Under the pieces are notes generated by a model. That model searched no databases, was not told the DNA's origin, and saw only the letters and a list, made by a program, of their open reading frames with translations. From positions 1,536,001 through 1,600,000 of the forward strand of contig CBDCJO010000002.1 of the NCBI GenBank assembly GCA_965217865.1: a stretch of DNA of 64,000 bases. The letters are read 5' to 3'. This document shows, piece after piece, positions 1 through 64,000 of this stretch (position 1 is its first letter; each line of letters opens with the position of its first letter). The translations under genes and the position numbers were made by a program. Source of the DNA: Candidatus Latescibacterota bacterium. GTDB lineage: Bacteria; Latescibacterota; UBA2968; SICM01.

Positions 1-1420
1 ACAGGACGAATCTCAACTCATTCATGCCTCTCCTCATCCTTCCAGGATCGACGGCAAGCTCCAGGTGCCACCAGGGACAATCCTCGGGGTGCTCAAAGCC
101 GCGGAATGGCATCCTCTGCACGGACTCCCTCACGGGCGAGCCCAGGGACTCGCCATTCAGAAACACCGCCACATCCTCTAGATTCGGGACATTCTGGATG
201 TTCAGGAGGAGGCGGATACGGGGATGACATCCATATCTCGCAGCGGCCTCGAGGTCATCACTGAAGCGGAGCTCTGTCTTCGCTTCACCGCCGGTCGCGG
301 AATTTCCAAGTTCCAATGGAAGGTCGACCTGAGCAACATACACCTTGTCCTTGAATCGGATCTCATCCGGACCGCCAAGATCCTTAACAAGGTGGCGGAC
401 ATCGAAGCCCTGCTCCTCGCGCATCATATAATCGTAGAATGAGACGCCATCGGCACCTTGATCATAAAGGTGTGCGGCGATTGCGCGGTGCTCTTCCAGC
501 GTGTGCCACCTTGCATTCCCCGGGGCGGACACATACCTCCTGATCGGTTTTCCCGGACCGGCATACAGCCTGCAATTCGTGCCCTCTACAACCTCCTTCC
601 ACTCGGTGATATCGGGTTCGAAGCAGGCCTTGCTGCGGTAATGGCCGATAAGAATGTCTATCAACCCCTCACTTGCCCATTGGCGTAGATCGAGACCATA
701 ACCATATGCGTCCTGAACGGAACGCCGTTCAGGATCGTGTGCATAAACCTGTGCAGAGAGTCCGAGCCGGTTGCCTTTTTTTTCACCCACTTCATCCAGC
801 ATGGAGCGCATATCACGCACGAATTCGGTCATCAGGGGCCGACCCTCATCCACATCGTCGGGGGCGAAGAAGCCCGGGGATCGTGTGTAATCCAGGTCTA
901 TTCCATCCACGTCATATCGCTCTGCGACGTCGCGCATGAAGGCCAGACTCAGCTCCCTTACCTCGGACCTTGCCCAGTTGTAGGATCCATCCGGCAGGCG
1001 CAATTCCGGATTGTCACGATAATAGTCCGATTGGGGAGGATCGATATGTTTGTATGTGTGGTGCCGATCGTTCATGCGTCGGGAGCCCCAAACCTGCATC
1101 CCTCCGCTGTGTCCCTCCTCACATACGATCCTGAGGGGATCATTCCCGCTTTCGATCAGGTGATGAAGGTTCTTGGCCAGCTGCCAGTTCGAGAATCTCT
1201 TGTGTTGATGCTCGCTCGAGCCCCAGATCTCAAGCACCCTGGAATCGAAGAAGGCGGTCGTACTGCCGATACACCACTGGAAGATACCCACGTGAGAACC
1301 GGCCAGTGCCCTGACTTCGGCCAGGACTGCTTCTGGTGTGATTGGATACTCGTACTGGTCTTTCCAGCCGCCTAAGAAGCTAAGTCCATCACACGTCATG
1401 AGCAGCGGCTTGTCAGTCAT
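1..1420 (-). CDS. GHL10-like glycoside hydrolase TIM-barrel protein (3' end runs off window)
   Basis: Absent from the ORF track because there is no stop in the window. Hand translation from ATG 1420 (GGAG SD) gives MTDKPLLMTCDG...VWGSRRMNDRHH...YNWARSEVR...RYDVDGIDLDYTRSPGFF; the same frame is open at position 2. Confidence 0.75.
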   Translation of the reverse strand, partial: MTDKPLLMTCDGLSFLGGWKDQYEYPITPEAVLAEVRALAGSHVGIFQWCIGSTTAFFDSRVLEIWGSSEHQHKRFSNWQLAKNLHHLIESGNDPLRIVCEEGHSGGMQVWGSRRMNDRHHTYKHIDPPQSDYYRDNPELRLPDGSYNWARSEVRELSLAFMRDVAERYDVDGIDLDYTRSPGFFAPDDVDEGRPLMTEFVRDMRSMLDEVGEKKGNRLGLSAQVYAHDPERRSVQDAYGYGLDLRQWASEGLIDILIGHYRSKACFEPDITEWKEVVEGTNCRLYAGPGKPIRRYVSAPGNARWHTLEEHRAIAAHLYDQGADGVSFYDYMMREEQGFDVRHLVKDLGGPDEIRFKDKVYVAQVDLPLELGNSATGGEAKTELRFSDDLEAAARYGCHPRIRLLLNIQNVPNLEDVAVFLNGESLGSPVRESVQRMPFRGFEHPEDCPWWHLELAVDPGRMRRGMNELRFVL

Positions 1421-1484
1421 GGTGGTCTCCCTGGAAATGGAAAATACAAAATGGAAAATGAAAACGTCTCGCCCGAACAATCGA

Positions 1485-3719
1485 TTAGAATCCCGAACCC
1501 GCGCCCGGGGTGAAGACCATGAGCCCCGCCTGAATGACATCCACCTGGTCGGTTTGCGTGCCGGGTGGACGCGTACCTGTGTTTGGAGGCGTTGGCTCAT
1601 CGATGGTAAGCTCACCTTCTTCGGCGATTGGATGATCCCTATCCAGCCCATCCCGATCGAGAGCGGAATCTGGCGCGGTAGCAGGGCCATCCAAACCATC
1701 AAACTGGGCTTTGAGGTCGTCCATTCCCCACCGCGCTCCGTAGAGGATGATCCGGATATTCCCTTTGGATCTCATCTCCTTGTAAAATTCGGGATCCAGT
1801 GTGTCCCAGCCGCCGTGGCTCGGGTCAACGATCACGGCATCGACCAGCCCTTTTTCGACCCATTCGCGCACATCCAGGGCATTTAGAAGGTTCACCTGTT
1901 CATTCGAAAACGTGTAGGGTACCAGCTTGATCGGGCTTCCCTGCTTTTTTGTCTCCTCCTCCAGCATTTCACGAAGATCCTCCATGAGTTTGGTGACGTG
2001 CCGGGCGCGGAACTTCAGCCAGCGGCTGTCCTCATCGGGAAGCTCCAAGGGATCCTCGCCGTATTCCCTTTGGAAGGCATCACACACGTGCGGTTCGTAA
2101 CCGACGAATGGCGGACCCCTGAAAAACCCCGGTGCAATTCCGTCGATCCTTCCGTCTCCGACCTGGCAGTGCCCGATGATTTCCCTGTAGAGCGCCACCA
2201 CGTAGTCGCGGACTTGGGGATACGCGTAGCTCATCTTGACCTTGGCGTGAACGCCGTCCTTGTTGACGATGCAGTACTCCGGATGCTTTTGGAAGAACGG
2301 CCCCGCGGCCCATTCCGAATCAGTGCCCCACGCCCCCATGCGGAGCATCACCCAGAAGTCCATTCCCATCCGGTGCGCCTCATCGGCCCCCACGTTCGGT
2401 AGGTTCACGCCATTTTCGATGAGCGACCTCCGTCCCTGGATGCTCAGCTCATCCCACTGCCTCTTCGTTACGCAGGATTGTGTTCCGGTCTCGCCAATCT
2501 TTGTCGGGTATGTGGTCTTGTCGATTGCGCAGTTCGGGTCCATCAAGAAGATATTGCAGCCCTCAGACCGTCTGACAGCAGTCCGAATGACTTGTCTTAC
2601 GTCGCCTTCGGTGGTCGCGTTGTACTCGGTCAGTGCGTCCCAGGTGTCCAATCCCGCAATCAGAATCGGCTCTTTTGCCTTCACGGGCTCTGAGACCGAT
2701 GGGGGGGCTTCAGCCGGAACAAACCTCAGCCACGCGACGCCACAGCGGACATTGAAATGTATGTAGTCCGGCTTATAGACCCCCGGGCCGCACCAGGTGG
2801 TGAACCGGCTCTTCTGGCGGAGGTGGATGTCCTGGCCGTCCATCTTTACACGCTTCCAGAGTCGCTCCCGGAAAAATCCCCGTTTCACCGAAAAATAGGG
2901 CTCGTTCCATCCTGGCGTCGGATGGAGCGGCAGATGCGTGAAGCCCGATTCCCCGGTTGTCCGGATGTCGATGCCGGCGAAGTTGAACTTCTCATCGTGG
3001 GGAGAGACCGGATCGTAGAGCCCCACGTAAACGTCGTACCAACCTGAAAGGTTTTCCTCACCCAGGTGTAAAACGATCTCCTCTCCGAAGCAATCTTCAT
3101 CGACCTCCAGCCCAACACCTTCCTCAACACCACTCTCTTGAGCCGAGTATTTCGACAGTTTCCACGTGTCGTGGCCCGTGTTGACATGTCTGGGTGTCGG
3201 GATCGGAATCAGCTTCAACCAGGCCAAAGCGCACGGCAAAGTCCGATGTCTCCAGAGCGGGATCTGGGCCAGATGCAGGTCCTGGCCTGACAGGTTCGCG
3301 ATCTTCCAGACACGCTCATTGACTTCGCGGTTCTTGGTTTCGGCGTGCGCCTTCCACAGCGACCAATCCGGATCTTTGCTGAGCCTCGCGTGCATCCCCT
3401 CCCCTGGAGGGCGGTGGTGAGGGGGATTTTGAGCCCACATCCCGTAGCGGACCTCATACCAGCCCCTGAGCTTCAATGCGCTCAGCTTATAGACGACCGG
3501 CTGCGCTCGCGTGGTCTGTGTGCCGATCAGCGAAAAGCCTTCGACATCTCCGGCCTTGTAAGGCTTCAGCTGCCATAGGCCGGGTGTCTCCGGATGCCTG
3601 GATACGAAGGTTTGCGGCTCGCACGCGCTGAAATCGCTGATCAGCAGGGTCTCCCGCGAGTCGCTTTCAGCGTCAATCCCCACGACGGGTTCGAAACGGC
3701 TCAGATCTGTGATGATCAT
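1485..3719 (-). CDS. GHL10-like protein with two tandem N-terminal repeated domains (paralog of 39179..41410)
   Basis: 744 aa; AHRMGMDFWVMLRM, FFQKHPEY, SYAYPQVRDY, DVREWVEKGLVD motifs. Confidence 0.7.
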   Translation of the reverse strand: MIITDLSRFEPVVGIDAESDSRETLLISDFSACEPQTFVSRHPETPGLWQLKPYKAGDVEGFSLIGTQTTRAQPVVYKLSALKLRGWYEVRYGMWAQNPPHHRPPGEGMHARLSKDPDWSLWKAHAETKNREVNERVWKIANLSGQDLHLAQIPLWRHRTLPCALAWLKLIPIPTPRHVNTGHDTWKLSKYSAQESGVEEGVGLEVDEDCFGEEIVLHLGEENLSGWYDVYVGLYDPVSPHDEKFNFAGIDIRTTGESGFTHLPLHPTPGWNEPYFSVKRGFFRERLWKRVKMDGQDIHLRQKSRFTTWCGPGVYKPDYIHFNVRCGVAWLRFVPAEAPPSVSEPVKAKEPILIAGLDTWDALTEYNATTEGDVRQVIRTAVRRSEGCNIFLMDPNCAIDKTTYPTKIGETGTQSCVTKRQWDELSIQGRRSLIENGVNLPNVGADEAHRMGMDFWVMLRMGAWGTDSEWAAGPFFQKHPEYCIVNKDGVHAKVKMSYAYPQVRDYVVALYREIIGHCQVGDGRIDGIAPGFFRGPPFVGYEPHVCDAFQREYGEDPLELPDEDSRWLKFRARHVTKLMEDLREMLEEETKKQGSPIKLVPYTFSNEQVNLLNALDVREWVEKGLVDAVIVDPSHGGWDTLDPEFYKEMRSKGNIRIILYGARWGMDDLKAQFDGLDGPATAPDSALDRDGLDRDHPIAEEGELTIDEPTPPNTGTRPPGTQTDQVDVIQAGLMVFTPGAGSGF

Positions 3720-3907
3720 CTCAATCGGTCCTCATTTTGTGGTCTCGATTCAGCCATCCTTTTCTTCACTGAAACGGTTCCTGACAGGCGTTTTCTCTTT
3801 CGTTGCCTGGAACAGCATAAAGAATTGGTCTGCAATAAGTTAACCAATAAGCGAGAAATAGACTTAAGAGCTGGTAGAACAACCGCGCAATATAGCCCGC
3901 GGGGAGG

Positions 3908-4134
3908 AAATTGCAAAGTGAAAAATGTGAATGGAGACGATGGACCATAGACCATAGACGATGGACGATGGACAAAGGTTGGAGGCCAGAGGCCAGGGGT
4001 CGGGAAGAGCAGTAGCAGTGGCAGGTGGCAGTGGCAGGAAGAGCAGAGGCGGGGCCCAGGGGTCGGAGGTCAGGGGACAGGGAAAAGCTGTAGCAGTAAC
4101 TGTGGCAGGAAAAACCAAGCCCGGTATAGGCAAT
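3908..4134. repeat. Mosaic of short tandem-repeat arrays (AAAATGN, ATRGACS, GGYCRGA, GCAGTG)
   Basis: Directly visible, e.g. atggacc atagacc atagacg atggacg; ggccaga ggccagg ggtcggg; gcagta gcagtg gcaggtg gcagtg. Confidence 0.85.
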
Positions 4135-4151
4135 GGGGTAACCCCTTAGAT

Positions 4152-4262
4152 TTGTGGGACCCGACCCAGTCGGGGAATAAGGGAATTAGCCAAAGGGAAA
4201 CCCCTGTTTAAGGGATCCTGGCCCTCCAGAGCCAGTTCCCGGTCTGGAGACCGGTCCCACAA
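4152..4262. repeat. REP/REPIN-like inverted pair TTGTGGGACC...GGTCCCACAA
   Basis: 10-bp perfect inverted ends with internal hairpins; contains CCCTGTTTAAGGGAT, which recurs at about 16134. Confidence 0.6.
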
Positions 4263-4404
4263 CTTTTGGCCATACAAGGCCAGGGGGGTTGGTTGCGACT
4301 GAGCGAAGCGGAGCCAGTAGGGGCGACCCGATGCGGTCGCCCGTCGATGGGACCGGGCGAGGCTTTGCTTCGCCCAATTGGGAGTCGGGTGGCCGATAAA
4401 ATTG

Positions 4405-4436
4405 TTGTAGGGGCACGATGCATCGTGCCCCTACAA
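4405..4436. repeat. GTAG-type REP palindrome
   Basis: Perfect 32-bp palindrome TTGTAGGGGCACGATGCATCGTGCCCCTACAA; near-identical copy at 27174; related GTAGGGGCGACC..GGTCGCCC at about 4317. Confidence 0.85.
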
Positions 4437-4528
4437 GGGGAATCCGGCGTATAGGTGAGGGAATAAATCCCCGGCGGATTAGTACGTGGATAGCAACACG
4501 ATGGGGTCTTCGATCCCCGAATCACGAA

Positions 4529-5494
4529 TCACGATCCACGGGTTTTGGGGATCTTCACCTGTGTATGTCGGAAGTCGGGTCCTATCGATTGACTTGACCC
4601 CAGGCCCAGTCCCCAGTCATACGGGCCGGGATGGGCTCGTTCCTCAGCCCACGCCTTGAGCGGAACATCATCCCAGTCGTCGGAAAACCAAAATTGCGAT
4701 GACGGATTGCCGATCGGGTCTTTGCCCAGCGGATTTCCGCCCTGGCCCATGGCCCCCAGCAACTGCCGCCGGATTGGGGAGCTACGGGCGATCAGGTCCG
4801 GATCCTGTTCTACGTATCCGCTCGGCCGTACCCACCTTGGCGTGTAGCCGAAATAAATTACCTTGCGGACGCTCTTTGAAAGATTGGGAGTCACACCGTG
4901 CAAAAGCGTGGGCCGCCACAGCATGGCGCTACCGGCCGGAACCCGCAATTCAAAGATGTCCTCAGGTTTCAACCACGAATTCCAGGTGGCTCGTTGCTCT
5001 CGGGTCCACTTGTAGCTCCCGGGCAAAAGAAGGATCGTGCTGTGACCGGTTTCGGTGTGATCCGAAACGTACCAGCCGACCTTGAAGTCCAGCAGCGGCA
5101 ATGGCCCGTCAATAGTGGTTCCTGAAAAGTGGGGTTCATAATCGAAATGCAATCCAAGGGACAATATGTCTGGATCTGTGCCGTCAGGAGCCGGCGGGGC
5201 ATAGCCAAACGTACTATCGCGATTCTGAATGTTCCACCCGATGGCATCCACGACTAACGGAAGAATCCTGGGATGATCGATCAAGTTCAGTATGGCCTCG
5301 TGGTGTGCCAGAGCATTGCGGAGGCCCACCTCGTCTTCGGTACTTAAGCCCTGCGCTCTGCGTATCATGTCTGCCACTTCGTCCATGGCCGTGGATAAGG
5401 AATCCAGCTCTGGCCCGGTCAGCACACGCTCTAATATTGTGAATCCCTTTTCGTTGAGTTCATCTCTCTGCTGGTCGGTAATGGCTATTGGCAT
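4529..5494 (-). CDS. Phytanoyl-CoA dioxygenase (PhyH) family Fe(II)/2OG dioxygenase
   Basis: GFTILERVL start, HxD (LHFD), LLPGS, AGSAMLW..LLHGV. Confidence 0.85.
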   Translation of the reverse strand: MPIAITDQQRDELNEKGFTILERVLTGPELDSLSTAMDEVADMIRRAQGLSTEDEVGLRNALAHHEAILNLIDHPRILPLVVDAIGWNIQNRDSTFGYAPPAPDGTDPDILSLGLHFDYEPHFSGTTIDGPLPLLDFKVGWYVSDHTETGHSTILLLPGSYKWTREQRATWNSWLKPEDIFELRVPAGSAMLWRPTLLHGVTPNLSKSVRKVIYFGYTPRWVRPSGYVEQDPDLIARSSPIRRQLLGAMGQGGNPLGKDPIGNPSSQFWFSDDWDDVPLKAWAEERAHPGPYDWGLGLGSSQSIGPDFRHTQVKIPKTRGS

Positions 5495-5510
5495 CTGGTT
5501 CCTCGGTGAA

Positions 5511-6731
5511 TCACCTGTCCCAACTCACGATAAAGTCCTCGACATTGAAATCAGCCGGCATTTGGTTGAAATGATAACGATTGGGCATGCCCTGGAACCC
5601 CGGAGATAAGTGCTCTTCGTCCGCCTGGAGTAGCGCATCGAGCTTCTCGAACCGTTCCCACAGGACATCCGCCTCTTTCATTGAGAAGCGATTCGCGAAC
5701 TCCGGACCCCAATTCATGGTGAGCGGATGTGGTTTCTGCGCCCTTCTGCGAAATTCATCGGGCACCCCTTCGAGGCCGGGATGCTTTTTTAGCTTGATCA
5801 TAAGGGCCGCCTTGCAGAGGTATACGGTTGAGAGCATCCTGCCCTTTTCTCCTCTACCCGGATGGAGGTTTTCCAGGCTCGCGAGGTAGGCTGCGGTGTC
5901 CTTTTCAATGCACGCTCTGAGCGCAAATTCGGTTTCGTTCTGCATCACTGTGCTCCGCTTTGCCCACCGTTCAAATTCTCCCCGAGCGTGGGGGGACAGG
6001 TGGTTTGAAAACTGCGGATCTTCGTAGAAAGTGAAATTTGAAAATCCTCCATGAATGATTCGCCGCATCTTGTTGCTATAGTTGCTGGCCCAGTGGAGGA
6101 TGGGCAGGATGTAAGCGACCCCGTCGCCGGCCTCAAGGTGCGTCTGGACGCCCCCTGGCAGCGGAACTCGTGGGTCGGCCTGCAACCGATCATTCTCATC
6201 GGGGGTGTTGAGCCTAAGGTGGCTGCCGGGCATCACCCAGAGTACGTCGTCAGCGTATAGGGATAGATTCCACTGTACGTATCGAGGGCCCGCCTCGATG
6301 ATGTCGTCCACGTAGCCCTGGAGGGGGGCAGTGTCTAAAGGATGGACGTCGCGGTGCCATCGGGCAGGGCCGTGGTTGCGAACCGGACTGCACATGAACA
6401 TCATAACCGTGACCCCCGCATCCTCGACTTCCATAAGCCGGTTGCTGACTCCCTGGGTGTTTTCGTGCAACCAGATTTCCACAGTGTTGGCCGTTTGCTC
6501 GTCGATTCGATCCGCCAGGGGGCTTTTGCTCAGGAATAATCGCGGCTGGGGAGAGGTCTCCCATACTCCGCCCGGGGGATCGTCCGGATTGCGATTTTTT
6601 GCCCAGATCGCTTTCTCATGTTCGACCAGGATTTCGTAACCGGCGCGCAGATCATCAAGTTGATCTTGAGGGATGACGCGGCGCAGGATGGCGTAACCCT
6701 CTTCGAGGAACCGGTCACTGTTTATCTCCAT
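5511..6731 (-). CDS. PhyH-family dioxygenase with C-terminal extension
   Basis: Start reassigned to MEINSDRFLEEGYAIL; WHRD, VMPGSH, LEAGDG..ILHW. Confidence 0.8.
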   Translation of the reverse strand: MEINSDRFLEEGYAILRRVIPQDQLDDLRAGYEILVEHEKAIWAKNRNPDDPPGGVWETSPQPRLFLSKSPLADRIDEQTANTVEIWLHENTQGVSNRLMEVEDAGVTVMMFMCSPVRNHGPARWHRDVHPLDTAPLQGYVDDIIEAGPRYVQWNLSLYADDVLWVMPGSHLRLNTPDENDRLQADPRVPLPGGVQTHLEAGDGVAYILPILHWASNYSNKMRRIIHGGFSNFTFYEDPQFSNHLSPHARGEFERWAKRSTVMQNETEFALRACIEKDTAAYLASLENLHPGRGEKGRMLSTVYLCKAALMIKLKKHPGLEGVPDEFRRRAQKPHPLTMNWGPEFANRFSMKEADVLWERFEKLDALLQADEEHLSPGFQGMPNRYHFNQMPADFNVEDFIVSWDR

Positions 6732-6781
6732 CGAGTTGTATCTCTTTGCTATGAGACTATGAACAATACGGGACGGATGTG

Positions 6782-8227
6782 TCAGCTGACCCAGAAGGAG
6801 AAAAGCTGTGTGTTCCTGAGCTTGAAGCGCAGGCGCAGGGGACGACCGGCGAGCGGAGATCTCCCCTCCGGCCAAGCCACTTTCGTGTCAACCGTGTCCC
6901 GGGAAAGCGGAAGACTGGTTTCCAGGATTCGTCCCCCTTCCGGCTCCAGAATCTCCACCACAAGCGTTCCCCATCGGGATTGGACGTTTACACGGATCGG
7001 ACCGTCCGGCAGGATCAAGGGAACGGTCGTGACCTCACCCCCGTCGAAGCTCGCGCCGAGAGACGCGAATCCGTCCAGGCGGAGCCTGGCGATACCCAGC
7101 CCGGACCAGAGGCCCTTTCCGAGGCCCTCACGGTCCTTTCCCCTCAGCGCGGCCCAGTCTCCCCGCATCTGCTTGTCGCTGACCAGGTCCTTGTATTTCC
7201 CCGATCGCTCTCTGTACTCGGTGTCCGGGAGACCTGTCTGTCGATATTCGGCGTGACGCCAGGTGCGGCCGCCGTAGTAGATCCACAGCTCGTCTCCGAC
7301 GGGAATCGGAACCGATGCCACGGTGTTGTTGAAACGGTCCCAGGTTCCGGCTTCTCCCAGCGGGATAAGGGGTTCGCCCCGGTGCCGCACCCATGTGATC
7401 CCGTCCCGGCTGTAGGCCAGGCGCACGTCGATCGTACCGACGTGTGGCCAGGATGTATGACGGCGCCAGAGACCGAGCCAGTGGGAGCCATAAGGAAAGG
7501 CGACCAGATGGTAGACCTCTGTGCCCGGAGGATCCTTCGTATCCACGTGCATCACGAGCTCAGGCTCGGACCAGTGGTTCAGGTCGTTAGAGACCGTGCG
7601 AGCGATCGCTCGGGCCAGATATCGATCGGGCAGGTCTTGCTCGACCACTTCCGGCGGCACGTGATAGCAGCGACAGTAGAAGACATAGCACGCTCGCTTC
7701 GAATCGAAGGTCAGGAAGGATGCATCGGGCGTGCGCCATTTCAGCCCGCCTTCGTCCGTGAAGCGGAACCGCTCCAGCCGCTCCCAGTGAAGCGCGTCCG
7801 GGGAAACGGCCGCCCGCCAGTACTTCTCCGTTGTTTTCCAGTCCTGAGCCATGTAGGTCATCTTGTAACGGCGGGCCGGGTCGGGATCGTGCTCGTCCCG
7901 GAACGGGAAGTCCGTCAAGGCCCGTTCGACTGCCGGATCGAAGAGCATGTTCGTCTTCTGGCCCTCCGGCGTCCTGACGATGTCCATCAACGGCCACTCC
8001 CAGTGGACGCCGTCAGCACTCTCACCGTATGAACCGGAGGAGATCATCCTGAACTTTTCCATGGCCTCGTCGAAGATGACCGGACAGGTATCCACATCCG
8101 TGACCGGGTTGCCTTCGAACTTGGCGGCCGTCAGGAAGGTGCGTGCCGCGTTGCGTTTGTCAGCGATCAAAAGATCGTCGACGAGCAGCTGCTTTTCGCC
8201 CTTTTCAAGCGTGAGACCTTCACTCAT
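6782..8227 (-). CDS. GH32/GH43-like five-bladed beta-propeller protein
   Basis: 481 aa; ESADGVHW, SPDALHW, YSRDGITW repeats; LRLDGFASL..GEVTT C-terminal signature. Confidence 0.7.
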   Translation of the reverse strand: MSEGLTLEKGEKQLLVDDLLIADKRNAARTFLTAAKFEGNPVTDVDTCPVIFDEAMEKFRMISSGSYGESADGVHWEWPLMDIVRTPEGQKTNMLFDPAVERALTDFPFRDEHDPDPARRYKMTYMAQDWKTTEKYWRAAVSPDALHWERLERFRFTDEGGLKWRTPDASFLTFDSKRACYVFYCRCYHVPPEVVEQDLPDRYLARAIARTVSNDLNHWSEPELVMHVDTKDPPGTEVYHLVAFPYGSHWLGLWRRHTSWPHVGTIDVRLAYSRDGITWVRHRGEPLIPLGEAGTWDRFNNTVASVPIPVGDELWIYYGGRTWRHAEYRQTGLPDTEYRERSGKYKDLVSDKQMRGDWAALRGKDREGLGKGLWSGLGIARLRLDGFASLGASFDGGEVTTVPLILPDGPIRVNVQSRWGTLVVEILEPEGGRILETSLPLSRDTVDTKVAWPEGRSPLAGRPLRLRFKLRNTQLFSFWVS

Positions 8228-8311
8228 GACCGGATTTCCATTAGATTCACAACCTCTGTCCCTCCTGTGGCGGATAGCCCATGGACTCGGATACGAACGG
8301 CACAGAAGGTT

Positions 8312-9112
8312 TCAGCCACGGGAGGTAAACGCAGAGGCAGTTTGGAGAAAATCATCCGCCGTCCCCTCCATGATCCCGATCAAACCCTCCTGGGATTCTG
8401 AGCCTCCACGGGGTATGGATCCGTAGTCCATGATCAGATCCAGACAAGGCCAGTGGTAGTTGCTCAACACGGCTATTATGCTTTCGCACACCATGCCCGC
8501 CACGATCGGCCGAGTTTCACACCAGCACGCGTGCGGCGTGGGCTCGTTACCGCCCCCAATTCGAAAGACCATTGGCGCCGTCACCTCGACAGGCACTTTC
8601 ACCCAGTTCTTGCCAGGGACAATATCCTTGCCTTTGAACGGGTAATAACCCTGCCTCGCGTCGACCCCATCGGGCCACAGCTCCCGAAGCTCGTGGATCT
8701 CTCCGTCCGCCTCTATGAAGGTCCTGTCACCCCGGAAAAGGCGGGGGGAGGGAAAATTGTGCACGCTGACAAAGGCCTCTTCCCAATCATCTTCTGACTC
8801 GTTGGAAAGGGTGAGGTCGAACCTCAACAGGCCTTCATCCCCCTCGCGGAACGTCCAGACGAGCGTCCCTGCACCGGGGTTGACGATCGTGGTCCTCACC
8901 GCACCCTCCTCCTCCTCCCATTCACAGGGTCGCTTCCGGCCCAGATCCGTTCCTTGATCCCTGGTTCCCGTGCCCTCCACCATGGCGTGCAGCTCCCACT
9001 GCATAAACGAGCCTTCCGGTTGACGGATGATTTCGAACTCGCAGTTCCCGCGGTGGACGAACTGCGTGTCCCCGAGGTGAAGCATATCAAAGGGCTGCTT
9101 ATAGGATTCCAT
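8312..9112 (-). CDS. Hypothetical protein
   Basis: 266-aa ORF with GGAGG SD, in operon orientation. Confidence 0.65.
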   Translation of the reverse strand: MESYKQPFDMLHLGDTQFVHRGNCEFEIIRQPEGSFMQWELHAMVEGTGTRDQGTDLGRKRPCEWEEEEGAVRTTIVNPGAGTLVWTFREGDEGLLRFDLTLSNESEDDWEEAFVSVHNFPSPRLFRGDRTFIEADGEIHELRELWPDGVDARQGYYPFKGKDIVPGKNWVKVPVEVTAPMVFRIGGGNEPTPHACWCETRPIVAGMVCESIIAVLSNYHWPCLDLIMDYGSIPRGGSESQEGLIGIMEGTADDFLQTASAFTSRG

Positions 9113-9176
9113 TTATATGGCCTCCGAGAGAAGAAAGAAATGGGTCCAGGCTTCGGGGGTGACTTTCCGGGCAGGT

Positions 9177-11039
9177 TCATCCAATCCCGGAAGGGCGCCC
9201 GCTCCGAAGCGGGTTCTTTACCGAGAACGGTGTGGATGAGACGCCCTTGACATCCATCCACGTCCGGTAGGGATTGCCCGCTGCTCCGGCACTGCCGAAG
9301 TCACACATCCGGACCTTCCGACCGTCATTGGCGGTATACTCCCACATCATCCACGGGGGCAGCCAGCCCTTTTTCCGGCTTACGCGGCCTTTCATCCGTC
9401 GGGCGTCCAGGGCCGGAAGTTCCTCCGGATCCATTTCGTTGAATCGCGGATCGAAGGCGAGCAGGATCGGCCCCCTGAAAATCGAGCACTTACCTTCGAA
9501 ATCCGCTTCACCCTTCCAGAAGTGAAGGGACATGTCCAGCCGCAGGCTCACAAGGTCCCCCCGCACCCACCTGCGGTCGATCTCCAGATATCGACCCGGA
9601 TCGGGTTTTGCATAGGATTTCCCGTTCAGAGAAACTTTCGTCCTGGCAGACCAGTGGGGAATTCGCAACTTCAGGCGGAAGCGCTCGCCTCTCCTGGGCG
9701 ACACGTGAACAAGAATCCTCCCGCTCCCGGGGTAGTCCGTCATCTGTTCCAACAGCACCCGATTCCCCGAACTGAGAGATGCCGTTGCCCGTCCAGGGCC
9801 GTAGTAGTTCAGAATCAGACCTTCTCCGTCTGACATGACCGCCCAGTCACCGATCGTTCCCAGGGCGCGCGGGCCATTGACCGAGCAGCAGTTCAGCTCC
9901 GGCTGTCCCGCACGCGCCTGGAACACGATGTCGTGGGCGCTCGCCTTGCGGCACCCCTCCATCGGCGTGTTGTACGTTACCCACCGGCCCGAAGGGGACA
10001 TCATGCCGATTCCGGAGTTCAGGGTGCTCAGCTCAAGCTCGTCCGCCACAACAGAGTTCCCGGTCATCCTCAACATGTCCACCGACAGGGCCATCCACGC
10101 GATCGTACAGCAGCTCTCGATGGCCCCCTGGTGATACGGGTCCCCCTGGGCCTTTTCGCCCGAACTGAAGCCGCCCGTGTTGTGCCTGTCCGTCCTGAGG
10201 ATGCTCCACCAGATTTGCTCAAAGGCCCGCCGGTAACGCTCATCACCTGTAATAAAGTAGAGCTCGGCTATACCCTGTATGGGATGCAGGCTTTCCCATC
10301 GCGGCTTTGGAGTCTGGTAGAAGTCGACGCCCTTCAGGGCGGTGCGAATATAATCCCCCGCGAGTGGGCTCTCGAAGTCCTTTTCGATTTCGCGCGCCAT
10401 CTTCAGATAGCGAGGCTCCCCGACCTGTTCATAGAGCAGGCAGAGAGAGTGAATGGGGGCAAGGTTCATCTCCTCGCTGCCGATCTCCACCAGTCTCCTC
10501 CCGGTTTTCAGGAAAGTGGAGCAGATCAAATCCCCTATTCGCTTGACGCACAAAAGCGCCTTTCGGTCGCGCGTCAACCGGTGCCAGAGCAGCAACCCCA
10601 GCATAATATGATAATGGCCCCACGCGTCCCATGTCGGATGGAGCTCACCATCGGCCTTGCCGGTATTCGGAGCTCTGCCCGTCAGACGGCAGTCCTTTGG
10701 CCAGGGGCCGAGGTACCCGTCCCCATCCTGCAGGGATACCAGCTCATTTACAAACCATCGTAGATGATCCTCGAGCGCTGAATCGCCTGTCAGCCGACAG
10801 ATCTGCACAGCGTGAGTCAGGTATTTGCCCGCAAATTCACCCGCCCAGGGAACCATGTTCCTCGGGGGCTTGCGATTTCTGTCGCGAAACATCTCCAGCA
10901 TTGCAGGATTTGAACCGGGGACGACCAGCAGCCACTGTTGTGTCAACGCCTTCAGGCGTTCCCGGACTAGACCCCCAAGCTCGTACTTGACGACCGGAGC
11001 CGGTTCGAGCGCGGGCTCGGCCTTTCTATCCACCGTCAT
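9177..11039 (-). CDS. GH127/GH146-type beta-L-arabinofuranosidase-like protein
   Basis: WAGEFAGKYL, TGGFSSGE, ESCCTIAW, NCCSVNG, TDYP..LRIPHW, RGPILLA. Confidence 0.85.
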   Translation of the reverse strand: MTVDRKAEPALEPAPVVKYELGGLVRERLKALTQQWLLVVPGSNPAMLEMFRDRNRKPPRNMVPWAGEFAGKYLTHAVQICRLTGDSALEDHLRWFVNELVSLQDGDGYLGPWPKDCRLTGRAPNTGKADGELHPTWDAWGHYHIMLGLLLWHRLTRDRKALLCVKRIGDLICSTFLKTGRRLVEIGSEEMNLAPIHSLCLLYEQVGEPRYLKMAREIEKDFESPLAGDYIRTALKGVDFYQTPKPRWESLHPIQGIAELYFITGDERYRRAFEQIWWSILRTDRHNTGGFSSGEKAQGDPYHQGAIESCCTIAWMALSVDMLRMTGNSVVADELELSTLNSGIGMMSPSGRWVTYNTPMEGCRKASAHDIVFQARAGQPELNCCSVNGPRALGTIGDWAVMSDGEGLILNYYGPGRATASLSSGNRVLLEQMTDYPGSGRILVHVSPRRGERFRLKLRIPHWSARTKVSLNGKSYAKPDPGRYLEIDRRWVRGDLVSLRLDMSLHFWKGEADFEGKCSIFRGPILLAFDPRFNEMDPEELPALDARRMKGRVSRKKGWLPPWMMWEYTANDGRKVRMCDFGSAGAAGNPYRTWMDVKGVSSTPFSVKNPLRSGRPSGIG

Positions 11040-11070
11040 AGCATTACCTTAAGCCATATGGGTCACCGAA

Positions 11071-14043
11071 TCAAAGTGCTCTGCCCAGGTACAGGCAACG
11101 ACAGTCATCGCCCGCGGGATAGACCACCTCCATCCCTCCGGGGACAGACGTGGTCTGGACCTTTATCGGACTGCTCTCCGAATCCAGGCCTTGCCATCCC
11201 GGCGTTTCCGCACCAGATGCTCCAATTCGATTCAGCAACTCGCTGCTGAGGAAAATCCTCAGTGGTTCCGTAAGCGATTTCCGGTCCGCTTCAACGGCTT
11301 GAAGATAAGCGGCTCCGCCCCCGCTTCGCCACAAGCCCAGGGCGGCCGGGCGCTCCAGCCGGATATAGTCGCTTCCCTCCCACTGCACCAGGTCCGTTTC
11401 TCCCAGCAGGTTGCCGAACGAATCGGCAAGGACCGCATTTCCACGGGTCACTCGTGCACTGAATCCGTCTTTCTCCATGACGAGATCCTCTTTGGAGAGA
11501 TTGGCAAAGTGCACGCTGAGCGCCTCGTCGCTTCTCAGGGTCAGGGTCAGGGTCGTCGGGGGAGGGGATTGAGGGCGGACCGCATCCAGGGGAAACTCCG
11601 TCCTGCCGTTCCTGTAGTGGTCCGGGAACGCCCGCTTGACCCCGGCGGCAAAGTAGGTTGCCACCTGATGCCTGATGCCGGTGAAAGGCGCGAGGGAGAA
11701 TCTGGGGAAGGCCAGGCCCAGTACGTGGCCAAAAACATTGTCTCTTTTTTTATCGGCGCTGAGCTGGCTCGACAGGACATAGTTGAAATAGATCCGGCTG
11801 CCCGGGAAATCATAGGCGTGCTGGCCCAGGATCATGCGTTTGATATCTTCGAACTGGTTGTCCTTCCTGCCAGGGTTGACGCCATCGAAGTTGTGGCCCT
11901 GCGCGAAGGTGTGCTGCAGGAGGTTGCCGACCTCCGTGCCCACATACATCTCCGGATATCCGGCCTTCCGGGCGACGTCCCGCATTCGCTCCCCCCTTTG
12001 GTGCGCGAGCCGGAGGTGCTGGGAGAGGCCGTGCCCGTGTTCCCTCCCGAAGCATGATCCCGGACCCCCGCACAACTCGTCGTAGTAAACGCCGAAGGGA
12101 CCCCAAGCGAGCAGCTTCTGGAGACACGCGTCCAGCATCTGGTTGTGCGGCTCACAGACGGGGCAAAGTTCATCCGCGCGGTGCATCCCCGTGTACCATC
12201 GGGGCCGGGGTTTTCGGTCCTGGTTCTGGGCCAGGACATCGGGAATCAGGTGATTGGCGTTTCGGGAATAGTCGTAGTTTCGAATCCCGTATGCAGCCAC
12301 ATAGACCGTCAGCGCGACATCGTATCGCCGCATCAGTTCACCGAGCCTGCGAGCCAGGGCCTCCTCCTCTATCCGCACCGGGGAACCGTTCTTCACCTCA
12401 AAGAAGATATTGGGCTTGTTGTAGGCTTGCATGCGGGGGATGTAGGAGGTGGGAAGCAGACCCATCCTCACCTGCAGGGGATAGTGCTCCGGATCAAAAA
12501 CGTGTTCGCCCCGCTTCTCGGGTCGGTCACTCACAAGCGACAGGCGTTCGTAGGATTCCCCTCCCTTTTCCCTGTAAAGAAAGAACGCCTCTACCCGGCC
12601 CTCATCCGGAGGGATTTCCCTCGTTACGCGGAACCGTACCTCGAATATCGGATAATGATCCTCCAGACCCCCCAGGTCCGCCTGAAGGGAATCTGCGGAA
12701 ACCCCTAGGGTCACGCGGATTTCCCCGTCGGACTGATCCACCTGGACGGATTCCAGGGGCACCTCCGGGGCGGGCGCGGACAACCGTTTGAAGGGAACGA
12801 GGGCCACTCCCTCGAACCGAAAGGCGCGGCTCGTCACGCTTGCCTCGAAACCCAGGTCGTGAGGCGCATCCCCCGGACGTACCGAACAGCTGATCGTGAA
12901 CCGGTCGCCTGTCCGGTGAAGCAGGGGGACATTCAATTGTACGGATCCGGCCGGCGTTTCCACAGAGTGGAAGTACTGGTTCTTGTTGGTGACGATCGCA
13001 CTGAAACCCGGCCGTTCGTGGACCAGAATCGGATGGATCTGGTTGTCCAGGGGATCCCGTCGAAGGGCGGCGTAGTGCGCTTCCAGATCGGTCAGGTTCC
13101 CGTCCCAACCCTTTGCGTAGGCCTCGACCAGGTTCGGTCCGTAGAGATTCTCCGTGGCGAACCAGGGCTCCAGCTCTTCGGCGGGCTGTGTGTATTCGTT
13201 GAGTCGGGGCGCGTAGCGTTCCCGCCAGATGCGTGCAGAGGTGACGAGGGGATCGTCTTCTTCCTCGAGGAAATAGTAATCCTGCCAGGGCGTTTCGTAT
13301 GTCGCTCCACGATCGGTGGGTTCAAACCAGCCCAGGACGGCGACCTGTGCGGGGCCCATCTGATCCGTGTCGGGATTGATGTTGCGCTCGATGTAGTCCA
13401 CGGGATCCTCAGCCGCCATCACGGCCCGCCGCTCATCGGGCCAGGAAAGGACCGTGTACTCGGCCATCCCCATCGTGTGAACGCTGCTGGGCCTGTAGTT
13501 CTCTTCCGTTCCGGGCCCGTCTGCGTCGAACATGCAGGGCGTGACCCAGGCACGGTAATCCCCTCTCCCGGCAGTTCCGCAGTGCCAACCCATGTGGGTG
13601 CTGAGTTCGTAGCTCCGGCCCTCTTCGAGGTCGCCCCACCGGGTAAGGGCCAGAAGACGGACGAATTCCGGTGCCGTGAATTCCACTGATTCGATTCCGA
13701 GCAGGACCCGCCGTGACACCATCAGACACGAGCCCACCTCCGGGACCTCCGCCTCTTCCCACTTCACCTCCTGGGTCAGGGACAGGCCTTGACAGCGCCC
13801 GGTAAGCCTGATCAGCCTATCGGCTTCGCTCACCGTCGGCTCTTCGGCCTCGAAGTCCTCCTCGAAAAGATCGTTTTGCTTCCGCTTCTCCCCGCGGCCG
13901 GTCATCACCTGAACCCGAACGGGAAGCCCACCCTCGCCTCTGTCCTTTCGAAAGTAACGGTGCGCCGCTCCCGGTTTTTCGAGATTCAGATGAAGCCCGT
14001 CCGCTTGCAATTCGAAACCGCATGGGAGATCGATGGTCAGCAT
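11071..14043 (-). CDS. Large hypothetical protein with a putative glycoside hydrolase TIM barrel (DUF6259-like)
   Basis: Start reassigned to MLTIDLP (GAGGA SD) because the upstream extension is repeat DNA; GVYYDEL..C..HGH..GTE motif. Confidence 0.6.
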   Translation of the reverse strand: MLTIDLPCGFELQADGLHLNLEKPGAAHRYFRKDRGEGGLPVRVQVMTGRGEKRKQNDLFEEDFEAEEPTVSEADRLIRLTGRCQGLSLTQEVKWEEAEVPEVGSCLMVSRRVLLGIESVEFTAPEFVRLLALTRWGDLEEGRSYELSTHMGWHCGTAGRGDYRAWVTPCMFDADGPGTEENYRPSSVHTMGMAEYTVLSWPDERRAVMAAEDPVDYIERNINPDTDQMGPAQVAVLGWFEPTDRGATYETPWQDYYFLEEEDDPLVTSARIWRERYAPRLNEYTQPAEELEPWFATENLYGPNLVEAYAKGWDGNLTDLEAHYAALRRDPLDNQIHPILVHERPGFSAIVTNKNQYFHSVETPAGSVQLNVPLLHRTGDRFTISCSVRPGDAPHDLGFEASVTSRAFRFEGVALVPFKRLSAPAPEVPLESVQVDQSDGEIRVTLGVSADSLQADLGGLEDHYPIFEVRFRVTREIPPDEGRVEAFFLYREKGGESYERLSLVSDRPEKRGEHVFDPEHYPLQVRMGLLPTSYIPRMQAYNKPNIFFEVKNGSPVRIEEEALARRLGELMRRYDVALTVYVAAYGIRNYDYSRNANHLIPDVLAQNQDRKPRPRWYTGMHRADELCPVCEPHNQMLDACLQKLLAWGPFGVYYDELCGGPGSCFGREHGHGLSQHLRLAHQRGERMRDVARKAGYPEMYVGTEVGNLLQHTFAQGHNFDGVNPGRKDNQFEDIKRMILGQHAYDFPGSRIYFNYVLSSQLSADKKRDNVFGHVLGLAFPRFSLAPFTGIRHQVATYFAAGVKRAFPDHYRNGRTEFPLDAVRPQSPPPTTLTLTLRSDEALSVHFANLSKEDLVMEKDGFSARVTRGNAVLADSFGNLLGETDLVQWEGSDYIRLERPAALGLWRSGGGAAYLQAVEADRKSLTEPLRIFLSSELLNRIGASGAETPGWQGLDSESSPIKVQTTSVPGGMEVVYPAGDDCRCLYLGRAL

Positions 14044-14118
14044 GATCAAATCCTCATGGAAGTGAAAAATGCAAAATGAAAAATGGAAAGTGCAAAATGA
14101 GACGGTCACAAGACCCGC

Positions 14119-14886
14119 TTAACCAGCCGTCCTTCGGACTCTTCGCAGCAGGTGCTTCTCCCGCGGTGACAGTGTGCTGTAGAACGACTCTTTCAGCGTT
14201 GGGGTATCTTCGTTGGCCTCAAGGGGTTGCTCGTCACCTTCGGTGAAGTACCAGTGGCGGTTGTGCACGATAACCGCAAAGGGGCGGGGCGCATCCGTAT
14301 GGTTGGGGGTGCCGCGGTGGACAGCACGCGCGTCGGAGATCAAGACGTCTCCGGCCTCGAGCAGCAACGGCTCGAAAGGGAGCCGCCCCGACTCGGCTTT
14401 CTCCAGGGTATCCGCCCGGGGCAAGTGCTGGGAGCGCTCGGCCACCTCGAAGGGGCCGTTCTCCATCGTCATATCGCCAAACGTGAATCGCACAGACAAC
14501 GTTGTCGGTGGGTGATGATGGTCCGGGTCCTCGGGGAATATCAGGGGGATGTCGGCGTGAACCTTCTGATACTGCGAGCCCTTAATCGGTGTGTCCGTGC
14601 CGTAGTAGCAGACGTGCATGTCCTCTCCGAGGATGCGGCCGGTGACCTGTATCACGGTGTCGTCGTTGAAGAAAGCAGAGCGATAGAAAGGGGGTGCGAA
14701 CGGAAGACCGATGGCCCAGCGCTTCGGGCCGCGGTTGCCTTCGGGGATGCGGGCGGAGACCTTCTCCAGCAACGGCAGAAATGCCTTTCGGCATTCCTCA
14801 ATTTCTCGCAGCGGGAAGTGGCCCCGCAGGATGCAGTGTCCGACGTCCAGGATTTCCTCCACGCATTTGTCAACATCGATTTTCAT
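14119..14886 (-). CDS. PhyH-family dioxygenase, tandem copy 1
   Basis: HAD, ENGPFEV, AGDVLI..AVHRG..R. Confidence 0.85.
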   Translation of the reverse strand: MKIDVDKCVEEILDVGHCILRGHFPLREIEECRKAFLPLLEKVSARIPEGNRGPKRWAIGLPFAPPFYRSAFFNDDTVIQVTGRILGEDMHVCYYGTDTPIKGSQYQKVHADIPLIFPEDPDHHHPPTTLSVRFTFGDMTMENGPFEVAERSQHLPRADTLEKAESGRLPFEPLLLEAGDVLISDARAVHRGTPNHTDAPRPFAVIVHNRHWYFTEGDEQPLEANEDTPTLKESFYSTLSPREKHLLRRVRRTAG

Positions 14887-14921
14887 CGTGTTCCTCCGTC
14901 GGAAAGCCAGGGATCGGAAGG

Positions 14922-15032
14922 CCCGGGGATCGTGGTTCGTGACTCGTGGATCGGAAAACCCGGGGATCGTGGTTCGTGACTCGGGGATCGAAAAACCCGT
15001 GGATCGTGATTCGAGACTCGGAGATCGGAAAG
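14922..15032. repeat. 3 x 37-bp tandem repeat built from TCGTGRY heptamers
   Basis: Units start at 14922, 14959 and 14996 (consensus CCCGKGGATCGTGRTTCGWGACTCGKRGATCGRAAAR). Confidence 0.9.
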
Positions 15033-15126
15033 GCTATAGAGGTCGGAGGTCAAGAAAATGCAAGGTGAAAAGTGCAAAATGGAACAAAATGGAAAAGCAA
15101 AATGAACGTCGCTCCACAAGACCCGC

Positions 15127-15894
15127 TTAACCAGCCGTCCTTCGAACTCTTCGCAGCAGGTGCTTCTCCCGCGGGGAGAGTGTCTGGTAAAACGACTCTT
15201 TCAGCGTCGGAGTATCTTCGTTGGCCTCCAGGGGTTGCTCGTCTCCTTCGGTGAAGAACCAGTGGCGATTGTGCACAATAACCGCAAAGGGGCGGGGCGC
15301 ATCCGTGTGGTTTGGGGTCCCGCGGTGGACAGCACGCGCATCGGAGATGATGACGTCTCCGGCCTCGAGCAGCAACGGCGTGAACGGGATCCGCCCTGAT
15401 TCGGCTTTCTCCAGGGTATCCACCCGGGGCAAGTGCTGGGAGCGCTCGGCCACCTCGAAGGGGCCGTTCTCCATCGTCATATCGCCAAACGTGAATCGGA
15501 CGGACAACGTTGTCGGTGGGTGATGGTGGTCCGGGTCCTCGGGGAATAACAAAGGAATGTCTGCGTGAACCTTCTGATACTGCGAGCCCTTAATCGGTGT
15601 GTCCGAGCCGTAGTAGCAGATATGCATGTCCTCTCCCAGGATGCGGCCGGTGATCTGAATCACGGTGTCGTCGTTGAAGAAAGCAGAGCGATAGAAAGGG
15701 GGTGCGAACGGAAGACCGATGGCCCAGCGCTTCGGGCCGCGGTTGCCTTCGGGGATGCGGGCGGAGACCTCCTCCAGCAAGGGCAGAAATGCCTGGCGGC
15801 ATTCATCAATTTCCGCCCGGGGGAAGTGGCCCCGCAGGATGCAGTGTCCGATGTCCAGGATTTCCTCCACGCATTTTTCGATATCGATTTTCAT
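15127..15894 (-). CDS. PhyH-family dioxygenase, tandem copy 2
   Basis: 255 aa, near-identical to 14119..14886. Confidence 0.85.
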   Translation of the reverse strand: MKIDIEKCVEEILDIGHCILRGHFPRAEIDECRQAFLPLLEEVSARIPEGNRGPKRWAIGLPFAPPFYRSAFFNDDTVIQITGRILGEDMHICYYGSDTPIKGSQYQKVHADIPLLFPEDPDHHHPPTTLSVRFTFGDMTMENGPFEVAERSQHLPRVDTLEKAESGRIPFTPLLLEAGDVIISDARAVHRGTPNHTDAPRPFAVIVHNRHWFFTEGDEQPLEANEDTPTLKESFYQTLSPREKHLLRRVRRTAG

Positions 15895-15969
15895 CGCGTT
15901 CCTCCGTCGGAAAAGCCGTCGATCGTGGATCGTGATTCGGGGATCGGAAAGGCCGTGGATCTGAAAGCA

Positions 15970-16056
15970 GAATACAGAAGTCAGGAGTTAGAATTCAGAA
16001 TGAAAGGCAAATGGTTTTGATCTTCTTCTGAATCCTGACTCCTATATTCTGTATTC
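15970..16056. repeat. Inverted heptamer-array element (31-bp arms, 25-bp core)
   Basis: GAATACAGAAGTCAGGAGTTAGAATTCAGAA ... TTCTGAATCCTGACTCCTATATTCTGTATTC, 26/31 match. Confidence 0.8.
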
Positions 16057-16249
16057 CGAGTGAAAGGGCGGATGGGTGGTCTGTCGAATCACGAACAAGG
16101 TACTGGAATATCCCTTAAACCAAAAGAAAAAATCCCTGTTTAAGGGATAATTGGCAGAGGTCAGGGGTCGGGGGAGGAAAATGCAAAGTGAAAATTGCAA
16201 AATGCAAAATGCAAATTGAACGGCAGACGGTGACAATGGACCACAGATG

Positions 16250-18210
16250 CTACGGCCAAGCCCTCCCCGCCAGCATGGCGATAATCGATCCCGCACTGGA
16301 GATCACGGCCTGGCCAAAAATCAACCCGAAAAAAAAGGGACGGGACCGTCCATAAAGGGACGGCCCACCGTACTTCAACACATTCCGCTTGATCAGCCAA
16401 GCAATGAAGACATTAAACCAGTACGACAGGTAGATCGTGCCGATGGGGTATCCGACCGGGTGAATGGGCCACCAGAAGAACCGCTTCCTGGCAAGGATCA
16501 GCAATCCCATCGACAATATCCCTATGCTCGTCCAGATGAGGCGAACCGGCTTTCCCTCGGACGGGTCCGTGATGGCGCCTCCGTAATAGCTGAGATGGGA
16601 GAACACTGTCTTGGTAACAAAACCGCTGTTGGCAAACCCATAGCCCCCAAGGGAGTAGGCATAATGGAGAAACGAGGCGGCAGCCGTTACACCGCCCACC
16701 AGAAGGGCGAGGAAACAGGCGTAGAAAAAAGGCCGGCTTCCCACCCCCTTTTGATAGGTCAGCTTCAATGCCGTGGAAGCGCTTGCCATGGCGTGCGGCC
16801 CATTGGGAAGCCCATAGTGGGCGCCGTCGGGAAAGGCCCAAGATTGCGCGAGGAAGAATCCCGCTTTCGTGGAATTGCCCAGCGCCTGTGTGCCCACAAG
16901 GTGAAGAATCACCTGCATCGGGCTCATCGGGGCCTGCATCACGGCACCGGACTCGGCCAGGATTCGCGTCACGCCCAGAAAGATCGCAAGCATCAACACC
17001 AGAAAGGGGGGTATCACCCAGATCGAGATTCCCGTCATCCAGAGCCAGAAGCCGATGAATACGATGCACACGATCGACCCGATCACCGCAGTCCGGTAGG
17101 AGAGCATCTCGTCCCCGTCGTCCACGTCCGGGTCCAGCCCGAACGCCTTTCGGAACACATCCCTCAGATGATGACGGGCTTCGTAGAGCATGACCCCCAC
17201 CAGGACGGCCAGAGCCCCCAATGCCTCCTGATGCAGATTACCGTAGATGACGCGAGGTCGTTTGGGCGGCGTGACGAGACGAGGGACGCTGTAGAGCGTC
17301 AGCAGATACATCTGGACGTAAGTGAGGAGGGTGAAGAGGAGAATGCTGCCCAGGACCTCCAGAGATACCAGATAACTGATACCGATAGCGATAAAATTAG
17401 TGAAGCCGAACACCTGGATCGTGCGGGTATATGAGTAAAACCTGAGATTGATCGGGCGGATCGCGGGGATAAACAGGTGAACGATACTGGAAAGCCGCTC
17501 CACCCCGGAAAGGAAAAATCCCGTCCAGAAGGCCGTGTTGCGTAGAAGCGGACGCCCGCCCGTCTCGCCTTCCACCAGCGCAGGGGAACCTGCGCCATTG
17601 GAAACGGCAGCCGCTCCTCCTCGATCCACCGCTTTCGAAAGATCACCATGAGCGAAATCATGGTGAAGTAAAAGGCCCCTAAAAGCACCGCCCAGGCGAA
17701 GAACGGCCAGATCCAGGCCCCGTAGGGCGGCTTCCCATCGGGTCCCAGCCCTTCAAAGAACCCTTTCGCCACTGCGGGGTCCTTGATGCTCAGGCCTTCG
17801 GGGAGCAGAGGCAACACCTGGCTCCCCCAATCGTTCTCCGGCGTGGCGTAGTGCGCAAACCCGACCATGTTGGGGATCAGGTACATCAGCGTCCCGTTGA
17901 TCGGGATTGCCGAGACCATCAGCAGCATCGAGAACACGACCAGCAGCTCCTGCGCGCTCGGTCCCGATTGGACGGCCTTGATCCGCTTGAGCAGCCCGAC
18001 GCAGAGAATCAGCGCAAACAGCAGGAACAGCGCCCCGCTCCCATACCCATCCGCCGAAAGCCCGCCACCCAGCGCTTCCTGGCAGATGGACAGAAACGCA
18101 AGCAGAACGCTCAGGGCGGTGCCGATCAGCAAAGCCCTCGGCGTCACCCCCGACGACAAGATGGCCTTCTCGACCGGGGACGCAACAGCCTTACGCTCTG
18201 ACTCGATCAT
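16250..18210 (-). pseudogene. DUF6785/DUF6784-type multi-pass membrane protein (putative transporter) split by a 1-bp frameshift at about 17581
   Basis: Overlapping ORFs 17299..18210 (RKRWIEEERLPFP) and 16250..17629 (WPIHPVGY, YGG..RPFFFGLIFG); adding one base restores QVPLALVEG. Confidence 0.75.
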
Positions 18211-18306
18211 TCGGTTCCTATCCTTCCGCGCCCTGTTTCAACCGTCGCTTTTCCCCATTCCCCGTTTGCGCGGAATCCTGAGCAGGCGTCCCGGGTCTCA
18301 GGTCTC

Positions 18307-19679
18307 TCAATGAGATCTCCGAACCCGCACCCGTTGCAGGTACTGCTCTTCTTTGAGGTGAGTGTATTGCGTTATCCGGATCCTGTGGGCGAGCAACTCC
18401 TGCAGCAGGTCCAGAGTCACTTTTTCGTAACCCGCCACCCCCGCGAGGTTCTGCCCCTCTCGAGGGTCCACAGCCAGGTTGTAGAGATGCTGCACACCCC
18501 CCTGCTCGGGGTCGAAGACCAGCTTCCAGTTCCCGGTCCGAACCATCGCGCACGTCGCCAGCTCGGCGAACACCGCATCCCGGCCTGTTCCCGGCTCGCC
18601 CCGCACTATGGGGGGGAGATCCAACCCCGGCCGCCGGCGGTCAAATTCGGGTTCGACCCCTGCAAGCCTGAGAATCGTCGGATACAGGTCCAGGTGAGAC
18701 ACCAACGTTTTGCTCAGCCGGGGACCGATCGGCTTCTCCCTCCTCGGAATCCCGGGTCCGCAAAAAAAGAAGGGACCCCCACACTGCTTTCGTAGAAATA
18801 CCGCTTGTCCCAGATTTCATAGTCGCCCAGGCAATCGCCGTGATCCGATGTAAAGATGATCACGGTATTCTCGAAAAGGCCCCGCTCTTTGAGCGCGTTG
18901 ACCAGGCGTCCCACATAGCCGTCGATCAACGCACACTTGTCCATGTAGTGCGCCCGCTTCAGCCGGGCCGAGGGCTCGTCCGGGGCTCCCAGGGGCGGCG
19001 GCATGTCCTCCGGATCGTGCCCCAACTCGCCGGGGTGCCACAGGGGCGGGTGCGGTCCTATGAACGAGAGGTTGAGGTAGAAGGGCCGGTCCTCGCCGTA
19101 TTCTTCGACAAAACGGATCCCGTTCACTCCGATAAACCCATCCGCCGTATCATCCGGGTCGTCAAACGGATGGCGGACCCCCCCTTTCTTGAGCGCGGAC
19201 CGAAACGCTTCTAGCTTTCCCCTCCGTTTCAGGTCGTGCGTGTACTCGTCATCGTTGTGCCCATTCTCCCCGTCGTCGTGCACCTGGAACACGGTGTCGA
19301 ACCCGTAGCGTCTCAACTCTTCGTCGTTCTTCGTCACATCGACGCCCAGACCGTAGCTGTCGATATAGTGGTGCTTGCCGATCATCGCGGTATAATAGCC
19401 CGTTTCCTGTAAATGGCCCATAAACGTATCATCGCGCAGATCGGGGTGGATGGGGTCGGCCTGGTTCCCGCATACCCCGGTGGCCGAAGGATACATGCCC
19501 GTGATGATCGATATCCGGGATGGCCCGCAAAGCGGGGTCGCACAATACGCGTTCTCAAACCGGGTGCCCGTTCCAGCTAGGGCCATCAGGTTCGGTGTGC
19601 TCTTTCCCAGGGCATCCCGGCGGAAATGGTCTGTCATGATCAGGATGATATTGGGTCCCTTATGATCGGACATCGGCAT
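18307..19679 (-). pseudogene. Cys-type sulfatase split by a frameshift at about 18765
   Basis: PNIILIMTDH, CGPSR, FTSDHGD in the first ORF; VSHLDLYPT, LYNLAVDPRE in the second; adding one base in the GTCCCTTCTTTTTTT run restores the frame. Confidence 0.8.
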
Positions 19680-19839
19680 TCCTCAAGGGGTTGGGTACTA
19701 CGCGGATAGCGGCGCGTAACGGTCGTGGATCTCTGAACGACAGTGTCTTTCGGCCGGATTGCTCACGCCTCTTCGCTGCGACGGGCATTGGAGCGATTTT
19801 TTCCGGGTTCTGAGGTCACGTCTGGCGCAGTGGACCGTT

Positions 19840-20933
19840 TCAGTCCCAGTCCGAAAAGTCGGTGTCCGGCCTGTAGTTCCTGCCGCTCGACTCGAGTGTG
19901 GCCACCTGAATCATCTTCATGGTGGCCAGGGAGATCTCTTCCGGTCGGCGCAAATTCCCCGTTTCGAACGATTCCCTGGTCGAGGGGATCCAACGCTGCC
20001 CGGCCGCGGTATTCGCCTGCAGTTCGGTCATCTCGGTACGCACCAGTCCCGGCCCCGCGGAGAAGACCAGGACCGAACTTTTCTGCATCCTGAGCTCTTC
20101 GGTTGTGCGGTCGCTGTCGTCGAAACGCTTCGTGCTCCGCGCGCGCTCGACAACCCCCAGGTCGAAGGGAAAACTCATGCCGATGGAAGCCAGCTCGACT
20201 GTGTTCGGGTCCTGATCGTAGATGAACGTGTGATGTATCCGGAGCTCGCTCTTGCCGCCGAAGAGGTGGATGCGAAGGATGAACGGACAGAATCGCGAAC
20301 CGTCTTGCGCGGTGTGGTATCCCTTCACGCACACGCAGGTCCGCAGCGGACCTGCCTCCTCGACAACTATCCGGCCGGGCGGGCCAGGCCGAGCGTATCG
20401 TAGAACTTTCCGTGCTGATCCTCGACGTAAAGGAACGGACTGCTCTCCCCGGGGAACACGTCGCGCCACTCGCCGTTAGCCCTGATCCGGGATTGCATGA
20501 ACAGGCGACCGGCAGGAACCGGGGCGAGTGAAGACCCGCCCCGCCTCTCTCCGCGCGGGCCAAGGTCGAGCTGCATCGGACCGGTGTGGAACCTCAGCCG
20601 ATCGGCCTCCTCTTCGACCCGAACCGGGGTCTCACAGTCGGGAGGGCGTACGTCGGGCCCATACTCGAGAAAGAGCTCCTCGTGGTTGCCCGGCTCCAGA
20701 TCCGCCTGAAAATCGAGGAGCAGCCACCGGACATACTTCAGATCTCTGTTCCACGTGGCCAGGGGCGCGACCTGGGTCGGTCTTGGTCGACCGCTCCGAT
20801 CGACCACGCAGGCCCCGAACGACGAATCGAACTCCCCGTCGGCGAAGGTAACGCCCTGCGTGACCGGATATCCGCGATATCGTACCCCGTCGCCGCCCGA
20901 AAGGCCCAATTTGATCTTTTTTGGTTTTGCCAT
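19840..20933 (-). pseudogene. Truncated, frameshifted exo-rhamnogalacturonan lyase-like (PL26/YetA-type N-terminus) fused to an SDR C-terminus
   Basis: PVTQGVTF..G, LATW..VRWLLLDF, EEAGPLR, RIHHTFIYD; tail VFSAGPGLVRTEMT is SDR-like. Confidence 0.6.
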
Positions 20934-21119
20934 GCATCCTCCTGTACTAGGAAATTGCAAAGTGAAAAATGCAAAATGGGAAGTGCAAAATTATAGACGA
21001 TGGACCATAGACGATAGACGATAAAAAAAGTCAGACGTGAGATGTGAGACGTGAGACGAAAACCGAGATCGATTTGGAAAAACCAGTGACGGACATTTTA
21101 AATTCACTCAAGTGTCAGA

Positions 21120-21153
21120 CCTAACCTCTAGCCCCTTCCCTAAAGGGAAGGGG
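21120..21153. repeat. CCCCTTCCC-TAAA-GGGAAGGGG palindrome
   Basis: 9-bp stem; related copies at 30409, 30533 and 37394. Confidence 0.7.
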
Positions 21154-21424
21154 AATGACGCCTATATTTTAGCAAAATTTCTGAGCGAAGCGAAGGCCGC
21201 GAGAAAAGGGTAGGACAACGGAATTTGTTGATCTTCCTAGTTTTTGGTGGAAAGCGAGTTCTGTGAGACGACGCATCAGCGGGCCATAGGTCCGCGATCC
21301 GGATCCATCCCACACATACCGTAAATGAATCCGGATGCGGGACAGGGATTGGGGGATGGCGAGGTAAAATTATCGCGGCCAGTGCGTGAAGCCGTTAGTT
21401 CACGACTTGAGTATTCGTCCCGGG

Positions 21425-22810
21425 TCAACGAGGGTCTCGTGCTGTCCGGTCCGCCTCCACGGCCTCGAACCAGGCTTCCAGCTCCCCTTTCATCCGGTCC
21501 ACCCGGTCGGGATGTCGAGCCGCCAGATCGGTATTCTCATACGGATCCTCGTCGATATTGTAGAGCTCCGGCTCGCCAGGCGGGGGCAGTTCCCGTTCCA
21601 CCGGGGGATTGGAGACGTCCATCGTAAAATGCGGCACTTCGAAATTCTTCCGGTAAGGCGGATCGTCCGATGCCAGCTTCTTCATCGCCTCCTCGATCCG
21701 CGGCCAGTAGAGTTTCCATTCCTTGTCCCGCATTGCCGCGTTGCAATTCCGGATCGGATCGTAGCGGTTGAACTGCCAGAACCGCCTGGTCGGGATCTTC
21801 CCATCTTCGCCCCGCAGCGCCCCCAACACGTCCGCCCCGTCCAGGGGCAATCCCGGCCGGTCGTCGATCCCGCACGCCTGCAGCAGGGTGGGCATCCAGT
21901 CCGTAAAATGCAGCATCCCGTCGAATGCCCTGCCTCGAGGCAGGCCGGCAGGCCACCGGATCAGGCCCGGCACCCGGATCCCGCCTTCCAGGACATCGGT
22001 TTTCCTCCCCCGGAACGGACCGTTGTAGCGTTTCTGGCACGCCTCCCCCTCCCCGTGGAACAAGGGACCGTTATCGCTCGTAAAAAGCACAATGGTATTT
22101 TCTTCCAGCCCGTGCTTTTCCAGGAACTCCAGGACTCGCCCAACGCAGATATCCATCCGCCGGATCATTCCGTATAACTGACACACGGCTCTTGTGAATT
22201 TACCCATCTCTTGAAACGGCCGGATGTCCTCTTCGGGCGCCTCCAGCGGGAGGTGGGGTGCATTGTAGGCCACATAGAGAAAGAACGGCTCCGCCCTGTG
22301 CCGTTCGATAAATCCGATCGCCTCATCCGTAAACACGTCCGTCAGGTAGCGTCCGTCCGATTGTTCCGGCTGTCCGTTGTACTCGATTATCCAGTTCCAG
22401 TAATGCATCCCGCCGTTCAAAAACCCGACGAACTCGTCGAACCCCCGGTTGTTGGGATGATACTGCATATCGTGCAGGCCGTTGTGCCACTTCCCGATCA
22501 TCCCCGTCGTATACCCGCCCCCTTTAAACACGTCTGCGATCGTGGATTCTCTCAGCGCAATCCGGTCCAGCCCCCGGTTCGACTCGACGGACAGGGCGCC
22601 CGTCCGGTGGTTGTAGCGCCCCGTCAAGAACGACGCCCGTGCGGGCGCGCAGATCGGCGATCCCGTGTAATGCTGGTTCAGACATACCCCTTCCTGTCCG
22701 ATCCGGTCGATATGGGGCGTCTCGAGGTCCGGGTTTCCGTAGATCCCGAGGTCCCCGTAACCCTGGTCGTCCGTCAGAAATACGATCACGTTTGGGGTTT
22801 TGAGGGGCAT
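21425..22810 (-). CDS. Arylsulfatase (Cys-type, family S1)
   Basis: PNVIVFLTDDQGYGD, CAPARASFLTGRY, GKWH, FTSDNG, EGGIRVP. Confidence 0.92.
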   Translation of the reverse strand: MPLKTPNVIVFLTDDQGYGDLGIYGNPDLETPHIDRIGQEGVCLNQHYTGSPICAPARASFLTGRYNHRTGALSVESNRGLDRIALRESTIADVFKGGGYTTGMIGKWHNGLHDMQYHPNNRGFDEFVGFLNGGMHYWNWIIEYNGQPEQSDGRYLTDVFTDEAIGFIERHRAEPFFLYVAYNAPHLPLEAPEEDIRPFQEMGKFTRAVCQLYGMIRRMDICVGRVLEFLEKHGLEENTIVLFTSDNGPLFHGEGEACQKRYNGPFRGRKTDVLEGGIRVPGLIRWPAGLPRGRAFDGMLHFTDWMPTLLQACGIDDRPGLPLDGADVLGALRGEDGKIPTRRFWQFNRYDPIRNCNAAMRDKEWKLYWPRIEEAMKKLASDDPPYRKNFEVPHFTMDVSNPPVERELPPPGEPELYNIDEDPYENTDLAARHPDRVDRMKGELEAWFEAVEADRTARDPR

Positions 22811-22849
22811 GTTCTTCTTTTGGGTTTCTCAGTATAATTTACAAGACAC

Positions 22850-23856
22850 TTGGACGGGAGGAGCGGACTGTATCCGTGTCCTTCCACGGTAACCCTTCAC
22901 AAAAAGATTGAGGAGAACGGTGGCGCCCTGTTCATGTGTGGGTACGGACAGTTAACGAGAGGAGGAGGATCGAGAAACTTTCTGATCAAAAGCGATGACT
23001 CCGGAAAGAGCTGGCGGTTTTACGCGGACATCGGCCGGGATTATGAACCTGACTTCTGCCGACTTCCCAACGGGGACATGATCGCGGTTGCCCGCTGCGG
23101 GGGGGATGAGCCCAGGGTGCTGCTCCAGACTCGTTCCACCGACGATGGAATCACGTGGTCCGATCCGACCCCCGCACCGGGGGTGGAGACGGTCAGCCGG
23201 GAAGACCGCACGTGGAAGGATCCGCAGGGGGACTTGTTCAGGGAGGCCAGCGGAGGAAACGTGGACCCCTGTCTTCAGCCTCTTGAGAGCGGTATCATCG
23301 CCCTGTCCTACGGGAGGCCTGCGCTCTGTCTTCGCTTCAGCGAGGACGGCCTGGGAAACTCATGGGACTACAGGACTGAACTGATTCCCAAATACGCGAT
23401 GAAGGACGGGCGGGCATGGGCCTTTCCAGAGCAGTCGGTCATCTCTCACTATTACAGCGGAATGGTTGCCTTGTCGCCCAGAACGGTGCTCGTGGCGTCC
23501 AACATCTATGGGTACAGTCCGAGCGGTGATCCCCGAAAGGGGCGGGATGTGATCTTGTGGTGCCCGTGTCGGTCCGGAGGGATGGAGAGGGGAACAGGCC
23601 CCCTGCTATCAGCGGTCCGGGCGAGGCCGTTTGCGCCCCCGGGCGTGAGGTCGAGGTGCGGTTCACGCTTTCAGACCCGGACGGTGACTGGGTGCGATTG
23701 AAATGCGACGGCCCTCCGGGAACCGAAGTCAGGGGAAACGCCGTCGCGCTTAAAGCACCATGGGAGTTCTCCGGAGAGACGAGCCTGACTGTGAGCGCAG
23801 AGGACGCGTGGGGGGCACGGGCCGAAGAACATGGCCTGATGATAAGAAAAGGTTGA
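22850..23856 (+). pseudogene. BNR/Asp-box sialidase-like protein, probably 5'-truncated, frameshift at about 23555
   Basis: SDDSGKSW and STDDGITW Asp boxes; ATCTTGTG to ATCTTTGTG joins it to the C-terminal NRPP..DPDGD domain. Confidence 0.65.
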
Positions 23857-23958
23857 GGGCCATGGAAATGGAAAATGCAAAATGGAAAATGGAAAAGGCA
23901 AAAGGGAGAAGTCACAGGTCAAATCAAACCGGTATGGGGCCCTGTTCAGATTCCGGAC

Positions 23959-24960
23959 CTATTCCCGGATCTCAAAGACGATCCCTTCGATATCGCAGTT
24001 CCTCTCCTCGAATGCCGTGTAATAAGCGCATAATACCCGACCGTTCTCAAGGAGGATCATGCTGGGATAGGAACAGTCCCAAATTACTTTCGGGGCCACG
24101 TAGATATCGGCGAGGAACTCCCAGGTCTCCCCGCCGTCCCTTGTGGCCGAAAGCGAGCAGCCCGGCAACCTGCTTTCATCAACCTGACGATAGCCCAGCA
24201 GAATCATACCGGAGGGCAGCCGCAGGAGACTCGGACACTGGCCCATGACCTCAGTTTTTTCAGGGGCGGACCAGGTCAAACCCTCGTCCTCTGAATAGGC
24301 GCGGTGAAGAAACCGGGGTTTCTCCCTAACCTGCCGGACCAACGCCATAAGCCTCCCATCCGGGACCCGGACGATGTCCAACTCGTCGCTCAGTCCGCGC
24401 GCTACATCCACACGTCCAGGAAACGTGTGGCCCCCGTCGTTTGAGACAAAATATCCGCTGTAGACCGGCTCTTCTCCCACCTTCTGCCCGCCTCCGAGGA
24501 CAAAGATCCTTCCGCCGGGCAATACCTGGACACGACCGTACTGGTTCTGCCAGGTCCATCCTTCCATCGGGCCAAGAAAAAGAGGATCGGACCAGGATTT
24601 TCCCTCGTCGTCGGAGCTGAGGAGATATGTCTTGAACTCTCGTACCCCCTCTACGTGCCTCAAGGACATGACGGGCAAGAGGATCCGGCCATCCGACAGT
24701 TGAGCGGGTCCGTGGTGGGCGGCGCAGCCCCAACCCGGTTCCGAAAAGAACAACTCCGGTTCGGACCAGCTCGCTCCTCCATCATCGGACCTTACCATCT
24801 TTTCGACGGAGTCATCCGTCTTCCAGTGATCCGAGCCTTCTCGATATGACAGGAGTAACGTACCTGAGGAAAGCCTGAGCAGCCCCGGAAAAGCCTTGTG
24901 ACGCGGGCTTTCGCCTGCGATGGTAAAACGTTCGAGGTGGTGGAATTGGAGTGATGGCAT
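23959..24960 (-). CDS. BNR/Asp-box sialidase-like protein
   Basis: Start MPSLQF; SDDGGASW, SDDEGKSW, SEDEGLTW, TRDGGETW, SYP. Confidence 0.85.
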   Translation of the reverse strand: MPSLQFHHLERFTIAGESPRHKAFPGLLRLSSGTLLLSYREGSDHWKTDDSVEKMVRSDDGGASWSEPELFFSEPGWGCAAHHGPAQLSDGRILLPVMSLRHVEGVREFKTYLLSSDDEGKSWSDPLFLGPMEGWTWQNQYGRVQVLPGGRIFVLGGGQKVGEEPVYSGYFVSNDGGHTFPGRVDVARGLSDELDIVRVPDGRLMALVRQVREKPRFLHRAYSEDEGLTWSAPEKTEVMGQCPSLLRLPSGMILLGYRQVDESRLPGCSLSATRDGGETWEFLADIYVAPKVIWDCSYPSMILLENGRVLCAYYTAFEERNCDIEGIVFEIRE

Positions 24961-24981
24961 GTTGGCTCCTTTCAAGAGGAA

Positions 24982-25188
24982 ATTGAAGATTGAATATTGA
25001 AAGACCGTCAAACGTGAGACGTGAAACGTGAAACGGGAAAAGCAGTGGCAGGTGGCAGTTGCAGGAAAAGCCAAAGCCGGGACAGGCAATATGACCTTCA
25101 ACCGCACTTCCCCTCTCCCAGATGGACCGCGGACGATAGACCATAGACGATGGACGATGGTCAGAGGTCGGGTGTCGGAGGTCAGGGG
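24982..25188. repeat. Mosaic of GAAGATT, GTGARAC, GCAGTG, ATRGACS and GGTCRGA arrays
   Basis: Five repeat families back to back. Confidence 0.85.
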
Positions 25189-25191
25189 GCA

Positions 25192-25310
25192 AGGGGTTGG
25201 CGGTTTTCAGAGCGAATTGGATGAATTTTAATGATGAACTGATTTGATTAGGGGGAAGCCTTATCGGCATTGATTGACCGATTACGGCCCGCGAGGCCGC
25301 GGGCCCTCCC
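25192..25310. repeat. Left-truncated copy of the MITE-like element at 62441..62636
   Basis: Colinear similarity (GGCGGTTTTCA..GAATTGGATGA..GATTTGAT..ATTGATT..TACGGCCC..CGCGAG..GCCCTCCC). Confidence 0.75.
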
Positions 25311-25329
25311 GGAAACGGCGCGCGGCATC

Positions 25330-26055
25330 CTACCCATTAGAAGCAAGTTCCGTTTCACGTGGCCTGATTAACATCAGATAACAGGCGGATGAAATTCCTC
25401 CGGAGCCGAATACCATACACATAACCATAATCTGGTATCGCACGGCCACAAGGGGGGACACGCCTGACAGGATCTGTCCGGTCATCATGCCAGGTAAGCT
25501 TACGAGGCCGACGGCAAGCAGTGAATTGATCTGGGGAATCAGGGACGTTCTGAGCGCGATGCGCCTCGCTTCTTCATATTGAAGGTTGTTTGCGGACTCG
25601 GATTCGAATCGCTCCGCCGCGAGGCTAACGGCATTCATGGCGTTCGCGAAGATCATGCCCGCGAGGGGAATCATGATGCGAGGCGAAAACCATGGTTGGA
25701 GATCCAGGACTTCCTGGGAAACAAGGGCCAGTGTCAAGACTCCGCCGAGAGAGATGGAACCCAGGGCCTTTGCATACAGCATGGGTTGTTTCCGCTTAAG
25801 GGGACGGAGGGCGATCCAGCTTGAGGCGAAGAGCATGACCGCAAGAACTGCTATGACGATCGAGGGATAATCGGATTCAAAAATGTAGGCCAATACGTAA
25901 CCGATTAGAAGGAGCTGGATCCCCATGCGGGCAACGGCGTAGAGCGCGATATGGCTGCCCAAAGACCATCGATAGAGAATCACGATGACGATCAATACAG
26001 GAATAAAGGTCAGGGCCAGGTTTTCCAATGGAATTGTCTGTACGGAGTTGTTCAT
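25330..26055 (-). CDS. UPF0014 (FetB/YbbM-like) ABC transporter permease
   Basis: RMGIQLLLIGYVL, IPLAGMIFANAM, VGLVSLPGMMTGQILSG..AVRYQI. Confidence 0.9.
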   Translation of the reverse strand: MNNSVQTIPLENLALTFIPVLIVIVILYRWSLGSHIALYAVARMGIQLLLIGYVLAYIFESDYPSIVIAVLAVMLFASSWIALRPLKRKQPMLYAKALGSISLGGVLTLALVSQEVLDLQPWFSPRIMIPLAGMIFANAMNAVSLAAERFESESANNLQYEEARRIALRTSLIPQINSLLAVGLVSLPGMMTGQILSGVSPLVAVRYQIMVMCMVFGSGGISSACYLMLIRPRETELASNG

Positions 26056-26093
26056 AATCTCTGTGGTCTCCTTGAGGTGTGTGAGGAATCCAT

Positions 26094-27140
26094 CTATTGA
26101 TCTATTGACGCTATTGGAGGGGGGGAGTCCGGATGGACCAGAGACAGATCCTTGAGCTCCTCCCAGAAACCCGCGGGAATCTCCTGCTTGAAGTAGCCGA
26201 TGTTGGCTTCGAATTCCGAAACGGTACGGGCGCCGGGGATGATCGCGGCGACGGTCGGGTGTCCGAAGGGGAATTGCAGGGCCGCGGCCTGGAGGGGAAC
26301 GTCGTGCCGCGCGCAGACTTCCTCTATTCGGCGAGTGCGTTCGAGGATATCGGGAGGGGCCGGGCCGTAGTTGTAGTATGCCCCTTCGACGGCACCGGTG
26401 GCGAGGATCCCCGAGTTGTAAGGCCCCCCGATGACGATCCGGATGTTTTTCTCGAGGCAGAGGGGAAGGAGCTTGTGAAGGGATTCCTGTTCGAGGAGGG
26501 TGTAGCGCCCGGCCAGGAGAAAGCAGTCGAAGTCGCCTTCCACTGCGAAGTCGCAGAGCATCTGCCACTGGTTCATTCCCATTCCAATGGCCCGGACGAC
26601 TTTCTGTTCGCGAAGCTCGTGAAGGGCGGGAAACGCCCCGTCCATAACCTCGGAGAAGTGACCTTTATCCCGGGGGTCAAAGTCCGGCAGGATGCTTGCA
26701 CCCTCGTCCGGATCGTGGATCAGGAGGATGTCGATCCTGTCTGTCTGAAGGCGGCGAAGGCTCTCTTCGATGGAGCGAAGGACCGCGTCCCGTGAGTAGT
26801 CGAGAACGGGGTCAAAAGACGGGATATCCACAAAGACCCCGTCGGGAGGCTCAACCGAGGTGCGAGGAACAAGCGAGTAGCCGACCTTCGTGGAGATGAC
26901 CAGTTCCTCACGGTTGTAAGGGGATAGCCCGTGGCCAACCCGCGTTTCGCTAAGCCCGGAGCCGTAAAGAGGGGCGGTGTCGAAATAACGGATCCCCGCA
27001 TCATAGGCCGCCGCGATCGTCGCTTCGGCTGATCGTTCCGCCAGGGTGGTGAAGAGGTTGCCAAAAGGCGCTCCGCCAAGGCCCATCCGGGTGACTTTCA
27101 GACCGGAATGTCCGATCTCCTGTTTTTGATCTGGCTTCAT
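26094..27140 (-). CDS. Aldo/keto reductase (D-threo-aldose 1-dehydrogenase-like)
   Basis: GIRYFDTAPLYG, STKVG, IHDPD, LAGRYTLLEQ, YNSGILA. Confidence 0.9.
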   Translation of the reverse strand: MKPDQKQEIGHSGLKVTRMGLGGAPFGNLFTTLAERSAEATIAAAYDAGIRYFDTAPLYGSGLSETRVGHGLSPYNREELVISTKVGYSLVPRTSVEPPDGVFVDIPSFDPVLDYSRDAVLRSIEESLRRLQTDRIDILLIHDPDEGASILPDFDPRDKGHFSEVMDGAFPALHELREQKVVRAIGMGMNQWQMLCDFAVEGDFDCFLLAGRYTLLEQESLHKLLPLCLEKNIRIVIGGPYNSGILATGAVEGAYYNYGPAPPDILERTRRIEEVCARHDVPLQAAALQFPFGHPTVAAIIPGARTVSEFEANIGYFKQEIPAGFWEELKDLSLVHPDSPPPIASIDQ

Positions 27141-27173
27141 CTTTTATCTTTCTGATGATCGGGATCCTTTGGT

Positions 27174-27201
27174 GTAGGGGCACGATGTATCGTGCCCCTA
27201 C
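27174..27201. repeat. GTAG-type REP palindrome
   Basis: GTAGGGGCACGATGTATCGTGCCCCTAC, one mismatch to the 4407 copy. Confidence 0.85.
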
Positions 27202-27310
27202 GATGGCTTCAACGCAAGATGCGTACATATTTTTTTGTAGCGGCAGAGCGAAGCGAAGACCACTATAGGGAAAGGGTTAACCGCGTTCACGATCGACGAA
27301 CGCCGATCCG

Positions 27311-27706
27311 TTATGATGCAAACCAATTCTCAATGGCCTCGAGAGAATCGAAATAGCCTGTTGGGTAGGTTGCCGGGGCCTCCACGGCAGGTTCCTTGGC
27401 CGGACCCACGCCTTCAGGGAAAAGAAAGGCCATCTTTTTAACCCCCGCGGCATTATATCTCGGGATGATTTTTTCACTTCTCCATGTGTCCAGGTTCTTG
27501 TTCCACCCGTGCATGAATTGCCTGGCATCGATGAGCATGAACGGAGGAAGCTGTTGTTCTCCAGATTCCGTGAACCGTTCGAGCCAATGTTTCACATCGT
27601 CGTCGGACATATCGGATGTGCCTTCCAGCCATTTCAACTCAAGAATCCCTTTGCTGTCATCGTACGTTATAGTGCCGAACGTATCTCGATAGAATTCGGT
27701 TGACAT
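27311..27706 (-). CDS. STAS/SpoIIAA-like small protein
   Basis: LIDAR, GVKKMAFL, YFDSLEAIENW pattern. Confidence 0.6.
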   Translation of the reverse strand: MSTEFYRDTFGTITYDDSKGILELKWLEGTSDMSDDDVKHWLERFTESGEQQLPPFMLIDARQFMHGWNKNLDTWRSEKIIPRYNAAGVKKMAFLFPEGVGPAKEPAVEAPATYPTGYFDSLEAIENWFAS

Positions 27707-27759
27707 TCTGGACTCCTTCCCATTCTTCGCGTTAAAACCGCATACTGTCAGGCTTCAAC

Positions 27760-28302
27760 TTAACCCTTCGTTTTCTCAAAATCCTCCCGACCGATGCCAT
27801 ATACCAGCATCTCGTGTTCCCTGAACTCGATTCGCTCTTCAAGCCGTTGTCCCAGGCGTTCGGCCACCCGAATCGAGGCGACATTCTCCGGGTCAATCAG
27901 GCTAATGATGTGAGGGATCTTCAGGTCCGTGAAGGTGTGGGCCAGGGCCGCTCGCCCCCCCTCTGTCGCAAAGCCAAAGCCCCAGGATTCCCGACGAAGC
28001 ATCCAGGAGAGCTCTATCCCGGGCCAGCCTTCGGGATTGAAAAGACCGACCCTGCCGATCAACTCTCCGCTTGCGCGTTCCTCCACGGCCCACATCCCGT
28101 ATCCACGGAGTGACCAGTGGCCGAGCAGCATGGCCAGGCTGCGCCAAACCTCCGGCCGGGTCGAGTTTCCCCCCCCGATGAAGCGTGTGACCTCCGGATT
28201 GGCACATATCCGGGCATAGGCGTCCACGTCCTTATCACAGAACATCCGTAACACCAGGCGTTCCGTTTCGAGTTCTTTCCATCCTTTCTCACTGGATGAC
28301 AT
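27760..28302 (-). CDS. RimJ/RimL-type GNAT acetyltransferase
   Basis: LETERLVLR, WGFGFATEG, ENVASIRVAERLG. Confidence 0.9.
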   Translation of the reverse strand: MSSSEKGWKELETERLVLRMFCDKDVDAYARICANPEVTRFIGGGNSTRPEVWRSLAMLLGHWSLRGYGMWAVEERASGELIGRVGLFNPEGWPGIELSWMLRRESWGFGFATEGGRAALAHTFTDLKIPHIISLIDPENVASIRVAERLGQRLEERIEFREHEMLVYGIGREDFEKTKG

Positions 28303-29410
28303 AAAGATCCTCCGTGTCCATGACGGTCGTCAAGATTTTAGGGTCATCCTCGGTCACCACAAAGAGGTCCTCTTTGTGATAGACGAATCCTTTCGAATCT
28401 ACGACCGCGGGCTCGACATTGAGGACCATGCCGGGTTTGAGCTCGGCTTTTTCGTCGGCTTGAAGTACCGGGAACTCGTGCAGTCCGATGCCCAGCCCGT
28501 GCCCGATGGCCTGGCTGGTCACGGGCAGGCCTCTCTTCTCGACCCCGCGTTTATAGGTATTGTATATATCACACGCCCTGACTCCAGGACGCGCGGCTGC
28601 GATCGTCTCTTTCTGAACTTCCAACAAGCGTTTGTAGATCGACCTTTGCTCGTCGTTGGGAGGTCCGATCACTGCCGTTCGGGCAACGTCAGACTGATAT
28701 CCCCCGAAAACGGCCCCAAAGTCGACCCGTAGAATCTCGCCTCGGACAAGCGTTTTGGACCCGGGAAACGGGTGATTGACGGCCGTGTTTTCGCCTGCGG
28801 CGAAAACGATCCAGCGGGAGGTTGCGCCTGCATTCAGAACTCGTGCGGTCATGTCATCCGCCACCTTTTTCTCGGTGTCACCCGGCTTCGCTGCCTGAAA
28901 AGACGCGAGGATGACTTTTTCCGTGGATATCGCCGCCTTGGTCAAGATCTCGATTTCGGCAGGTGTCTTGACGGCGCGCGCGGCATCGAAGACCGGGTCC
29001 GCCCCGACCAGCGTGGCTTCGGGCAGAGAGGCTGCCAATTCCTCAACATAGCAGGCTGCCAGGAACTTTTTTTCGATTCCGATACGCGCGCTGCCCAGCC
29101 CTCGATCCTTCAGGAGTTCGGCCAGGGCCCGCATAGGCGTTTCCCGGAATTCAACGTAGGTGTTAATATCGGTGATCCAGGTATCGTTCCGGGTCTGTCG
29201 TTCCTCATTGTGACAAATAAAGGCCCAGGGATCACCTTCCCGGGGCACCAGGGCCATACAGATTCTTTCGGGGATGATCAGGTGCGACAGCAGGTAGGTA
29301 TCCGTAATGTAGGTAAAATTTTCAAGAGATGCCGCCAGCAAAAGATCCAGACTTTCGGCATCCATCCCCTGTTTCAAACCGTCCATGTTAATTCGAGAAG
29401 GGTCTCCCAT
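28289..29410 (-). CDS. M24 Xaa-Pro peptidase family protein
   Basis: KTPAEI, VDFG..YQSDVART, GHGLG..HE, NVEP, ED. Confidence 0.9.
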   Translation of the reverse strand: MGDPSRINMDGLKQGMDAESLDLLLAASLENFTYITDTYLLSHLIIPERICMALVPREGDPWAFICHNEERQTRNDTWITDINTYVEFRETPMRALAELLKDRGLGSARIGIEKKFLAACYVEELAASLPEATLVGADPVFDAARAVKTPAEIEILTKAAISTEKVILASFQAAKPGDTEKKVADDMTARVLNAGATSRWIVFAAGENTAVNHPFPGSKTLVRGEILRVDFGAVFGGYQSDVARTAVIGPPNDEQRSIYKRLLEVQKETIAAARPGVRACDIYNTYKRGVEKRGLPVTSQAIGHGLGIGLHEFPVLQADEKAELKPGMVLNVEPAVVDSKGFVYHKEDLFVVTEDDPKILTTVMDTEDLYVIQ

Positions 29411-29553
29411 CGATTGGTCTCCGTGAAAGGCCGTGATTCGGAAAGGCCGTGGATCGTGATTCGTGGTTCGTGATTCGAAAAGGTCCTAACCTTGACCGGA
29501 GTCGGAAAATGAGTTTGGATCCCGGTGTTTTTATTCTTCCTTCAAAGTTCCCT

Positions 29554-30285
29554 CTAATTTTGGGGGTCCCCGGCGTGGGCAATCACGAAATCCACGAGTT
29601 CCCGGCACTGGAAAAATCCGGGCCACCTGCTGTGGCCTTGCCCCTCCGGAACCAGGACTGTCACTTCCCCTCCGAACCGCCTGTACCGCCTGGCCAGTTC
29701 GGCCGTGTTCTTTTCGAGGGGAACCAACTCGTCAATATCACCGTGGATATGAAAGATCGGAACGCCTTGGTCAGCAAGGGGCTTTAGGCGGTCGATCGGA
29801 TTATGTTGGCCAAGCGCCTCGGAGAGCTGCGCTTCCGTCATGCCGTAGGCGGGCCCGGCTTTCTCGAGACCCGGATAGCTTCTGAGGTCGCAGACGGGGT
29901 AGATCCCGGCGATACACGCCACGCGATCCGGATGCTCAACGGCCCAGTTGTATTGCATCAGGGCCCCGCGGCTTCGGGCAAGAAGACATGCTTTCTCCCG
30001 GAGTCCGCGGTTTTTTTCAAGTTCCCCGTGAAGTGCGGTATAGAGGGCCCGGCCTTCCGGATTCCCGAACGATTCCCCCACGTCCAGGCCCGCAACGGCG
30101 AACCCGGCCTCCGAAAATCTTTTAAACATCCACTCTTCTTCGATACCAGGAAGACCGGGCAGCGTGGGCGCATACCAGACCCAGGGGGTTTTGGCTCCGC
30201 CCGTTCGGCATTCGGGAGGAATCAGGAAGGCTTCGTGATCTTCAACCGTGAAGGTTTCGCTGTCGATCGTGAGTTTCTTGGCCAT
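29554..30285 (-). CDS. Alpha/beta hydrolase
   Basis: PWVWYAP, ARSRGA nucleophile elbow, HGDIDELVP, GQGH. Confidence 0.8.
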   Translation of the reverse strand: MAKKLTIDSETFTVEDHEAFLIPPECRTGGAKTPWVWYAPTLPGLPGIEEEWMFKRFSEAGFAVAGLDVGESFGNPEGRALYTALHGELEKNRGLREKACLLARSRGALMQYNWAVEHPDRVACIAGIYPVCDLRSYPGLEKAGPAYGMTEAQLSEALGQHNPIDRLKPLADQGVPIFHIHGDIDELVPLEKNTAELARRYRRFGGEVTVLVPEGQGHSRWPGFFQCRELVDFVIAHAGDPQN

Positions 30286-30682
30286 GAGACCACAGAAAGA
30301 CTGTCAAACGTGAGACGCAAGATCGTGGTCAGAGGCCAGAATAAATCCAGGGCTTAGAGGTCGGAGGTCAGTGGTCAAAGGTTGGGTTCGACGCCCTCAT
30401 CCCCTGTATCCCCTTCTCCCGTCCTTCGACGAGCTCAGGACAGGCGCCGCAGGAGAAGGGGACGATGACAATCATTTCTATATATAAAGGATCCGCCTTT
30501 CCCTTCAAAAATCAATAAGATCATTTTCGAACTTCCCCTCTCCCGGCACCCGGGAGAGGGGTGCCGGGCTTGCGAGGCGGGGTGAGGGAGCACGAAGGTT
30601 TATTAAATATTATAACGCAATTAGAAGATTAAGGCTTGACTTTACAAACCAAACTGAGTAACTTCACACCGCACCTGACGTC

Positions 30683-30802
30683 AAAGGAGGAACCGACCAC
30701 CAGGACAACCTGCAACTGCTTTGCGGAGCCTGCAACAGCCTGAAAGGCGATAGGCCGCAAGCCTATCTGGTGGTGAGGCTGAAGGCGGATGGTATCCTGT
30801 AA
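30683..30802 (+). pseudogene. C-terminal HNH endonuclease remnant
   Basis: KGGTDHQDNLQLLCGACNSLKG...GIL*; in-frame stop just upstream and no start codon. Confidence 0.75.
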
Positions 30803-30821
30803 ATCGAAAGGAGGTGATAAT

Positions 30822-30992
30822 ATGGCCAGAATAAGTCCGTGGCATTCTGACGACGATGATGCGATTGTTTACCACGAGTGCACAAACTGCAATACGGGCA
30901 ATAACATCGAGACAGAAAACAGACGCTCGGGCACTGGAGGCAAAGAACAGTGCTTAGAATGTGCACGCCTGATCAGAAACAACAATTGCTAG
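30822..30992 (+). CDS. 56-aa Cys/His-rich putative metal-binding protein (IS passenger)
   Basis: Strong SD AAAGGAGGTGA; YHECTNC...CLEC. Confidence 0.7.
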   Translation: MARISPWHSDDDDAIVYHECTNCNTGNNIETENRRSGTGGKEQCLECARLIRNNNC

Positions 30993-31315
30993 TAGCCCTC
31001 AGGAATTGACGGGACCGGAAGAAAGCGCGGATTAAATTCCATTGCCCAATGCGGTCCCGTCAATTCGTTATCCTGCACACCCCATTCCCTCGACAACTTT
31101 GTAACGGGCAATCCGTGAATCACCGCAACCCCGTAAGCACGAGGACCTTCCCCAACTCCACCACGAAACTCTACCGTTGGCTGGTCGTAAGCATGTCCTT
31201 CTCCACCCTGGCATGACTGGCAAGTTTCTACTCCATTTTTCTGTAGAATCTTAACCACATTTTCAATCTTTGGGTCTAAAATACTATCATGTGGCTTCCT
31301 TGATAAGCTATTCAT
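30989..31315 (-). CDS. Hypothetical IS passenger protein
   Basis: 108 aa; LDPKI..GVETCQSCQGG..H motif; downstream of the transposase. Confidence 0.65.
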   Translation of the reverse strand: MNSLSRKPHDSILDPKIENVVKILQKNGVETCQSCQGGEGHAYDQPTVEFRGGVGEGPRAYGVAVIHGLPVTKLSREWGVQDNELTGPHWAMEFNPRFLPVPSIPEGY

Positions 31316-31437
31316 AAACCCCTTTCCGTGTGAGATATGACAATGCGTCTTTTTCAGTTGTATAGAAATTGATGAGGGTATTGACTACTTGATAAAACAA
31401 CTAGAGAAGGTCCGAAAAAATGCAAAGCGTGCAAAGG

Positions 31438-32322
31438 TCATGCAAAGCATCCCTTCATGAACGTATCAAACGTCCGCTTGTTCTTCCGGTTATTGTATTT
31501 GTAGCACGCTTCGGCCACGTAGAACGGCGTGTAACGCTTCGTGTAGTGATGATGTGAACCGTACCAGGCTCGCTTGAGCAGGGACCATACGCCATCAATC
31601 GTGTTGGTGTGGATATCTCCGTCCGCGTATTGCCTGGCGTGGTGAATCACAGCATGGCTCATGATTTGCCTTACGGTGTTGTAGGCGCTAAATTCGTCCG
31701 TGACAAGCACCGACTCCGAAGGGTCTATCGCCTGTTTGATGAAGGCCAGAACTCCCCTGCCTGACAGATCGTCCGCCACACGGGCAACTACCTTCCCGCC
31801 ACGCTCCACGGCTCCTATAACCGGAGTCTTGCTAGTCCCGCGTCCTCTGGGAGCGTTGCCACCGCCACCTGACTGCCTGTTGCGTTTCCGTGGCTTGCCT
31901 CCTACGTAGGTCTCGTCGGCTTCGACGATCCCGCGCAACAATACCTTCCCCTGCCTTGTTGCCATCTCGGCACGAATCCGCTGTTGCACGTACCATGCGG
32001 ACCGTTGGGTAAGGTTCAGGTCCCGGGCAAGCTGGCAACTGGACAGGCTTTTCTTGGCGTTGACGATCAATGCGATTGCCATAAACCACTTCTGTAGTGG
32101 AAGGTGCGTTCCCTGAAATATTGTCCCAGAAAGGACGTTGAAGCTAGACTTGCAGGCATGGCAGTTCCAACGCCCTATAATGTTTCCCTCTTTCTTTCGA
32201 GCACACTCACCAACAGCACCGCATAACGGACAAAACGGATCATCTCTGAACCTTACCCGCTCAAGATGCTCAATGCATGATTCCTGCGTCGGGAACTTTT
32301 CAATCGCCGTCAACAAGTTCAT
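31438..32322 (-). CDS. IS1595-family (ISXO2-like) transposase
   Basis: Zn ribbon CPLC..CHAC, GTIF, VEADETYVGG, LVTDE, HTNTIDGVWS..KR. Confidence 0.93.
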   Translation of the reverse strand: MNLLTAIEKFPTQESCIEHLERVRFRDDPFCPLCGAVGECARKKEGNIIGRWNCHACKSSFNVLSGTIFQGTHLPLQKWFMAIALIVNAKKSLSSCQLARDLNLTQRSAWYVQQRIRAEMATRQGKVLLRGIVEADETYVGGKPRKRNRQSGGGGNAPRGRGTSKTPVIGAVERGGKVVARVADDLSGRGVLAFIKQAIDPSESVLVTDEFSAYNTVRQIMSHAVIHHARQYADGDIHTNTIDGVWSLLKRAWYGSHHHYTKRYTPFYVAEACYKYNNRKNKRTFDTFMKGCFA

Positions 32323-32532
32323 TTTCCTTCCTCCCTTTTTTTGGTTAAGTTAGTTGTTTTCTCTACACTTAATATAACGAAAAAGGGACCAAAAGTCAAG
32401 CCTTAATCTTCTAATTGCGTATTATAAAGCCCTTCCAGATCGAGGTGATTCAAGCTGAGTGAAGCGAAGCCCGATATTGGAGGAACCGAAATCGGCGTCG
32501 GCATCTTGCGTAGAAGTTGTAATGTAAGACTC

Positions 32533-34143
32533 CTATTTCCTGAGGGCTCCACCGAAGTCGTCCTGATAGGGGGCGGGATCCACCCGGGCATCGATCAGGG
32601 TGGTCCGGTCGGCCCGGATGGCGAGTTTTAGCTCCTTTTCGAACTGCTCCGGAGCGTCTACCGTCACCCCTCTCAATCCACAAGCCTCAGCAATCCGGGC
32701 GAAGTCTACGTCGTGGAGGTCCAATCCGTAGTCGGGCATTCCCCGGGCCTTCTGGCGTGCCTTCATTGTCCCCAGGGCCCGGTCGTTGATGATGATCAGG
32801 GGGACGGCCACACCCGTGCGCGCGAAGACTTCCAGCTCACCCAGGCGCATGAGTAGACTGCCGTCCGCTCCGATACCGGCCATAGGAATCTCGGGCTTGG
32901 CTAGTTTGGCACCGAGGATGGACGGCAACATCAAACCCATCGTACGTCCCCCGGATGTCCCCCAGAACCTATTGGGCCGGTCCACGGGCCAGAACGTATC
33001 CACATAGCGGACGAAGGCACCTGTCTCAGAGAAGAGCATCCCCTCGGCCGGCAACAGGCTTCGTGTTATTTCGAAGATGTCCCGGGCTGCAAGGCGGGCG
33101 TTCGCGGGACGTTTAAAGTTTTGCAGAATTTTTTCGCGAGTTATCCGGATTTGATCCTTCGAAAAGCCCTCCTGGCGGTGCGACGACAAAGATTTGAGGG
33201 AGGCCTTCAGATCCCCGTTCACACGCACTTTCGGATCGGGAGTCAGGGTCTCGTATTCCGGTCTGGCGACAAGCTCACAGGTCGGCAGACCGCTTTTCCA
33301 TGGGACGTGTGTCATCATCGCGTCCACCCCGGCCAACAACACAACGTCCCCCTGATTCAAGATTTCAGTCTCGATTATGTCGGGCGTATACAACCCGAGG
33401 ATCACACCTGCCCATCGCGGATGCGATTCAGGCATGACCCCGCGGGCGTTCATGTTGACCAGGACGGCCGCACCGATGTTCTCAACCAGAGACAGCAGCT
33501 CACCGGTTGCGCCTGCGCGGATCACATCCGCGCCTGCTATGACTACGGGTTTGCGTGCCGTTCGAATCAGCTCGCGGGCGGCAGCGAGCCCGGCCTCTTC
33601 GGGGGGATCGGAGGCCTGCGGGTCATTCACCGGCAGGGGAGGTCCGCAATCCGAACCGCCGAGGTCGGAAGGAAGGTTTAAAAGGACGGGCCCGGGCCGG
33701 CCGTCAATCGCGCGGAACACCGTCTCCGCCAGGGTGGCCGGGGCATCCTCGGGGGTCAGTGTGGCCTGGGACTTGACGACGCCATCGAACAGACCCGAGT
33801 GCCTGCAGTGCTGTACCATTTCGGACTGGGTCACCTCGGATGGTGAAGTTTCGCATAGACAGACAACAGGCGCACGTTCGAAGTAGGTGTTTACGGCACC
33901 CCCGACGAGATTGCCTGCACCGACCCCCTTCACGGACAGGGCGAGACCCGCGGTATCCTTCATGAGGCCGTAGTAGGCGGCCACGATCGCTGCGGAGGAT
34001 TCGTGCGAGATACTCACAAAATCCACACCGAGCCGCCGGCCCGCTTCAATCATGTCCAGAGGGGAGCCGCTGCCTGGCAGACCGAAGAAATGCCGCAAGC
34101 CACGTTCTCTTGCTTCGGCGATGATCAACTCTGCGAGTTTCAT
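32533..34143 (-). CDS. Thiamine-pyrophosphate-dependent enzyme (acetolactate synthase-like)
   Basis: FGLPG, HESSA, RPGPV, ADGS...NDRALG. Confidence 0.88.
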   Translation of the reverse strand: MKLAELIIAEARERGLRHFFGLPGSGSPLDMIEAGRRLGVDFVSISHESSAAIVAAYYGLMKDTAGLALSVKGVGAGNLVGGAVNTYFERAPVVCLCETSPSEVTQSEMVQHCRHSGLFDGVVKSQATLTPEDAPATLAETVFRAIDGRPGPVLLNLPSDLGGSDCGPPLPVNDPQASDPPEEAGLAAARELIRTARKPVVIAGADVIRAGATGELLSLVENIGAAVLVNMNARGVMPESHPRWAGVILGLYTPDIIETEILNQGDVVLLAGVDAMMTHVPWKSGLPTCELVARPEYETLTPDPKVRVNGDLKASLKSLSSHRQEGFSKDQIRITREKILQNFKRPANARLAARDIFEITRSLLPAEGMLFSETGAFVRYVDTFWPVDRPNRFWGTSGGRTMGLMLPSILGAKLAKPEIPMAGIGADGSLLMRLGELEVFARTGVAVPLIIINDRALGTMKARQKARGMPDYGLDLHDVDFARIAEACGLRGVTVDAPEQFEKELKLAIRADRTTLIDARVDPAPYQDDFGGALRK

Positions 34144-34306
34144 GTGTCTTCCTTTATGAAGCGGTGAACCAAGTGTTTTATAAAGAGATTTCCAGAATCC
34201 CTTTTCTCTTGTGTTTGGTTTCAAGGATTCATAATGTTCACTGAAATTCGGGTAGGGCCCGATACTGCAGGGAGGGATTTTATGAAATTAAGCAGGAGGT
34301 CGCAAG

Positions 34307-34705
34307 ATGAATAATCAAAAAAAGACCCCTGGGGTTTCCCTCAGGGTTTTGACATTATGTTTTTTCGTAGTGTTCGGACTGTGGGCTTGCACGAAGTCCC
34401 CAGGTTCCGGTGAAATGCTGGTCAAGTTCTTCTTCGGGGAAGCCGCGATGAAAGATAAGACGCCTGAACCGGGTAAAGGCTGGTTTACGAAAGATTCAAA
34501 GAAAGTGCCGGACTCCGACTTCGACGTGCCCGAAGTCGCGAATGATATCGAGATCGAGGCGAGGATCGATACGACGGGGAAAGAGGTCTGGATCGAGAGG
34601 ATCTATTTCACAGTGAATGATACGCCGCTTACAGAACCGCCTCACATCGAACCTCCCGAAGGTTCGAAACCGAACGATTTGAGGATCAACCTGCTGATGA
34701 AATAG
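34307..34705 (+). CDS. Putative lipoprotein
   Basis: AGGAGG SD; basic plus hydrophobic signal peptide ending in LWAC lipobox. Confidence 0.65.
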   Translation: MNNQKKTPGVSLRVLTLCFFVVFGLWACTKSPGSGEMLVKFFFGEAAMKDKTPEPGKGWFTKDSKKVPDSDFDVPEVANDIEIEARIDTTGKEVWIERIYFTVNDTPLTEPPHIEPPEGSKPNDLRINLLMK

Positions 34706-34755
34706 GGAAGTTCAAGGGGCCCTCCGCTAGCCAGTTTGGCCTCCATAACAATCCA

Positions 34756-37308
34756 TCAGCCGGTGGAGATCTTTATGGTTCCGGGCTTGAAACCGAGTAT
34801 GAGGCCTGAGGGGGTTGTCCGGACGACTCTCGCTCCGTGTATCTTCTTCACGTTGAACCCTGCCATGTCCAGCGCCATGGTGAGATCCAGGTCCGGAGGC
34901 AGTTTTTCCGCGTAGGGGGGAAGCTCGGCTTTTATGATCAGCTCGGTTCCGGTCCAGTCCGTCCTCTCGATCGATGCGAAGGTCCTGGTGATGTGGGGGG
35001 CCGCTTCTCCACCTTTGGATACGCCGACTTTATAGTCTCCCGCCTTGTTCGGAAGGAAGACGAGATCTTCGTCGAAGTAGTGCCAGGGTTCACTGTTCAA
35101 CCGAACTTCACCAAACGGCTCCTTAAATTGAAGACGGGGGGCAAAGATAAGAGGCGTGATTGACATGACCCTGGCGGTGCAGGAATCACCTGAAGGTTTT
35201 GAATCCACGTCTTTCAGCGCAACCGTATACTGACAACCCCAGCCATGTTTCACCACGCCGTCGATAAATCCATACCTGTGGACCACCGCCTTTCCGTTCG
35301 GCTCGAGGTAAACCTTCAGAAAGTCAATTCCCTTTTCTCCCTCACTCGGATTCCCTCCGCGAAACATCCACCATCCGTACTCCTTCACTAGATACGGCCC
35401 GTCATCCGGGTTGGATATCCGAATGGTTTTGACGAGCGGGATCGGGTATTTATTCGTTAAGCTGGCCGTACCTTTATTAAACTCCAGTGGAACATCTTCA
35501 TCCAGCATCGCCTCCCTGAGCAGAGGCATGTCCTCGGACGCATAACGTAAACCCGGGACGACGAATGCCAGTTGGATTTCTTCCTTCCGGACAGCCGGAC
35601 TCTCAAACGCAAGGAGCCTGGAAGGCTCCCAGATAAAGGCAGCACTATTACCTTTTTTCAGGAGAAAGAGGAACAGCGTGGGTTTCGAACCGGAGGCGTC
35701 TTCCAGCCTGAAGATATTTTCGAGATCGGATATGGGCTTGTGGGTGGGCTCATCGTAAGACGCATCGCCAACGATCAGACGGTCATACCCCTCAACCCCT
35801 ATCTGTGTGTGGACCCTTCCACCGAGGGTCCGGAGGGCCCTTTTGATGTTCAGTTGAAAGAAGGGGTTGTCACTAAAAAACAGATACTCCCGGGACTCCC
35901 GTTCGAAGGCATCGGTGATATGTTCAGGATCCGGGTTACGAAAATCCTCCCTCAAAAGGGACTTATACCCCCCGGGCTCCAAAAATGTTACCAATTTTTC
36001 ATAGATCTCCTTCGCGTTTTCCCTTTGAGGCGGGTTTCCCAACTCTCTTTCTCCGGCCGTTCCCTCCGGATCCAGATAGATTGTTTTCACAAGATTTTCT
36101 GCCAGCGGGAAACTCCGGGAATTCGCGTCGAAATGCGCAAGTCCTTCCGGATCGTAGAGGAGCCTGTTTCCCTCTTTTTCCAGGTGTGATACGACCCGCA
36201 TATGATTGTTCTGGATCGAGGATACCTTCCCGGGGGTGATGCTTCCCTCGCTGATTGATATGGCGCACTTGATCGGATCCTGGCTGACCGCAAGCACGAT
36301 CCTTCTCGCCTCGGGCGGGCAGATATTCTCCGACTCGCCCAGCCACCAGATGACGGTCTCGTGGATATCCTCGGGATCCTTTGCCCTGGGTCTGAAATAA
36401 TCGTTGCACTGTTTCAGTATGCGATCCGGAAAAATTCCCCCTGAATGGGCAGCGAAGTAGGTCCCCCAGATCGCACTCGAGATACGGTTCGTCCTCGAAT
36501 TGCCCTGGTAGGTGACGAATATCCTGCTGTAGTCGGTATGCCAGGAATCGTGATCCCTTCTGACCGGAAAGAACTGCCCCTCCGGATCGTTGCCGTCGTG
36601 ACGTCCCTGCGATCCACAGGCATAGAAAGCGATCATATTCGGGGGAACGACTTCAGGGAATATCAGATAGGGTGGGGTCGGGGCTATGAACGCCCCGGGG
36701 TTGTAGCGCCACATCAGGTTATCGGCCTTGACGTAATCCCAGGGGATATCCTCCTCTTTGATGCCGTCCAGGGTTCCCTGCCAACCGTGAGCCAGGGGGT
36801 TCATGAAGTCCCGGGCGATCTTCTCAAGCAGGTTGTAGATGAGTACCAGCTTCCTCGCCTTTTCTTCTTCGGATAGGTCTTTGACCACGTTGTACCATGG
36901 GGCACAGCCGTTCAGGGGAACGTCGTTGAGGTACCAATCGAAAAGCATGTCCCGGGAATGCGCATATTTCGTCAGTTCCATGAGGTTGGCATTGTTCCAC
37001 TTCGGGTCGTAGAGGAACTTGTATTCCATGGACCCCTGATGGCTGCTGACATCAATCGGGTCATCGGGATGCCACTCCATAGGGGTGGCATACCGGTCTA
37101 TCGGTGGCGGGGGGGCCTGGATGTAGACGTCGAGGGAGTTGGATCCCCATTTGTAGCTTTCATCTATGACTTTTCGTTTGAAGTAATCAAGATCCTCGCC
37201 ATACGGCAGATCCCTCTGGTAGTAGAGTCCAGCTTCCCAACCCCAGGCATCGAGGTAGACCCGGCCAGGGTGTTCTTTGAAGAGGGAGGATTGGCTAGAC
37301 GAAGACAT
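34756..37308 (-). CDS. Large hypothetical protein (possible glycoside hydrolase-like N-terminus)
   Basis: 850-aa ORF; KYAHSRDM, DGIKEE. Confidence 0.65.
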   Translation of the reverse strand: MSSSSQSSLFKEHPGRVYLDAWGWEAGLYYQRDLPYGEDLDYFKRKVIDESYKWGSNSLDVYIQAPPPPIDRYATPMEWHPDDPIDVSSHQGSMEYKFLYDPKWNNANLMELTKYAHSRDMLFDWYLNDVPLNGCAPWYNVVKDLSEEEKARKLVLIYNLLEKIARDFMNPLAHGWQGTLDGIKEEDIPWDYVKADNLMWRYNPGAFIAPTPPYLIFPEVVPPNMIAFYACGSQGRHDGNDPEGQFFPVRRDHDSWHTDYSRIFVTYQGNSRTNRISSAIWGTYFAAHSGGIFPDRILKQCNDYFRPRAKDPEDIHETVIWWLGESENICPPEARRIVLAVSQDPIKCAISISEGSITPGKVSSIQNNHMRVVSHLEKEGNRLLYDPEGLAHFDANSRSFPLAENLVKTIYLDPEGTAGERELGNPPQRENAKEIYEKLVTFLEPGGYKSLLREDFRNPDPEHITDAFERESREYLFFSDNPFFQLNIKRALRTLGGRVHTQIGVEGYDRLIVGDASYDEPTHKPISDLENIFRLEDASGSKPTLFLFLLKKGNSAAFIWEPSRLLAFESPAVRKEEIQLAFVVPGLRYASEDMPLLREAMLDEDVPLEFNKGTASLTNKYPIPLVKTIRISNPDDGPYLVKEYGWWMFRGGNPSEGEKGIDFLKVYLEPNGKAVVHRYGFIDGVVKHGWGCQYTVALKDVDSKPSGDSCTARVMSITPLIFAPRLQFKEPFGEVRLNSEPWHYFDEDLVFLPNKAGDYKVGVSKGGEAAPHITRTFASIERTDWTGTELIIKAELPPYAEKLPPDLDLTMALDMAGFNVKKIHGARVVRTTPSGLILGFKPGTIKISTG

Positions 37309-37491
37309 TGAGGAGTCTCCAGGAAAGTGAAAAATGAAAAATGAAAAATCGAAAAAGCAAAGTTGACGGCAGAGCGGAGACCTATCCCCCTGCGCCCCTC
37401 CTTCGACTTCGCTCAGGACGTGGCTTCCCTAAAGGGAAGGGGGATATCGCCTTTATTGTAGACGAACTTTAAACATATGATTTCCCCGAAC

Positions 37492-37932
37492 CTAGAAAAG
37501 AACATACGCCAGACATCCGAACCAAATCGTTGTAAACAGGAGGGGAACGCCGAGTAGATAATATCTCGATGACAGGGAGCCGAAAAAACGAAGCCAGGCC
37601 GGAGCATTTTTTGTCTCTGCCCGGGTGTCAAATACTTGAAATCGGGGATCGTCTTCATACGCGGCCGCGATTTTCTTTGCTTTGAGCTGCCAGGCTTTCT
37701 GAAAGACGCTCGTCCGGCCGATCGACAGGACCCAGATGAATGAAAACACCCCGCCGGTAAGGAAGACGGGCCAGGCGGAGCGGCTGAAACCTCCCGAGAT
37801 CTGAAGAGCGCAGACCAGCAGGGCATTGACAATCAGCAGAACTTGAAACTTACTGGTTTTAACGGGATTTTCTCCGGCCCACAAGTTCACGTAGGTCCTG
37901 TAGGCCTCGTAGTCTTTATTCTCGTCGGCCAT
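37492..37932 (-). CDS. Small 3-TM membrane protein
   Basis: 146 aa with three hydrophobic segments. Confidence 0.65.
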   Translation of the reverse strand: MADENKDYEAYRTYVNLWAGENPVKTSKFQVLLIVNALLVCALQISGGFSRSAWPVFLTGGVFSFIWVLSIGRTSVFQKAWQLKAKKIAAAYEDDPRFQVFDTRAETKNAPAWLRFFGSLSSRYYLLGVPLLFTTIWFGCLAYVLF

Positions 37933-38012
37933 AGCGCCCTCGAATCTGTGTTAGATTCGTTTAACCATTGTGTGGGATCAGCGTTAGTGGCGGGTAATCC
38001 GTAACAACCCTC

Positions 38013-39181
38013 TAGTGTTATGTCCCAGAAATAACTTGACAAAGTAATGGATTCGTCTTATGGTTCCTTATACCCTTATCCAAGGAGGAACCGATGAAAA
38101 TGGGACGTCCATTGCAGCCATTGAACCTTAGTGATGAAGTCCGAAGTGAATTGAAGGCGATATCTGGTTCGCGGATCTTACCGCATTCTTTGGTGCGCCG
38201 TGCGAAGATCATACTGATGAGTGATATCGGACTCACGAATCTACAGATAGGCCAGAAGCTGGGACTGTCCTATGCCGCGATTGGGAAATGGCGTAATCGT
38301 TATTGTGCTCAAGGGCTGATGGGGCTTTACGACGAGATGCGTCCTGGAGGTCCACGTTCAATCTCCGACCAGAAGATTGCCAGGCTCATTGGCAAAACCT
38401 TGAAGACAAAGCCAAGGCATGCAACTCACTGGACCTGTCGGTCCATCGGAGCTGAGACTGGGCTCTCCAAGTCCACCGTTCAGCGAGTCTGGAAAGCCTT
38501 CGGACTTCAACCTCATCGACAGAAACACTTCAGACTCTCAAACGATCCCTTCTTTGTAGAGAAGGTCAGGGACGTTGTCGGGCTCTACCTCAACCCGCCA
38601 GACAATGCTATGGTGCTCTGTGTGGACGAGAAAAGCCAGGTCCAAGCATTAGATCGAACGCAACCGATTCTGCCACTGGGTTTGGGTTACGTCGAAGGCG
38701 TAACTCACAACTACATCAGACACGGGACAACGACGCTGTTTGCTGCTCTAGAGATCGCCTCGGGAAAAGTGTTAACACAATGTAAACCGAGACACCGTCA
38801 TCAGGAATTCCTTCAATTCCTAAAGCACATCGAGGCAAACGTCCCGGAGGATCTCGATATTCACCTGGTCTTGGACAACTATGGCACGCACAAGCACCCT
38901 AAAACCAAACAATGGCTTGCAGCCCGGCCAAGATATCAGGTCCACTATACACCCACTTACGCGTCCTGGCTAAACCAAGTCGAGATCTGGTTCAACATCA
39001 TTACACAAAAGGCAATCCGCCGGGGTTCCTTTCGTAGCGTGAAAGATCTGGTCAATAACATCAAGAAATTCGCCGATCACTACAACTCAAATTCAAAACC
39101 CTTTGTGTGGACTGCCACCGCAGAATCCATCCTCGAAAAGATTAAGCGACTATTTGAACTTATTGGCGGGACACGACACTA
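38013..39181. mobile_element. IS630-family insertion sequence
   Basis: Imperfect IRs TAGTGTTATGTCCCAGAAATAA / TTATTGGCGGGACACGACACTA; TA duplicated at a CTAG target. Confidence 0.88.
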
Positions 39182-39182
39182 G
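38094..39182 (+). CDS. IS630-family transposase
   Basis: VLCVDEKSQ, YIRHGTTTLFAAL, LDNYGTH, SWLNQVEIWF. Confidence 0.95.
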   Translation: MKMGRPLQPLNLSDEVRSELKAISGSRILPHSLVRRAKIILMSDIGLTNLQIGQKLGLSYAAIGKWRNRYCAQGLMGLYDEMRPGGPRSISDQKIARLIGKTLKTKPRHATHWTCRSIGAETGLSKSTVQRVWKAFGLQPHRQKHFRLSNDPFFVEKVRDVVGLYLNPPDNAMVLCVDEKSQVQALDRTQPILPLGLGYVEGVTHNYIRHGTTTLFAALEIASGKVLTQCKPRHRHQEFLQFLKHIEANVPEDLDIHLVLDNYGTHKHPKTKQWLAARPRYQVHYTPTYASWLNQVEIWFNIITQKAIRRGSFRSVKDLVNNIKKFADHYNSNSKPFVWTATAESILEKIKRLFELIGGTRH

Positions 39183-41410
39183 AAACCGGAACCATACCCG
39201 GGAGTGAGTGCTATTCGCCCCACCTGAATGATGGCCACCTGGTCGGTTTGCGTGCCAGGGGGATGCGTACCTGTGTTTGCACCCATGGGCTCATCGATGG
39301 TAAGCTCGCCTTCTCCGACGATCGGATGATCCCTATCCAGTCCATCCCGGTCGAGATCGGTGTCAGGCGGTGTAGCTGGGTCTAACAAACCATCAAACTG
39401 GGCTTTGAGGTCGTCCATTCCCCACCGCGCTCCATAGAGGATGATCTGGATATTTCCTTTGGATCGCATCTCCTTATAAAAATCGGGATCCAGTGTGTCC
39501 CAGCCGCCGTGGTTCGGATCGACAATGACGGCATCGACAAGCCCTTTCTCGACCCACTCGCGCACATCCAGGGCATACCGAAGGTTCACCTGTTCATTTG
39601 CAAACGAGTAGGGTACCAGCTTGATCGGGCTTTCCTGCTTTTTTGACTCCTCCTCCAGCATTGCCCGGAGATCCTCCATCAGTTTGGTGACGTGCTGGGC
39701 GCGGAACTTCAGCCAGCGGCCGTCGTCATCGGAAAGCTCCAGCGGATCCTCTCCGTATTCCTTCCGGAAGGCATCACACACGTGCGGCTCGTATCCGACG
39801 AATTCCGGACCCCTGAAAAAACCCTGTGCAATCCCGTCGATCCTTCCGCCTTCGGCCTGGCAATGCCCGATGATTTCCTTGTAAAGCGCCACCACGTAGT
39901 CGCGGACTTCCGGGTACGCGTAGCTCATCTTGGCCGTTGCGTGAACGCCATCCTTGTTGACGATGCAGTACTCCGGATGATTGCGGAAGAACGGCCCCGA
40001 ATTCCGTTCCGAATCAGAGCCCCACGCCCCCATGCGGAGCATGACCCAGAAGTCCAGTCCCATCCGGTGCGCCTCATCGGCCGACACGGTCAGGACATTC
40101 ACGCCATTTTCGATGAGCGACCTCCGGCCCTGGATGCTCAACTCATCCCACTGCCGCTTCGTGACGCACGATTGCGTTCCGGTCTCGCCAACCTTTGTCG
40201 GGTATGTGGTCTTGTCGATTGACAGCGTCGGGCCCAACATCAAGATATTGCAGTCCTCAGCCCGTCTGACATAAGTCCGAACGATTTCTCTTACGTCGCC
40301 TTCGGTAGTCGCGTTGTACTCGACCAGTGCATCCGTGTCCCATCCGACAGCAATCATCGGCTTTTTTGCCCTCACGGGCTCCGGGACTGATGGGACTGCT
40401 TCAGCCGGAACGAACCTCAGCCACGCGACGCCACAGCGGATGTTGAAATGTATGTAGTCCGGCTTATAGACCCCCGGGCCGCACCAGGTGGCGAACCGGC
40501 TCTTTTGACGGAGGTGGATGTCCTGGCCGTCCATCTTGACGCGCTTCCAGAGTCGCTCCAGGAAAAATCCCCGTTTCACCGAAAAATAGGGCTCGTTCCA
40601 TCCCGGCGTCGGATGGAGCGGTAAATGTTTGAAGCCCGATTCCCCTGTCGTCCGGATATCGATCCCGGCGAAGTTGTATTTCTCATCGTGGGGGGAGACC
40701 GGGTCGTAGAGCCCCACGTAAATGTCATACCAGCCCGCCAGGTTTTCCTCTCCCAGAGGCAAAACGATCTCCTCTCCGAAGCAATCTTCATCGACCTCCA
40801 GCCCAACCCCTTCCTCAACGCCACTCTCGGGAGCTGCGTATTTCGACAGTTTCCACGTGCCTTGGCTCGTGTTTATCTGCTTGGGCGTCGGGATCGGAAT
40901 CAGCTTCAACCAGGCCAACGTACATGGCAAAGTGCGATGTCTCCACAGCGGGATCTGGGCCAGGTGCAGGTCCTGGCCAGTGAGGTCCGCGATCTTCCAG
41001 ACACGCTCATTGACCTCTAGGGACTTGGTTTCGGGGTGAGCCTTCCACACCGACCAATCCGGGTCTTTGCTGAGCCTTGCGTGCATCCCCTCCCCTGGAG
41101 GGCGATAGTGGGGGGGATGTTGAGCCCACATCCCATAGCGGACCTCATACCAGCCCTTGAGCTTCAATTCGCTCAACCTGTAGACGACAGGCGTCGCTCG
41201 CGTGGTCTCTGTGCCGACCAGCGCAAAGCCTTCGACATCTCCTGCCTTATATGGCTTCAGCTGCCATATACCGGGTGTCTCCGGATGCCTGGATACGAAG
41301 GTCTGCGGCTCGCAGGTGCTGAAATCGGTGATCAGCAGGGTCTCCCGCGAGTCGCTTTCGGCGTCAATCCTCTCGACGGGTTCGAAACGGCTCAGATCTG
41401 TGACAACCAT
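39179..41410 (-). CDS. GHL10-like protein (paralog of 1485..3719)
   Basis: 743 aa, colinear and highly similar to the 744-aa ORF. Confidence 0.7.
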   Translation of the reverse strand: MVVTDLSRFEPVERIDAESDSRETLLITDFSTCEPQTFVSRHPETPGIWQLKPYKAGDVEGFALVGTETTRATPVVYRLSELKLKGWYEVRYGMWAQHPPHYRPPGEGMHARLSKDPDWSVWKAHPETKSLEVNERVWKIADLTGQDLHLAQIPLWRHRTLPCTLAWLKLIPIPTPKQINTSQGTWKLSKYAAPESGVEEGVGLEVDEDCFGEEIVLPLGEENLAGWYDIYVGLYDPVSPHDEKYNFAGIDIRTTGESGFKHLPLHPTPGWNEPYFSVKRGFFLERLWKRVKMDGQDIHLRQKSRFATWCGPGVYKPDYIHFNIRCGVAWLRFVPAEAVPSVPEPVRAKKPMIAVGWDTDALVEYNATTEGDVREIVRTYVRRAEDCNILMLGPTLSIDKTTYPTKVGETGTQSCVTKRQWDELSIQGRRSLIENGVNVLTVSADEAHRMGLDFWVMLRMGAWGSDSERNSGPFFRNHPEYCIVNKDGVHATAKMSYAYPEVRDYVVALYKEIIGHCQAEGGRIDGIAQGFFRGPEFVGYEPHVCDAFRKEYGEDPLELSDDDGRWLKFRAQHVTKLMEDLRAMLEEESKKQESPIKLVPYSFANEQVNLRYALDVREWVEKGLVDAVIVDPNHGGWDTLDPDFYKEMRSKGNIQIILYGARWGMDDLKAQFDGLLDPATPPDTDLDRDGLDRDHPIVGEGELTIDEPMGANTGTHPPGTQTDQVAIIQVGRIALTPGYGSGF

Positions 41411-41480
41411 CTCTTGCTCCTTTTTGGTCGTCTTGATTCAGCTTTGACCTGCCAGATTTTCTGAAACCTGTTTGAATTCA

Positions 41481-42425
41481 TCAGCCGACTTTGACCAGCT
41501 TGCGGAAGGAACGCGCTGTTCTAGGCGGATCCAGCCGCCGGCCATAGGCGCTCCAGGATACCTCTCCAACGTACACATCCCCGTGCGAATCGACGGCCAG
41601 TCCGTGAGGCGCTGTAAATTGTCCCGGGGCCTCCCCCATCCGCACATCGCCCACCCGGGACAGACGTCGGCCCGTGAGATCGTGGATGCTGACGCAGGCC
41701 CCGAGGTTGGGATAATCGGCATTCACCGCCATTTCTGTGGGTATCTGTCCGATATATACCCGATCCCCTTCGATGTGCAGCCCACAGGGTCGATGGAGGT
41801 TGTTCCACTGGGAAAGATAGTTCCCCTCCTCGTCGAATATTTGCACACGGTGGTTCTCACGATCTGCGATGTAGACTTTCCCGTCACCGTCCGTACAGAC
41901 GCTATGCACCAGGTTGAACTGTCCGGGGTCTGTGCCATAATCCCCCCAGGAAAAGAGGTGCTCCCCAGCGGGGGAAAATTTATGAACCCTCGCATTTCCG
42001 TAGCCATCGGATATGTAAAGGTCGTCTGATTTAGGGTCGAAGGCTACCTTGGTTGGACGGTCAAAGGGTTGACCGCTCTGGGGCGGAGCGGGTCGGTCCG
42101 GGGTTCCGATGGTCATCAAAGGCTGACCGTCCAGGGTGAATTTACGAATACATTGACCATTGTCGTCCGCGCAATAGAGATTTTCGTCGGGCCCAAGGGT
42201 CAACCCGTGAGGTCTGGTAAACAGCCCTTCTCCCCAGGCGGTGACAAAGCTTCCGTCCCGTTCGAAGACGATCATGGGGTGCTCGCCTCGATTGAACACA
42301 TACACGCGGTCCTGTGAATCCACCACAACGTCGACCACCTCCTTGAAGGACCAGCCTTCAGGTAACGCTCCCCATTCCTCCAATTCCTCGTAGACGTAAT
42401 CTCCAGAGCCCAGTTTCGTTTTCAA
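41481..42425 (-). CDS. NHL-repeat (PAL-like) beta-propeller
   Basis: TTG start after AAGGAGGTG; VYVFNRG, PHGL, SDGYGNARV, GQFNLVH, ADRENHRVQIF. Confidence 0.85.
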   Translation of the reverse strand: MKTKLGSGDYVYEELEEWGALPEGWSFKEVVDVVVDSQDRVYVFNRGEHPMIVFERDGSFVTAWGEGLFTRPHGLTLGPDENLYCADDNGQCIRKFTLDGQPLMTIGTPDRPAPPQSGQPFDRPTKVAFDPKSDDLYISDGYGNARVHKFSPAGEHLFSWGDYGTDPGQFNLVHSVCTDGDGKVYIADRENHRVQIFDEEGNYLSQWNNLHRPCGLHIEGDRVYIGQIPTEMAVNADYPNLGACVSIHDLTGRRLSRVGDVRMGEAPGQFTAPHGLAVDSHGDVYVGEVSWSAYGRRLDPPRTARSFRKLVKVG

Positions 42426-42453
42426 AATCCACCTCCTTGTTAAGAAACCCGAT

Positions 42454-42771
42454 CTATTGCCAGTCGCCATCCGGGGGCCAGATGTTGTAGCTTCCTTTTC
42501 CCGCGCCCTGAGGACCCCCCTCGATCCAGTCCTTCACGGTATCTCGCCATTTGATGAAGTGCGGCGTCTGCAGATGGGCCTCGAAAGCCGCCTCATCCTT
42601 GTAGACTTCGTAGAGCCAGATCTTGTTGGGATCCCCACCGTCCTGAATCAGATCAAACCTGAGACAACCTGGTTCGTCCTTTACGGAGTCCCGCGCATCG
42701 TCAAGCATGGCTTCGATAAAAGGTTCCCTGTGTCCTTCCTTGATCCGGATAGATGCATTTATGATATACAT
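42454..42771 (-). CDS. ABM/LsrG-like monooxygenase domain protein
   Basis: Start MYIINA; EPGCLRFD, YEVY..AFEAHLQTPHF. Confidence 0.88.
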   Translation of the reverse strand: MYIINASIRIKEGHREPFIEAMLDDARDSVKDEPGCLRFDLIQDGGDPNKIWLYEVYKDEAAFEAHLQTPHFIKWRDTVKDWIEGGPQGAGKGSYNIWPPDGDWQ

Positions 42772-42809
42772 GTTTCCTCCTGATTCAGTCTTTGGATGAA
42801 TCCCGAAGG

Positions 42810-43550
42810 TCAATCCTCGCGCAAAAAGTCGTGGACGATTTCTCCGTAGCCTTCCGTGTAATCCATTTCCAGGTAGTACGCCCCATAATACTCCCGCGGG
42901 ACAAAGGCGGAGAGATCGTAGGTGGGCATCGGGTTGAACTCCACGAGGCCCTCTCCGGCGCGACATTCGTGGACTGTGACATCTGCGATCACTCGGGAGC
43001 AATCGATAATCTGCATCACTTCGGCGCCTTCTCGGTCGGCTCGGGGGATGACCTTGAGACGCCAGCCGGGGTCCAGTTTCGGCATATCCTCGAACGCCGC
43101 TTCCCGGGTCATCGTGGACCGAATGCTCATCGCAGAGACGCCGGCCAACCAGGTGTTCGTATACATCACCCTTTCGTCCATCGCGACCTCGAGTTCGGCA
43201 AAAACTTTCGGCGTCCCATAAATCTCACGGCCGGCCGGAATGCTGGATCGGGAATTGAGGAAGGCGACGGGCACAAAGTAACCCGTCTTCCCCTCCCACG
43301 TGCATTTGACAACGAGAAAGCTTTCGTCGAACTTGCCGTAGTTCGCCGCCCAGGGAATGGAGAGGCCGACTGCGGCGCAGAAGCCGTCTTCCGAGGGTTC
43401 GAAGCAGGCGGGCAAAACCCCATCAACCGCTGATACGTCTGCCCGGAAATAGACGAACTGGAATCGCGCATTTCGGTAGCGAGAAGGGAGTTTGGGATAA
43501 TAAGGAGAAAAAGCCGGCATGTTAGCGATCTCATCCAGTGGAATGGCCAT
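42810..43550 (-). CDS. Acetoacetate decarboxylase family protein
   Basis: MP..P, AGREIYGTPK motif containing the catalytic Lys. Confidence 0.85.
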   Translation of the reverse strand: MAIPLDEIANMPAFSPYYPKLPSRYRNARFQFVYFRADVSAVDGVLPACFEPSEDGFCAAVGLSIPWAANYGKFDESFLVVKCTWEGKTGYFVPVAFLNSRSSIPAGREIYGTPKVFAELEVAMDERVMYTNTWLAGVSAMSIRSTMTREAAFEDMPKLDPGWRLKVIPRADREGAEVMQIIDCSRVIADVTVHECRAGEGLVEFNPMPTYDLSAFVPREYYGAYYLEMDYTEGYGEIVHDFLRED

Positions 43551-43656
43551 AAAAGTTCTCCTTGTTCATTGAATATGAATATCGGAGAAATATTGAAACA
43601 ACCAGGACTTTTTTCTAGTCCAACTGATCTCGTTTCAATGTTCTTCTCTTCAATCT

Positions 43657-44658
43657 TCAATTTTGCTCTATACCTCTCTCCCACGGCACATCAATTCCAA
43701 GTTCCCCCGCAAGCTTCTCCAATTTTTGTCGATGTTCCCGCCCCACCGGAATCCCCTCCTCCCAGTAAGCCCGCTCCCGCTCTGCCTCCGGACCCCCCGG
43801 CAAGTAAGCCCGGTCAAAACCCTCAAGGGGCTTCGTGGTCCGGACCCATCGCACGTATTCAGCCATCTCGGCCTTGAATTCTTCGGGTTCCCTGAACAGT
43901 TCGATCCGGAAGGTTAAAACCAGCGATCCCTGGTACGCATGTTTATATTCCCGGGGCGTACGTGCATCGTCCATCGACAAGCCCGCCAGCAGGCCTCCCC
44001 AGGACTGACAGATCGCCCCCAATCCGATCGAACGGAGGACGACCCCGGGCGCCATCCGGGCGATCTCGTCGCGATTGGGAGAGCTGGAATAAAAATCGTG
44101 CATCGCCCCGAAGTCAAGCACCAGAGGGTCCTCTTTCCCAGCAGGTACGGAAAATGAGATCGGAGATCCGCCGCCGGCGCTGTAAATCGATGCGCCGGGC
44201 GACGTTCCCATCTGGTGGCCGGACGTGACAAAGGACACCAGATCGTGCTCAAGCGTGAGACGTGAATAGATCCCGGCCGCCCCGATGTGGCCGTGGTTGC
44301 GGCTTGCCATCACACCAATTCCCTGTGCCCGGGCCTTCTCGATGGCCCGGAGGGTGCCTTCGTAGGCCGGGAAGTAGCCGAGTCCTCCGTCCCCGTCCAT
44401 CAGCAGGCTCACCGGGGTTTCCTTCAGGACGGTTACCTCAGGTTTGTTGTTCAAACTCCTATCCCGCATCAGGATCGCATATGCCGAAATCTGCGCCGTC
44501 CCGTGGCTGAAATTACCTCTCAGATCGTTGGCCGTCAACAATTCCGCAAGGAGGGAAGATTTATCATCGGGCAAACCCACCGCCTGACCTGCTTTCCGAA
44601 CAAAGGCCTGGAGATCCCGGTGGGGGATCCGGATAAACGTCTCAGGCGGTCTATTCAT
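43657..44658 (-). CDS. Ldh_2 family (type-2 malate/L-lactate-like) oxidoreductase
   Basis: DLRGNFSHG, DGDGGLG, NHGHIGAAG, YLPG. Confidence 0.88.
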   Translation of the reverse strand: MNRPPETFIRIPHRDLQAFVRKAGQAVGLPDDKSSLLAELLTANDLRGNFSHGTAQISAYAILMRDRSLNNKPEVTVLKETPVSLLMDGDGGLGYFPAYEGTLRAIEKARAQGIGVMASRNHGHIGAAGIYSRLTLEHDLVSFVTSGHQMGTSPGASIYSAGGGSPISFSVPAGKEDPLVLDFGAMHDFYSSSPNRDEIARMAPGVVLRSIGLGAICQSWGGLLAGLSMDDARTPREYKHAYQGSLVLTFRIELFREPEEFKAEMAEYVRWVRTTKPLEGFDRAYLPGGPEAERERAYWEEGIPVGREHRQKLEKLAGELGIDVPWERGIEQN

Positions 44659-44676
44659 CTGATGGTCCCGTCCCCT

Positions 44677-45837
44677 TTAAGCGTCCGTCTCGATTCTCGC
44701 CCATCGCATGTGGGTCAGGCTGGCGTATGTACACCACCAGGTGGCAAGCAGTTCTCCGTTCATCGTCGTGATCATGGAAGGTGCGCCAAATGCGATGGTG
44801 TCGTGACTCCGGGGGTACCGATCGGGGCGGCTCAGGCCGATATGTGTCCAACCGGTCGCGTCCCATACGCGGATCTGATCCTTCAGATCCCATGTCCGGC
44901 CGCCATCCGGGGAGAGCACGACCATAAACCCGGGCATGTCGCTTTCACGCAAGGTATAGATCGCGGCCAGGCGTCCATCGGGCAGTTCCGTGGTTTTGTT
45001 CGTTTGGCCCGGGATCGAGGTGGGCTTCGGAGGTTCCCATCCCCGGCCGTCGGGATCGGCGTATGCATAATGGATCGGAAGATCGACGGGCCCCTGGTCG
45101 GTCATATTCGCCGACCAGAAGAGCGAAAACAGGCGGTCGTCGGAGAGCCGCGTCGCACGGCCGTGCCAGAATCCCTTGCCCTCCGCAGCACCATCGGCGA
45201 TTACGACCCTATCTTTCCATGTCTTCCCACGATCGTCGGAGAAGAACCCGAGCATGCGGGGTTTGTAGGGTCCCGGATCGTCGAACGCGGACCACTCGTC
45301 GAAGGTTGCGAGCCAGCGGCCGTCCGCGAGCTCGATAATCGATTGGGCGGCTGTCGCCACCATTCCTTCCGGGAGGGACATGACGGCCGGTTCGGACCAC
45401 GTGCGACCGCTGTCCCGTGAGGTGAAGAGGAGCGGGTCGTTCGCGATCAGTCCGCCGCCTTCACTGAAGAAGGGACTATCAGGATCAGACCGGTCCGCCC
45501 GAAAGGGGCATACCACCAGAGCCCCGTCGAGCATCCGGGAGATGAAAGTGGCGTGGTAAGAATATGGCCGGTCGTCTTTCGAAGTGTCCCAAAGATAACC
45601 TTCGTCCCGCCATGTCGCGCCGCCGTCTGTGGAGCGGAGCATGGCGATATTGCTGTTTGTCGCGTAGATTCCGCTCCCACGCTGGTAGATACAGATGAAT
45701 TCCTGGGGGGAGATCTGGACCACGTTCGGGAAGAAGGCGGAGAAGTGCTGATGCGCGGGATCGGGGTTGATGAACAGGATGCCGCTGTCAACGATGTGAA
45801 GGTTGGACAAGGTTGAATTCTCCGATGCCGTGTTCAT
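44677..45837 (-). CDS. BNR/Asp-box sialidase-like protein
   Basis: STDGGATW, SRDSGRTW, SDDRGKTW, SPDGGRTW. Confidence 0.85.
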   Translation of the reverse strand: MNTASENSTLSNLHIVDSGILFINPDPAHQHFSAFFPNVVQISPQEFICIYQRGSGIYATNSNIAMLRSTDGGATWRDEGYLWDTSKDDRPYSYHATFISRMLDGALVVCPFRADRSDPDSPFFSEGGGLIANDPLLFTSRDSGRTWSEPAVMSLPEGMVATAAQSIIELADGRWLATFDEWSAFDDPGPYKPRMLGFFSDDRGKTWKDRVVIADGAAEGKGFWHGRATRLSDDRLFSLFWSANMTDQGPVDLPIHYAYADPDGRGWEPPKPTSIPGQTNKTTELPDGRLAAIYTLRESDMPGFMVVLSPDGGRTWDLKDQIRVWDATGWTHIGLSRPDRYPRSHDTIAFGAPSMITTMNGELLATWWCTYASLTHMRWARIETDA

Positions 45838-45904
45838 GATGGGTTATGAAGGCCGTATCTCGAAAAAGCTCAGGAAAATTGTTTTAGCTCTTCCGCTTCA
45901 CGCT

Positions 45905-46360
45905 TCACGGTTTATTGGGTTTTCTGGTCAGGACGTAACGATCTTCTGCTTGCCGATAAAAGGCCTTCACGAATCTCCTCTCTTTAAATCCCCACTTTTC
46001 GTAGAGTGAAATCGCGGCTTTGTTATCCGGATCGACCGTAAGAAAGGTCCTCAGGTTTTGTTCGTCGATATCTTTGAGCAGAACCTCAAAAAGTTTGCTT
46101 CCTATCTCTTTTCCTCTGAATTCCTTTTTTACAAAGACTTTGTGTATGCAGTAGTCGCCGTTTACGCACGGGATCGCCAGGATCGCCCCAGCGATTCGAG
46201 AATCTATTTCCGCGCAAAACACGACGGCATGTTCCATCCAGATTCTCCATATATGTTCCCCGTCCGGGATGAATTCGTGGTTTTTGCCTTCGGTCCAGGC
46301 CTCTCGATCTAGAGCGGCGATTTCAAGGAAATCCTGTGGGACTGCCTGTCTTATCTGCAT
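45905..46360 (-). CDS. GNAT acetyltransferase
   Basis: V..EFRGKEIG, N..AISLYEKWGF; lower GC. Confidence 0.88.
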   Translation of the reverse strand: MQIRQAVPQDFLEIAALDREAWTEGKNHEFIPDGEHIWRIWMEHAVVFCAEIDSRIAGAILAIPCVNGDYCIHKVFVKKEFRGKEIGSKLFEVLLKDIDEQNLRTFLTVDPDNKAAISLYEKWGFKERRFVKAFYRQAEDRYVLTRKPNKP

Positions 46361-46502
46361 GTCTCAGTTCCTTTTTATACCCAAGAAATGGGGGGGGGGG
46401 TGGAGAAAGGACATATCTCGTATTTCGCCTGTACGTCAGCTGGTATGGGTTGAACCCCTCAGAAGCGGTTCGGAGTCTATTTGAACTCAGCCCTGGGGCC
46501 TT

Positions 46503-47336
46503 TCAGCCCTTAGAGCGTTTCGGTGGGGCTGCCGACACACCTTGCAACCCCCCGCTGACCCTAAGCACCTCACCTGTAATCCAGGACGCCGCCGGGCTGC
46601 AGAGAAAGGCTACACACTGAGCAATGTCGGCCGGCTCCCCCCACCGGCCCAGCGGAACGGCTTTCCGGACGCGCTCGATCATCTCCTCTTCGGTGATGCC
46701 GAGGCTCTCGCTCCGCTGCGCCATGTTCCGCTTGTTGAACTCCGTGTAAACAGGACCCGGGCATATCGCGTTGACTCGCACGCAGTAAGCGGCCAACTCC
46801 ACGGCAAGCGTCCTTGTCAGGCTGATTATACCCGTCTTGGCAACGTTGTAGGCCGCTACCAGGGCAGCCGGATTCTGGCCGTTGATCGATGAGATGTTGA
46901 CGATGCACCCCGACTCCTGACGCTCCATGATCCTGCCGGCCGCGCGGCAGCAATAAAACGCCCCTGTCAAAGTGGCGTCCAGCACGCGCGCCCACTCCTG
47001 GTCGCTCAACTCCACAATGGGGGCCACGGTCTGGCCGACGCCGGCGTTGTTGACCAGGATATCCAGCCGTCCGTGTTCGTCGATCACTCCATCAAAAAAA
47101 GCATTCACACCGGTGCTATCCGTAACATCCAGGTATCCCGCATGCACGTTGGAACCCTGTCCTCGCAGTCCTTCGGCCTCCCTCTGGGCCTTTTCGAGCT
47201 GCAAGTCGGCGATTATCACCGAGGCGCCACTGCCGGCCAACTCCCCTGCCATACCCAGTCCCAGGCCCTGGGCCGCCCCGGTTACCACAGCGATAGAGCC
47301 ATCGAGCCTGTGTGAAGAACTCACATTTTCGCTCAT
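46503..47336 (-). CDS. Classical SDR oxidoreductase
   Basis: Start MSENVSS; TGAAQGLG, NNAG, YNVAK, PGPVYT. Confidence 0.92.
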   Translation of the reverse strand: MSENVSSSHRLDGSIAVVTGAAQGLGLGMAGELAGSGASVIIADLQLEKAQREAEGLRGQGSNVHAGYLDVTDSTGVNAFFDGVIDEHGRLDILVNNAGVGQTVAPIVELSDQEWARVLDATLTGAFYCCRAAGRIMERQESGCIVNISSINGQNPAALVAAYNVAKTGIISLTRTLAVELAAYCVRVNAICPGPVYTEFNKRNMAQRSESLGITEEEMIERVRKAVPLGRWGEPADIAQCVAFLCSPAASWITGEVLRVSGGLQGVSAAPPKRSKG

Positions 47337-47346
47337 GCGGGAAGCC

Positions 47347-47493
47347 TCAATCCTTATAGGGCCAGGGGACCTTTGAAAACATGCCACCGTCGACATAGAG
47401 GATCTGCCCAGTTATAAAACCGGCCTTCTCCCCGGCGAGGAAGACCACGGCTTGGGCAACGTCTTCAACATTTCCGACACGCCTTATTGGGCA
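47347..47493 (-). pseudogene. C-terminal remnant of a second SDR
   Basis: CPIRRVGNVEDVAQAVVFLAGEKAGFITGQILYVDGGM...*; no start codon. Confidence 0.8.
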
Positions 47494-47515
47494 TGAACAG
47501 CCCGTGCCTTATCTA

Positions 47516-48634
47516 TCATCCATAGACGCGGATTCTCGCCCAGTGAATGTCCATCTCGGTTTCGGTCCCGGCATAATATACAACGAGGACGTCGCCGTTC
47601 GGAAGGGGATCCGCGAAGGGAAGCCCGAAGGACCAGACGGCCAGGCCGAGGGCGCCAGCCTGATCGGTGTCGCTTGTAGCCCCCTCCCGGTGCCGGTAGA
47701 TCACCACCTCGCTTTCGGGTTCGAAGGGGGCATCGACAGACGGGGCGACGCGGGCGCGGATGGTCTGGGTCCCGAACCGGTCGACCCAGGGAAGCACGAC
47801 ACGGCCATCGGGCAAGATCGCGGGATGGCCGGCCTGATCGGTGAATCCCAGGTCTTCAGCGGGGGACCAGGTCCGGCCATTGTCCGTACTGATGCGGCGG
47901 TGGATGTTCAGGTATTCGCGTGTCTCGGAATTGTAGGTCCAGGCGAAGGTCACGACGCGTCCGTCCGGCGCTACCCCTGTCCGCAGGTCCCAGTTGAAAA
48001 TCCGGCCGGTGGGATCGAACCCTGCGATCGATGGCGGGCCCCAGGTTCGTCCGGCATCGGTTGAATGGAACATGACCACGCGTTGCATCCACCTGGAATC
48101 GTCCTCGTAGGATTTACTCTCTTCGACGCTCATAGCCATCGACCCGTCGGCCAGGAGCAGAATCGGATTTGTGATGCCCGCGGGACCGAACTCCTTGGGC
48201 ATGGGCATTTCCCTAAACGGGGACCAGGTTTCGCCGAAGTCCTCCGAGTCGGCCAGCAGATTTGCCATGGGCAGGCACCCTTCGGTGTCGGGATTGAAGA
48301 GGCCTCCTCCCGGATAGGTTTCCCGGTCGACCCAGACCATGCCGGCGATCAGCTGTCCGGGCGCGTGCTCGGTCAGATTACAGACCCTCAAGGAGCCCTT
48401 CAAGCCCCGCACAAAGGGTGACCCGAAGGGGCGGCGGGGAGCGCTCCACGTCGCACCCCCATCGGCTGAACGACAGAACTCAATGGTTCCGTCAGCGGAG
48501 TCTTTATCTGCTCCGGACCGACAGGTGGCCAGAAGCGTTCCGTTCGAAAGAGAGACTAGAGTCGGAAACGAAAGGGTCGCGCGCGATGTCCCGGGATCGC
48601 TTCGGTTCAGGATGCCGGTGTCGAGGATGTGCAT
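47516..48634 (-). CDS. BNR/Asp-box sialidase-like protein
   Basis: SADGGATW, SEDFGETW, STDAGRTW, STDNGRTW. Confidence 0.85.
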   Translation of the reverse strand: MHILDTGILNRSDPGTSRATLSFPTLVSLSNGTLLATCRSGADKDSADGTIEFCRSADGGATWSAPRRPFGSPFVRGLKGSLRVCNLTEHAPGQLIAGMVWVDRETYPGGGLFNPDTEGCLPMANLLADSEDFGETWSPFREMPMPKEFGPAGITNPILLLADGSMAMSVEESKSYEDDSRWMQRVVMFHSTDAGRTWGPPSIAGFDPTGRIFNWDLRTGVAPDGRVVTFAWTYNSETREYLNIHRRISTDNGRTWSPAEDLGFTDQAGHPAILPDGRVVLPWVDRFGTQTIRARVAPSVDAPFEPESEVVIYRHREGATSDTDQAGALGLAVWSFGLPFADPLPNGDVLVVYYAGTETEMDIHWARIRVYG

Positions 48635-48817
48635 GGGAGGCCCCAGTGGGAAATGAAAAATGAAAAATGAAAAGTGGAAAAGTCAGGGGCCAGAGATCAG
48701 GGGTCAGGGCCTACGAAGCCGGTCATGTGGAGAAAATGATTCTCAGCTGCCACAACTAAACGTCATAAGTATTTGCGCATACATGAAAGCTTTTAGTGAG
48801 TCAAGATTGAACAAAAT

Positions 48818-49415
48818 TTAATTTTTTGTATGTCGAGCTTCAGCCTCAGCGATAGCCTTCAGCGCTTCGTTTATTGCTTGAAATCCCTGTTTTGTTCCAG
48901 CTTCTATGCTACCCCATAATAATAACGCAAGTATTCCCCTGAATTTCTCCCCGTGAATGAATCGAATTTTCCCATCCGATAACTCTTCAATTTTGAAGTA
49001 GTGATCGCCATCAAACAAACCAGGCATTAATACCCGTCCTATCCATCTTAGTTCTTCACCGATTGTTTCGAAAGTCGTACTGTATTCTTATGTCCTGAAC
49101 GATTGCTTTTGGGTATTTGAGCGTCCTTCGACTGCGTCTCCCAAACACCGGGGGGGCCCGCTCAGGATGTAGTCGAAAAGAACACTCAAAATCAGACCTG
49201 TGACGAATACCCGCCAGGACAAGATAACATCCTGAGCCCCCTTCGACTCCACTTCGTTCCGCTCATGGCTAGGGCTTCGACAACCTCAGGGTAAACTCCG
49301 CGGCGCCCCAACGCAGCGTAGTCGAAGGATGACTCGCGATTGTTAGTTCGCCCGATATACTTTTAATGAATGGGTTCCACTCAGGGTATTGTTTAAAGCC
49401 TATCAAATGACTCCA
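48818..49415 (-). pseudogene. SRPBCC/polyketide cyclase-family gene interrupted by a palindromic repeat cluster
   Basis: N piece F..YPEWNPFI (about 49340-49415); C piece ELRWIG..PGLFDGDHYF..HGEKFRG..NEALK (48818-49070). Confidence 0.75.
49124..49329. repeat. CCTTCGAC..CTCAGG-family nested palindrome cluster
   Basis: TCCTTCGACT/AGTCGAAGGA outer and CTCAGGATGT/ACATCCTGAG inner inverted pairs. Confidence 0.7.
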
Positions 49416-49551
49416 TCTTGATCGTTGTCCAGGGAACGAGGTCACAGAGAAGGTGGAAGAGGTGTCCACTCTTGGCGAAATGGAAGCGAAACGCTTCGGA
49501 TAATATGCGCAATTAGTTAAGTCGTTACATCTCATTCCGGGCTTCCCTGAA

Positions 49552-50949
49552 TCACTGGTTCCCCCCCTTTGTGGATTCCGGAGGGTGGTAGGGGACTTCC
49601 GAGATGCAGTAGAGGTGATCCTGTCCCCGAAGGAACAGATCGTTGTCGACAAGAGCGGCCGAGGCGTTGAAGCTGTCGTCGAGCCGGTTTTGTGCCAGGA
49701 CCGTAGGGGTCTCATCGTGCTTGATCACCAGGGTTGTGCCTTCGCGGTCAGTGATGTAGACGCGGCCGTCGGCGCCAACCGGTGAGGCGTAAACATTGCG
49801 GATGCCGCCAAGCCGAAACGGACCGCCTTGATCTTTTCCGGTTCTCGCGTTCACGCGCGAAAGGATGCCCTGGTAGTGGCGAAGGAAATAGAGCGTGTCT
49901 CCATAAAGCAGGGGGGATGGCACGTAGGGTGTGGCCTGGCTGCGGGTCCAGGCAATCCGGTCGGTTCCGGTGATGTCGCCAACGGCCCCGTCGAGGCGTA
50001 TGGCCAGGAATGCCCGTATTTCATAGCTGCTGCCGGCGAACACCATCCCGTCCCATGCCACGGGTGAGGCGACGATGTTCGCTGACAATCCGCCGCACTC
50101 CCATATGGCCGTACCCGTGGAAAGGTCGTAACCGCGAACACGGCCTGTGCCGCTAATGATGACCTGGGGCCGGTCTTCGTGCTCGACGACGATCGGAGTG
50201 GCCCAGGAGGTGACCTCGTCACGCGGGGTCTTCCAGCGCTGTTTTCCAGTGCGCTTGTCGAAAGCGACCACGAAGGAGTCGCCTTCGTGATCCCAGTTGA
50301 TGATCAGCGTATCGCGGTAAAGCGCAGGGGAACTTCCTTCCCCGTGTGCGTGCTTGGTCTGCATCTCGCCAAGGTCGGTTTTCCACAACAGCTCGCCGTC
50401 CATGTCGAGGCAATAGAGGCCGTAGGAGCCGAAGTAGGCAAACAGGTGCTCTCCGTCGGTGACGGGCGAGTGGGACGCGAGGGTTCCGGTGACATGACCC
50501 GCGTCGTGCGGGAGTTCCCGGTGGACGGTCCGCTGCCACAGGATCGTTCCGTCACTTCGTCTGACTGCGAGGACCACAAACTTCTGGGGGTGCGTCACAG
50601 GAAGATTGTCGTGCGTGCCGTGGGCGTCGCTGTAGCGGGGATCCAACGCGTCCCCATAGGCGACGGCCGTGGTGACGAAGATACGGTCCGCCCAGACGAT
50701 GGGCGTGGAATGACCACGACCCGGAAGGGGGATCTTCCAGCGGATGTTTTTCGTCTCGCTCCATTCCACGGGTGGGTGGGCGTGCGGGGCGACGCCGGTG
50801 CTTAAGGGTCCACGCCATTCGGGCCAGTAGCGGTGGGATTCGCCGCTGTCGCTGAAGGCGTTTGTGGACAGGAGGGGGATTGTGAGGAGGAAGAGGATTG
50901 AGATCCTTCGCGCACGGGATCCAGGAGGGTTTTGGGGAGTAGTGATCAT
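49552..50949 (-). CDS. Secreted PQQ-like beta-propeller protein
   Basis: Signal peptide; WPEWRGP, GHSTPIVW, SWATP, YVPSP, YASPV. Confidence 0.88.
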   Translation of the reverse strand: MITTPQNPPGSRARRISILFLLTIPLLSTNAFSDSGESHRYWPEWRGPLSTGVAPHAHPPVEWSETKNIRWKIPLPGRGHSTPIVWADRIFVTTAVAYGDALDPRYSDAHGTHDNLPVTHPQKFVVLAVRRSDGTILWQRTVHRELPHDAGHVTGTLASHSPVTDGEHLFAYFGSYGLYCLDMDGELLWKTDLGEMQTKHAHGEGSSPALYRDTLIINWDHEGDSFVVAFDKRTGKQRWKTPRDEVTSWATPIVVEHEDRPQVIISGTGRVRGYDLSTGTAIWECGGLSANIVASPVAWDGMVFAGSSYEIRAFLAIRLDGAVGDITGTDRIAWTRSQATPYVPSPLLYGDTLYFLRHYQGILSRVNARTGKDQGGPFRLGGIRNVYASPVGADGRVYITDREGTTLVIKHDETPTVLAQNRLDDSFNASAALVDNDLFLRGQDHLYCISEVPYHPPESTKGGNQ

Positions 50950-51033
50950 AAGGGAAAGATGAAAAATGATAAAGTCAGAGGTCGGTGGTCGGAGGCCAGA
51001 GGCCAGGGGAATCGAGGGGTCAGAGGCCAGAGG

Positions 51034-51264
51034 TCAGAGGTTGAGTTCGACACCCTCAAGGGATAGTCCCTCGGGTATGTAACTGGGATTGGAGGGGATC
51101 TTGCCGTTCAGGTAATCACAGGTTCGCTGATTGATTTCATCGGGAACGACACCCTGAAGGAGGAGGTAACCGTTTCGACAGTATTCGAGCACCTGGGAGT
51201 CGGTGAGGGTGGGGTCGCACGTGAAGGTACGGGTCGATTGGTTGTAATTCATAAGGGTTGACAC
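51034..51264 (-). pseudogene. N-terminal fragment of a PhyH-like dioxygenase
   Basis: LTDSQVLEYCRNGYLLLQGVVPDEIN, then a stop inside a GGTCAGA repeat array. Confidence 0.7.
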
Positions 51265-51368
51265 ATTTAGAAATGAAGGTTTTCAATTCGCATCTTTCAA
51301 TTTTTCTTTTCCCAAGGTTGGGTGCCCCAAAAGGAAAACCGGACAATGGCGAAGTTCAGGATGACGCT

Positions 51369-52352
51369 TCACGCCATCACTCTCAGGGTGGCCAGGAGCA
51401 GGTCGGCCCGTTTGGGGACCCCTCCCGCGTGGTCCTCCCCGCTGTACCAAACCATCAGCGCGCGATTGTCGTCGAGGGTCCAGAAGTGGGGATAGGATTC
51501 ATCTCCGCCACATTCCGTGATCATGTTCATCTTCCAGTGAAACTGTTTCGTCTCCGGATCGAACAGGAACAGTCCGGTGCGCCTAGGGCCCGGCTGATCG
51601 TCGGGAAAGTCCGCGGCGTACACCCGGCCGCTTACGAGGACCGTGTCACCGACGAGCCCGGCGGCGGGACCGCCCAATTTCACGCCGTCATAAGTCGTCC
51701 ATCGGGTGTAAGGCGGGGGTGCAACCGAAACTTTACTCTGCCTCGTGAAGGCCAGCAGGGTGTGGTCCCTGAGGAAGAGAAGGGCCGTCTCCGTGAAGGG
51801 CCCTTCGATGATGGTAGATGCTTTCTCCCAGTTCACCCCGTCCACCGATTTCAGCAGGTCCACCCGTGGATCACCGGTCATGACATCGGCGGCTACGTAG
51901 TGGACGCCTTCGTGGGACGCGGGCTTCCAGAACGAAAAGCCGTCGTCGTAAACCTGTACGGGCTCGCTCCAGGTCCGGGCGTCGTCACTCCATGTCACCA
52001 GGGTCCGCAGCCCTTCGGTTTCCGGTGAGTTCGGGGATGTCAGAACGAGGTAGATCATCATCCGATCGGGGGTCGTCAGAACGTGTCCTTCCTGTCCGTC
52101 GTCGGTTGAGGGACCGAATATATCCCCTACGGTCCAGCCTCCCGGTTCGCCCGGTTGCGAGGCGAGGATCCTGATAGCCCCGTCCGCAAAAGCGTGTCCC
52201 GACCCGGTGCGGAACGGGATGTAATAGCGGTCCTTCCAGAACACGACTGCGGCCCGGCCGTTCCATCTGCCGTCGGAATAGATCTTTTCCACGCGCTCCA
52301 GGAGGACGTCCGGGTTTCGTGATTCGTCGTTCGTGATTCGTGATTCGCACAT
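51369..52352 (-). CDS. BNR-like beta-propeller protein
   Basis: AAAGGCGG SD before ATG 52352; WSDDARTW, SVDGVNW, GGDESYP. Confidence 0.7.
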   Translation of the reverse strand: MCESRITNDESRNPDVLLERVEKIYSDGRWNGRAAVVFWKDRYYIPFRTGSGHAFADGAIRILASQPGEPGGWTVGDIFGPSTDDGQEGHVLTTPDRMMIYLVLTSPNSPETEGLRTLVTWSDDARTWSEPVQVYDDGFSFWKPASHEGVHYVAADVMTGDPRVDLLKSVDGVNWEKASTIIEGPFTETALLFLRDHTLLAFTRQSKVSVAPPPYTRWTTYDGVKLGGPAAGLVGDTVLVSGRVYAADFPDDQPGPRRTGLFLFDPETKQFHWKMNMITECGGDESYPHFWTLDDNRALMVWYSGEDHAGGVPKRADLLLATLRVMA

Positions 52353-52463
52353 ACTCGTTACCGCCTTTCGTTTTCGGTCTACGATTTCAATTTTCCATTC
52401 GTATGAAAAAGGTTGTCCCGACTTTACGAACCCCGAATCACGAACCACAGTTTTCCAGGCAGC

Positions 52464-53330
52464 TCAAAAGTAAGTTTTTTCGGCTGTCTTCCCGAGCAGC
52501 CACTCCCTGTCGCTTGCGGAGAGGAAGTCGAGGCGGTCGCGGATGAGAGAAAGGGAATCTTCGTAGGTTTCGTTATCCACCTGGAAGGGACAATCGCTCG
52601 CCCACATCAAGCGTTCGGGCCCGAAAGCGTCGAACAGGCGGCGCATCATCGGGATCAAGTCGTCGTGGGGGGGATTCGCCAAACCGGCGCCGTAGAAGGC
52701 CGATATCTTCACTTTGATGTTACGGTGTCGGGCAATGCCGCACAGGGCTAACAAGTCGGCGTCGGGGATGCCGTCACCGAATCCGACGCGGGCCATGTGG
52801 TCGATGACGACGGGTGTTTCCGGATTCCTCGCGCAGGCCGCGTCGATGGCGGGGAGATCGGATGGGTCGATGAGCATGCAGAGGGACTGTCGGGTCTCGG
52901 CCGCGGTGCGAAACATGAGGTCGATCCCGGGTCCGGTGAGCCAATCCGGGTTGGCGGCCATAGCCCGTCGTCCGTTTCTGCTGTAGTTGGCGCCGTAGAT
53001 GCGGAATCCGCGCACGCCGTCTTCGAGCAGTCGCCGCATCTCGTCATCCGGGGAGTCCCCATCCGCGTCGATGATGGCCACCCCTCCGAAGATCCCTCCC
53101 GGGAGCTCGTCGCGATATCGTTTGATCGCGTCAAGCATATACGAATTGTCGAAACTGTAGTAGGCTATCTGGATCAGGACGATCCGTTCGACCTTGCTCG
53201 GGCGGGCGTGCCGGAACAGCTCTTCCGGCGTGAAGCTTGATGGCTGCATGTCTTCCTGCGTCCACCCGGAGGCGAGGGGGTAGTGGGTGGTATCAGGGGT
53301 CCAGATGTGGACGTGGGAGTCGATGATCAT
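52464..53330 (-). CDS. Amidohydrolase_2 family protein
   Basis: IDSHVHIW, VIDHM, VKIS, RLMWASDCPF. Confidence 0.9.
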   Translation of the reverse strand: MIIDSHVHIWTPDTTHYPLASGWTQEDMQPSSFTPEELFRHARPSKVERIVLIQIAYYSFDNSYMLDAIKRYRDELPGGIFGGVAIIDADGDSPDDEMRRLLEDGVRGFRIYGANYSRNGRRAMAANPDWLTGPGIDLMFRTAAETRQSLCMLIDPSDLPAIDAACARNPETPVVIDHMARVGFGDGIPDADLLALCGIARHRNIKVKISAFYGAGLANPPHDDLIPMMRRLFDAFGPERLMWASDCPFQVDNETYEDSLSLIRDRLDFLSASDREWLLGKTAEKTYF

Positions 53331-53340
53331 GGAATAGGAT

Positions 53341-53961
53341 TCAGGGGGGTGATGAGGTTAGTTTTTCGGCGATTACGGTTGAGAACTCCTTGCACGTTTC
53401 CTCAGGGGCGGAAAAGGTCTCTTGGCGTGAGGACAGGATTTTCCAACCGGCAAAACTCTCTTCGAGCTCGTTACGCCGGAAGAGGTAGTAGTTGCCCACA
53501 TCGAAGAAGCCCGTGAATGTGGTACCCTCGATGAGCACGTTGACGATGGCGCGGCCGCCGGGATTGATGTGCTCCCGAATGTCGTGCAGGAGTTCGAGGG
53601 CACGTTCGCGACGGAAAAACATGAGCAGGCCGATTGCAACGATGGTGTCGTACGTCCGCTCGATGTTCCATGTCTCGATGTCCGCCCGGACGGCTTGCAC
53701 GGGGAACTTTTCCTGCTGTGCGCGATCATTTATTCGCGCGACGGCCGCCGGGCTCGCATCGACGGCCAGGACGTCGTGACCTCGCCGTCCCGCCTCGAGG
53801 CTCAGGTTGCCGAGCCCGGAACCGAGATCGAGAATGGTGCCATTGAGATGATCGAGGGCCAGGGTCTCGAACGGATTCAGGGTAAAGTCCTGCTGCTGAA
53901 CCTGCCGTTGGAACTGGGAGTCGAAGAAGGCTATGGATTTATTGGGAGTGTCGTTTTGCAT
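53341..53961 (-). CDS. TehB-like SAM-dependent methyltransferase
   Basis: LDLGSGLG, AVDAS, YD....LLMFF, PGG. Confidence 0.85.
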   Translation of the reverse strand: MQNDTPNKSIAFFDSQFQRQVQQQDFTLNPFETLALDHLNGTILDLGSGLGNLSLEAGRRGHDVLAVDASPAAVARINDRAQQEKFPVQAVRADIETWNIERTYDTIVAIGLLMFFRRERALELLHDIREHINPGGRAIVNVLIEGTTFTGFFDVGNYYLFRRNELEESFAGWKILSSRQETFSAPEETCKEFSTVIAEKLTSSPP

Positions 53962-54134
53962 ACAACAATCCTGGGAAAAAGGACGAAAACGAAGTACGGG
54001 AATAGGGGAGTAAAAGCATTCATAGATCGATAATCAAATACATCTCTTCATTCCCCCCACCCGCAATTCCGAAGGGGGCCCTCTCCTCCTCGACAGCTGA
54101 ATACATTAACGTTTGGTAGGTTTCAAAACCGCAC

Positions 54135-54752
54135 CTACTGGGTTTCCTTAAGCCACGTTGAAATGAAGTTTGCATAGTCGTTATAGGTCAATTCGGCAAC
54201 CTCTATGGGGATCTGCATGCACATATCGGGTAGCTCACTCTCGAACTGGTGCCATCTGCTAAGGATTGATCGACCTCCAGGGATCGTCCTTCTACCAGAA
54301 GAGTCGTTTAGCCAGTTTCGGACGTGAGCTATTGCCTTTTCGTGATTATTTTCATGGGAGCGTATGTCATTTCCTGCTATATCAGAGATGAACGCTTGAT
54401 ATCGATATTGTTGGCGATCCAGGATCAAACAACTCTTGCTCTTTTGTCTCCGATCCCCGTATAGCTTTGCACCCAAGAACACTCCCAATTCCAAAGGCAT
54501 ATTAAATCTCGGGGTTCCTGTGTCAGGATCTAACTCGGTCCTAGAGATGTCATGGACCGCAAATCGGCATTCAGAGATTATTTTCTGGATCTTTTCAAAC
54601 CGAACTTCTCCGCTATCATCGACTTCCAGCGCGCATCGAGGTATGAAGCCGCAATCAAATATTGCGAAGATTATGGCGTTTCGAATATTCAGGTACTGGT
54701 CATCGAATGGACAGTTTATAAAGACATTTTCCGAGTAAAGTTTGGAAGTCAT
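54135..54752 (-). CDS. TIR/nucleoside-2-deoxyribosyltransferase-like protein
   Basis: VFINCPFD..., I..CRFAVHDISR, NMPLELG, SDIAG; lower GC. Confidence 0.6.
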   Translation of the reverse strand: MTSKLYSENVFINCPFDDQYLNIRNAIIFAIFDCGFIPRCALEVDDSGEVRFEKIQKIISECRFAVHDISRTELDPDTGTPRFNMPLELGVFLGAKLYGDRRQKSKSCLILDRQQYRYQAFISDIAGNDIRSHENNHEKAIAHVRNWLNDSSGRRTIPGGRSILSRWHQFESELPDMCMQIPIEVAELTYNDYANFISTWLKETQ

Positions 54753-54757
54753 TATTC

Positions 54758-54910
54758 TTAACGCTTCCTGGATGTAGACTTACGGGAAGACCTAACAGAC
54801 CGAACCGCCTTTTTTATCGAGGATTTCTTTAATTTACCTGAACGGGGCGGGGATTTGACTGTGCGTCGGGATGTCGTGGTAGACCGGCCTCCGGAACGTC
54901 TGGGTGCCAT
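54758..54910 (-). CDS. 50-aa Arg/Lys/Ser-rich basic peptide
   Basis: AAGGAG SD; MAPRRSGGRSTTTSRRTVKSPPRSGKLKKSSIKKAVRSVRSSRKSTSRKR*; stop lies 5 nt before the next ATG. Confidence 0.7.
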   Translation of the reverse strand: MAPRRSGGRSTTTSRRTVKSPPRSGKLKKSSIKKAVRSVRSSRKSTSRKR

Positions 54911-55248
54911 TTTGGTTCTCCTTGATTAATTAGGTGTTGGAATGTTTCGAGGCTACCTCATAATAGAGAACGGTGTTTCAAACCAACAATAGCAAATCCG
55001 TGTGGCTATGAAGTGGTAGACTTGCCCAATTTGTCAGCGGCTATAGGCAAGGTGGGGGTTGTTGGGGAGCATATATGAATTCCCGCGCAGGTTTCCGAAA
55101 GACCTATTTTTGTGCCATTTGATGAAAGGCCGGATCCAGGGTGGGGAAGGAGGCTTGAGGCCGTAATTTAGCAAAATCATCCGGGTAAAAATATAAAAAT
55201 TCGAATTTTTAAGCTAAAGATCATTGTTTGCCTTTTTGAAAATAAAGA

Positions 55249-55276
55249 TTGACTTCTATGAGGAATAGCGTATCTT
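55249..55276 (+). promoter_or_regulatory. Putative sigma70 promoter of the csp gene
   Basis: TTGACT-16-TATCTT with an AT-rich upstream region. Confidence 0.45.
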
Positions 55277-55337
55277 TATCCCTGAATGGAAGAAGGTTGT
55301 TTCTGTACCCTGTGCAAGTCGATTGCGAAAACGATAC

Positions 55338-55373
55338 GGCAAGGATCAGATATTCCGGTCCTTGCCTTTTTTT
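55338..55373 (+). terminator. Terminator-like hairpin in the csp leader
   Basis: GGCAAGGATC-9nt-GGTCCTTGCC followed by T7. Confidence 0.6.
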
Positions 55374-55423
55374 ATTCGGACGATACGTGCAGAGATTCCG
55401 ATATAGAAAGGTGGTGAAGGCAG

Positions 55424-55624
55424 TTGGCAGAAGGTAAAGTGAAGTGGTTTAACGACTCCAAGGGCTTCGGTTTTATCGAGCAGGAATCTGGTGAGGACGT
55501 GTTCGTCCATTTTTCCGCGATTCAAGGCGATGGATTCAAGTCATTGGCGGAAGGCGACGATGTCGAATTCGAAATCGCCCAGGGGCCCAAGGGGCTCCAG
55601 GCCGCGAACGTGACGAAGCGGTAA
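55424..55624 (+). CDS. csp: Cold-shock protein (CspA family)
   Basis: GKVKWFN..KGFGFI (RNP1), DVFVHFSAI (RNP2); TTG start. Confidence 0.97.
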
Positions 55625-55648
55625 TCTGAGTCGAAGATTTTCGCAGTT

Positions 55649-55682
55649 AAGGGTGTTGACCGGAAGGTCAGCACCCTTTTTT
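55649..55682 (+). terminator. Intrinsic terminator
   Basis: GGGTGTTGACC-GGAA-GGTCAGCACCC followed by T6. Confidence 0.9.
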
Positions 55683-55981
55683 CATGATTTATCCATGCAT
55701 CAGTGTTATGCAAGATGTCGAAGAGCGCCTACCAGGCCGCTGGGAGATATTGATCAAATGGCTTTGTGTCCTTCCGTAATCTGATTGTAAACCAATTTTG
55801 CACGCGCATGCAGAATTGAAAAAAAATAGACGGTTATTGTTTTTAAGTGGTTTAGAAATTTTTTAGTCGTAAAAAAGTTCCGTTAAGGAAATGAAGATGG
55901 GATGTTGCGTTATCTCTTGACAAATTATAATAATAGACTATATTCCTAAATAGTTCGACTATTATGGAGATAAAAGCTTAA

Positions 55982-57145
55982 ATGGATTATATTGAAAGGC
56001 GCCTGAAGATCGATCTTCCGGCAGGCCAATCCGCTTTTCTTTGGGGTCCCAGAGGGGTCGGGAAGTCGACTTTTCTGATGCGAAGGTTTCCGGATAGCCC
56101 GGTCTACGACTTTACCCGGAGGGACCTGATGTTGGACTTCAGCCGGTGCCCTTCGCTCTTGCGGGAGCAGATTCTGGCCCAGGCCCGGAGCCGGTTGAGT
56201 TCCCCAATCATCCTCGACGAAGTTCAGAAATGTCCTCATCTGCTCGATGAGGTCCATTGGCTGATCCAGAATCGGGGCGTACAATTTATTTTGTGCTGTT
56301 CCAGTGCCCGGAAACTGAAGCGGGGGAGGCCGGCCCTGCTGGGTGGTCGGGCGAGGCCTTACGAGATGTTCCCACTTGTCAGCCCGGAAACCGGATACGA
56401 CAACTTGGCGCTTAAGATCCTGAACCGAGGCACGATCCCGACCCACTACGCGGGGGAGCAGTATTTGAAGTCGCTCAAGGACTATGTGAGTGATTACCTG
56501 AAGGAAGAGGTCTTCGATGCAGGCCTCACTCGGAACATCCCCGCATTTTCCCGGTTCTTCGAGGCGATGGCCTATTCACACGGAGAGTTGTGCAACTTTT
56601 CGAACGTCGCCCGGGAATGCGGGATCGACTCCAAGACGGTTAAGGAGTTCTACGGGATCCTGGTCGATACGTTCCTAGGCCGGTTGGTCGAACCGTTCAG
56701 GCGAGGTTCGCGTCAGGTGATTTCCAAGGCGTCGAAGTTTTTCCTGTTCGATGTGGGGGTCGCGGGTGCGGTCACCCGGCGGCGTGTGACGGAGGCGAGA
56801 GGGGACGCGTTCGAGAGGGCGTTCGAGCAGTTTATCCTGATCGAACTGGCCGCGCACGCGGCTTACAGCGAGTTGAACTATCCGATACGGTTCTGGCGTA
56901 CCAAGTCGGGGCTGGAAGTCGAATTTGTGCTGGGGGATGGAGAAGTCGCGGTCGTGGCCAAAGGGAGGAGCCGGGTGGATCGATTGGACCTACGAGCGAT
57001 CCGGGCGTTCGCGAAGGAGTTTGAGCCTCGAAAGGCGCTGGTGGTGTGTCTCGAAGAGGAGGAAAGAAAGGTCGGGGAGATCGGGGTTGTGCCGTGGAGG
57101 AAGTTTTTGGAGGGGTTGTGGGAGGGAGAGGTGGTAGGGAATTGA
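55982..57145 (+). CDS. AAA_14 ATPase with a C-terminal DUF4143 (PD-(D/E)XK-like) domain
   Basis: GPRGVGKST, LDEVQ, LLGGRA, KFFLFDVG, FWRTKSGLEVEFV. Confidence 0.9.
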   Translation: MDYIERRLKIDLPAGQSAFLWGPRGVGKSTFLMRRFPDSPVYDFTRRDLMLDFSRCPSLLREQILAQARSRLSSPIILDEVQKCPHLLDEVHWLIQNRGVQFILCCSSARKLKRGRPALLGGRARPYEMFPLVSPETGYDNLALKILNRGTIPTHYAGEQYLKSLKDYVSDYLKEEVFDAGLTRNIPAFSRFFEAMAYSHGELCNFSNVARECGIDSKTVKEFYGILVDTFLGRLVEPFRRGSRQVISKASKFFLFDVGVAGAVTRRRVTEARGDAFERAFEQFILIELAAHAAYSELNYPIRFWRTKSGLEVEFVLGDGEVAVVAKGRSRVDRLDLRAIRAFAKEFEPRKALVVCLEEEERKVGEIGVVPWRKFLEGLWEGEVVGN

Positions 57146-57332
57146 GAATTGAAGATTGAAGTAAGACCCTTCCGCCCATCCCTACCGGAATACAGAAGTC
57201 AGAAGAAGACCCAAATTCAACTCAGTCGGCAGAAGTGAGAGGCAAGAAGGTAGTAGCGGGTGGCAGTGGCAGAATCCAAGGGGATGGACCTTGAAACCCG
57301 GGGTTCCTATCCACGCTCCCGCGCGCTTACTA

Positions 57333-57671
57333 TTAGTCTTTAAAGATGGCTTCCAGGTCAGCTATCAGCGGCGGAAAGTCGGTCTCGATTGTATCCCACA
57401 GAAGATCGAGATTCAATACATCATAGGCATGAACAAGCCGATTCCGCATGCCCAAGATGTCGGGCCAGGGGATTTCCGGATGTTTTTCCCTGGTCGTTGC
57501 AGATATTCGCGATGCGGACTCGCCAACAATCTCCACCAGGCGTGTGAGGGCCAATTGTAACATCCGGTCGGTCTCCAAGTCGGAACCTTGACGACCGTGC
57601 GTCATTTCCTTCGCCTCCCGGGCGTGATCCAGCATATGACGCAAGCTGACCCGATTGTCATGCCTGCTCAT
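57333..57671 (-). CDS. HEPN (DUF86, HepT-like) RNase toxin
   Basis: EIVGE, IPW..MRNRLVHAY (R-X4-H followed by Y). Confidence 0.92.
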   Translation of the reverse strand: MSRHDNRVSLRHMLDHAREAKEMTHGRQGSDLETDRMLQLALTRLVEIVGESASRISATTREKHPEIPWPDILGMRNRLVHAYDVLNLDLLWDTIETDFPPLIADLEAIFKD

Positions 57672-58236
57672 AAGCCACCTCCGCCTCCTCCAGTACTTCG
57701 TCTCGGAAATAAGGGCTCAAACTTCCGGTCGTGTTCACGTCGACTTTCCTGCCGATCAGTCCACTCAGCTCATTCTCTATTCGAGCCAGGCCGATTAAAC
57801 CGATTCGCACTCCAGGCTCGAATCCCACCAGCACATCTACGTCGCTGTCAGGTGAAAAATCGTCGCGCAGGACCGATCCGAAGAACGAAAGTTTACGGAT
57901 GCGATGCTTCCGGCAAAACTCAGCGATCGTATCCTTGGGTATGTGGATCTTCGTCTTGAGTCGCCGTGTCCCGGGTTTGATTTCTTTCTTGGAAAGGCCC
58001 TTCTCGATCCCGTAATCCGCAATCGCTTCCCTGATCCCTCCGGTGAGGCCGGGGTCCCGCTGTTCCAGGTAAGCTTCCATTTCATCCACGCCGATGAGTC
58101 CCGCCACTGGGATTCCATCCTTTTCCAGGATGAAGAACTCCTTGTTGAGGTGGACGCGGCGGACCACCTGGCCGAGGTTGACGCGGGCTTTGGTGATGGG
58201 GATACGGTGCACTAAAGGTTTGATTTTCTTTGACAA
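57658..58236 (-). CDS. Phd/YefM domain fused to a minimal nucleotidyltransferase (MntA-like) antitoxin
   Basis: N: ITKARVNLGQVVRRV..ILEKDGIPVAGLI; C: FGSVLRDDF..SDVDVLV, GRKVD; GGAGGTG SD with TTG start. Confidence 0.8.
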   Translation of the reverse strand: MSKKIKPLVHRIPITKARVNLGQVVRRVHLNKEFFILEKDGIPVAGLIGVDEMEAYLEQRDPGLTGGIREAIADYGIEKGLSKKEIKPGTRRLKTKIHIPKDTIAEFCRKHRIRKLSFFGSVLRDDFSPDSDVDVLVGFEPGVRIGLIGLARIENELSGLIGRKVDVNTTGSLSPYFRDEVLEEAEVAYEQA

Positions 58237-58266
58237 AGAACACCTCCAGAGAATATATTAATTAAG

Positions 58267-58317
58267 ATTGATCAATATTGATGTCCAATAGATAGGCAAA
58301 TTTTGAGAGGATGTCAA
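58267..58317 (-). promoter_or_regulatory. Putative TA promoter with overlapping palindromic operators
   Basis: TTGACA-17-TATCTA; ATTGATCAAT (58267-76) and ATCAATATTGAT (58271-82). Confidence 0.5.
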
Positions 58318-58529
58318 GGGAAAGGGGGAAGCGTAGGGAAGAAGCAGTGGCAGTGGCAGGAAAAGCAAAGCGAGTAGCAGTGGAAGGGAAAGAAAAGTGG
58401 TTGTCTTTCATCAATTGAATCAGTACCCTGTTGCTCGAGTCTATTAAGGCAAATTATCATAGATTCCGAGTTTGAATTCAAGGCCGAAACTGGTGAGGGG
58501 GGAACCGGATACTCGTATTTGGAGCTGGT

Positions 58530-59364
58530 ATGGTTGATTACCCCACATTTAATCCAGATCAGAGGGAAGAGATTTACGATTTCTTCCGCGAGCAAAAATT
58601 CGCGGTGGTATCGGATGTGATGACTTCGCCCGAGATGCAATTTCTAAGGGCGTTCGTGGATCGCTCTAAGCGGGAGATCCCGAGAGAATGGGGTCCGGAC
58701 AAGCACGGTGTCTATTCGCACGGTCAGATCCTCATCAACTATCCGGAACTGGACCCCTTCGTCCGGCCGGCTGTGGCTTTCCCGCTGGTGGACGCGATTA
58801 TGGGACCGGAGACACGTTTCGCGCAGTTCGATTTTCGGGATGTGTCGGCCGAGGCGGGCGAGCGATCCGCCTTGGCTTTTCACAAGGACCGCGCGCACAC
58901 CCCACGCGAGGATGGGGATCCCAACAGAGACTTCGACAGCACGTACGTGTGCGCGATCCACTATTTGACGGACGTTGAGGCGGAGAATCCCTGCTTTTGC
59001 GTGGTGCCGAGGAGTCACCCCTTATGAGTCCCAGGAGGTGGCAAAGGACAGGATGGGGGAGACTTATCGGGAGGTGGAGATTCGGGGTCCGGCCGGGACG
59101 GCCGTTCTTTATGATATCGCGATTTTTCATACGCGGGTTCCGGGGAAGGTCTCCAGGGGACGGCTCACGCAGCACTCCTATTTCAGCCGGGCGCAGAGCC
59201 CCCCCCTCACGAAATGGGTGATGATTCCGAAGCGGCTGGCCGAGAATCCGGATCCTGAGCAGAGGGCCTTCTTCAGCCAGTGGACGGGGATGCAGAAGGG
59301 GTATGTGGAAGCGGGGTATTCGAGGGAGTACTATGAGGGGGTGGTGATGGATAAGGCGACGTAA
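58530..59364 (+). pseudogene. PhyH-family dioxygenase split by a +1 frameshift at about 59020
   Basis: FHKD..HYLTDV..VVPRSH | GPAGTAVLYD..FHTR. Confidence 0.8.
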
Positions 59365-59559
59365 GGAAAGGAAAGTGGCAGTAGCAGTGGCAGTGGCAGG
59401 AAAGGCAGGGGCCAGTGGGAATTGAAGATTGAAGAATGAAGATTGAATATTAACGGTCCAAAAGAAAGTTCTGAGTTTTCAATATTAAATTTTCTGATAT
59501 TCAAAATTCTAATGAATTTGGGGATTGAAAGAGCAAAACGCGATATGGGGGAAATAGAA

Positions 59560-62274
59560 ATGAAAGGCCTGGTTCATCGCGGGTTTGAAGCGTTTTCCGA
59601 GGGTCGGTTCGAGGATGGGGGAAGCAATCTTCACGTCAATGCGCACGGGGTGATCGAGTCCATTCACAGGACGGACCTGAATAACGACGGGTACGTGGAT
59701 ATCGTCCTGGCGAACAGCCACGGGTATATCGAGCGGGGGCCGACGTGGATCTACAAACCGGACCGGAATGACGGGACGAACTGGAAGCGGAGGGAGCTTC
59801 CCAACGACAGCGGATGGATGAGTCGGGTCGAGGATGTGGACGGGGACGGCTATCCCGACCTGGTGGTGGCGAACGGGGAGAACGGGGTCACGTCGGAGCT
59901 TCCCTCATACGTTTACTGGGGCGGCCCCTCAGGGCTGACGGGTGAATGCCAGGAGCTGCCCACGGTTGGGGCATACGATGTGGCCGTGGTGGATGTGAAC
60001 AGGGATGGGTATAAAGATATTGTCTTTCCATCTGCGTGGGTGGACCATCACAACGCGGGACGATCTAGGCTGCTGCACGTGTTTGTCCAAACCGCGCCGC
60101 GGGTGTTCCGAGATGCATCCGAGGACTACGGCCTGAATGGGTTTGCTTCGATGTCGATCGCCTGTTCGGACCTGAACGGTGACGGTCTGCCCGATCTGGT
60201 GGTGGCCAATTATCGCAAGGAATTCGAGTACGACACGGAGTCGTTCGTTTACTGGGGCAAGGAGGACGGTTTCGACGCGGACGCCCCCCTGCGTCTCCCA
60301 ACCCACTATGCCCTTAAGGTGATTTGTGGAGACCTGAATGGGGACGGTCTGGACGAGATCATCTTTTGCGGGGGGGATCAGGTGATGATCTACTGGAACG
60401 ACCGGGGCCGGTTCGATCCCGCGGAACGGACGATCATCGACCCGAAGGGATTCAAAACGATGTTCTGCCAGGGGGCGGTGAACGCCACAGTGAGCGACGT
60501 GGACCTGGATGGACGGAACGAGCTGATCCTTGCAACCGAGGCCGGTGTGGAGATCCGATCTCCGGACGATCTGCACCGGGTCAGCCGGCTTCTCCCGCTT
60601 GAGTTTTCGACGTGGGTCCACGCGGCTGATCTTGACGGCGACGGACGGCCGGAGCTGATCGCGAGCAAGTACGACGACAGGGTGTCCTACGAGACCACGT
60701 CCGCGATCTTCTGGAACGGTCCGGAGGGATTTTCGGAGGACCGTGCCAGCCGGGTGGCCACGGGCGGGGCGATGGGGTGCACGGCGGGAGATCTGGACGG
60801 GGACGGCCGTCCGGAGGTGGTGTTCAACAGCACGATGATGGGTCCGTCCCAGTTCTGGGAGGACTTTCCGATGTATGTCTATTTCGGGGGGAAGGAAGCG
60901 GACTACGGCCCCCACCGCCGTCTGGAGCTGCCGACCGGAGGGGGGAGCAACGCGTACGTGATCGCCGATTTTGATCTGGACGGGCATCCGGACCTGGCCA
61001 TCACGACGCAGGAGGGACTGCGGGTCTTTCCGAGCGGGCCAAAGGGTCCCTGCGCGGACCGATATGTCGATTTGCCCACGACCGGGGGACACGTGATGCA
61101 GGCTCACGTCGCGGATTTCAATCGCGACGGCTATCTCGATCTGCTGGCTTCGGTCCAGACTTACGACGAGAAACCGGAATCGATGGCGAATTCCTCGGTC
61201 ATCTTCTACGGGTCGAAGGAGGGATTTTCGGCGGAGCGGTCGGAGTCCTTGCCCACTTTCACATACGGCCAGGCGCATCTGGCCGACGTGGACCGGGATG
61301 GATACCTCGATGTCATCTTCGGGGATAAACGGGGATATGTCAGAATTTTTCTCGGCGGTCCGGACGGCTACGATCCCGAACGGGTTTTGAAGATCCCACT
61401 GGAGAATCTCCAGACGGGGTCGTTCAACGCGGCTGACCTGAACGGGGACGGCTGGCTGGATTTGATCGTTGGAATTCAAAGCCACTATCACCGGAGAGAT
61501 GAGAGCGTTTATATCCTGTACGGAGGACCGGACGGTTACGATCTGAATAACGCCCAGTGCTATAGGGGCGGATATTCGCCGGGGAAGGTTCACGTTGCGG
61601 ATTACGATCAGGACGGGAATCTGGACCTGCTCGTTCCGGCCTATTCGTCGCAGGTCACCCGGGTCCTGCCTGCTCAGCTGTTCCGGAGTGACGGCAAGCG
61701 GATCGATTTCGAACATCCGTGGGACATTCCGGCCGAGTCGGCCTGCGGGTTTCTTGCTATAGATCTGAACCGGAACGGTTACACGGATCTGTTTATGCTC
61801 TGCCACCGGGACGACCTGGGCCACCAGGTCGATTCGCTGATCTTCTGGAACGGTCCGGAGGGATTCTCCATGGATCAGCCGACACGATTGCCCGGTATGG
61901 GTCCGCACCGGATGACGCGTGACCCGGGCAACGCATATACGAGGGAACCGACGGAAAGCTATGTCTCGCCGGCTATCGATTTAAAGAATTTGCAGCCGAA
62001 GCGGATTCACTGGGAGGCTGAGGTCCCGGACACGACCGCGCTGAAGTTCCAACTCAGGTGGGCAGAGGAGGAAGGCCGGTTGGAAGAGGCGCCGTGGGAG
62101 GGACCGGGGGGGGAGGGGAGCACCTACGAGAAGTCGGGGGAGGAGATCGGAAGAAGGTCCGAGTCGCGGAGATGGTTACAATACCGGGCAGAATTCGAGT
62201 CGCTCTATGGATGCCGATCGGCGAGGTTGTGGGAAGTCCGGATGGAAATGAAAAATGAAAAATGTAAAATGTAA
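59560..62274 (+). CDS. FG-GAP/VCBS repeat beta-propeller protein
   Basis: More than ten DxNxDG..D repeats; start reassigned to MKGLVHRG. Confidence 0.88.
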   Translation: MKGLVHRGFEAFSEGRFEDGGSNLHVNAHGVIESIHRTDLNNDGYVDIVLANSHGYIERGPTWIYKPDRNDGTNWKRRELPNDSGWMSRVEDVDGDGYPDLVVANGENGVTSELPSYVYWGGPSGLTGECQELPTVGAYDVAVVDVNRDGYKDIVFPSAWVDHHNAGRSRLLHVFVQTAPRVFRDASEDYGLNGFASMSIACSDLNGDGLPDLVVANYRKEFEYDTESFVYWGKEDGFDADAPLRLPTHYALKVICGDLNGDGLDEIIFCGGDQVMIYWNDRGRFDPAERTIIDPKGFKTMFCQGAVNATVSDVDLDGRNELILATEAGVEIRSPDDLHRVSRLLPLEFSTWVHAADLDGDGRPELIASKYDDRVSYETTSAIFWNGPEGFSEDRASRVATGGAMGCTAGDLDGDGRPEVVFNSTMMGPSQFWEDFPMYVYFGGKEADYGPHRRLELPTGGGSNAYVIADFDLDGHPDLAITTQEGLRVFPSGPKGPCADRYVDLPTTGGHVMQAHVADFNRDGYLDLLASVQTYDEKPESMANSSVIFYGSKEGFSAERSESLPTFTYGQAHLADVDRDGYLDVIFGDKRGYVRIFLGGPDGYDPERVLKIPLENLQTGSFNAADLNGDGWLDLIVGIQSHYHRRDESVYILYGGPDGYDLNNAQCYRGGYSPGKVHVADYDQDGNLDLLVPAYSSQVTRVLPAQLFRSDGKRIDFEHPWDIPAESACGFLAIDLNRNGYTDLFMLCHRDDLGHQVDSLIFWNGPEGFSMDQPTRLPGMGPHRMTRDPGNAYTREPTESYVSPAIDLKNLQPKRIHWEAEVPDTTALKFQLRWAEEEGRLEEAPWEGPGGEGSTYEKSGEEIGRRSESRRWLQYRAEFESLYGCRSARLWEVRMEMKNEKCKM

Positions 62275-62440
62275 AAATCAGGGGTCGGAGGCCGGAGGTC
62301 GGGGGTCAGGAAAAAGCAGCAGCAGTGGCAGGAAAGGCAAAGGCAGGGGCCAGGGCAGGAAATTGATCGAGGTGGTTGCGGGTGAATAAAGAAATTCACC
62401 GTTTTACCAATCCCCTAATCAAGAACCTTAATGGACGGTC

Positions 62441-62636
62441 TTTTGGGAGGGACGCCGGCCTCGGCGTCCGCAAACATCCCGGTCGTTAAGGCCAGGGTTT
62501 TTCTGATTCCGAGGGGGTATAGGGTTTGGCGGTTTTCATGGGGAATTGGATGATATTTAATGGCGAAGAGATTTGATGAGATGGAAGGCGCTATTTGGAT
62601 TGATTTAACCACTACGGCCCGCGAGCCCTCCCAAAA
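62441..62636. mobile_element. MITE/REPIN-like non-coding element
   Basis: 11-bp TIR TTTTGGGAGGG/CCCTCCCAAAA, subterminal GC-rich hairpin, homolog at 25192. Confidence 0.6.
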
Positions 62637-62708
62637 CCTGGTCGTTCACTTCCCTTTTCGATCCCCGGCCTTTCCGATCCCCGAATCACGAATCACGATC
62701 CCCGGTCT

Positions 62709-64000
62709 TTATTGGAATCGAATCGAATAGAGGTCGGCGTCCTTGAGCAGGAAACGGAGCCGGACCGGATTGCCCGCAAGCGAACCCATATCGGATCCTT
62801 CGGTCCAGGTCACGACCTGTTCGATTTCATCCCCGTAATTCTCCCGGCAGTTGTCGACCTCGAACCCGGGTACGGGGGTGCCCTCCTGATCCGCTAGCTC
62901 AACGCGAACGCTTCCTGCGGCCGATGTGGCGTAGTTGATCACAAGCTCCTTTCCCTCGAAAACCAGCGGTTTTGTGACGAGCTCTCCTCCGGCGTATGTC
63001 CCGTTGACGGAAACGAAGCCGTCAGTTCGCAACGTGAATCGTTGGATGTGCACGGTCGGCTCACCCCAACGACGCGCGAGGTACAGCGAAAGCTCGTCAC
63101 GGGAAAGCTGGAGCAAACCCGGGACGACCGTATTGCATCGGGTCAGCCAGCTCAGGGGGTCCAATCCGGGGCGGATGAACGACTCCATGAAGCGGCGGTC
63201 GAAGTGCAGCCCGTCCCGGCTCGAGATGAAGACCGTATCTGAGATCCCGTCGTGTTCGAGTTCAGGCCGCTTCGTGCGTGTGGGCAGGAACCGCCTTGGG
63301 AAACCGAGCAGGATGTGGGGCGCCCTGAAGTAGGGGCCGATAGCATTGGTGTAAAGGTGCTCGGGTGGCGTGTCGCCGAAGTCCAATCGATGCAACGGCG
63401 TCCAGTGGATGAAATCGGCCGACGTGCGGATCGCCACACTCCGGACTTTGGGCTTCACGGGGCGATACCATATGCGATGGTACACGACATACTTCCCGCT
63501 GACCGGGTCCCATCGGGCGCAGAATTGGCTGTCGTACGCCGCGTCCACGCCGTCGTATTCGTCAATGACAGGAGCCTCCTGCATCAGGTGCCAGCGGATG
63601 GCGTCCGGGGAGGCGAACGCGTACACGGGCTCCTGGTAGCCGTCGCTCGATAGGGCCTTGTAGCGCTCTTCCGGCCGACAATCCGGGTTGGTATCCTTGA
63701 ACACGCCGAGGCAGTGAGGGCTGGCCACACCTTCCCACACGATGTTGTTCTTCTTCGAACCCATAAACTCGAAAAGCCCCAGCTCAGGTTTCTCCCAGTT
63801 TACCCCGTCAGTGCTCTGCGCATAACAGACGAATTCCGGCTCGCCGTACTGTGCAAGCCCGGCACGGTAGTATAGCCTGTAAAGGTCGCCGTCCTGGAAG
63901 ACAGTACCGTAACCCGAGGCCGACCATCGTGTTTCCCACGGCCGGTCGAATCGGAGCACCACCTCTTCAGATCGCGGTGTCTGCAGTTCCAGGCTCACCC
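62709..64000 (-). CDS. GH32/GH43-like five-bladed propeller (5' end off window)
   Basis: STDGVNW.KP.LG, SPDAIRW, YDSQ, SRDGLHF, LRTDGFVS; same family as 6782..8227. Confidence 0.7.
   Translation of the reverse strand, partial: VSLELQTPRSEEVVLRFDRPWETRWSASGYGTVFQDGDLYRLYYRAGLAQYGEPEFVCYAQSTDGVNWEKPELGLFEFMGSKKNNIVWEGVASPHCLGVFKDTNPDCRPEERYKALSSDGYQEPVYAFASPDAIRWHLMQEAPVIDEYDGVDAAYDSQFCARWDPVSGKYVVYHRIWYRPVKPKVRSVAIRTSADFIHWTPLHRLDFGDTPPEHLYTNAIGPYFRAPHILLGFPRRFLPTRTKRPELEHDGISDTVFISSRDGLHFDRRFMESFIRPGLDPLSWLTRCNTVVPGLLQLSRDELSLYLARRWGEPTVHIQRFTLRTDGFVSVNGTYAGGELVTKPLVFEGKELVINYATSAAGSVRVELADQEGTPVPGFEVDNCRENYGDEIEQVVTWTEGSDMGSLAGNPVRLRFLLKDADLYSIRFQ

Follow-up and report, generated by a model that had tools for sequence, protein, structure and literature searches.

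The window analysed here is a 64,000-nucleotide stretch of DNA from Candidatus Latescibacterota bacterium, in which most genes lie on the - strand and the intergenic spacers carry mosaics of short tandem arrays, interspersed with REP-like and other dispersed elements (Table 1). The array positions listed in a first-pass annotation were recovered, each at or within a few bases of its coordinate; its figure of over 20 array-bearing spacers proved slightly high, our own count being about 19-20 in the window. The same annotation had described most of the arrays as purine-rich on the + strand whatever the strand of the neighbouring gene. This holds for 39 of 42 window family runs of at least two units, and the + orientation is kept beside + genes as well (23865, 57140, 59375, 62245).

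Table 1. Repeat features of the window, with positions counted from its first letter
Feature	Position	Strand	Remark
AAAATGN array, lone arm	1435..1464	+	directly beyond the stop codon of gene 1485-3719 (- strand)
Mosaic of AAAATGN, ATGGACG, GGTCAGA, GCAGTG, GGTCAGA runs	3908..4074	+	
REP/REPIN-like palindromic dispersed repeats	4125..4470	.	same spacer as 3908..4074 mosaic; 35 and 40 copies genome-wide (HMM), without strand bias in that test
GATTCGT-family arm, inverted (C-arm on +)	4518..4540	-	far spacer edge
AAAATGN array, 6 units	14059..14100	+	homologous to 15055-15104 via tandem gene duplication
Mosaic of GATTCGT-family runs, GGTCAGA, AAAATGN	14910..15104	+	
Mosaic of GATTCGT family, CAGAATA inverted pair, GGTCAGA, AAAATGN	15917..16220	+	
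Mosaic of AAAATGN, ATGGACG, GTGAAAC	20952..21058	+	X4 contig spans, 1 difference
Dispersed element downstream of 20952..21058 mosaic	21225..21380	+	89 copies, 65:24 leading
AAAATGN array	23862..23907	+	common to related strains
GAAGATT arm	24982..25001	+	kept in filled and empty alleles alike
Polymorphic 327-bp mosaic: GTGAAAC, GCAGTG plus tail, ATGGACG, GGTCAGA, dispersed tail	25002..25328	+	
GATTCGT-family short arm	29448..29477	+	
Mosaic of GTGAAAC, GGTCAGA, then REP-like element	30303..30375	+	
AAAATGN array, then REP-like element	37324..37356	+	
GTGAAGC-type run	45890..45909	-	minority orientation
Mosaic of AAAATGN, GGTCAGA	48650..48709	+	
GGTCAGA array, about 9 units	50974..51041	+	
GATTCGT-family inverted pair (52316-52347 + 52426-52448)	52314..52448	+	
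Block of GAAGATT, linker, CAGAATA, linker, GCAGTG	57140..57275	+	first linker: 28 copies, 24:4 leading
GCAGTG array	58342..58397	+	
GCAGTG array, then degenerate GAAGATT arm-core-inverted arm element	59374..59520	+	family of 32 cores, 29:3 leading
Mosaic of AAAATGN, GGTCAGA, GCAGTG	62245..62330	+	
GATTCGT-family C-arm	62682..62701	-	far spacer edge

The CAGAATA inverted pair at 15968-16045 folds as a hairpin (z -3.1); the window's lone-arm mosaics show little tendency to fold (z from -0.9 to -2.0), so that any hairpin trigger must be past. In related strains, 12 listed differences fall at 23808-23858, just upstream of the AAAATGN array that begins at 23862. With 0-1 differences, contigs of run X4, a different sample, read through the arrays at 14063, 20951-21058, 24982, 29448, and 30327, which indicates that the window arrays are not assembly artefacts, and short-read contigs from other samples also contain window arrays.

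Abundance and polymorphism of the arrays

A genome-wide, unbiased scan for periodicity yielded 386 period-7 arrays, 348 of them intergenic, together with 78 period-6 arrays (47 intergenic) and 3-21 arrays for periods 4-5 and 8-13. Three letter shuffles of intergenic DNA gave 0-1 period-7 arrays each, and abundance is therefore not explained by base composition alone; had it been so explained, the first-pass annotation would have counted its reading as refuted. The intergenic period-7 excess known from the heptamer SSRs of Xanthomonas and Nostoc is thus present in this genome.

The families are unrelated, as had been claimed, at family level: the seven heptamer families resemble one another no more than shuffled units do, and a single ancestral heptamer was rejected (tree length of the seven representatives 15 vs 14.4 shuffled, P 0.76), variant links being limited to some AAAATG-GAAGATT and GTGAAAC-GATTCGT variants. 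The order of arrays within spacers is variable, as described, yet not random, with GTGAAAC followed by GCAGTG 26 times and the reverse once. In the assembly, perfect runs of the GATTCGT family range from 1 to 38 units, the longest adjoining a conserved core; four perfect GATTCGT units occur in 2 of 168 genomes of the phylum, and the distribution of arrays among relatives is patchy.

Comparison of orthologous spacers, which the first-pass annotation had proposed, revealed filled and empty alleles at one locus. The 327-bp mosaic at 25002-25328 is absent in relatives, which have about 33 letters instead and join 25001 to 25329 in 4/4 runs from four studies; the empty alleles keep the gene-proximal GAAGATT arm, everything distal being replaced. 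Close relatives are seen in runs X8, X11, X13, and X14. No exact donor of the insert was found in this genome, the best match being 89% over 137 nt. This evidence comprises a single locus compared without an outgroup, and does not give the direction of gain or loss. GTDB relatives are too distant for orthologous spacers (about 70% in genes), and a metagenome scan for such spacers returned two distant loci.

Orientation relative to replication

Of 273 spacers whose arrays share a single orientation, 241 have the G/purine-rich strand on the strand inferred to be leading (241:32, 88%). That inference takes GC skew as its guide, in an assembly that is rearranged, and the sign of the skew is anchored by its flip at dnaA; with the origin-terminus map alone as reference, agreement is only 151/264. 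The skew-inverted segments of the assembly include 1.37-1.80 Mb, in which the window lies. Every skew segment that holds arrays (12/12) agrees with this polarity. Random orientation, another of the outcomes put forward as refuting, is not seen, and the replichore bias is borne out independently of gene direction: it is present among co-directional leading (134:10), co-directional lagging (50:12), convergent (39:6), and divergent (18:4) spacers and, at 3.5-16-fold, goes beyond the 0.6-2.5-fold strand bias that composition predicts.

The 5' end of the G-arm adjoins a gene, at a median of 24 nt versus 198 nt on the other side, and the G-rich strand starts near the 5' neighbouring gene in 238/273 spacers. 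According to the part of PMC4692102 considered here, the heptamer SSRs of Xanthomonas (GGGAATC) and Nostoc likewise have period 7, are intergenic, and lie nearer the 5' neighbouring gene (28 vs 160 nt). For the Xanthomonas heptamers the same paper describes no preference between leading and lagging strand, and inverted pairs are numerous there; the present genome has about eight families, rarely paired, with 88% polarity.

Polarity of the arrays relative to inferred replication direction is new here: a literature search, supplements aside, found no published description of leading-strand polarity of heptamer arrays, and nothing on strand bias was found in the portion of PMC4060949 considered. 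Outside this genome the bias is at most weak. Lone arrays in the unrelated genome G170 stand at about 20:12 by hand count after one ambiguous locus had been set aside (P about 0.2), the skew of the unrelated genome G169 is too flat for scoring polarity, and skew estimates for relative G002, based on rough gene calls, were mixed and do not enter the polarity evidence.

Oriented cores and four-helix-bundle loci

Two non-palindromic cores of about 50 bp, with arms on both sides, keep a fixed orientation in 27/29 and 29/32 copies, and the recurrent two-array block GTGAAAC-GCAGTG has a fixed orientation of its own in 25/25. Given this fixed orientation, arm loss alone cannot explain the bias; the earlier contention that slippage alone is insufficient also stands, oriented non-repetitive cores and recurrent blocks being beyond its reach. 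Dispersed copies are about 70-90% alike and have ragged ends. The cores contain a TTGAC word without a matching -10 (by eye), and a candidate sigma-70 promoter reading was rejected. Core 1 was not found in the stretches of relatives G001 and G002 examined, nor by an exact-pattern contig search, and a search of G001 and G002 for core 2 with window DNA matched GCAGTG runs only. Fold-back copying from the local far arm was likewise considered and rejected, since far arms are often GAGTCAC while the long run stays GATTCGT; one core carries a perfect GGTGCGT repeat, not complementary to its core or far arm, which fits local slippage and also speaks against fold-back copying.

As the first-pass annotation stated, no four-helix-bundle gene lies in the window; four loci (TIGR02436) lie elsewhere in the genome. 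All four have inverted arms, each of a different family (GTGAAAC, ATGGACG, AAAATGN, GCAGTG), and one arm has been displaced by an insertion sequence; the remaining four repeat families have no four-helix-bundle gene in this genome. The link between 7-mer arrays and such genes that the annotation had cited is thereby substantiated, the same families forming a G-rich arm 5' and a C-rich arm 3' of these cassettes (TIGR02436 / PF05635, '23S rRNA IVS protein') and abutting neighbouring genes. In the window such a gene is lacking, and the arms, mostly single, are piled into mosaics whose orientation follows replication. Three of the four genes show signs of damage (an in-frame TAG, a frameshift, the lack of a standard start); the intact one lies at about 3991550-3991910 of C2. 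GxxExxY-type cargo (PF13366) was not found in this genome. Among 78 usable loci of close homologues in other phyla, 6 have GTGAAAC arms on both sides and 16 pass a strict test for an inverted pair of any kind; a literature search, supplements aside, found no published link of heptamer arrays to four-helix-bundle genes.

Most arrays in this genome are lone arms. A same-family inverted partner is present in 29/377 family-spacer cases (expected 3.4), and spacers holding both orientations are inward in 10/10 cases and outward in none. AAAATG arrays have an inward partner within 150 nt in 2/123 cases here versus 20/23 in a sample of G002, and GATTCGT arrays in 5/7 in a sample of G001. Hundreds of arrays are paired in G002, where no four-helix-bundle gene was found (genome 91% complete). 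A repair defect was rejected as the cause of lone arms: mutS, mutL, and sbcD are intact here and in both paired-arm relatives, so that nothing accounts for the difference of this lineage.

Candidate mechanisms

The polarity of about nine in ten suggests that arrays are copied between sites at the replication fork. We tentatively favour, as a quite possible account, that the arrays are mostly gene-less, single-armed members of the families that bracket four-helix-bundle genes, polar by fork direction and rebuilt or copied between spacers by fork repair. An inverted pair would fold into a hairpin on the single-stranded lagging-strand template, and a stall or cut there would lead to template switching or ectopic conversion primed from the first arm that the fork meets. 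Repair would then drop or re-synthesise the second, distal arm and add blocks of like polarity taken from other spacers, slippage afterwards lengthening or shortening perfect runs; the arrays would be selfish or neutral DNA, not a signal. Left unexplained by this model alone are the arrival of the first arm at a naive site and the reason why one core orientation took over. In the parts of PMC2175318 and PMC4245961 considered, repeat instability in E. coli depends on orientation and hairpins on the lagging template break, the outcome likewise being set by which strand is the lagging template; those studies used engineered inserts, whereas the record here is natural and genome-wide and includes block shuffling. 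Copying by host repair suits the data at least as well as a dedicated deposition enzyme, none of which was identified in this analysis.

Dedicated fork-targeted single-strand transposition, in which an HUH/Y1 or four-helix-bundle-linked enzyme, in the manner of IS200/IS605, would place hairpin mini-elements in the template of the lagging strand, is in our judgement unlikely. Entire arm-core-arm elements in fixed orientation (27:2 and 29:3) speak for it, as do 19 matches to Y1 transposases in the genome; of the 14 that are near full length, 10 lie on the inferred leading strand. As far as the parts of PMC5027513, PMC3333891, and PMC6006769 considered here go, IS200/IS605 orientation follows the lagging-strand template, and REP/BIME/REPIN systems with Y1 (HUH) transposases likewise form intergenic mosaics of small repeats; REP-like elements share the present spacers. 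The units here, however, are tandem heptamers, not short palindromes, and no defined ends or cognate enzyme were found; the sequence 5' of the arrays holds partial repeat units and a purine-rich run but no fixed target word. The divergent, ragged copies also argue against transposition, as do several unbiased REP-like neighbours (16:19, 22:18, 8:16, 9:8), the damaged four-helix-bundle genes, and the paired arrays of G002. We are similarly doubtful of a broader proposal, that bacterial heptamer repeats are laid down by dedicated, fork-coupled, strand-specific copying, with heptamer-armed hairpin mini-elements, once the ends of four-helix-bundle cassettes, written onto one strand and stacked at gene boundaries. 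It is equally doubtful that the two oriented arm-core-arm families, the runs of up to 38 units, and a purine-rich footprint in adjacent coding DNA are products of such copying in this genome.

Slippage and decay, by which cassettes born symmetric and in random orientation kept the arm whose purine-rich strand is leading as the other decayed, is improbable as the whole explanation. Perfect runs are indeed purine-rich on the leading strand (AATCACG 20:2, AAAATGG 7:0), the arm with ACGAATC on the leading strand is longer in 21/28 GATTCGT pairings and shorter in 3 (some loci counted twice), and the 15 perfect runs of at least nine units on contig C2 all lie outside the 28% of its length that is inverted relative to the origin-terminus map. 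The oriented cores contradict it as sole cause, as it predicts both orientations, and it yields neither mosaics, recurrent junction blocks, nor the 327-bp replacement. It probably acts as a second step.

It is very unlikely that the arrays are RNA elements (terminators or processing stems) oriented by transcription. Arrays do hug stops and starts, the G-arm is on the mRNA strand in 198 cases versus 91, and bias is strongest where transcription and replication agree; but replication bias persists between lagging-strand genes and in convergent and divergent spacers, the orientation of the 27:2 core ignores gene direction (14 sense, 15 antisense), and most arms lack a partner with which to pair.

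KOPS, Chi, and architecture-imparting sequences (AIMS) have a strand polarity that follows replichores, and as single short words they are skewed in genes too. The arrays resemble them in strong polarity that flips with GC skew, and the first-pass annotation had suggested a polar protein-binding architecture. Single heptamer units inside genes, however, stand at 0.79-1.33 leading:lagging, within about 1 SD of composition, so that this suggestion is not supported; with eight unrelated words, patchy among relatives and polymorphic between strains, we regard selected binding sites for chromosome-handling proteins as very improbable.

Barely plausible is a telomerase-like reverse transcriptase that writes repeats on nascent 3' ends from an RNA template, for which the perfect runs of up to 38 units beside a conserved core and the precedent of DRT10, which makes tandem-repeat DNA from an RNA template (in the part of PMC12632851 considered), could be cited. 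The three reverse transcriptases here best match DRT4 (two) or no class (one), all below cut-off, among models that included no DRT10; no arrays lie within 5 kb of them and no GATTCGT-family template within 3 kb, and the GGTGCGT repeat fits local slippage. Chance, base composition or assembly artefact can be practically dismissed: the assembly is rearranged and 9.3% contaminated, but the array excess over shuffles, the strand bias beyond composition, and independent contigs holding window arrays refute this for the arrays of the window.

Returning to the fork-repair reading, the record of fork direction at about nine in ten, the oriented non-palindromic elements, and the symmetric state in relatives together tie the spread and decay of the arrays to replication. 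Heptameric repeats are described, in the part of PMC4692102 considered, as lacking detailed literature and having a role to be elucidated, and the cause of the pile-up of 7-base intergenic repeats in many bacteria is an open question on which this genome gives a handle. The origin of these repeats becomes testable by a two-orientation experiment, and, where a chromosome has been rearranged, the arrays can mark the ancestral direction of a replichore locally.

Array abundance and strain variation

Every 6-7-nt spacer array listed by the first-pass annotation is present in the window, and the arrays are a real feature. A motif-free periodicity scan returned 386 period-7 arrays genome-wide, 348 of them intergenic, compared with 0-1 in each of three shuffles of intergenic DNA, and regular expressions for eight families returned 419 arrays with at least three units. 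Five window arrays are spanned by contigs from another sample with 0-1 differences. The families had been called unrelated, and the seven heptamer families are indeed no more alike than shuffled units; heptamer arrays belong to a known but unexplained repeat class.

Filled and empty alleles, proposed as a check on deposition, do occur: four sequencing runs of other samples from four studies (X8, X11, X13 and X14) all join window position 25001 to 25329, with sides of 255, 21, 83 and 24 letters. The relative retains the GAAGATT arm and has ~33 letters where the window has a 327-bp mosaic, whose best match elsewhere in the genome is 89% over 137 nt; the mosaic is thus pieced together from dispersed modules. 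The difference may represent gain or loss. Gene calls, made with a self-trained hexamer model, are approximate and place the majority of window genes on the minus strand.

Features of the window and of the genome (G000), with associated observations
Feature	Location	Observation
Tandem duplicate PhyH-family genes	window:14119-15894	~90% alike; flanking arrays diverged in unit number and family
Split DUF6785 gene region	window:17580	probably an assembly error, because all four of the runs compared have one extra base
BNR-repeat reading frame	window:22850-23840	frameshifted in window; one extra base at 23554 in three related runs
Tract directly 5' of AAAATG array	window:23808-23858	related strains show 12 listed differences across these 51 nt, vs ~7% for the aligned piece as a whole
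IS1595-family transposase gene	window:31438-32082	
DDE_3 transposase gene	window:38193-39182	
GATTCGT array	window:52314-52352	reverse strand encodes predicted N-terminus (putative start codon) of gene 51369-52352
AAA_14-DUF4143 ATPase	window:55982-57145	beside HEPN/nucleotidyltransferase pair
HEPN gene and nucleotidyltransferase fused to Phd/YefM domain	window:57333-58212	likely toxin-antitoxin pair
Map-inverted segment	C2:1368000-1797000	with seven other segments, inverted against origin-terminus map; GC skew undiminished
Reverse transcriptases (two DRT4-like, one unclassified)	C2:451080-452231, 814301-815350, 487638-488081	among insertion-sequence fragments
GATTCGT core	e.g. C1:31022-31335, C2:4645368-4645672	species-specific; 29 sites on C1 and C2
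GATTCGT core copy	C2:4522756	GGTGCGT run in place of GATTCGT

Orientation relative to the replication fork

The leading strand was inferred from G/C skew at four-fold sites, independently of the arrays; the skew turns from minus to plus at dnaA-dnaN, which is the usual polarity. Under a coarse skew model arrays favour the leading strand 327:90, with all 12 array-bearing segments in agreement; when skew is taken locally, with 600 nt about each array left out, 263 of 327 clusters lie on it, and a finer model on gene interiors gives 253:39. Counted per spacer, with the GATTCGT family left out, the ratio is 241:32, and 5 of 278 spacers hold both orientations. Replichore bias regardless of gene direction, as first proposed, is seen in all four gene arrangements, between co-directional genes on the leading (134:10) or lagging (50:12) strand and between convergent (39:6) or divergent (18:4) genes, with transcription contributing an additional, smaller effect. 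Base composition fails as the explanation, predicting 0.6-2.5-fold against an observed 3.5-16-fold in the five tested families. Single units within genes show no skew beyond composition, which argues against a KOPS/Chi-like signal and hence against the protein-binding architecture suggested in the first-pass annotation.

The 6.43-Mb assembly (2 contigs) contains 13-19 skew segments, many bordered by repeated elements. Such elements are very numerous and often lie at skew switches. If the origin is placed at 2241 kb and the terminus near 5374 kb, the map-inverted fraction amounts to 28% of C2 and contains the window (C2:1536001-1600000). Array orientation matches the skew as well in inverted segments (95:10) as in native ones (141:18), but agreement with the origin-terminus map alone is only 151/264; the arrays therefore record how forks ran before the map-inverted segments arose by very recent inversions or misjoins.

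Four-fold sites directly 5' of the G-arm (the array read on its purine-rich strand) are C-poor, with skews of 0.52 (up to 30 nt), 0.31 (30-60 nt), 0.24 (60-90 nt) and 0.09 (600-1000 nt), compared with 0.13 and 0.07 at array-free leading-strand boundaries. This footprint, sharpest in genes that end at the array, may reflect target preference or local mutagenesis. The G-arm 5' end also lies close to a gene boundary regardless of gene direction, that side being nearer in 238 of 273 spacers (median ~24 vs 198 nt). Xanthomonas heptamers obey the same rule (28 vs 160 nt; PMC4692102) and, unlike the present arrays, are reported to lack leading/lagging strand bias. Our literature searches found no report of replication-oriented heptamer arrays; in two unrelated closed genomes, polarity was weak in one and unscorable in the other.

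Inverted arms and four-helix-bundle genes

Arms in both-orientation spacers face inward (10/10). Partners are nevertheless rare: one lies within 150 nt of 2/123 AAAATG arrays in this genome, against 20/23 in the relative G002 (~365 kb sampled, many of the stretches having been picked because they contain an array) and 5/7 GATTCGT arrays in loci of the relative G001. Hundreds of short AAAATG hairpin pairs occur in G002 (e.g. L012:12051-12150), where a four-helix-bundle gene was not found.

TIGR02436 and PF05635 profiles identified four four-helix-bundle loci, none in the window, as had been stated. All four carry a G-rich arm upstream and an inverted arm downstream, from four different families, one downstream arm sitting past an inserted element. 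Three of the genes look damaged (an in-frame TAG, a frameshift, no standard start). Other phyla contain homologues of the intact gene; of 80 such loci, 2 were dropped for short flanks, and among the remaining 78 GTGAAAC arms flank 6 on both sides, while a strict test for an inverted pair of any unit finds 16. Literature searches found no description of this link.

Oriented cores and the origin of the arrays

Perfect GATTCGT runs (4-38 units) number 21, and 20 of them sit next to a shared, non-palindromic core of 50 bp, after which comes a short inverted arm. A profile matches 29 core copies and none in the reversed genome; 27 of the copies share one orientation to the fork, and one of the two exceptions lies at a skew switch. 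Relative to the adjacent gene the copies divide 14:15. Of a second core, enclosed by inverted GAAGATT arms, there are 32 copies (29:3; 1 match in the reversed genome), and of the GAAGATT-to-CAGAATA linker 28 (24:4); the GTGAAAC-GCAGTG junction keeps a single orientation (25/25). Module order is likewise biased, this pair occurring 26 times vs 1 for the reverse. REP-like neighbours include unbiased (16:19, 22:18, 8:16, 9:8) and biased (65:24, 40:17, 29:10) families.

We tentatively favour, at somewhat below even probability, a fork-repair origin of the oriented arrays by template switching or ectopic copying: hairpins on the lagging template would trigger such repair, copying blocks between spacers. 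None of 15 runs of at least nine units lies in map-inverted segments, which hints at a dependence of long runs on the current direction of the fork, but these segments hold only 2 cores. No difference between this genome and its relatives was found in mutS, mutL or sbcD, and no arrays lie near the three reverse transcriptases. Deposition of the elements by a dedicated single-strand transposase we consider unlikely. Polar decay as the sole cause of orientation is more doubtful still: loss of one arm cannot orient cores that retain both, and strand-specific copying or retention is therefore needed. What is new and testable, so far in one genome, is the polarity relative to replication that lone arms, cores and blocks share.
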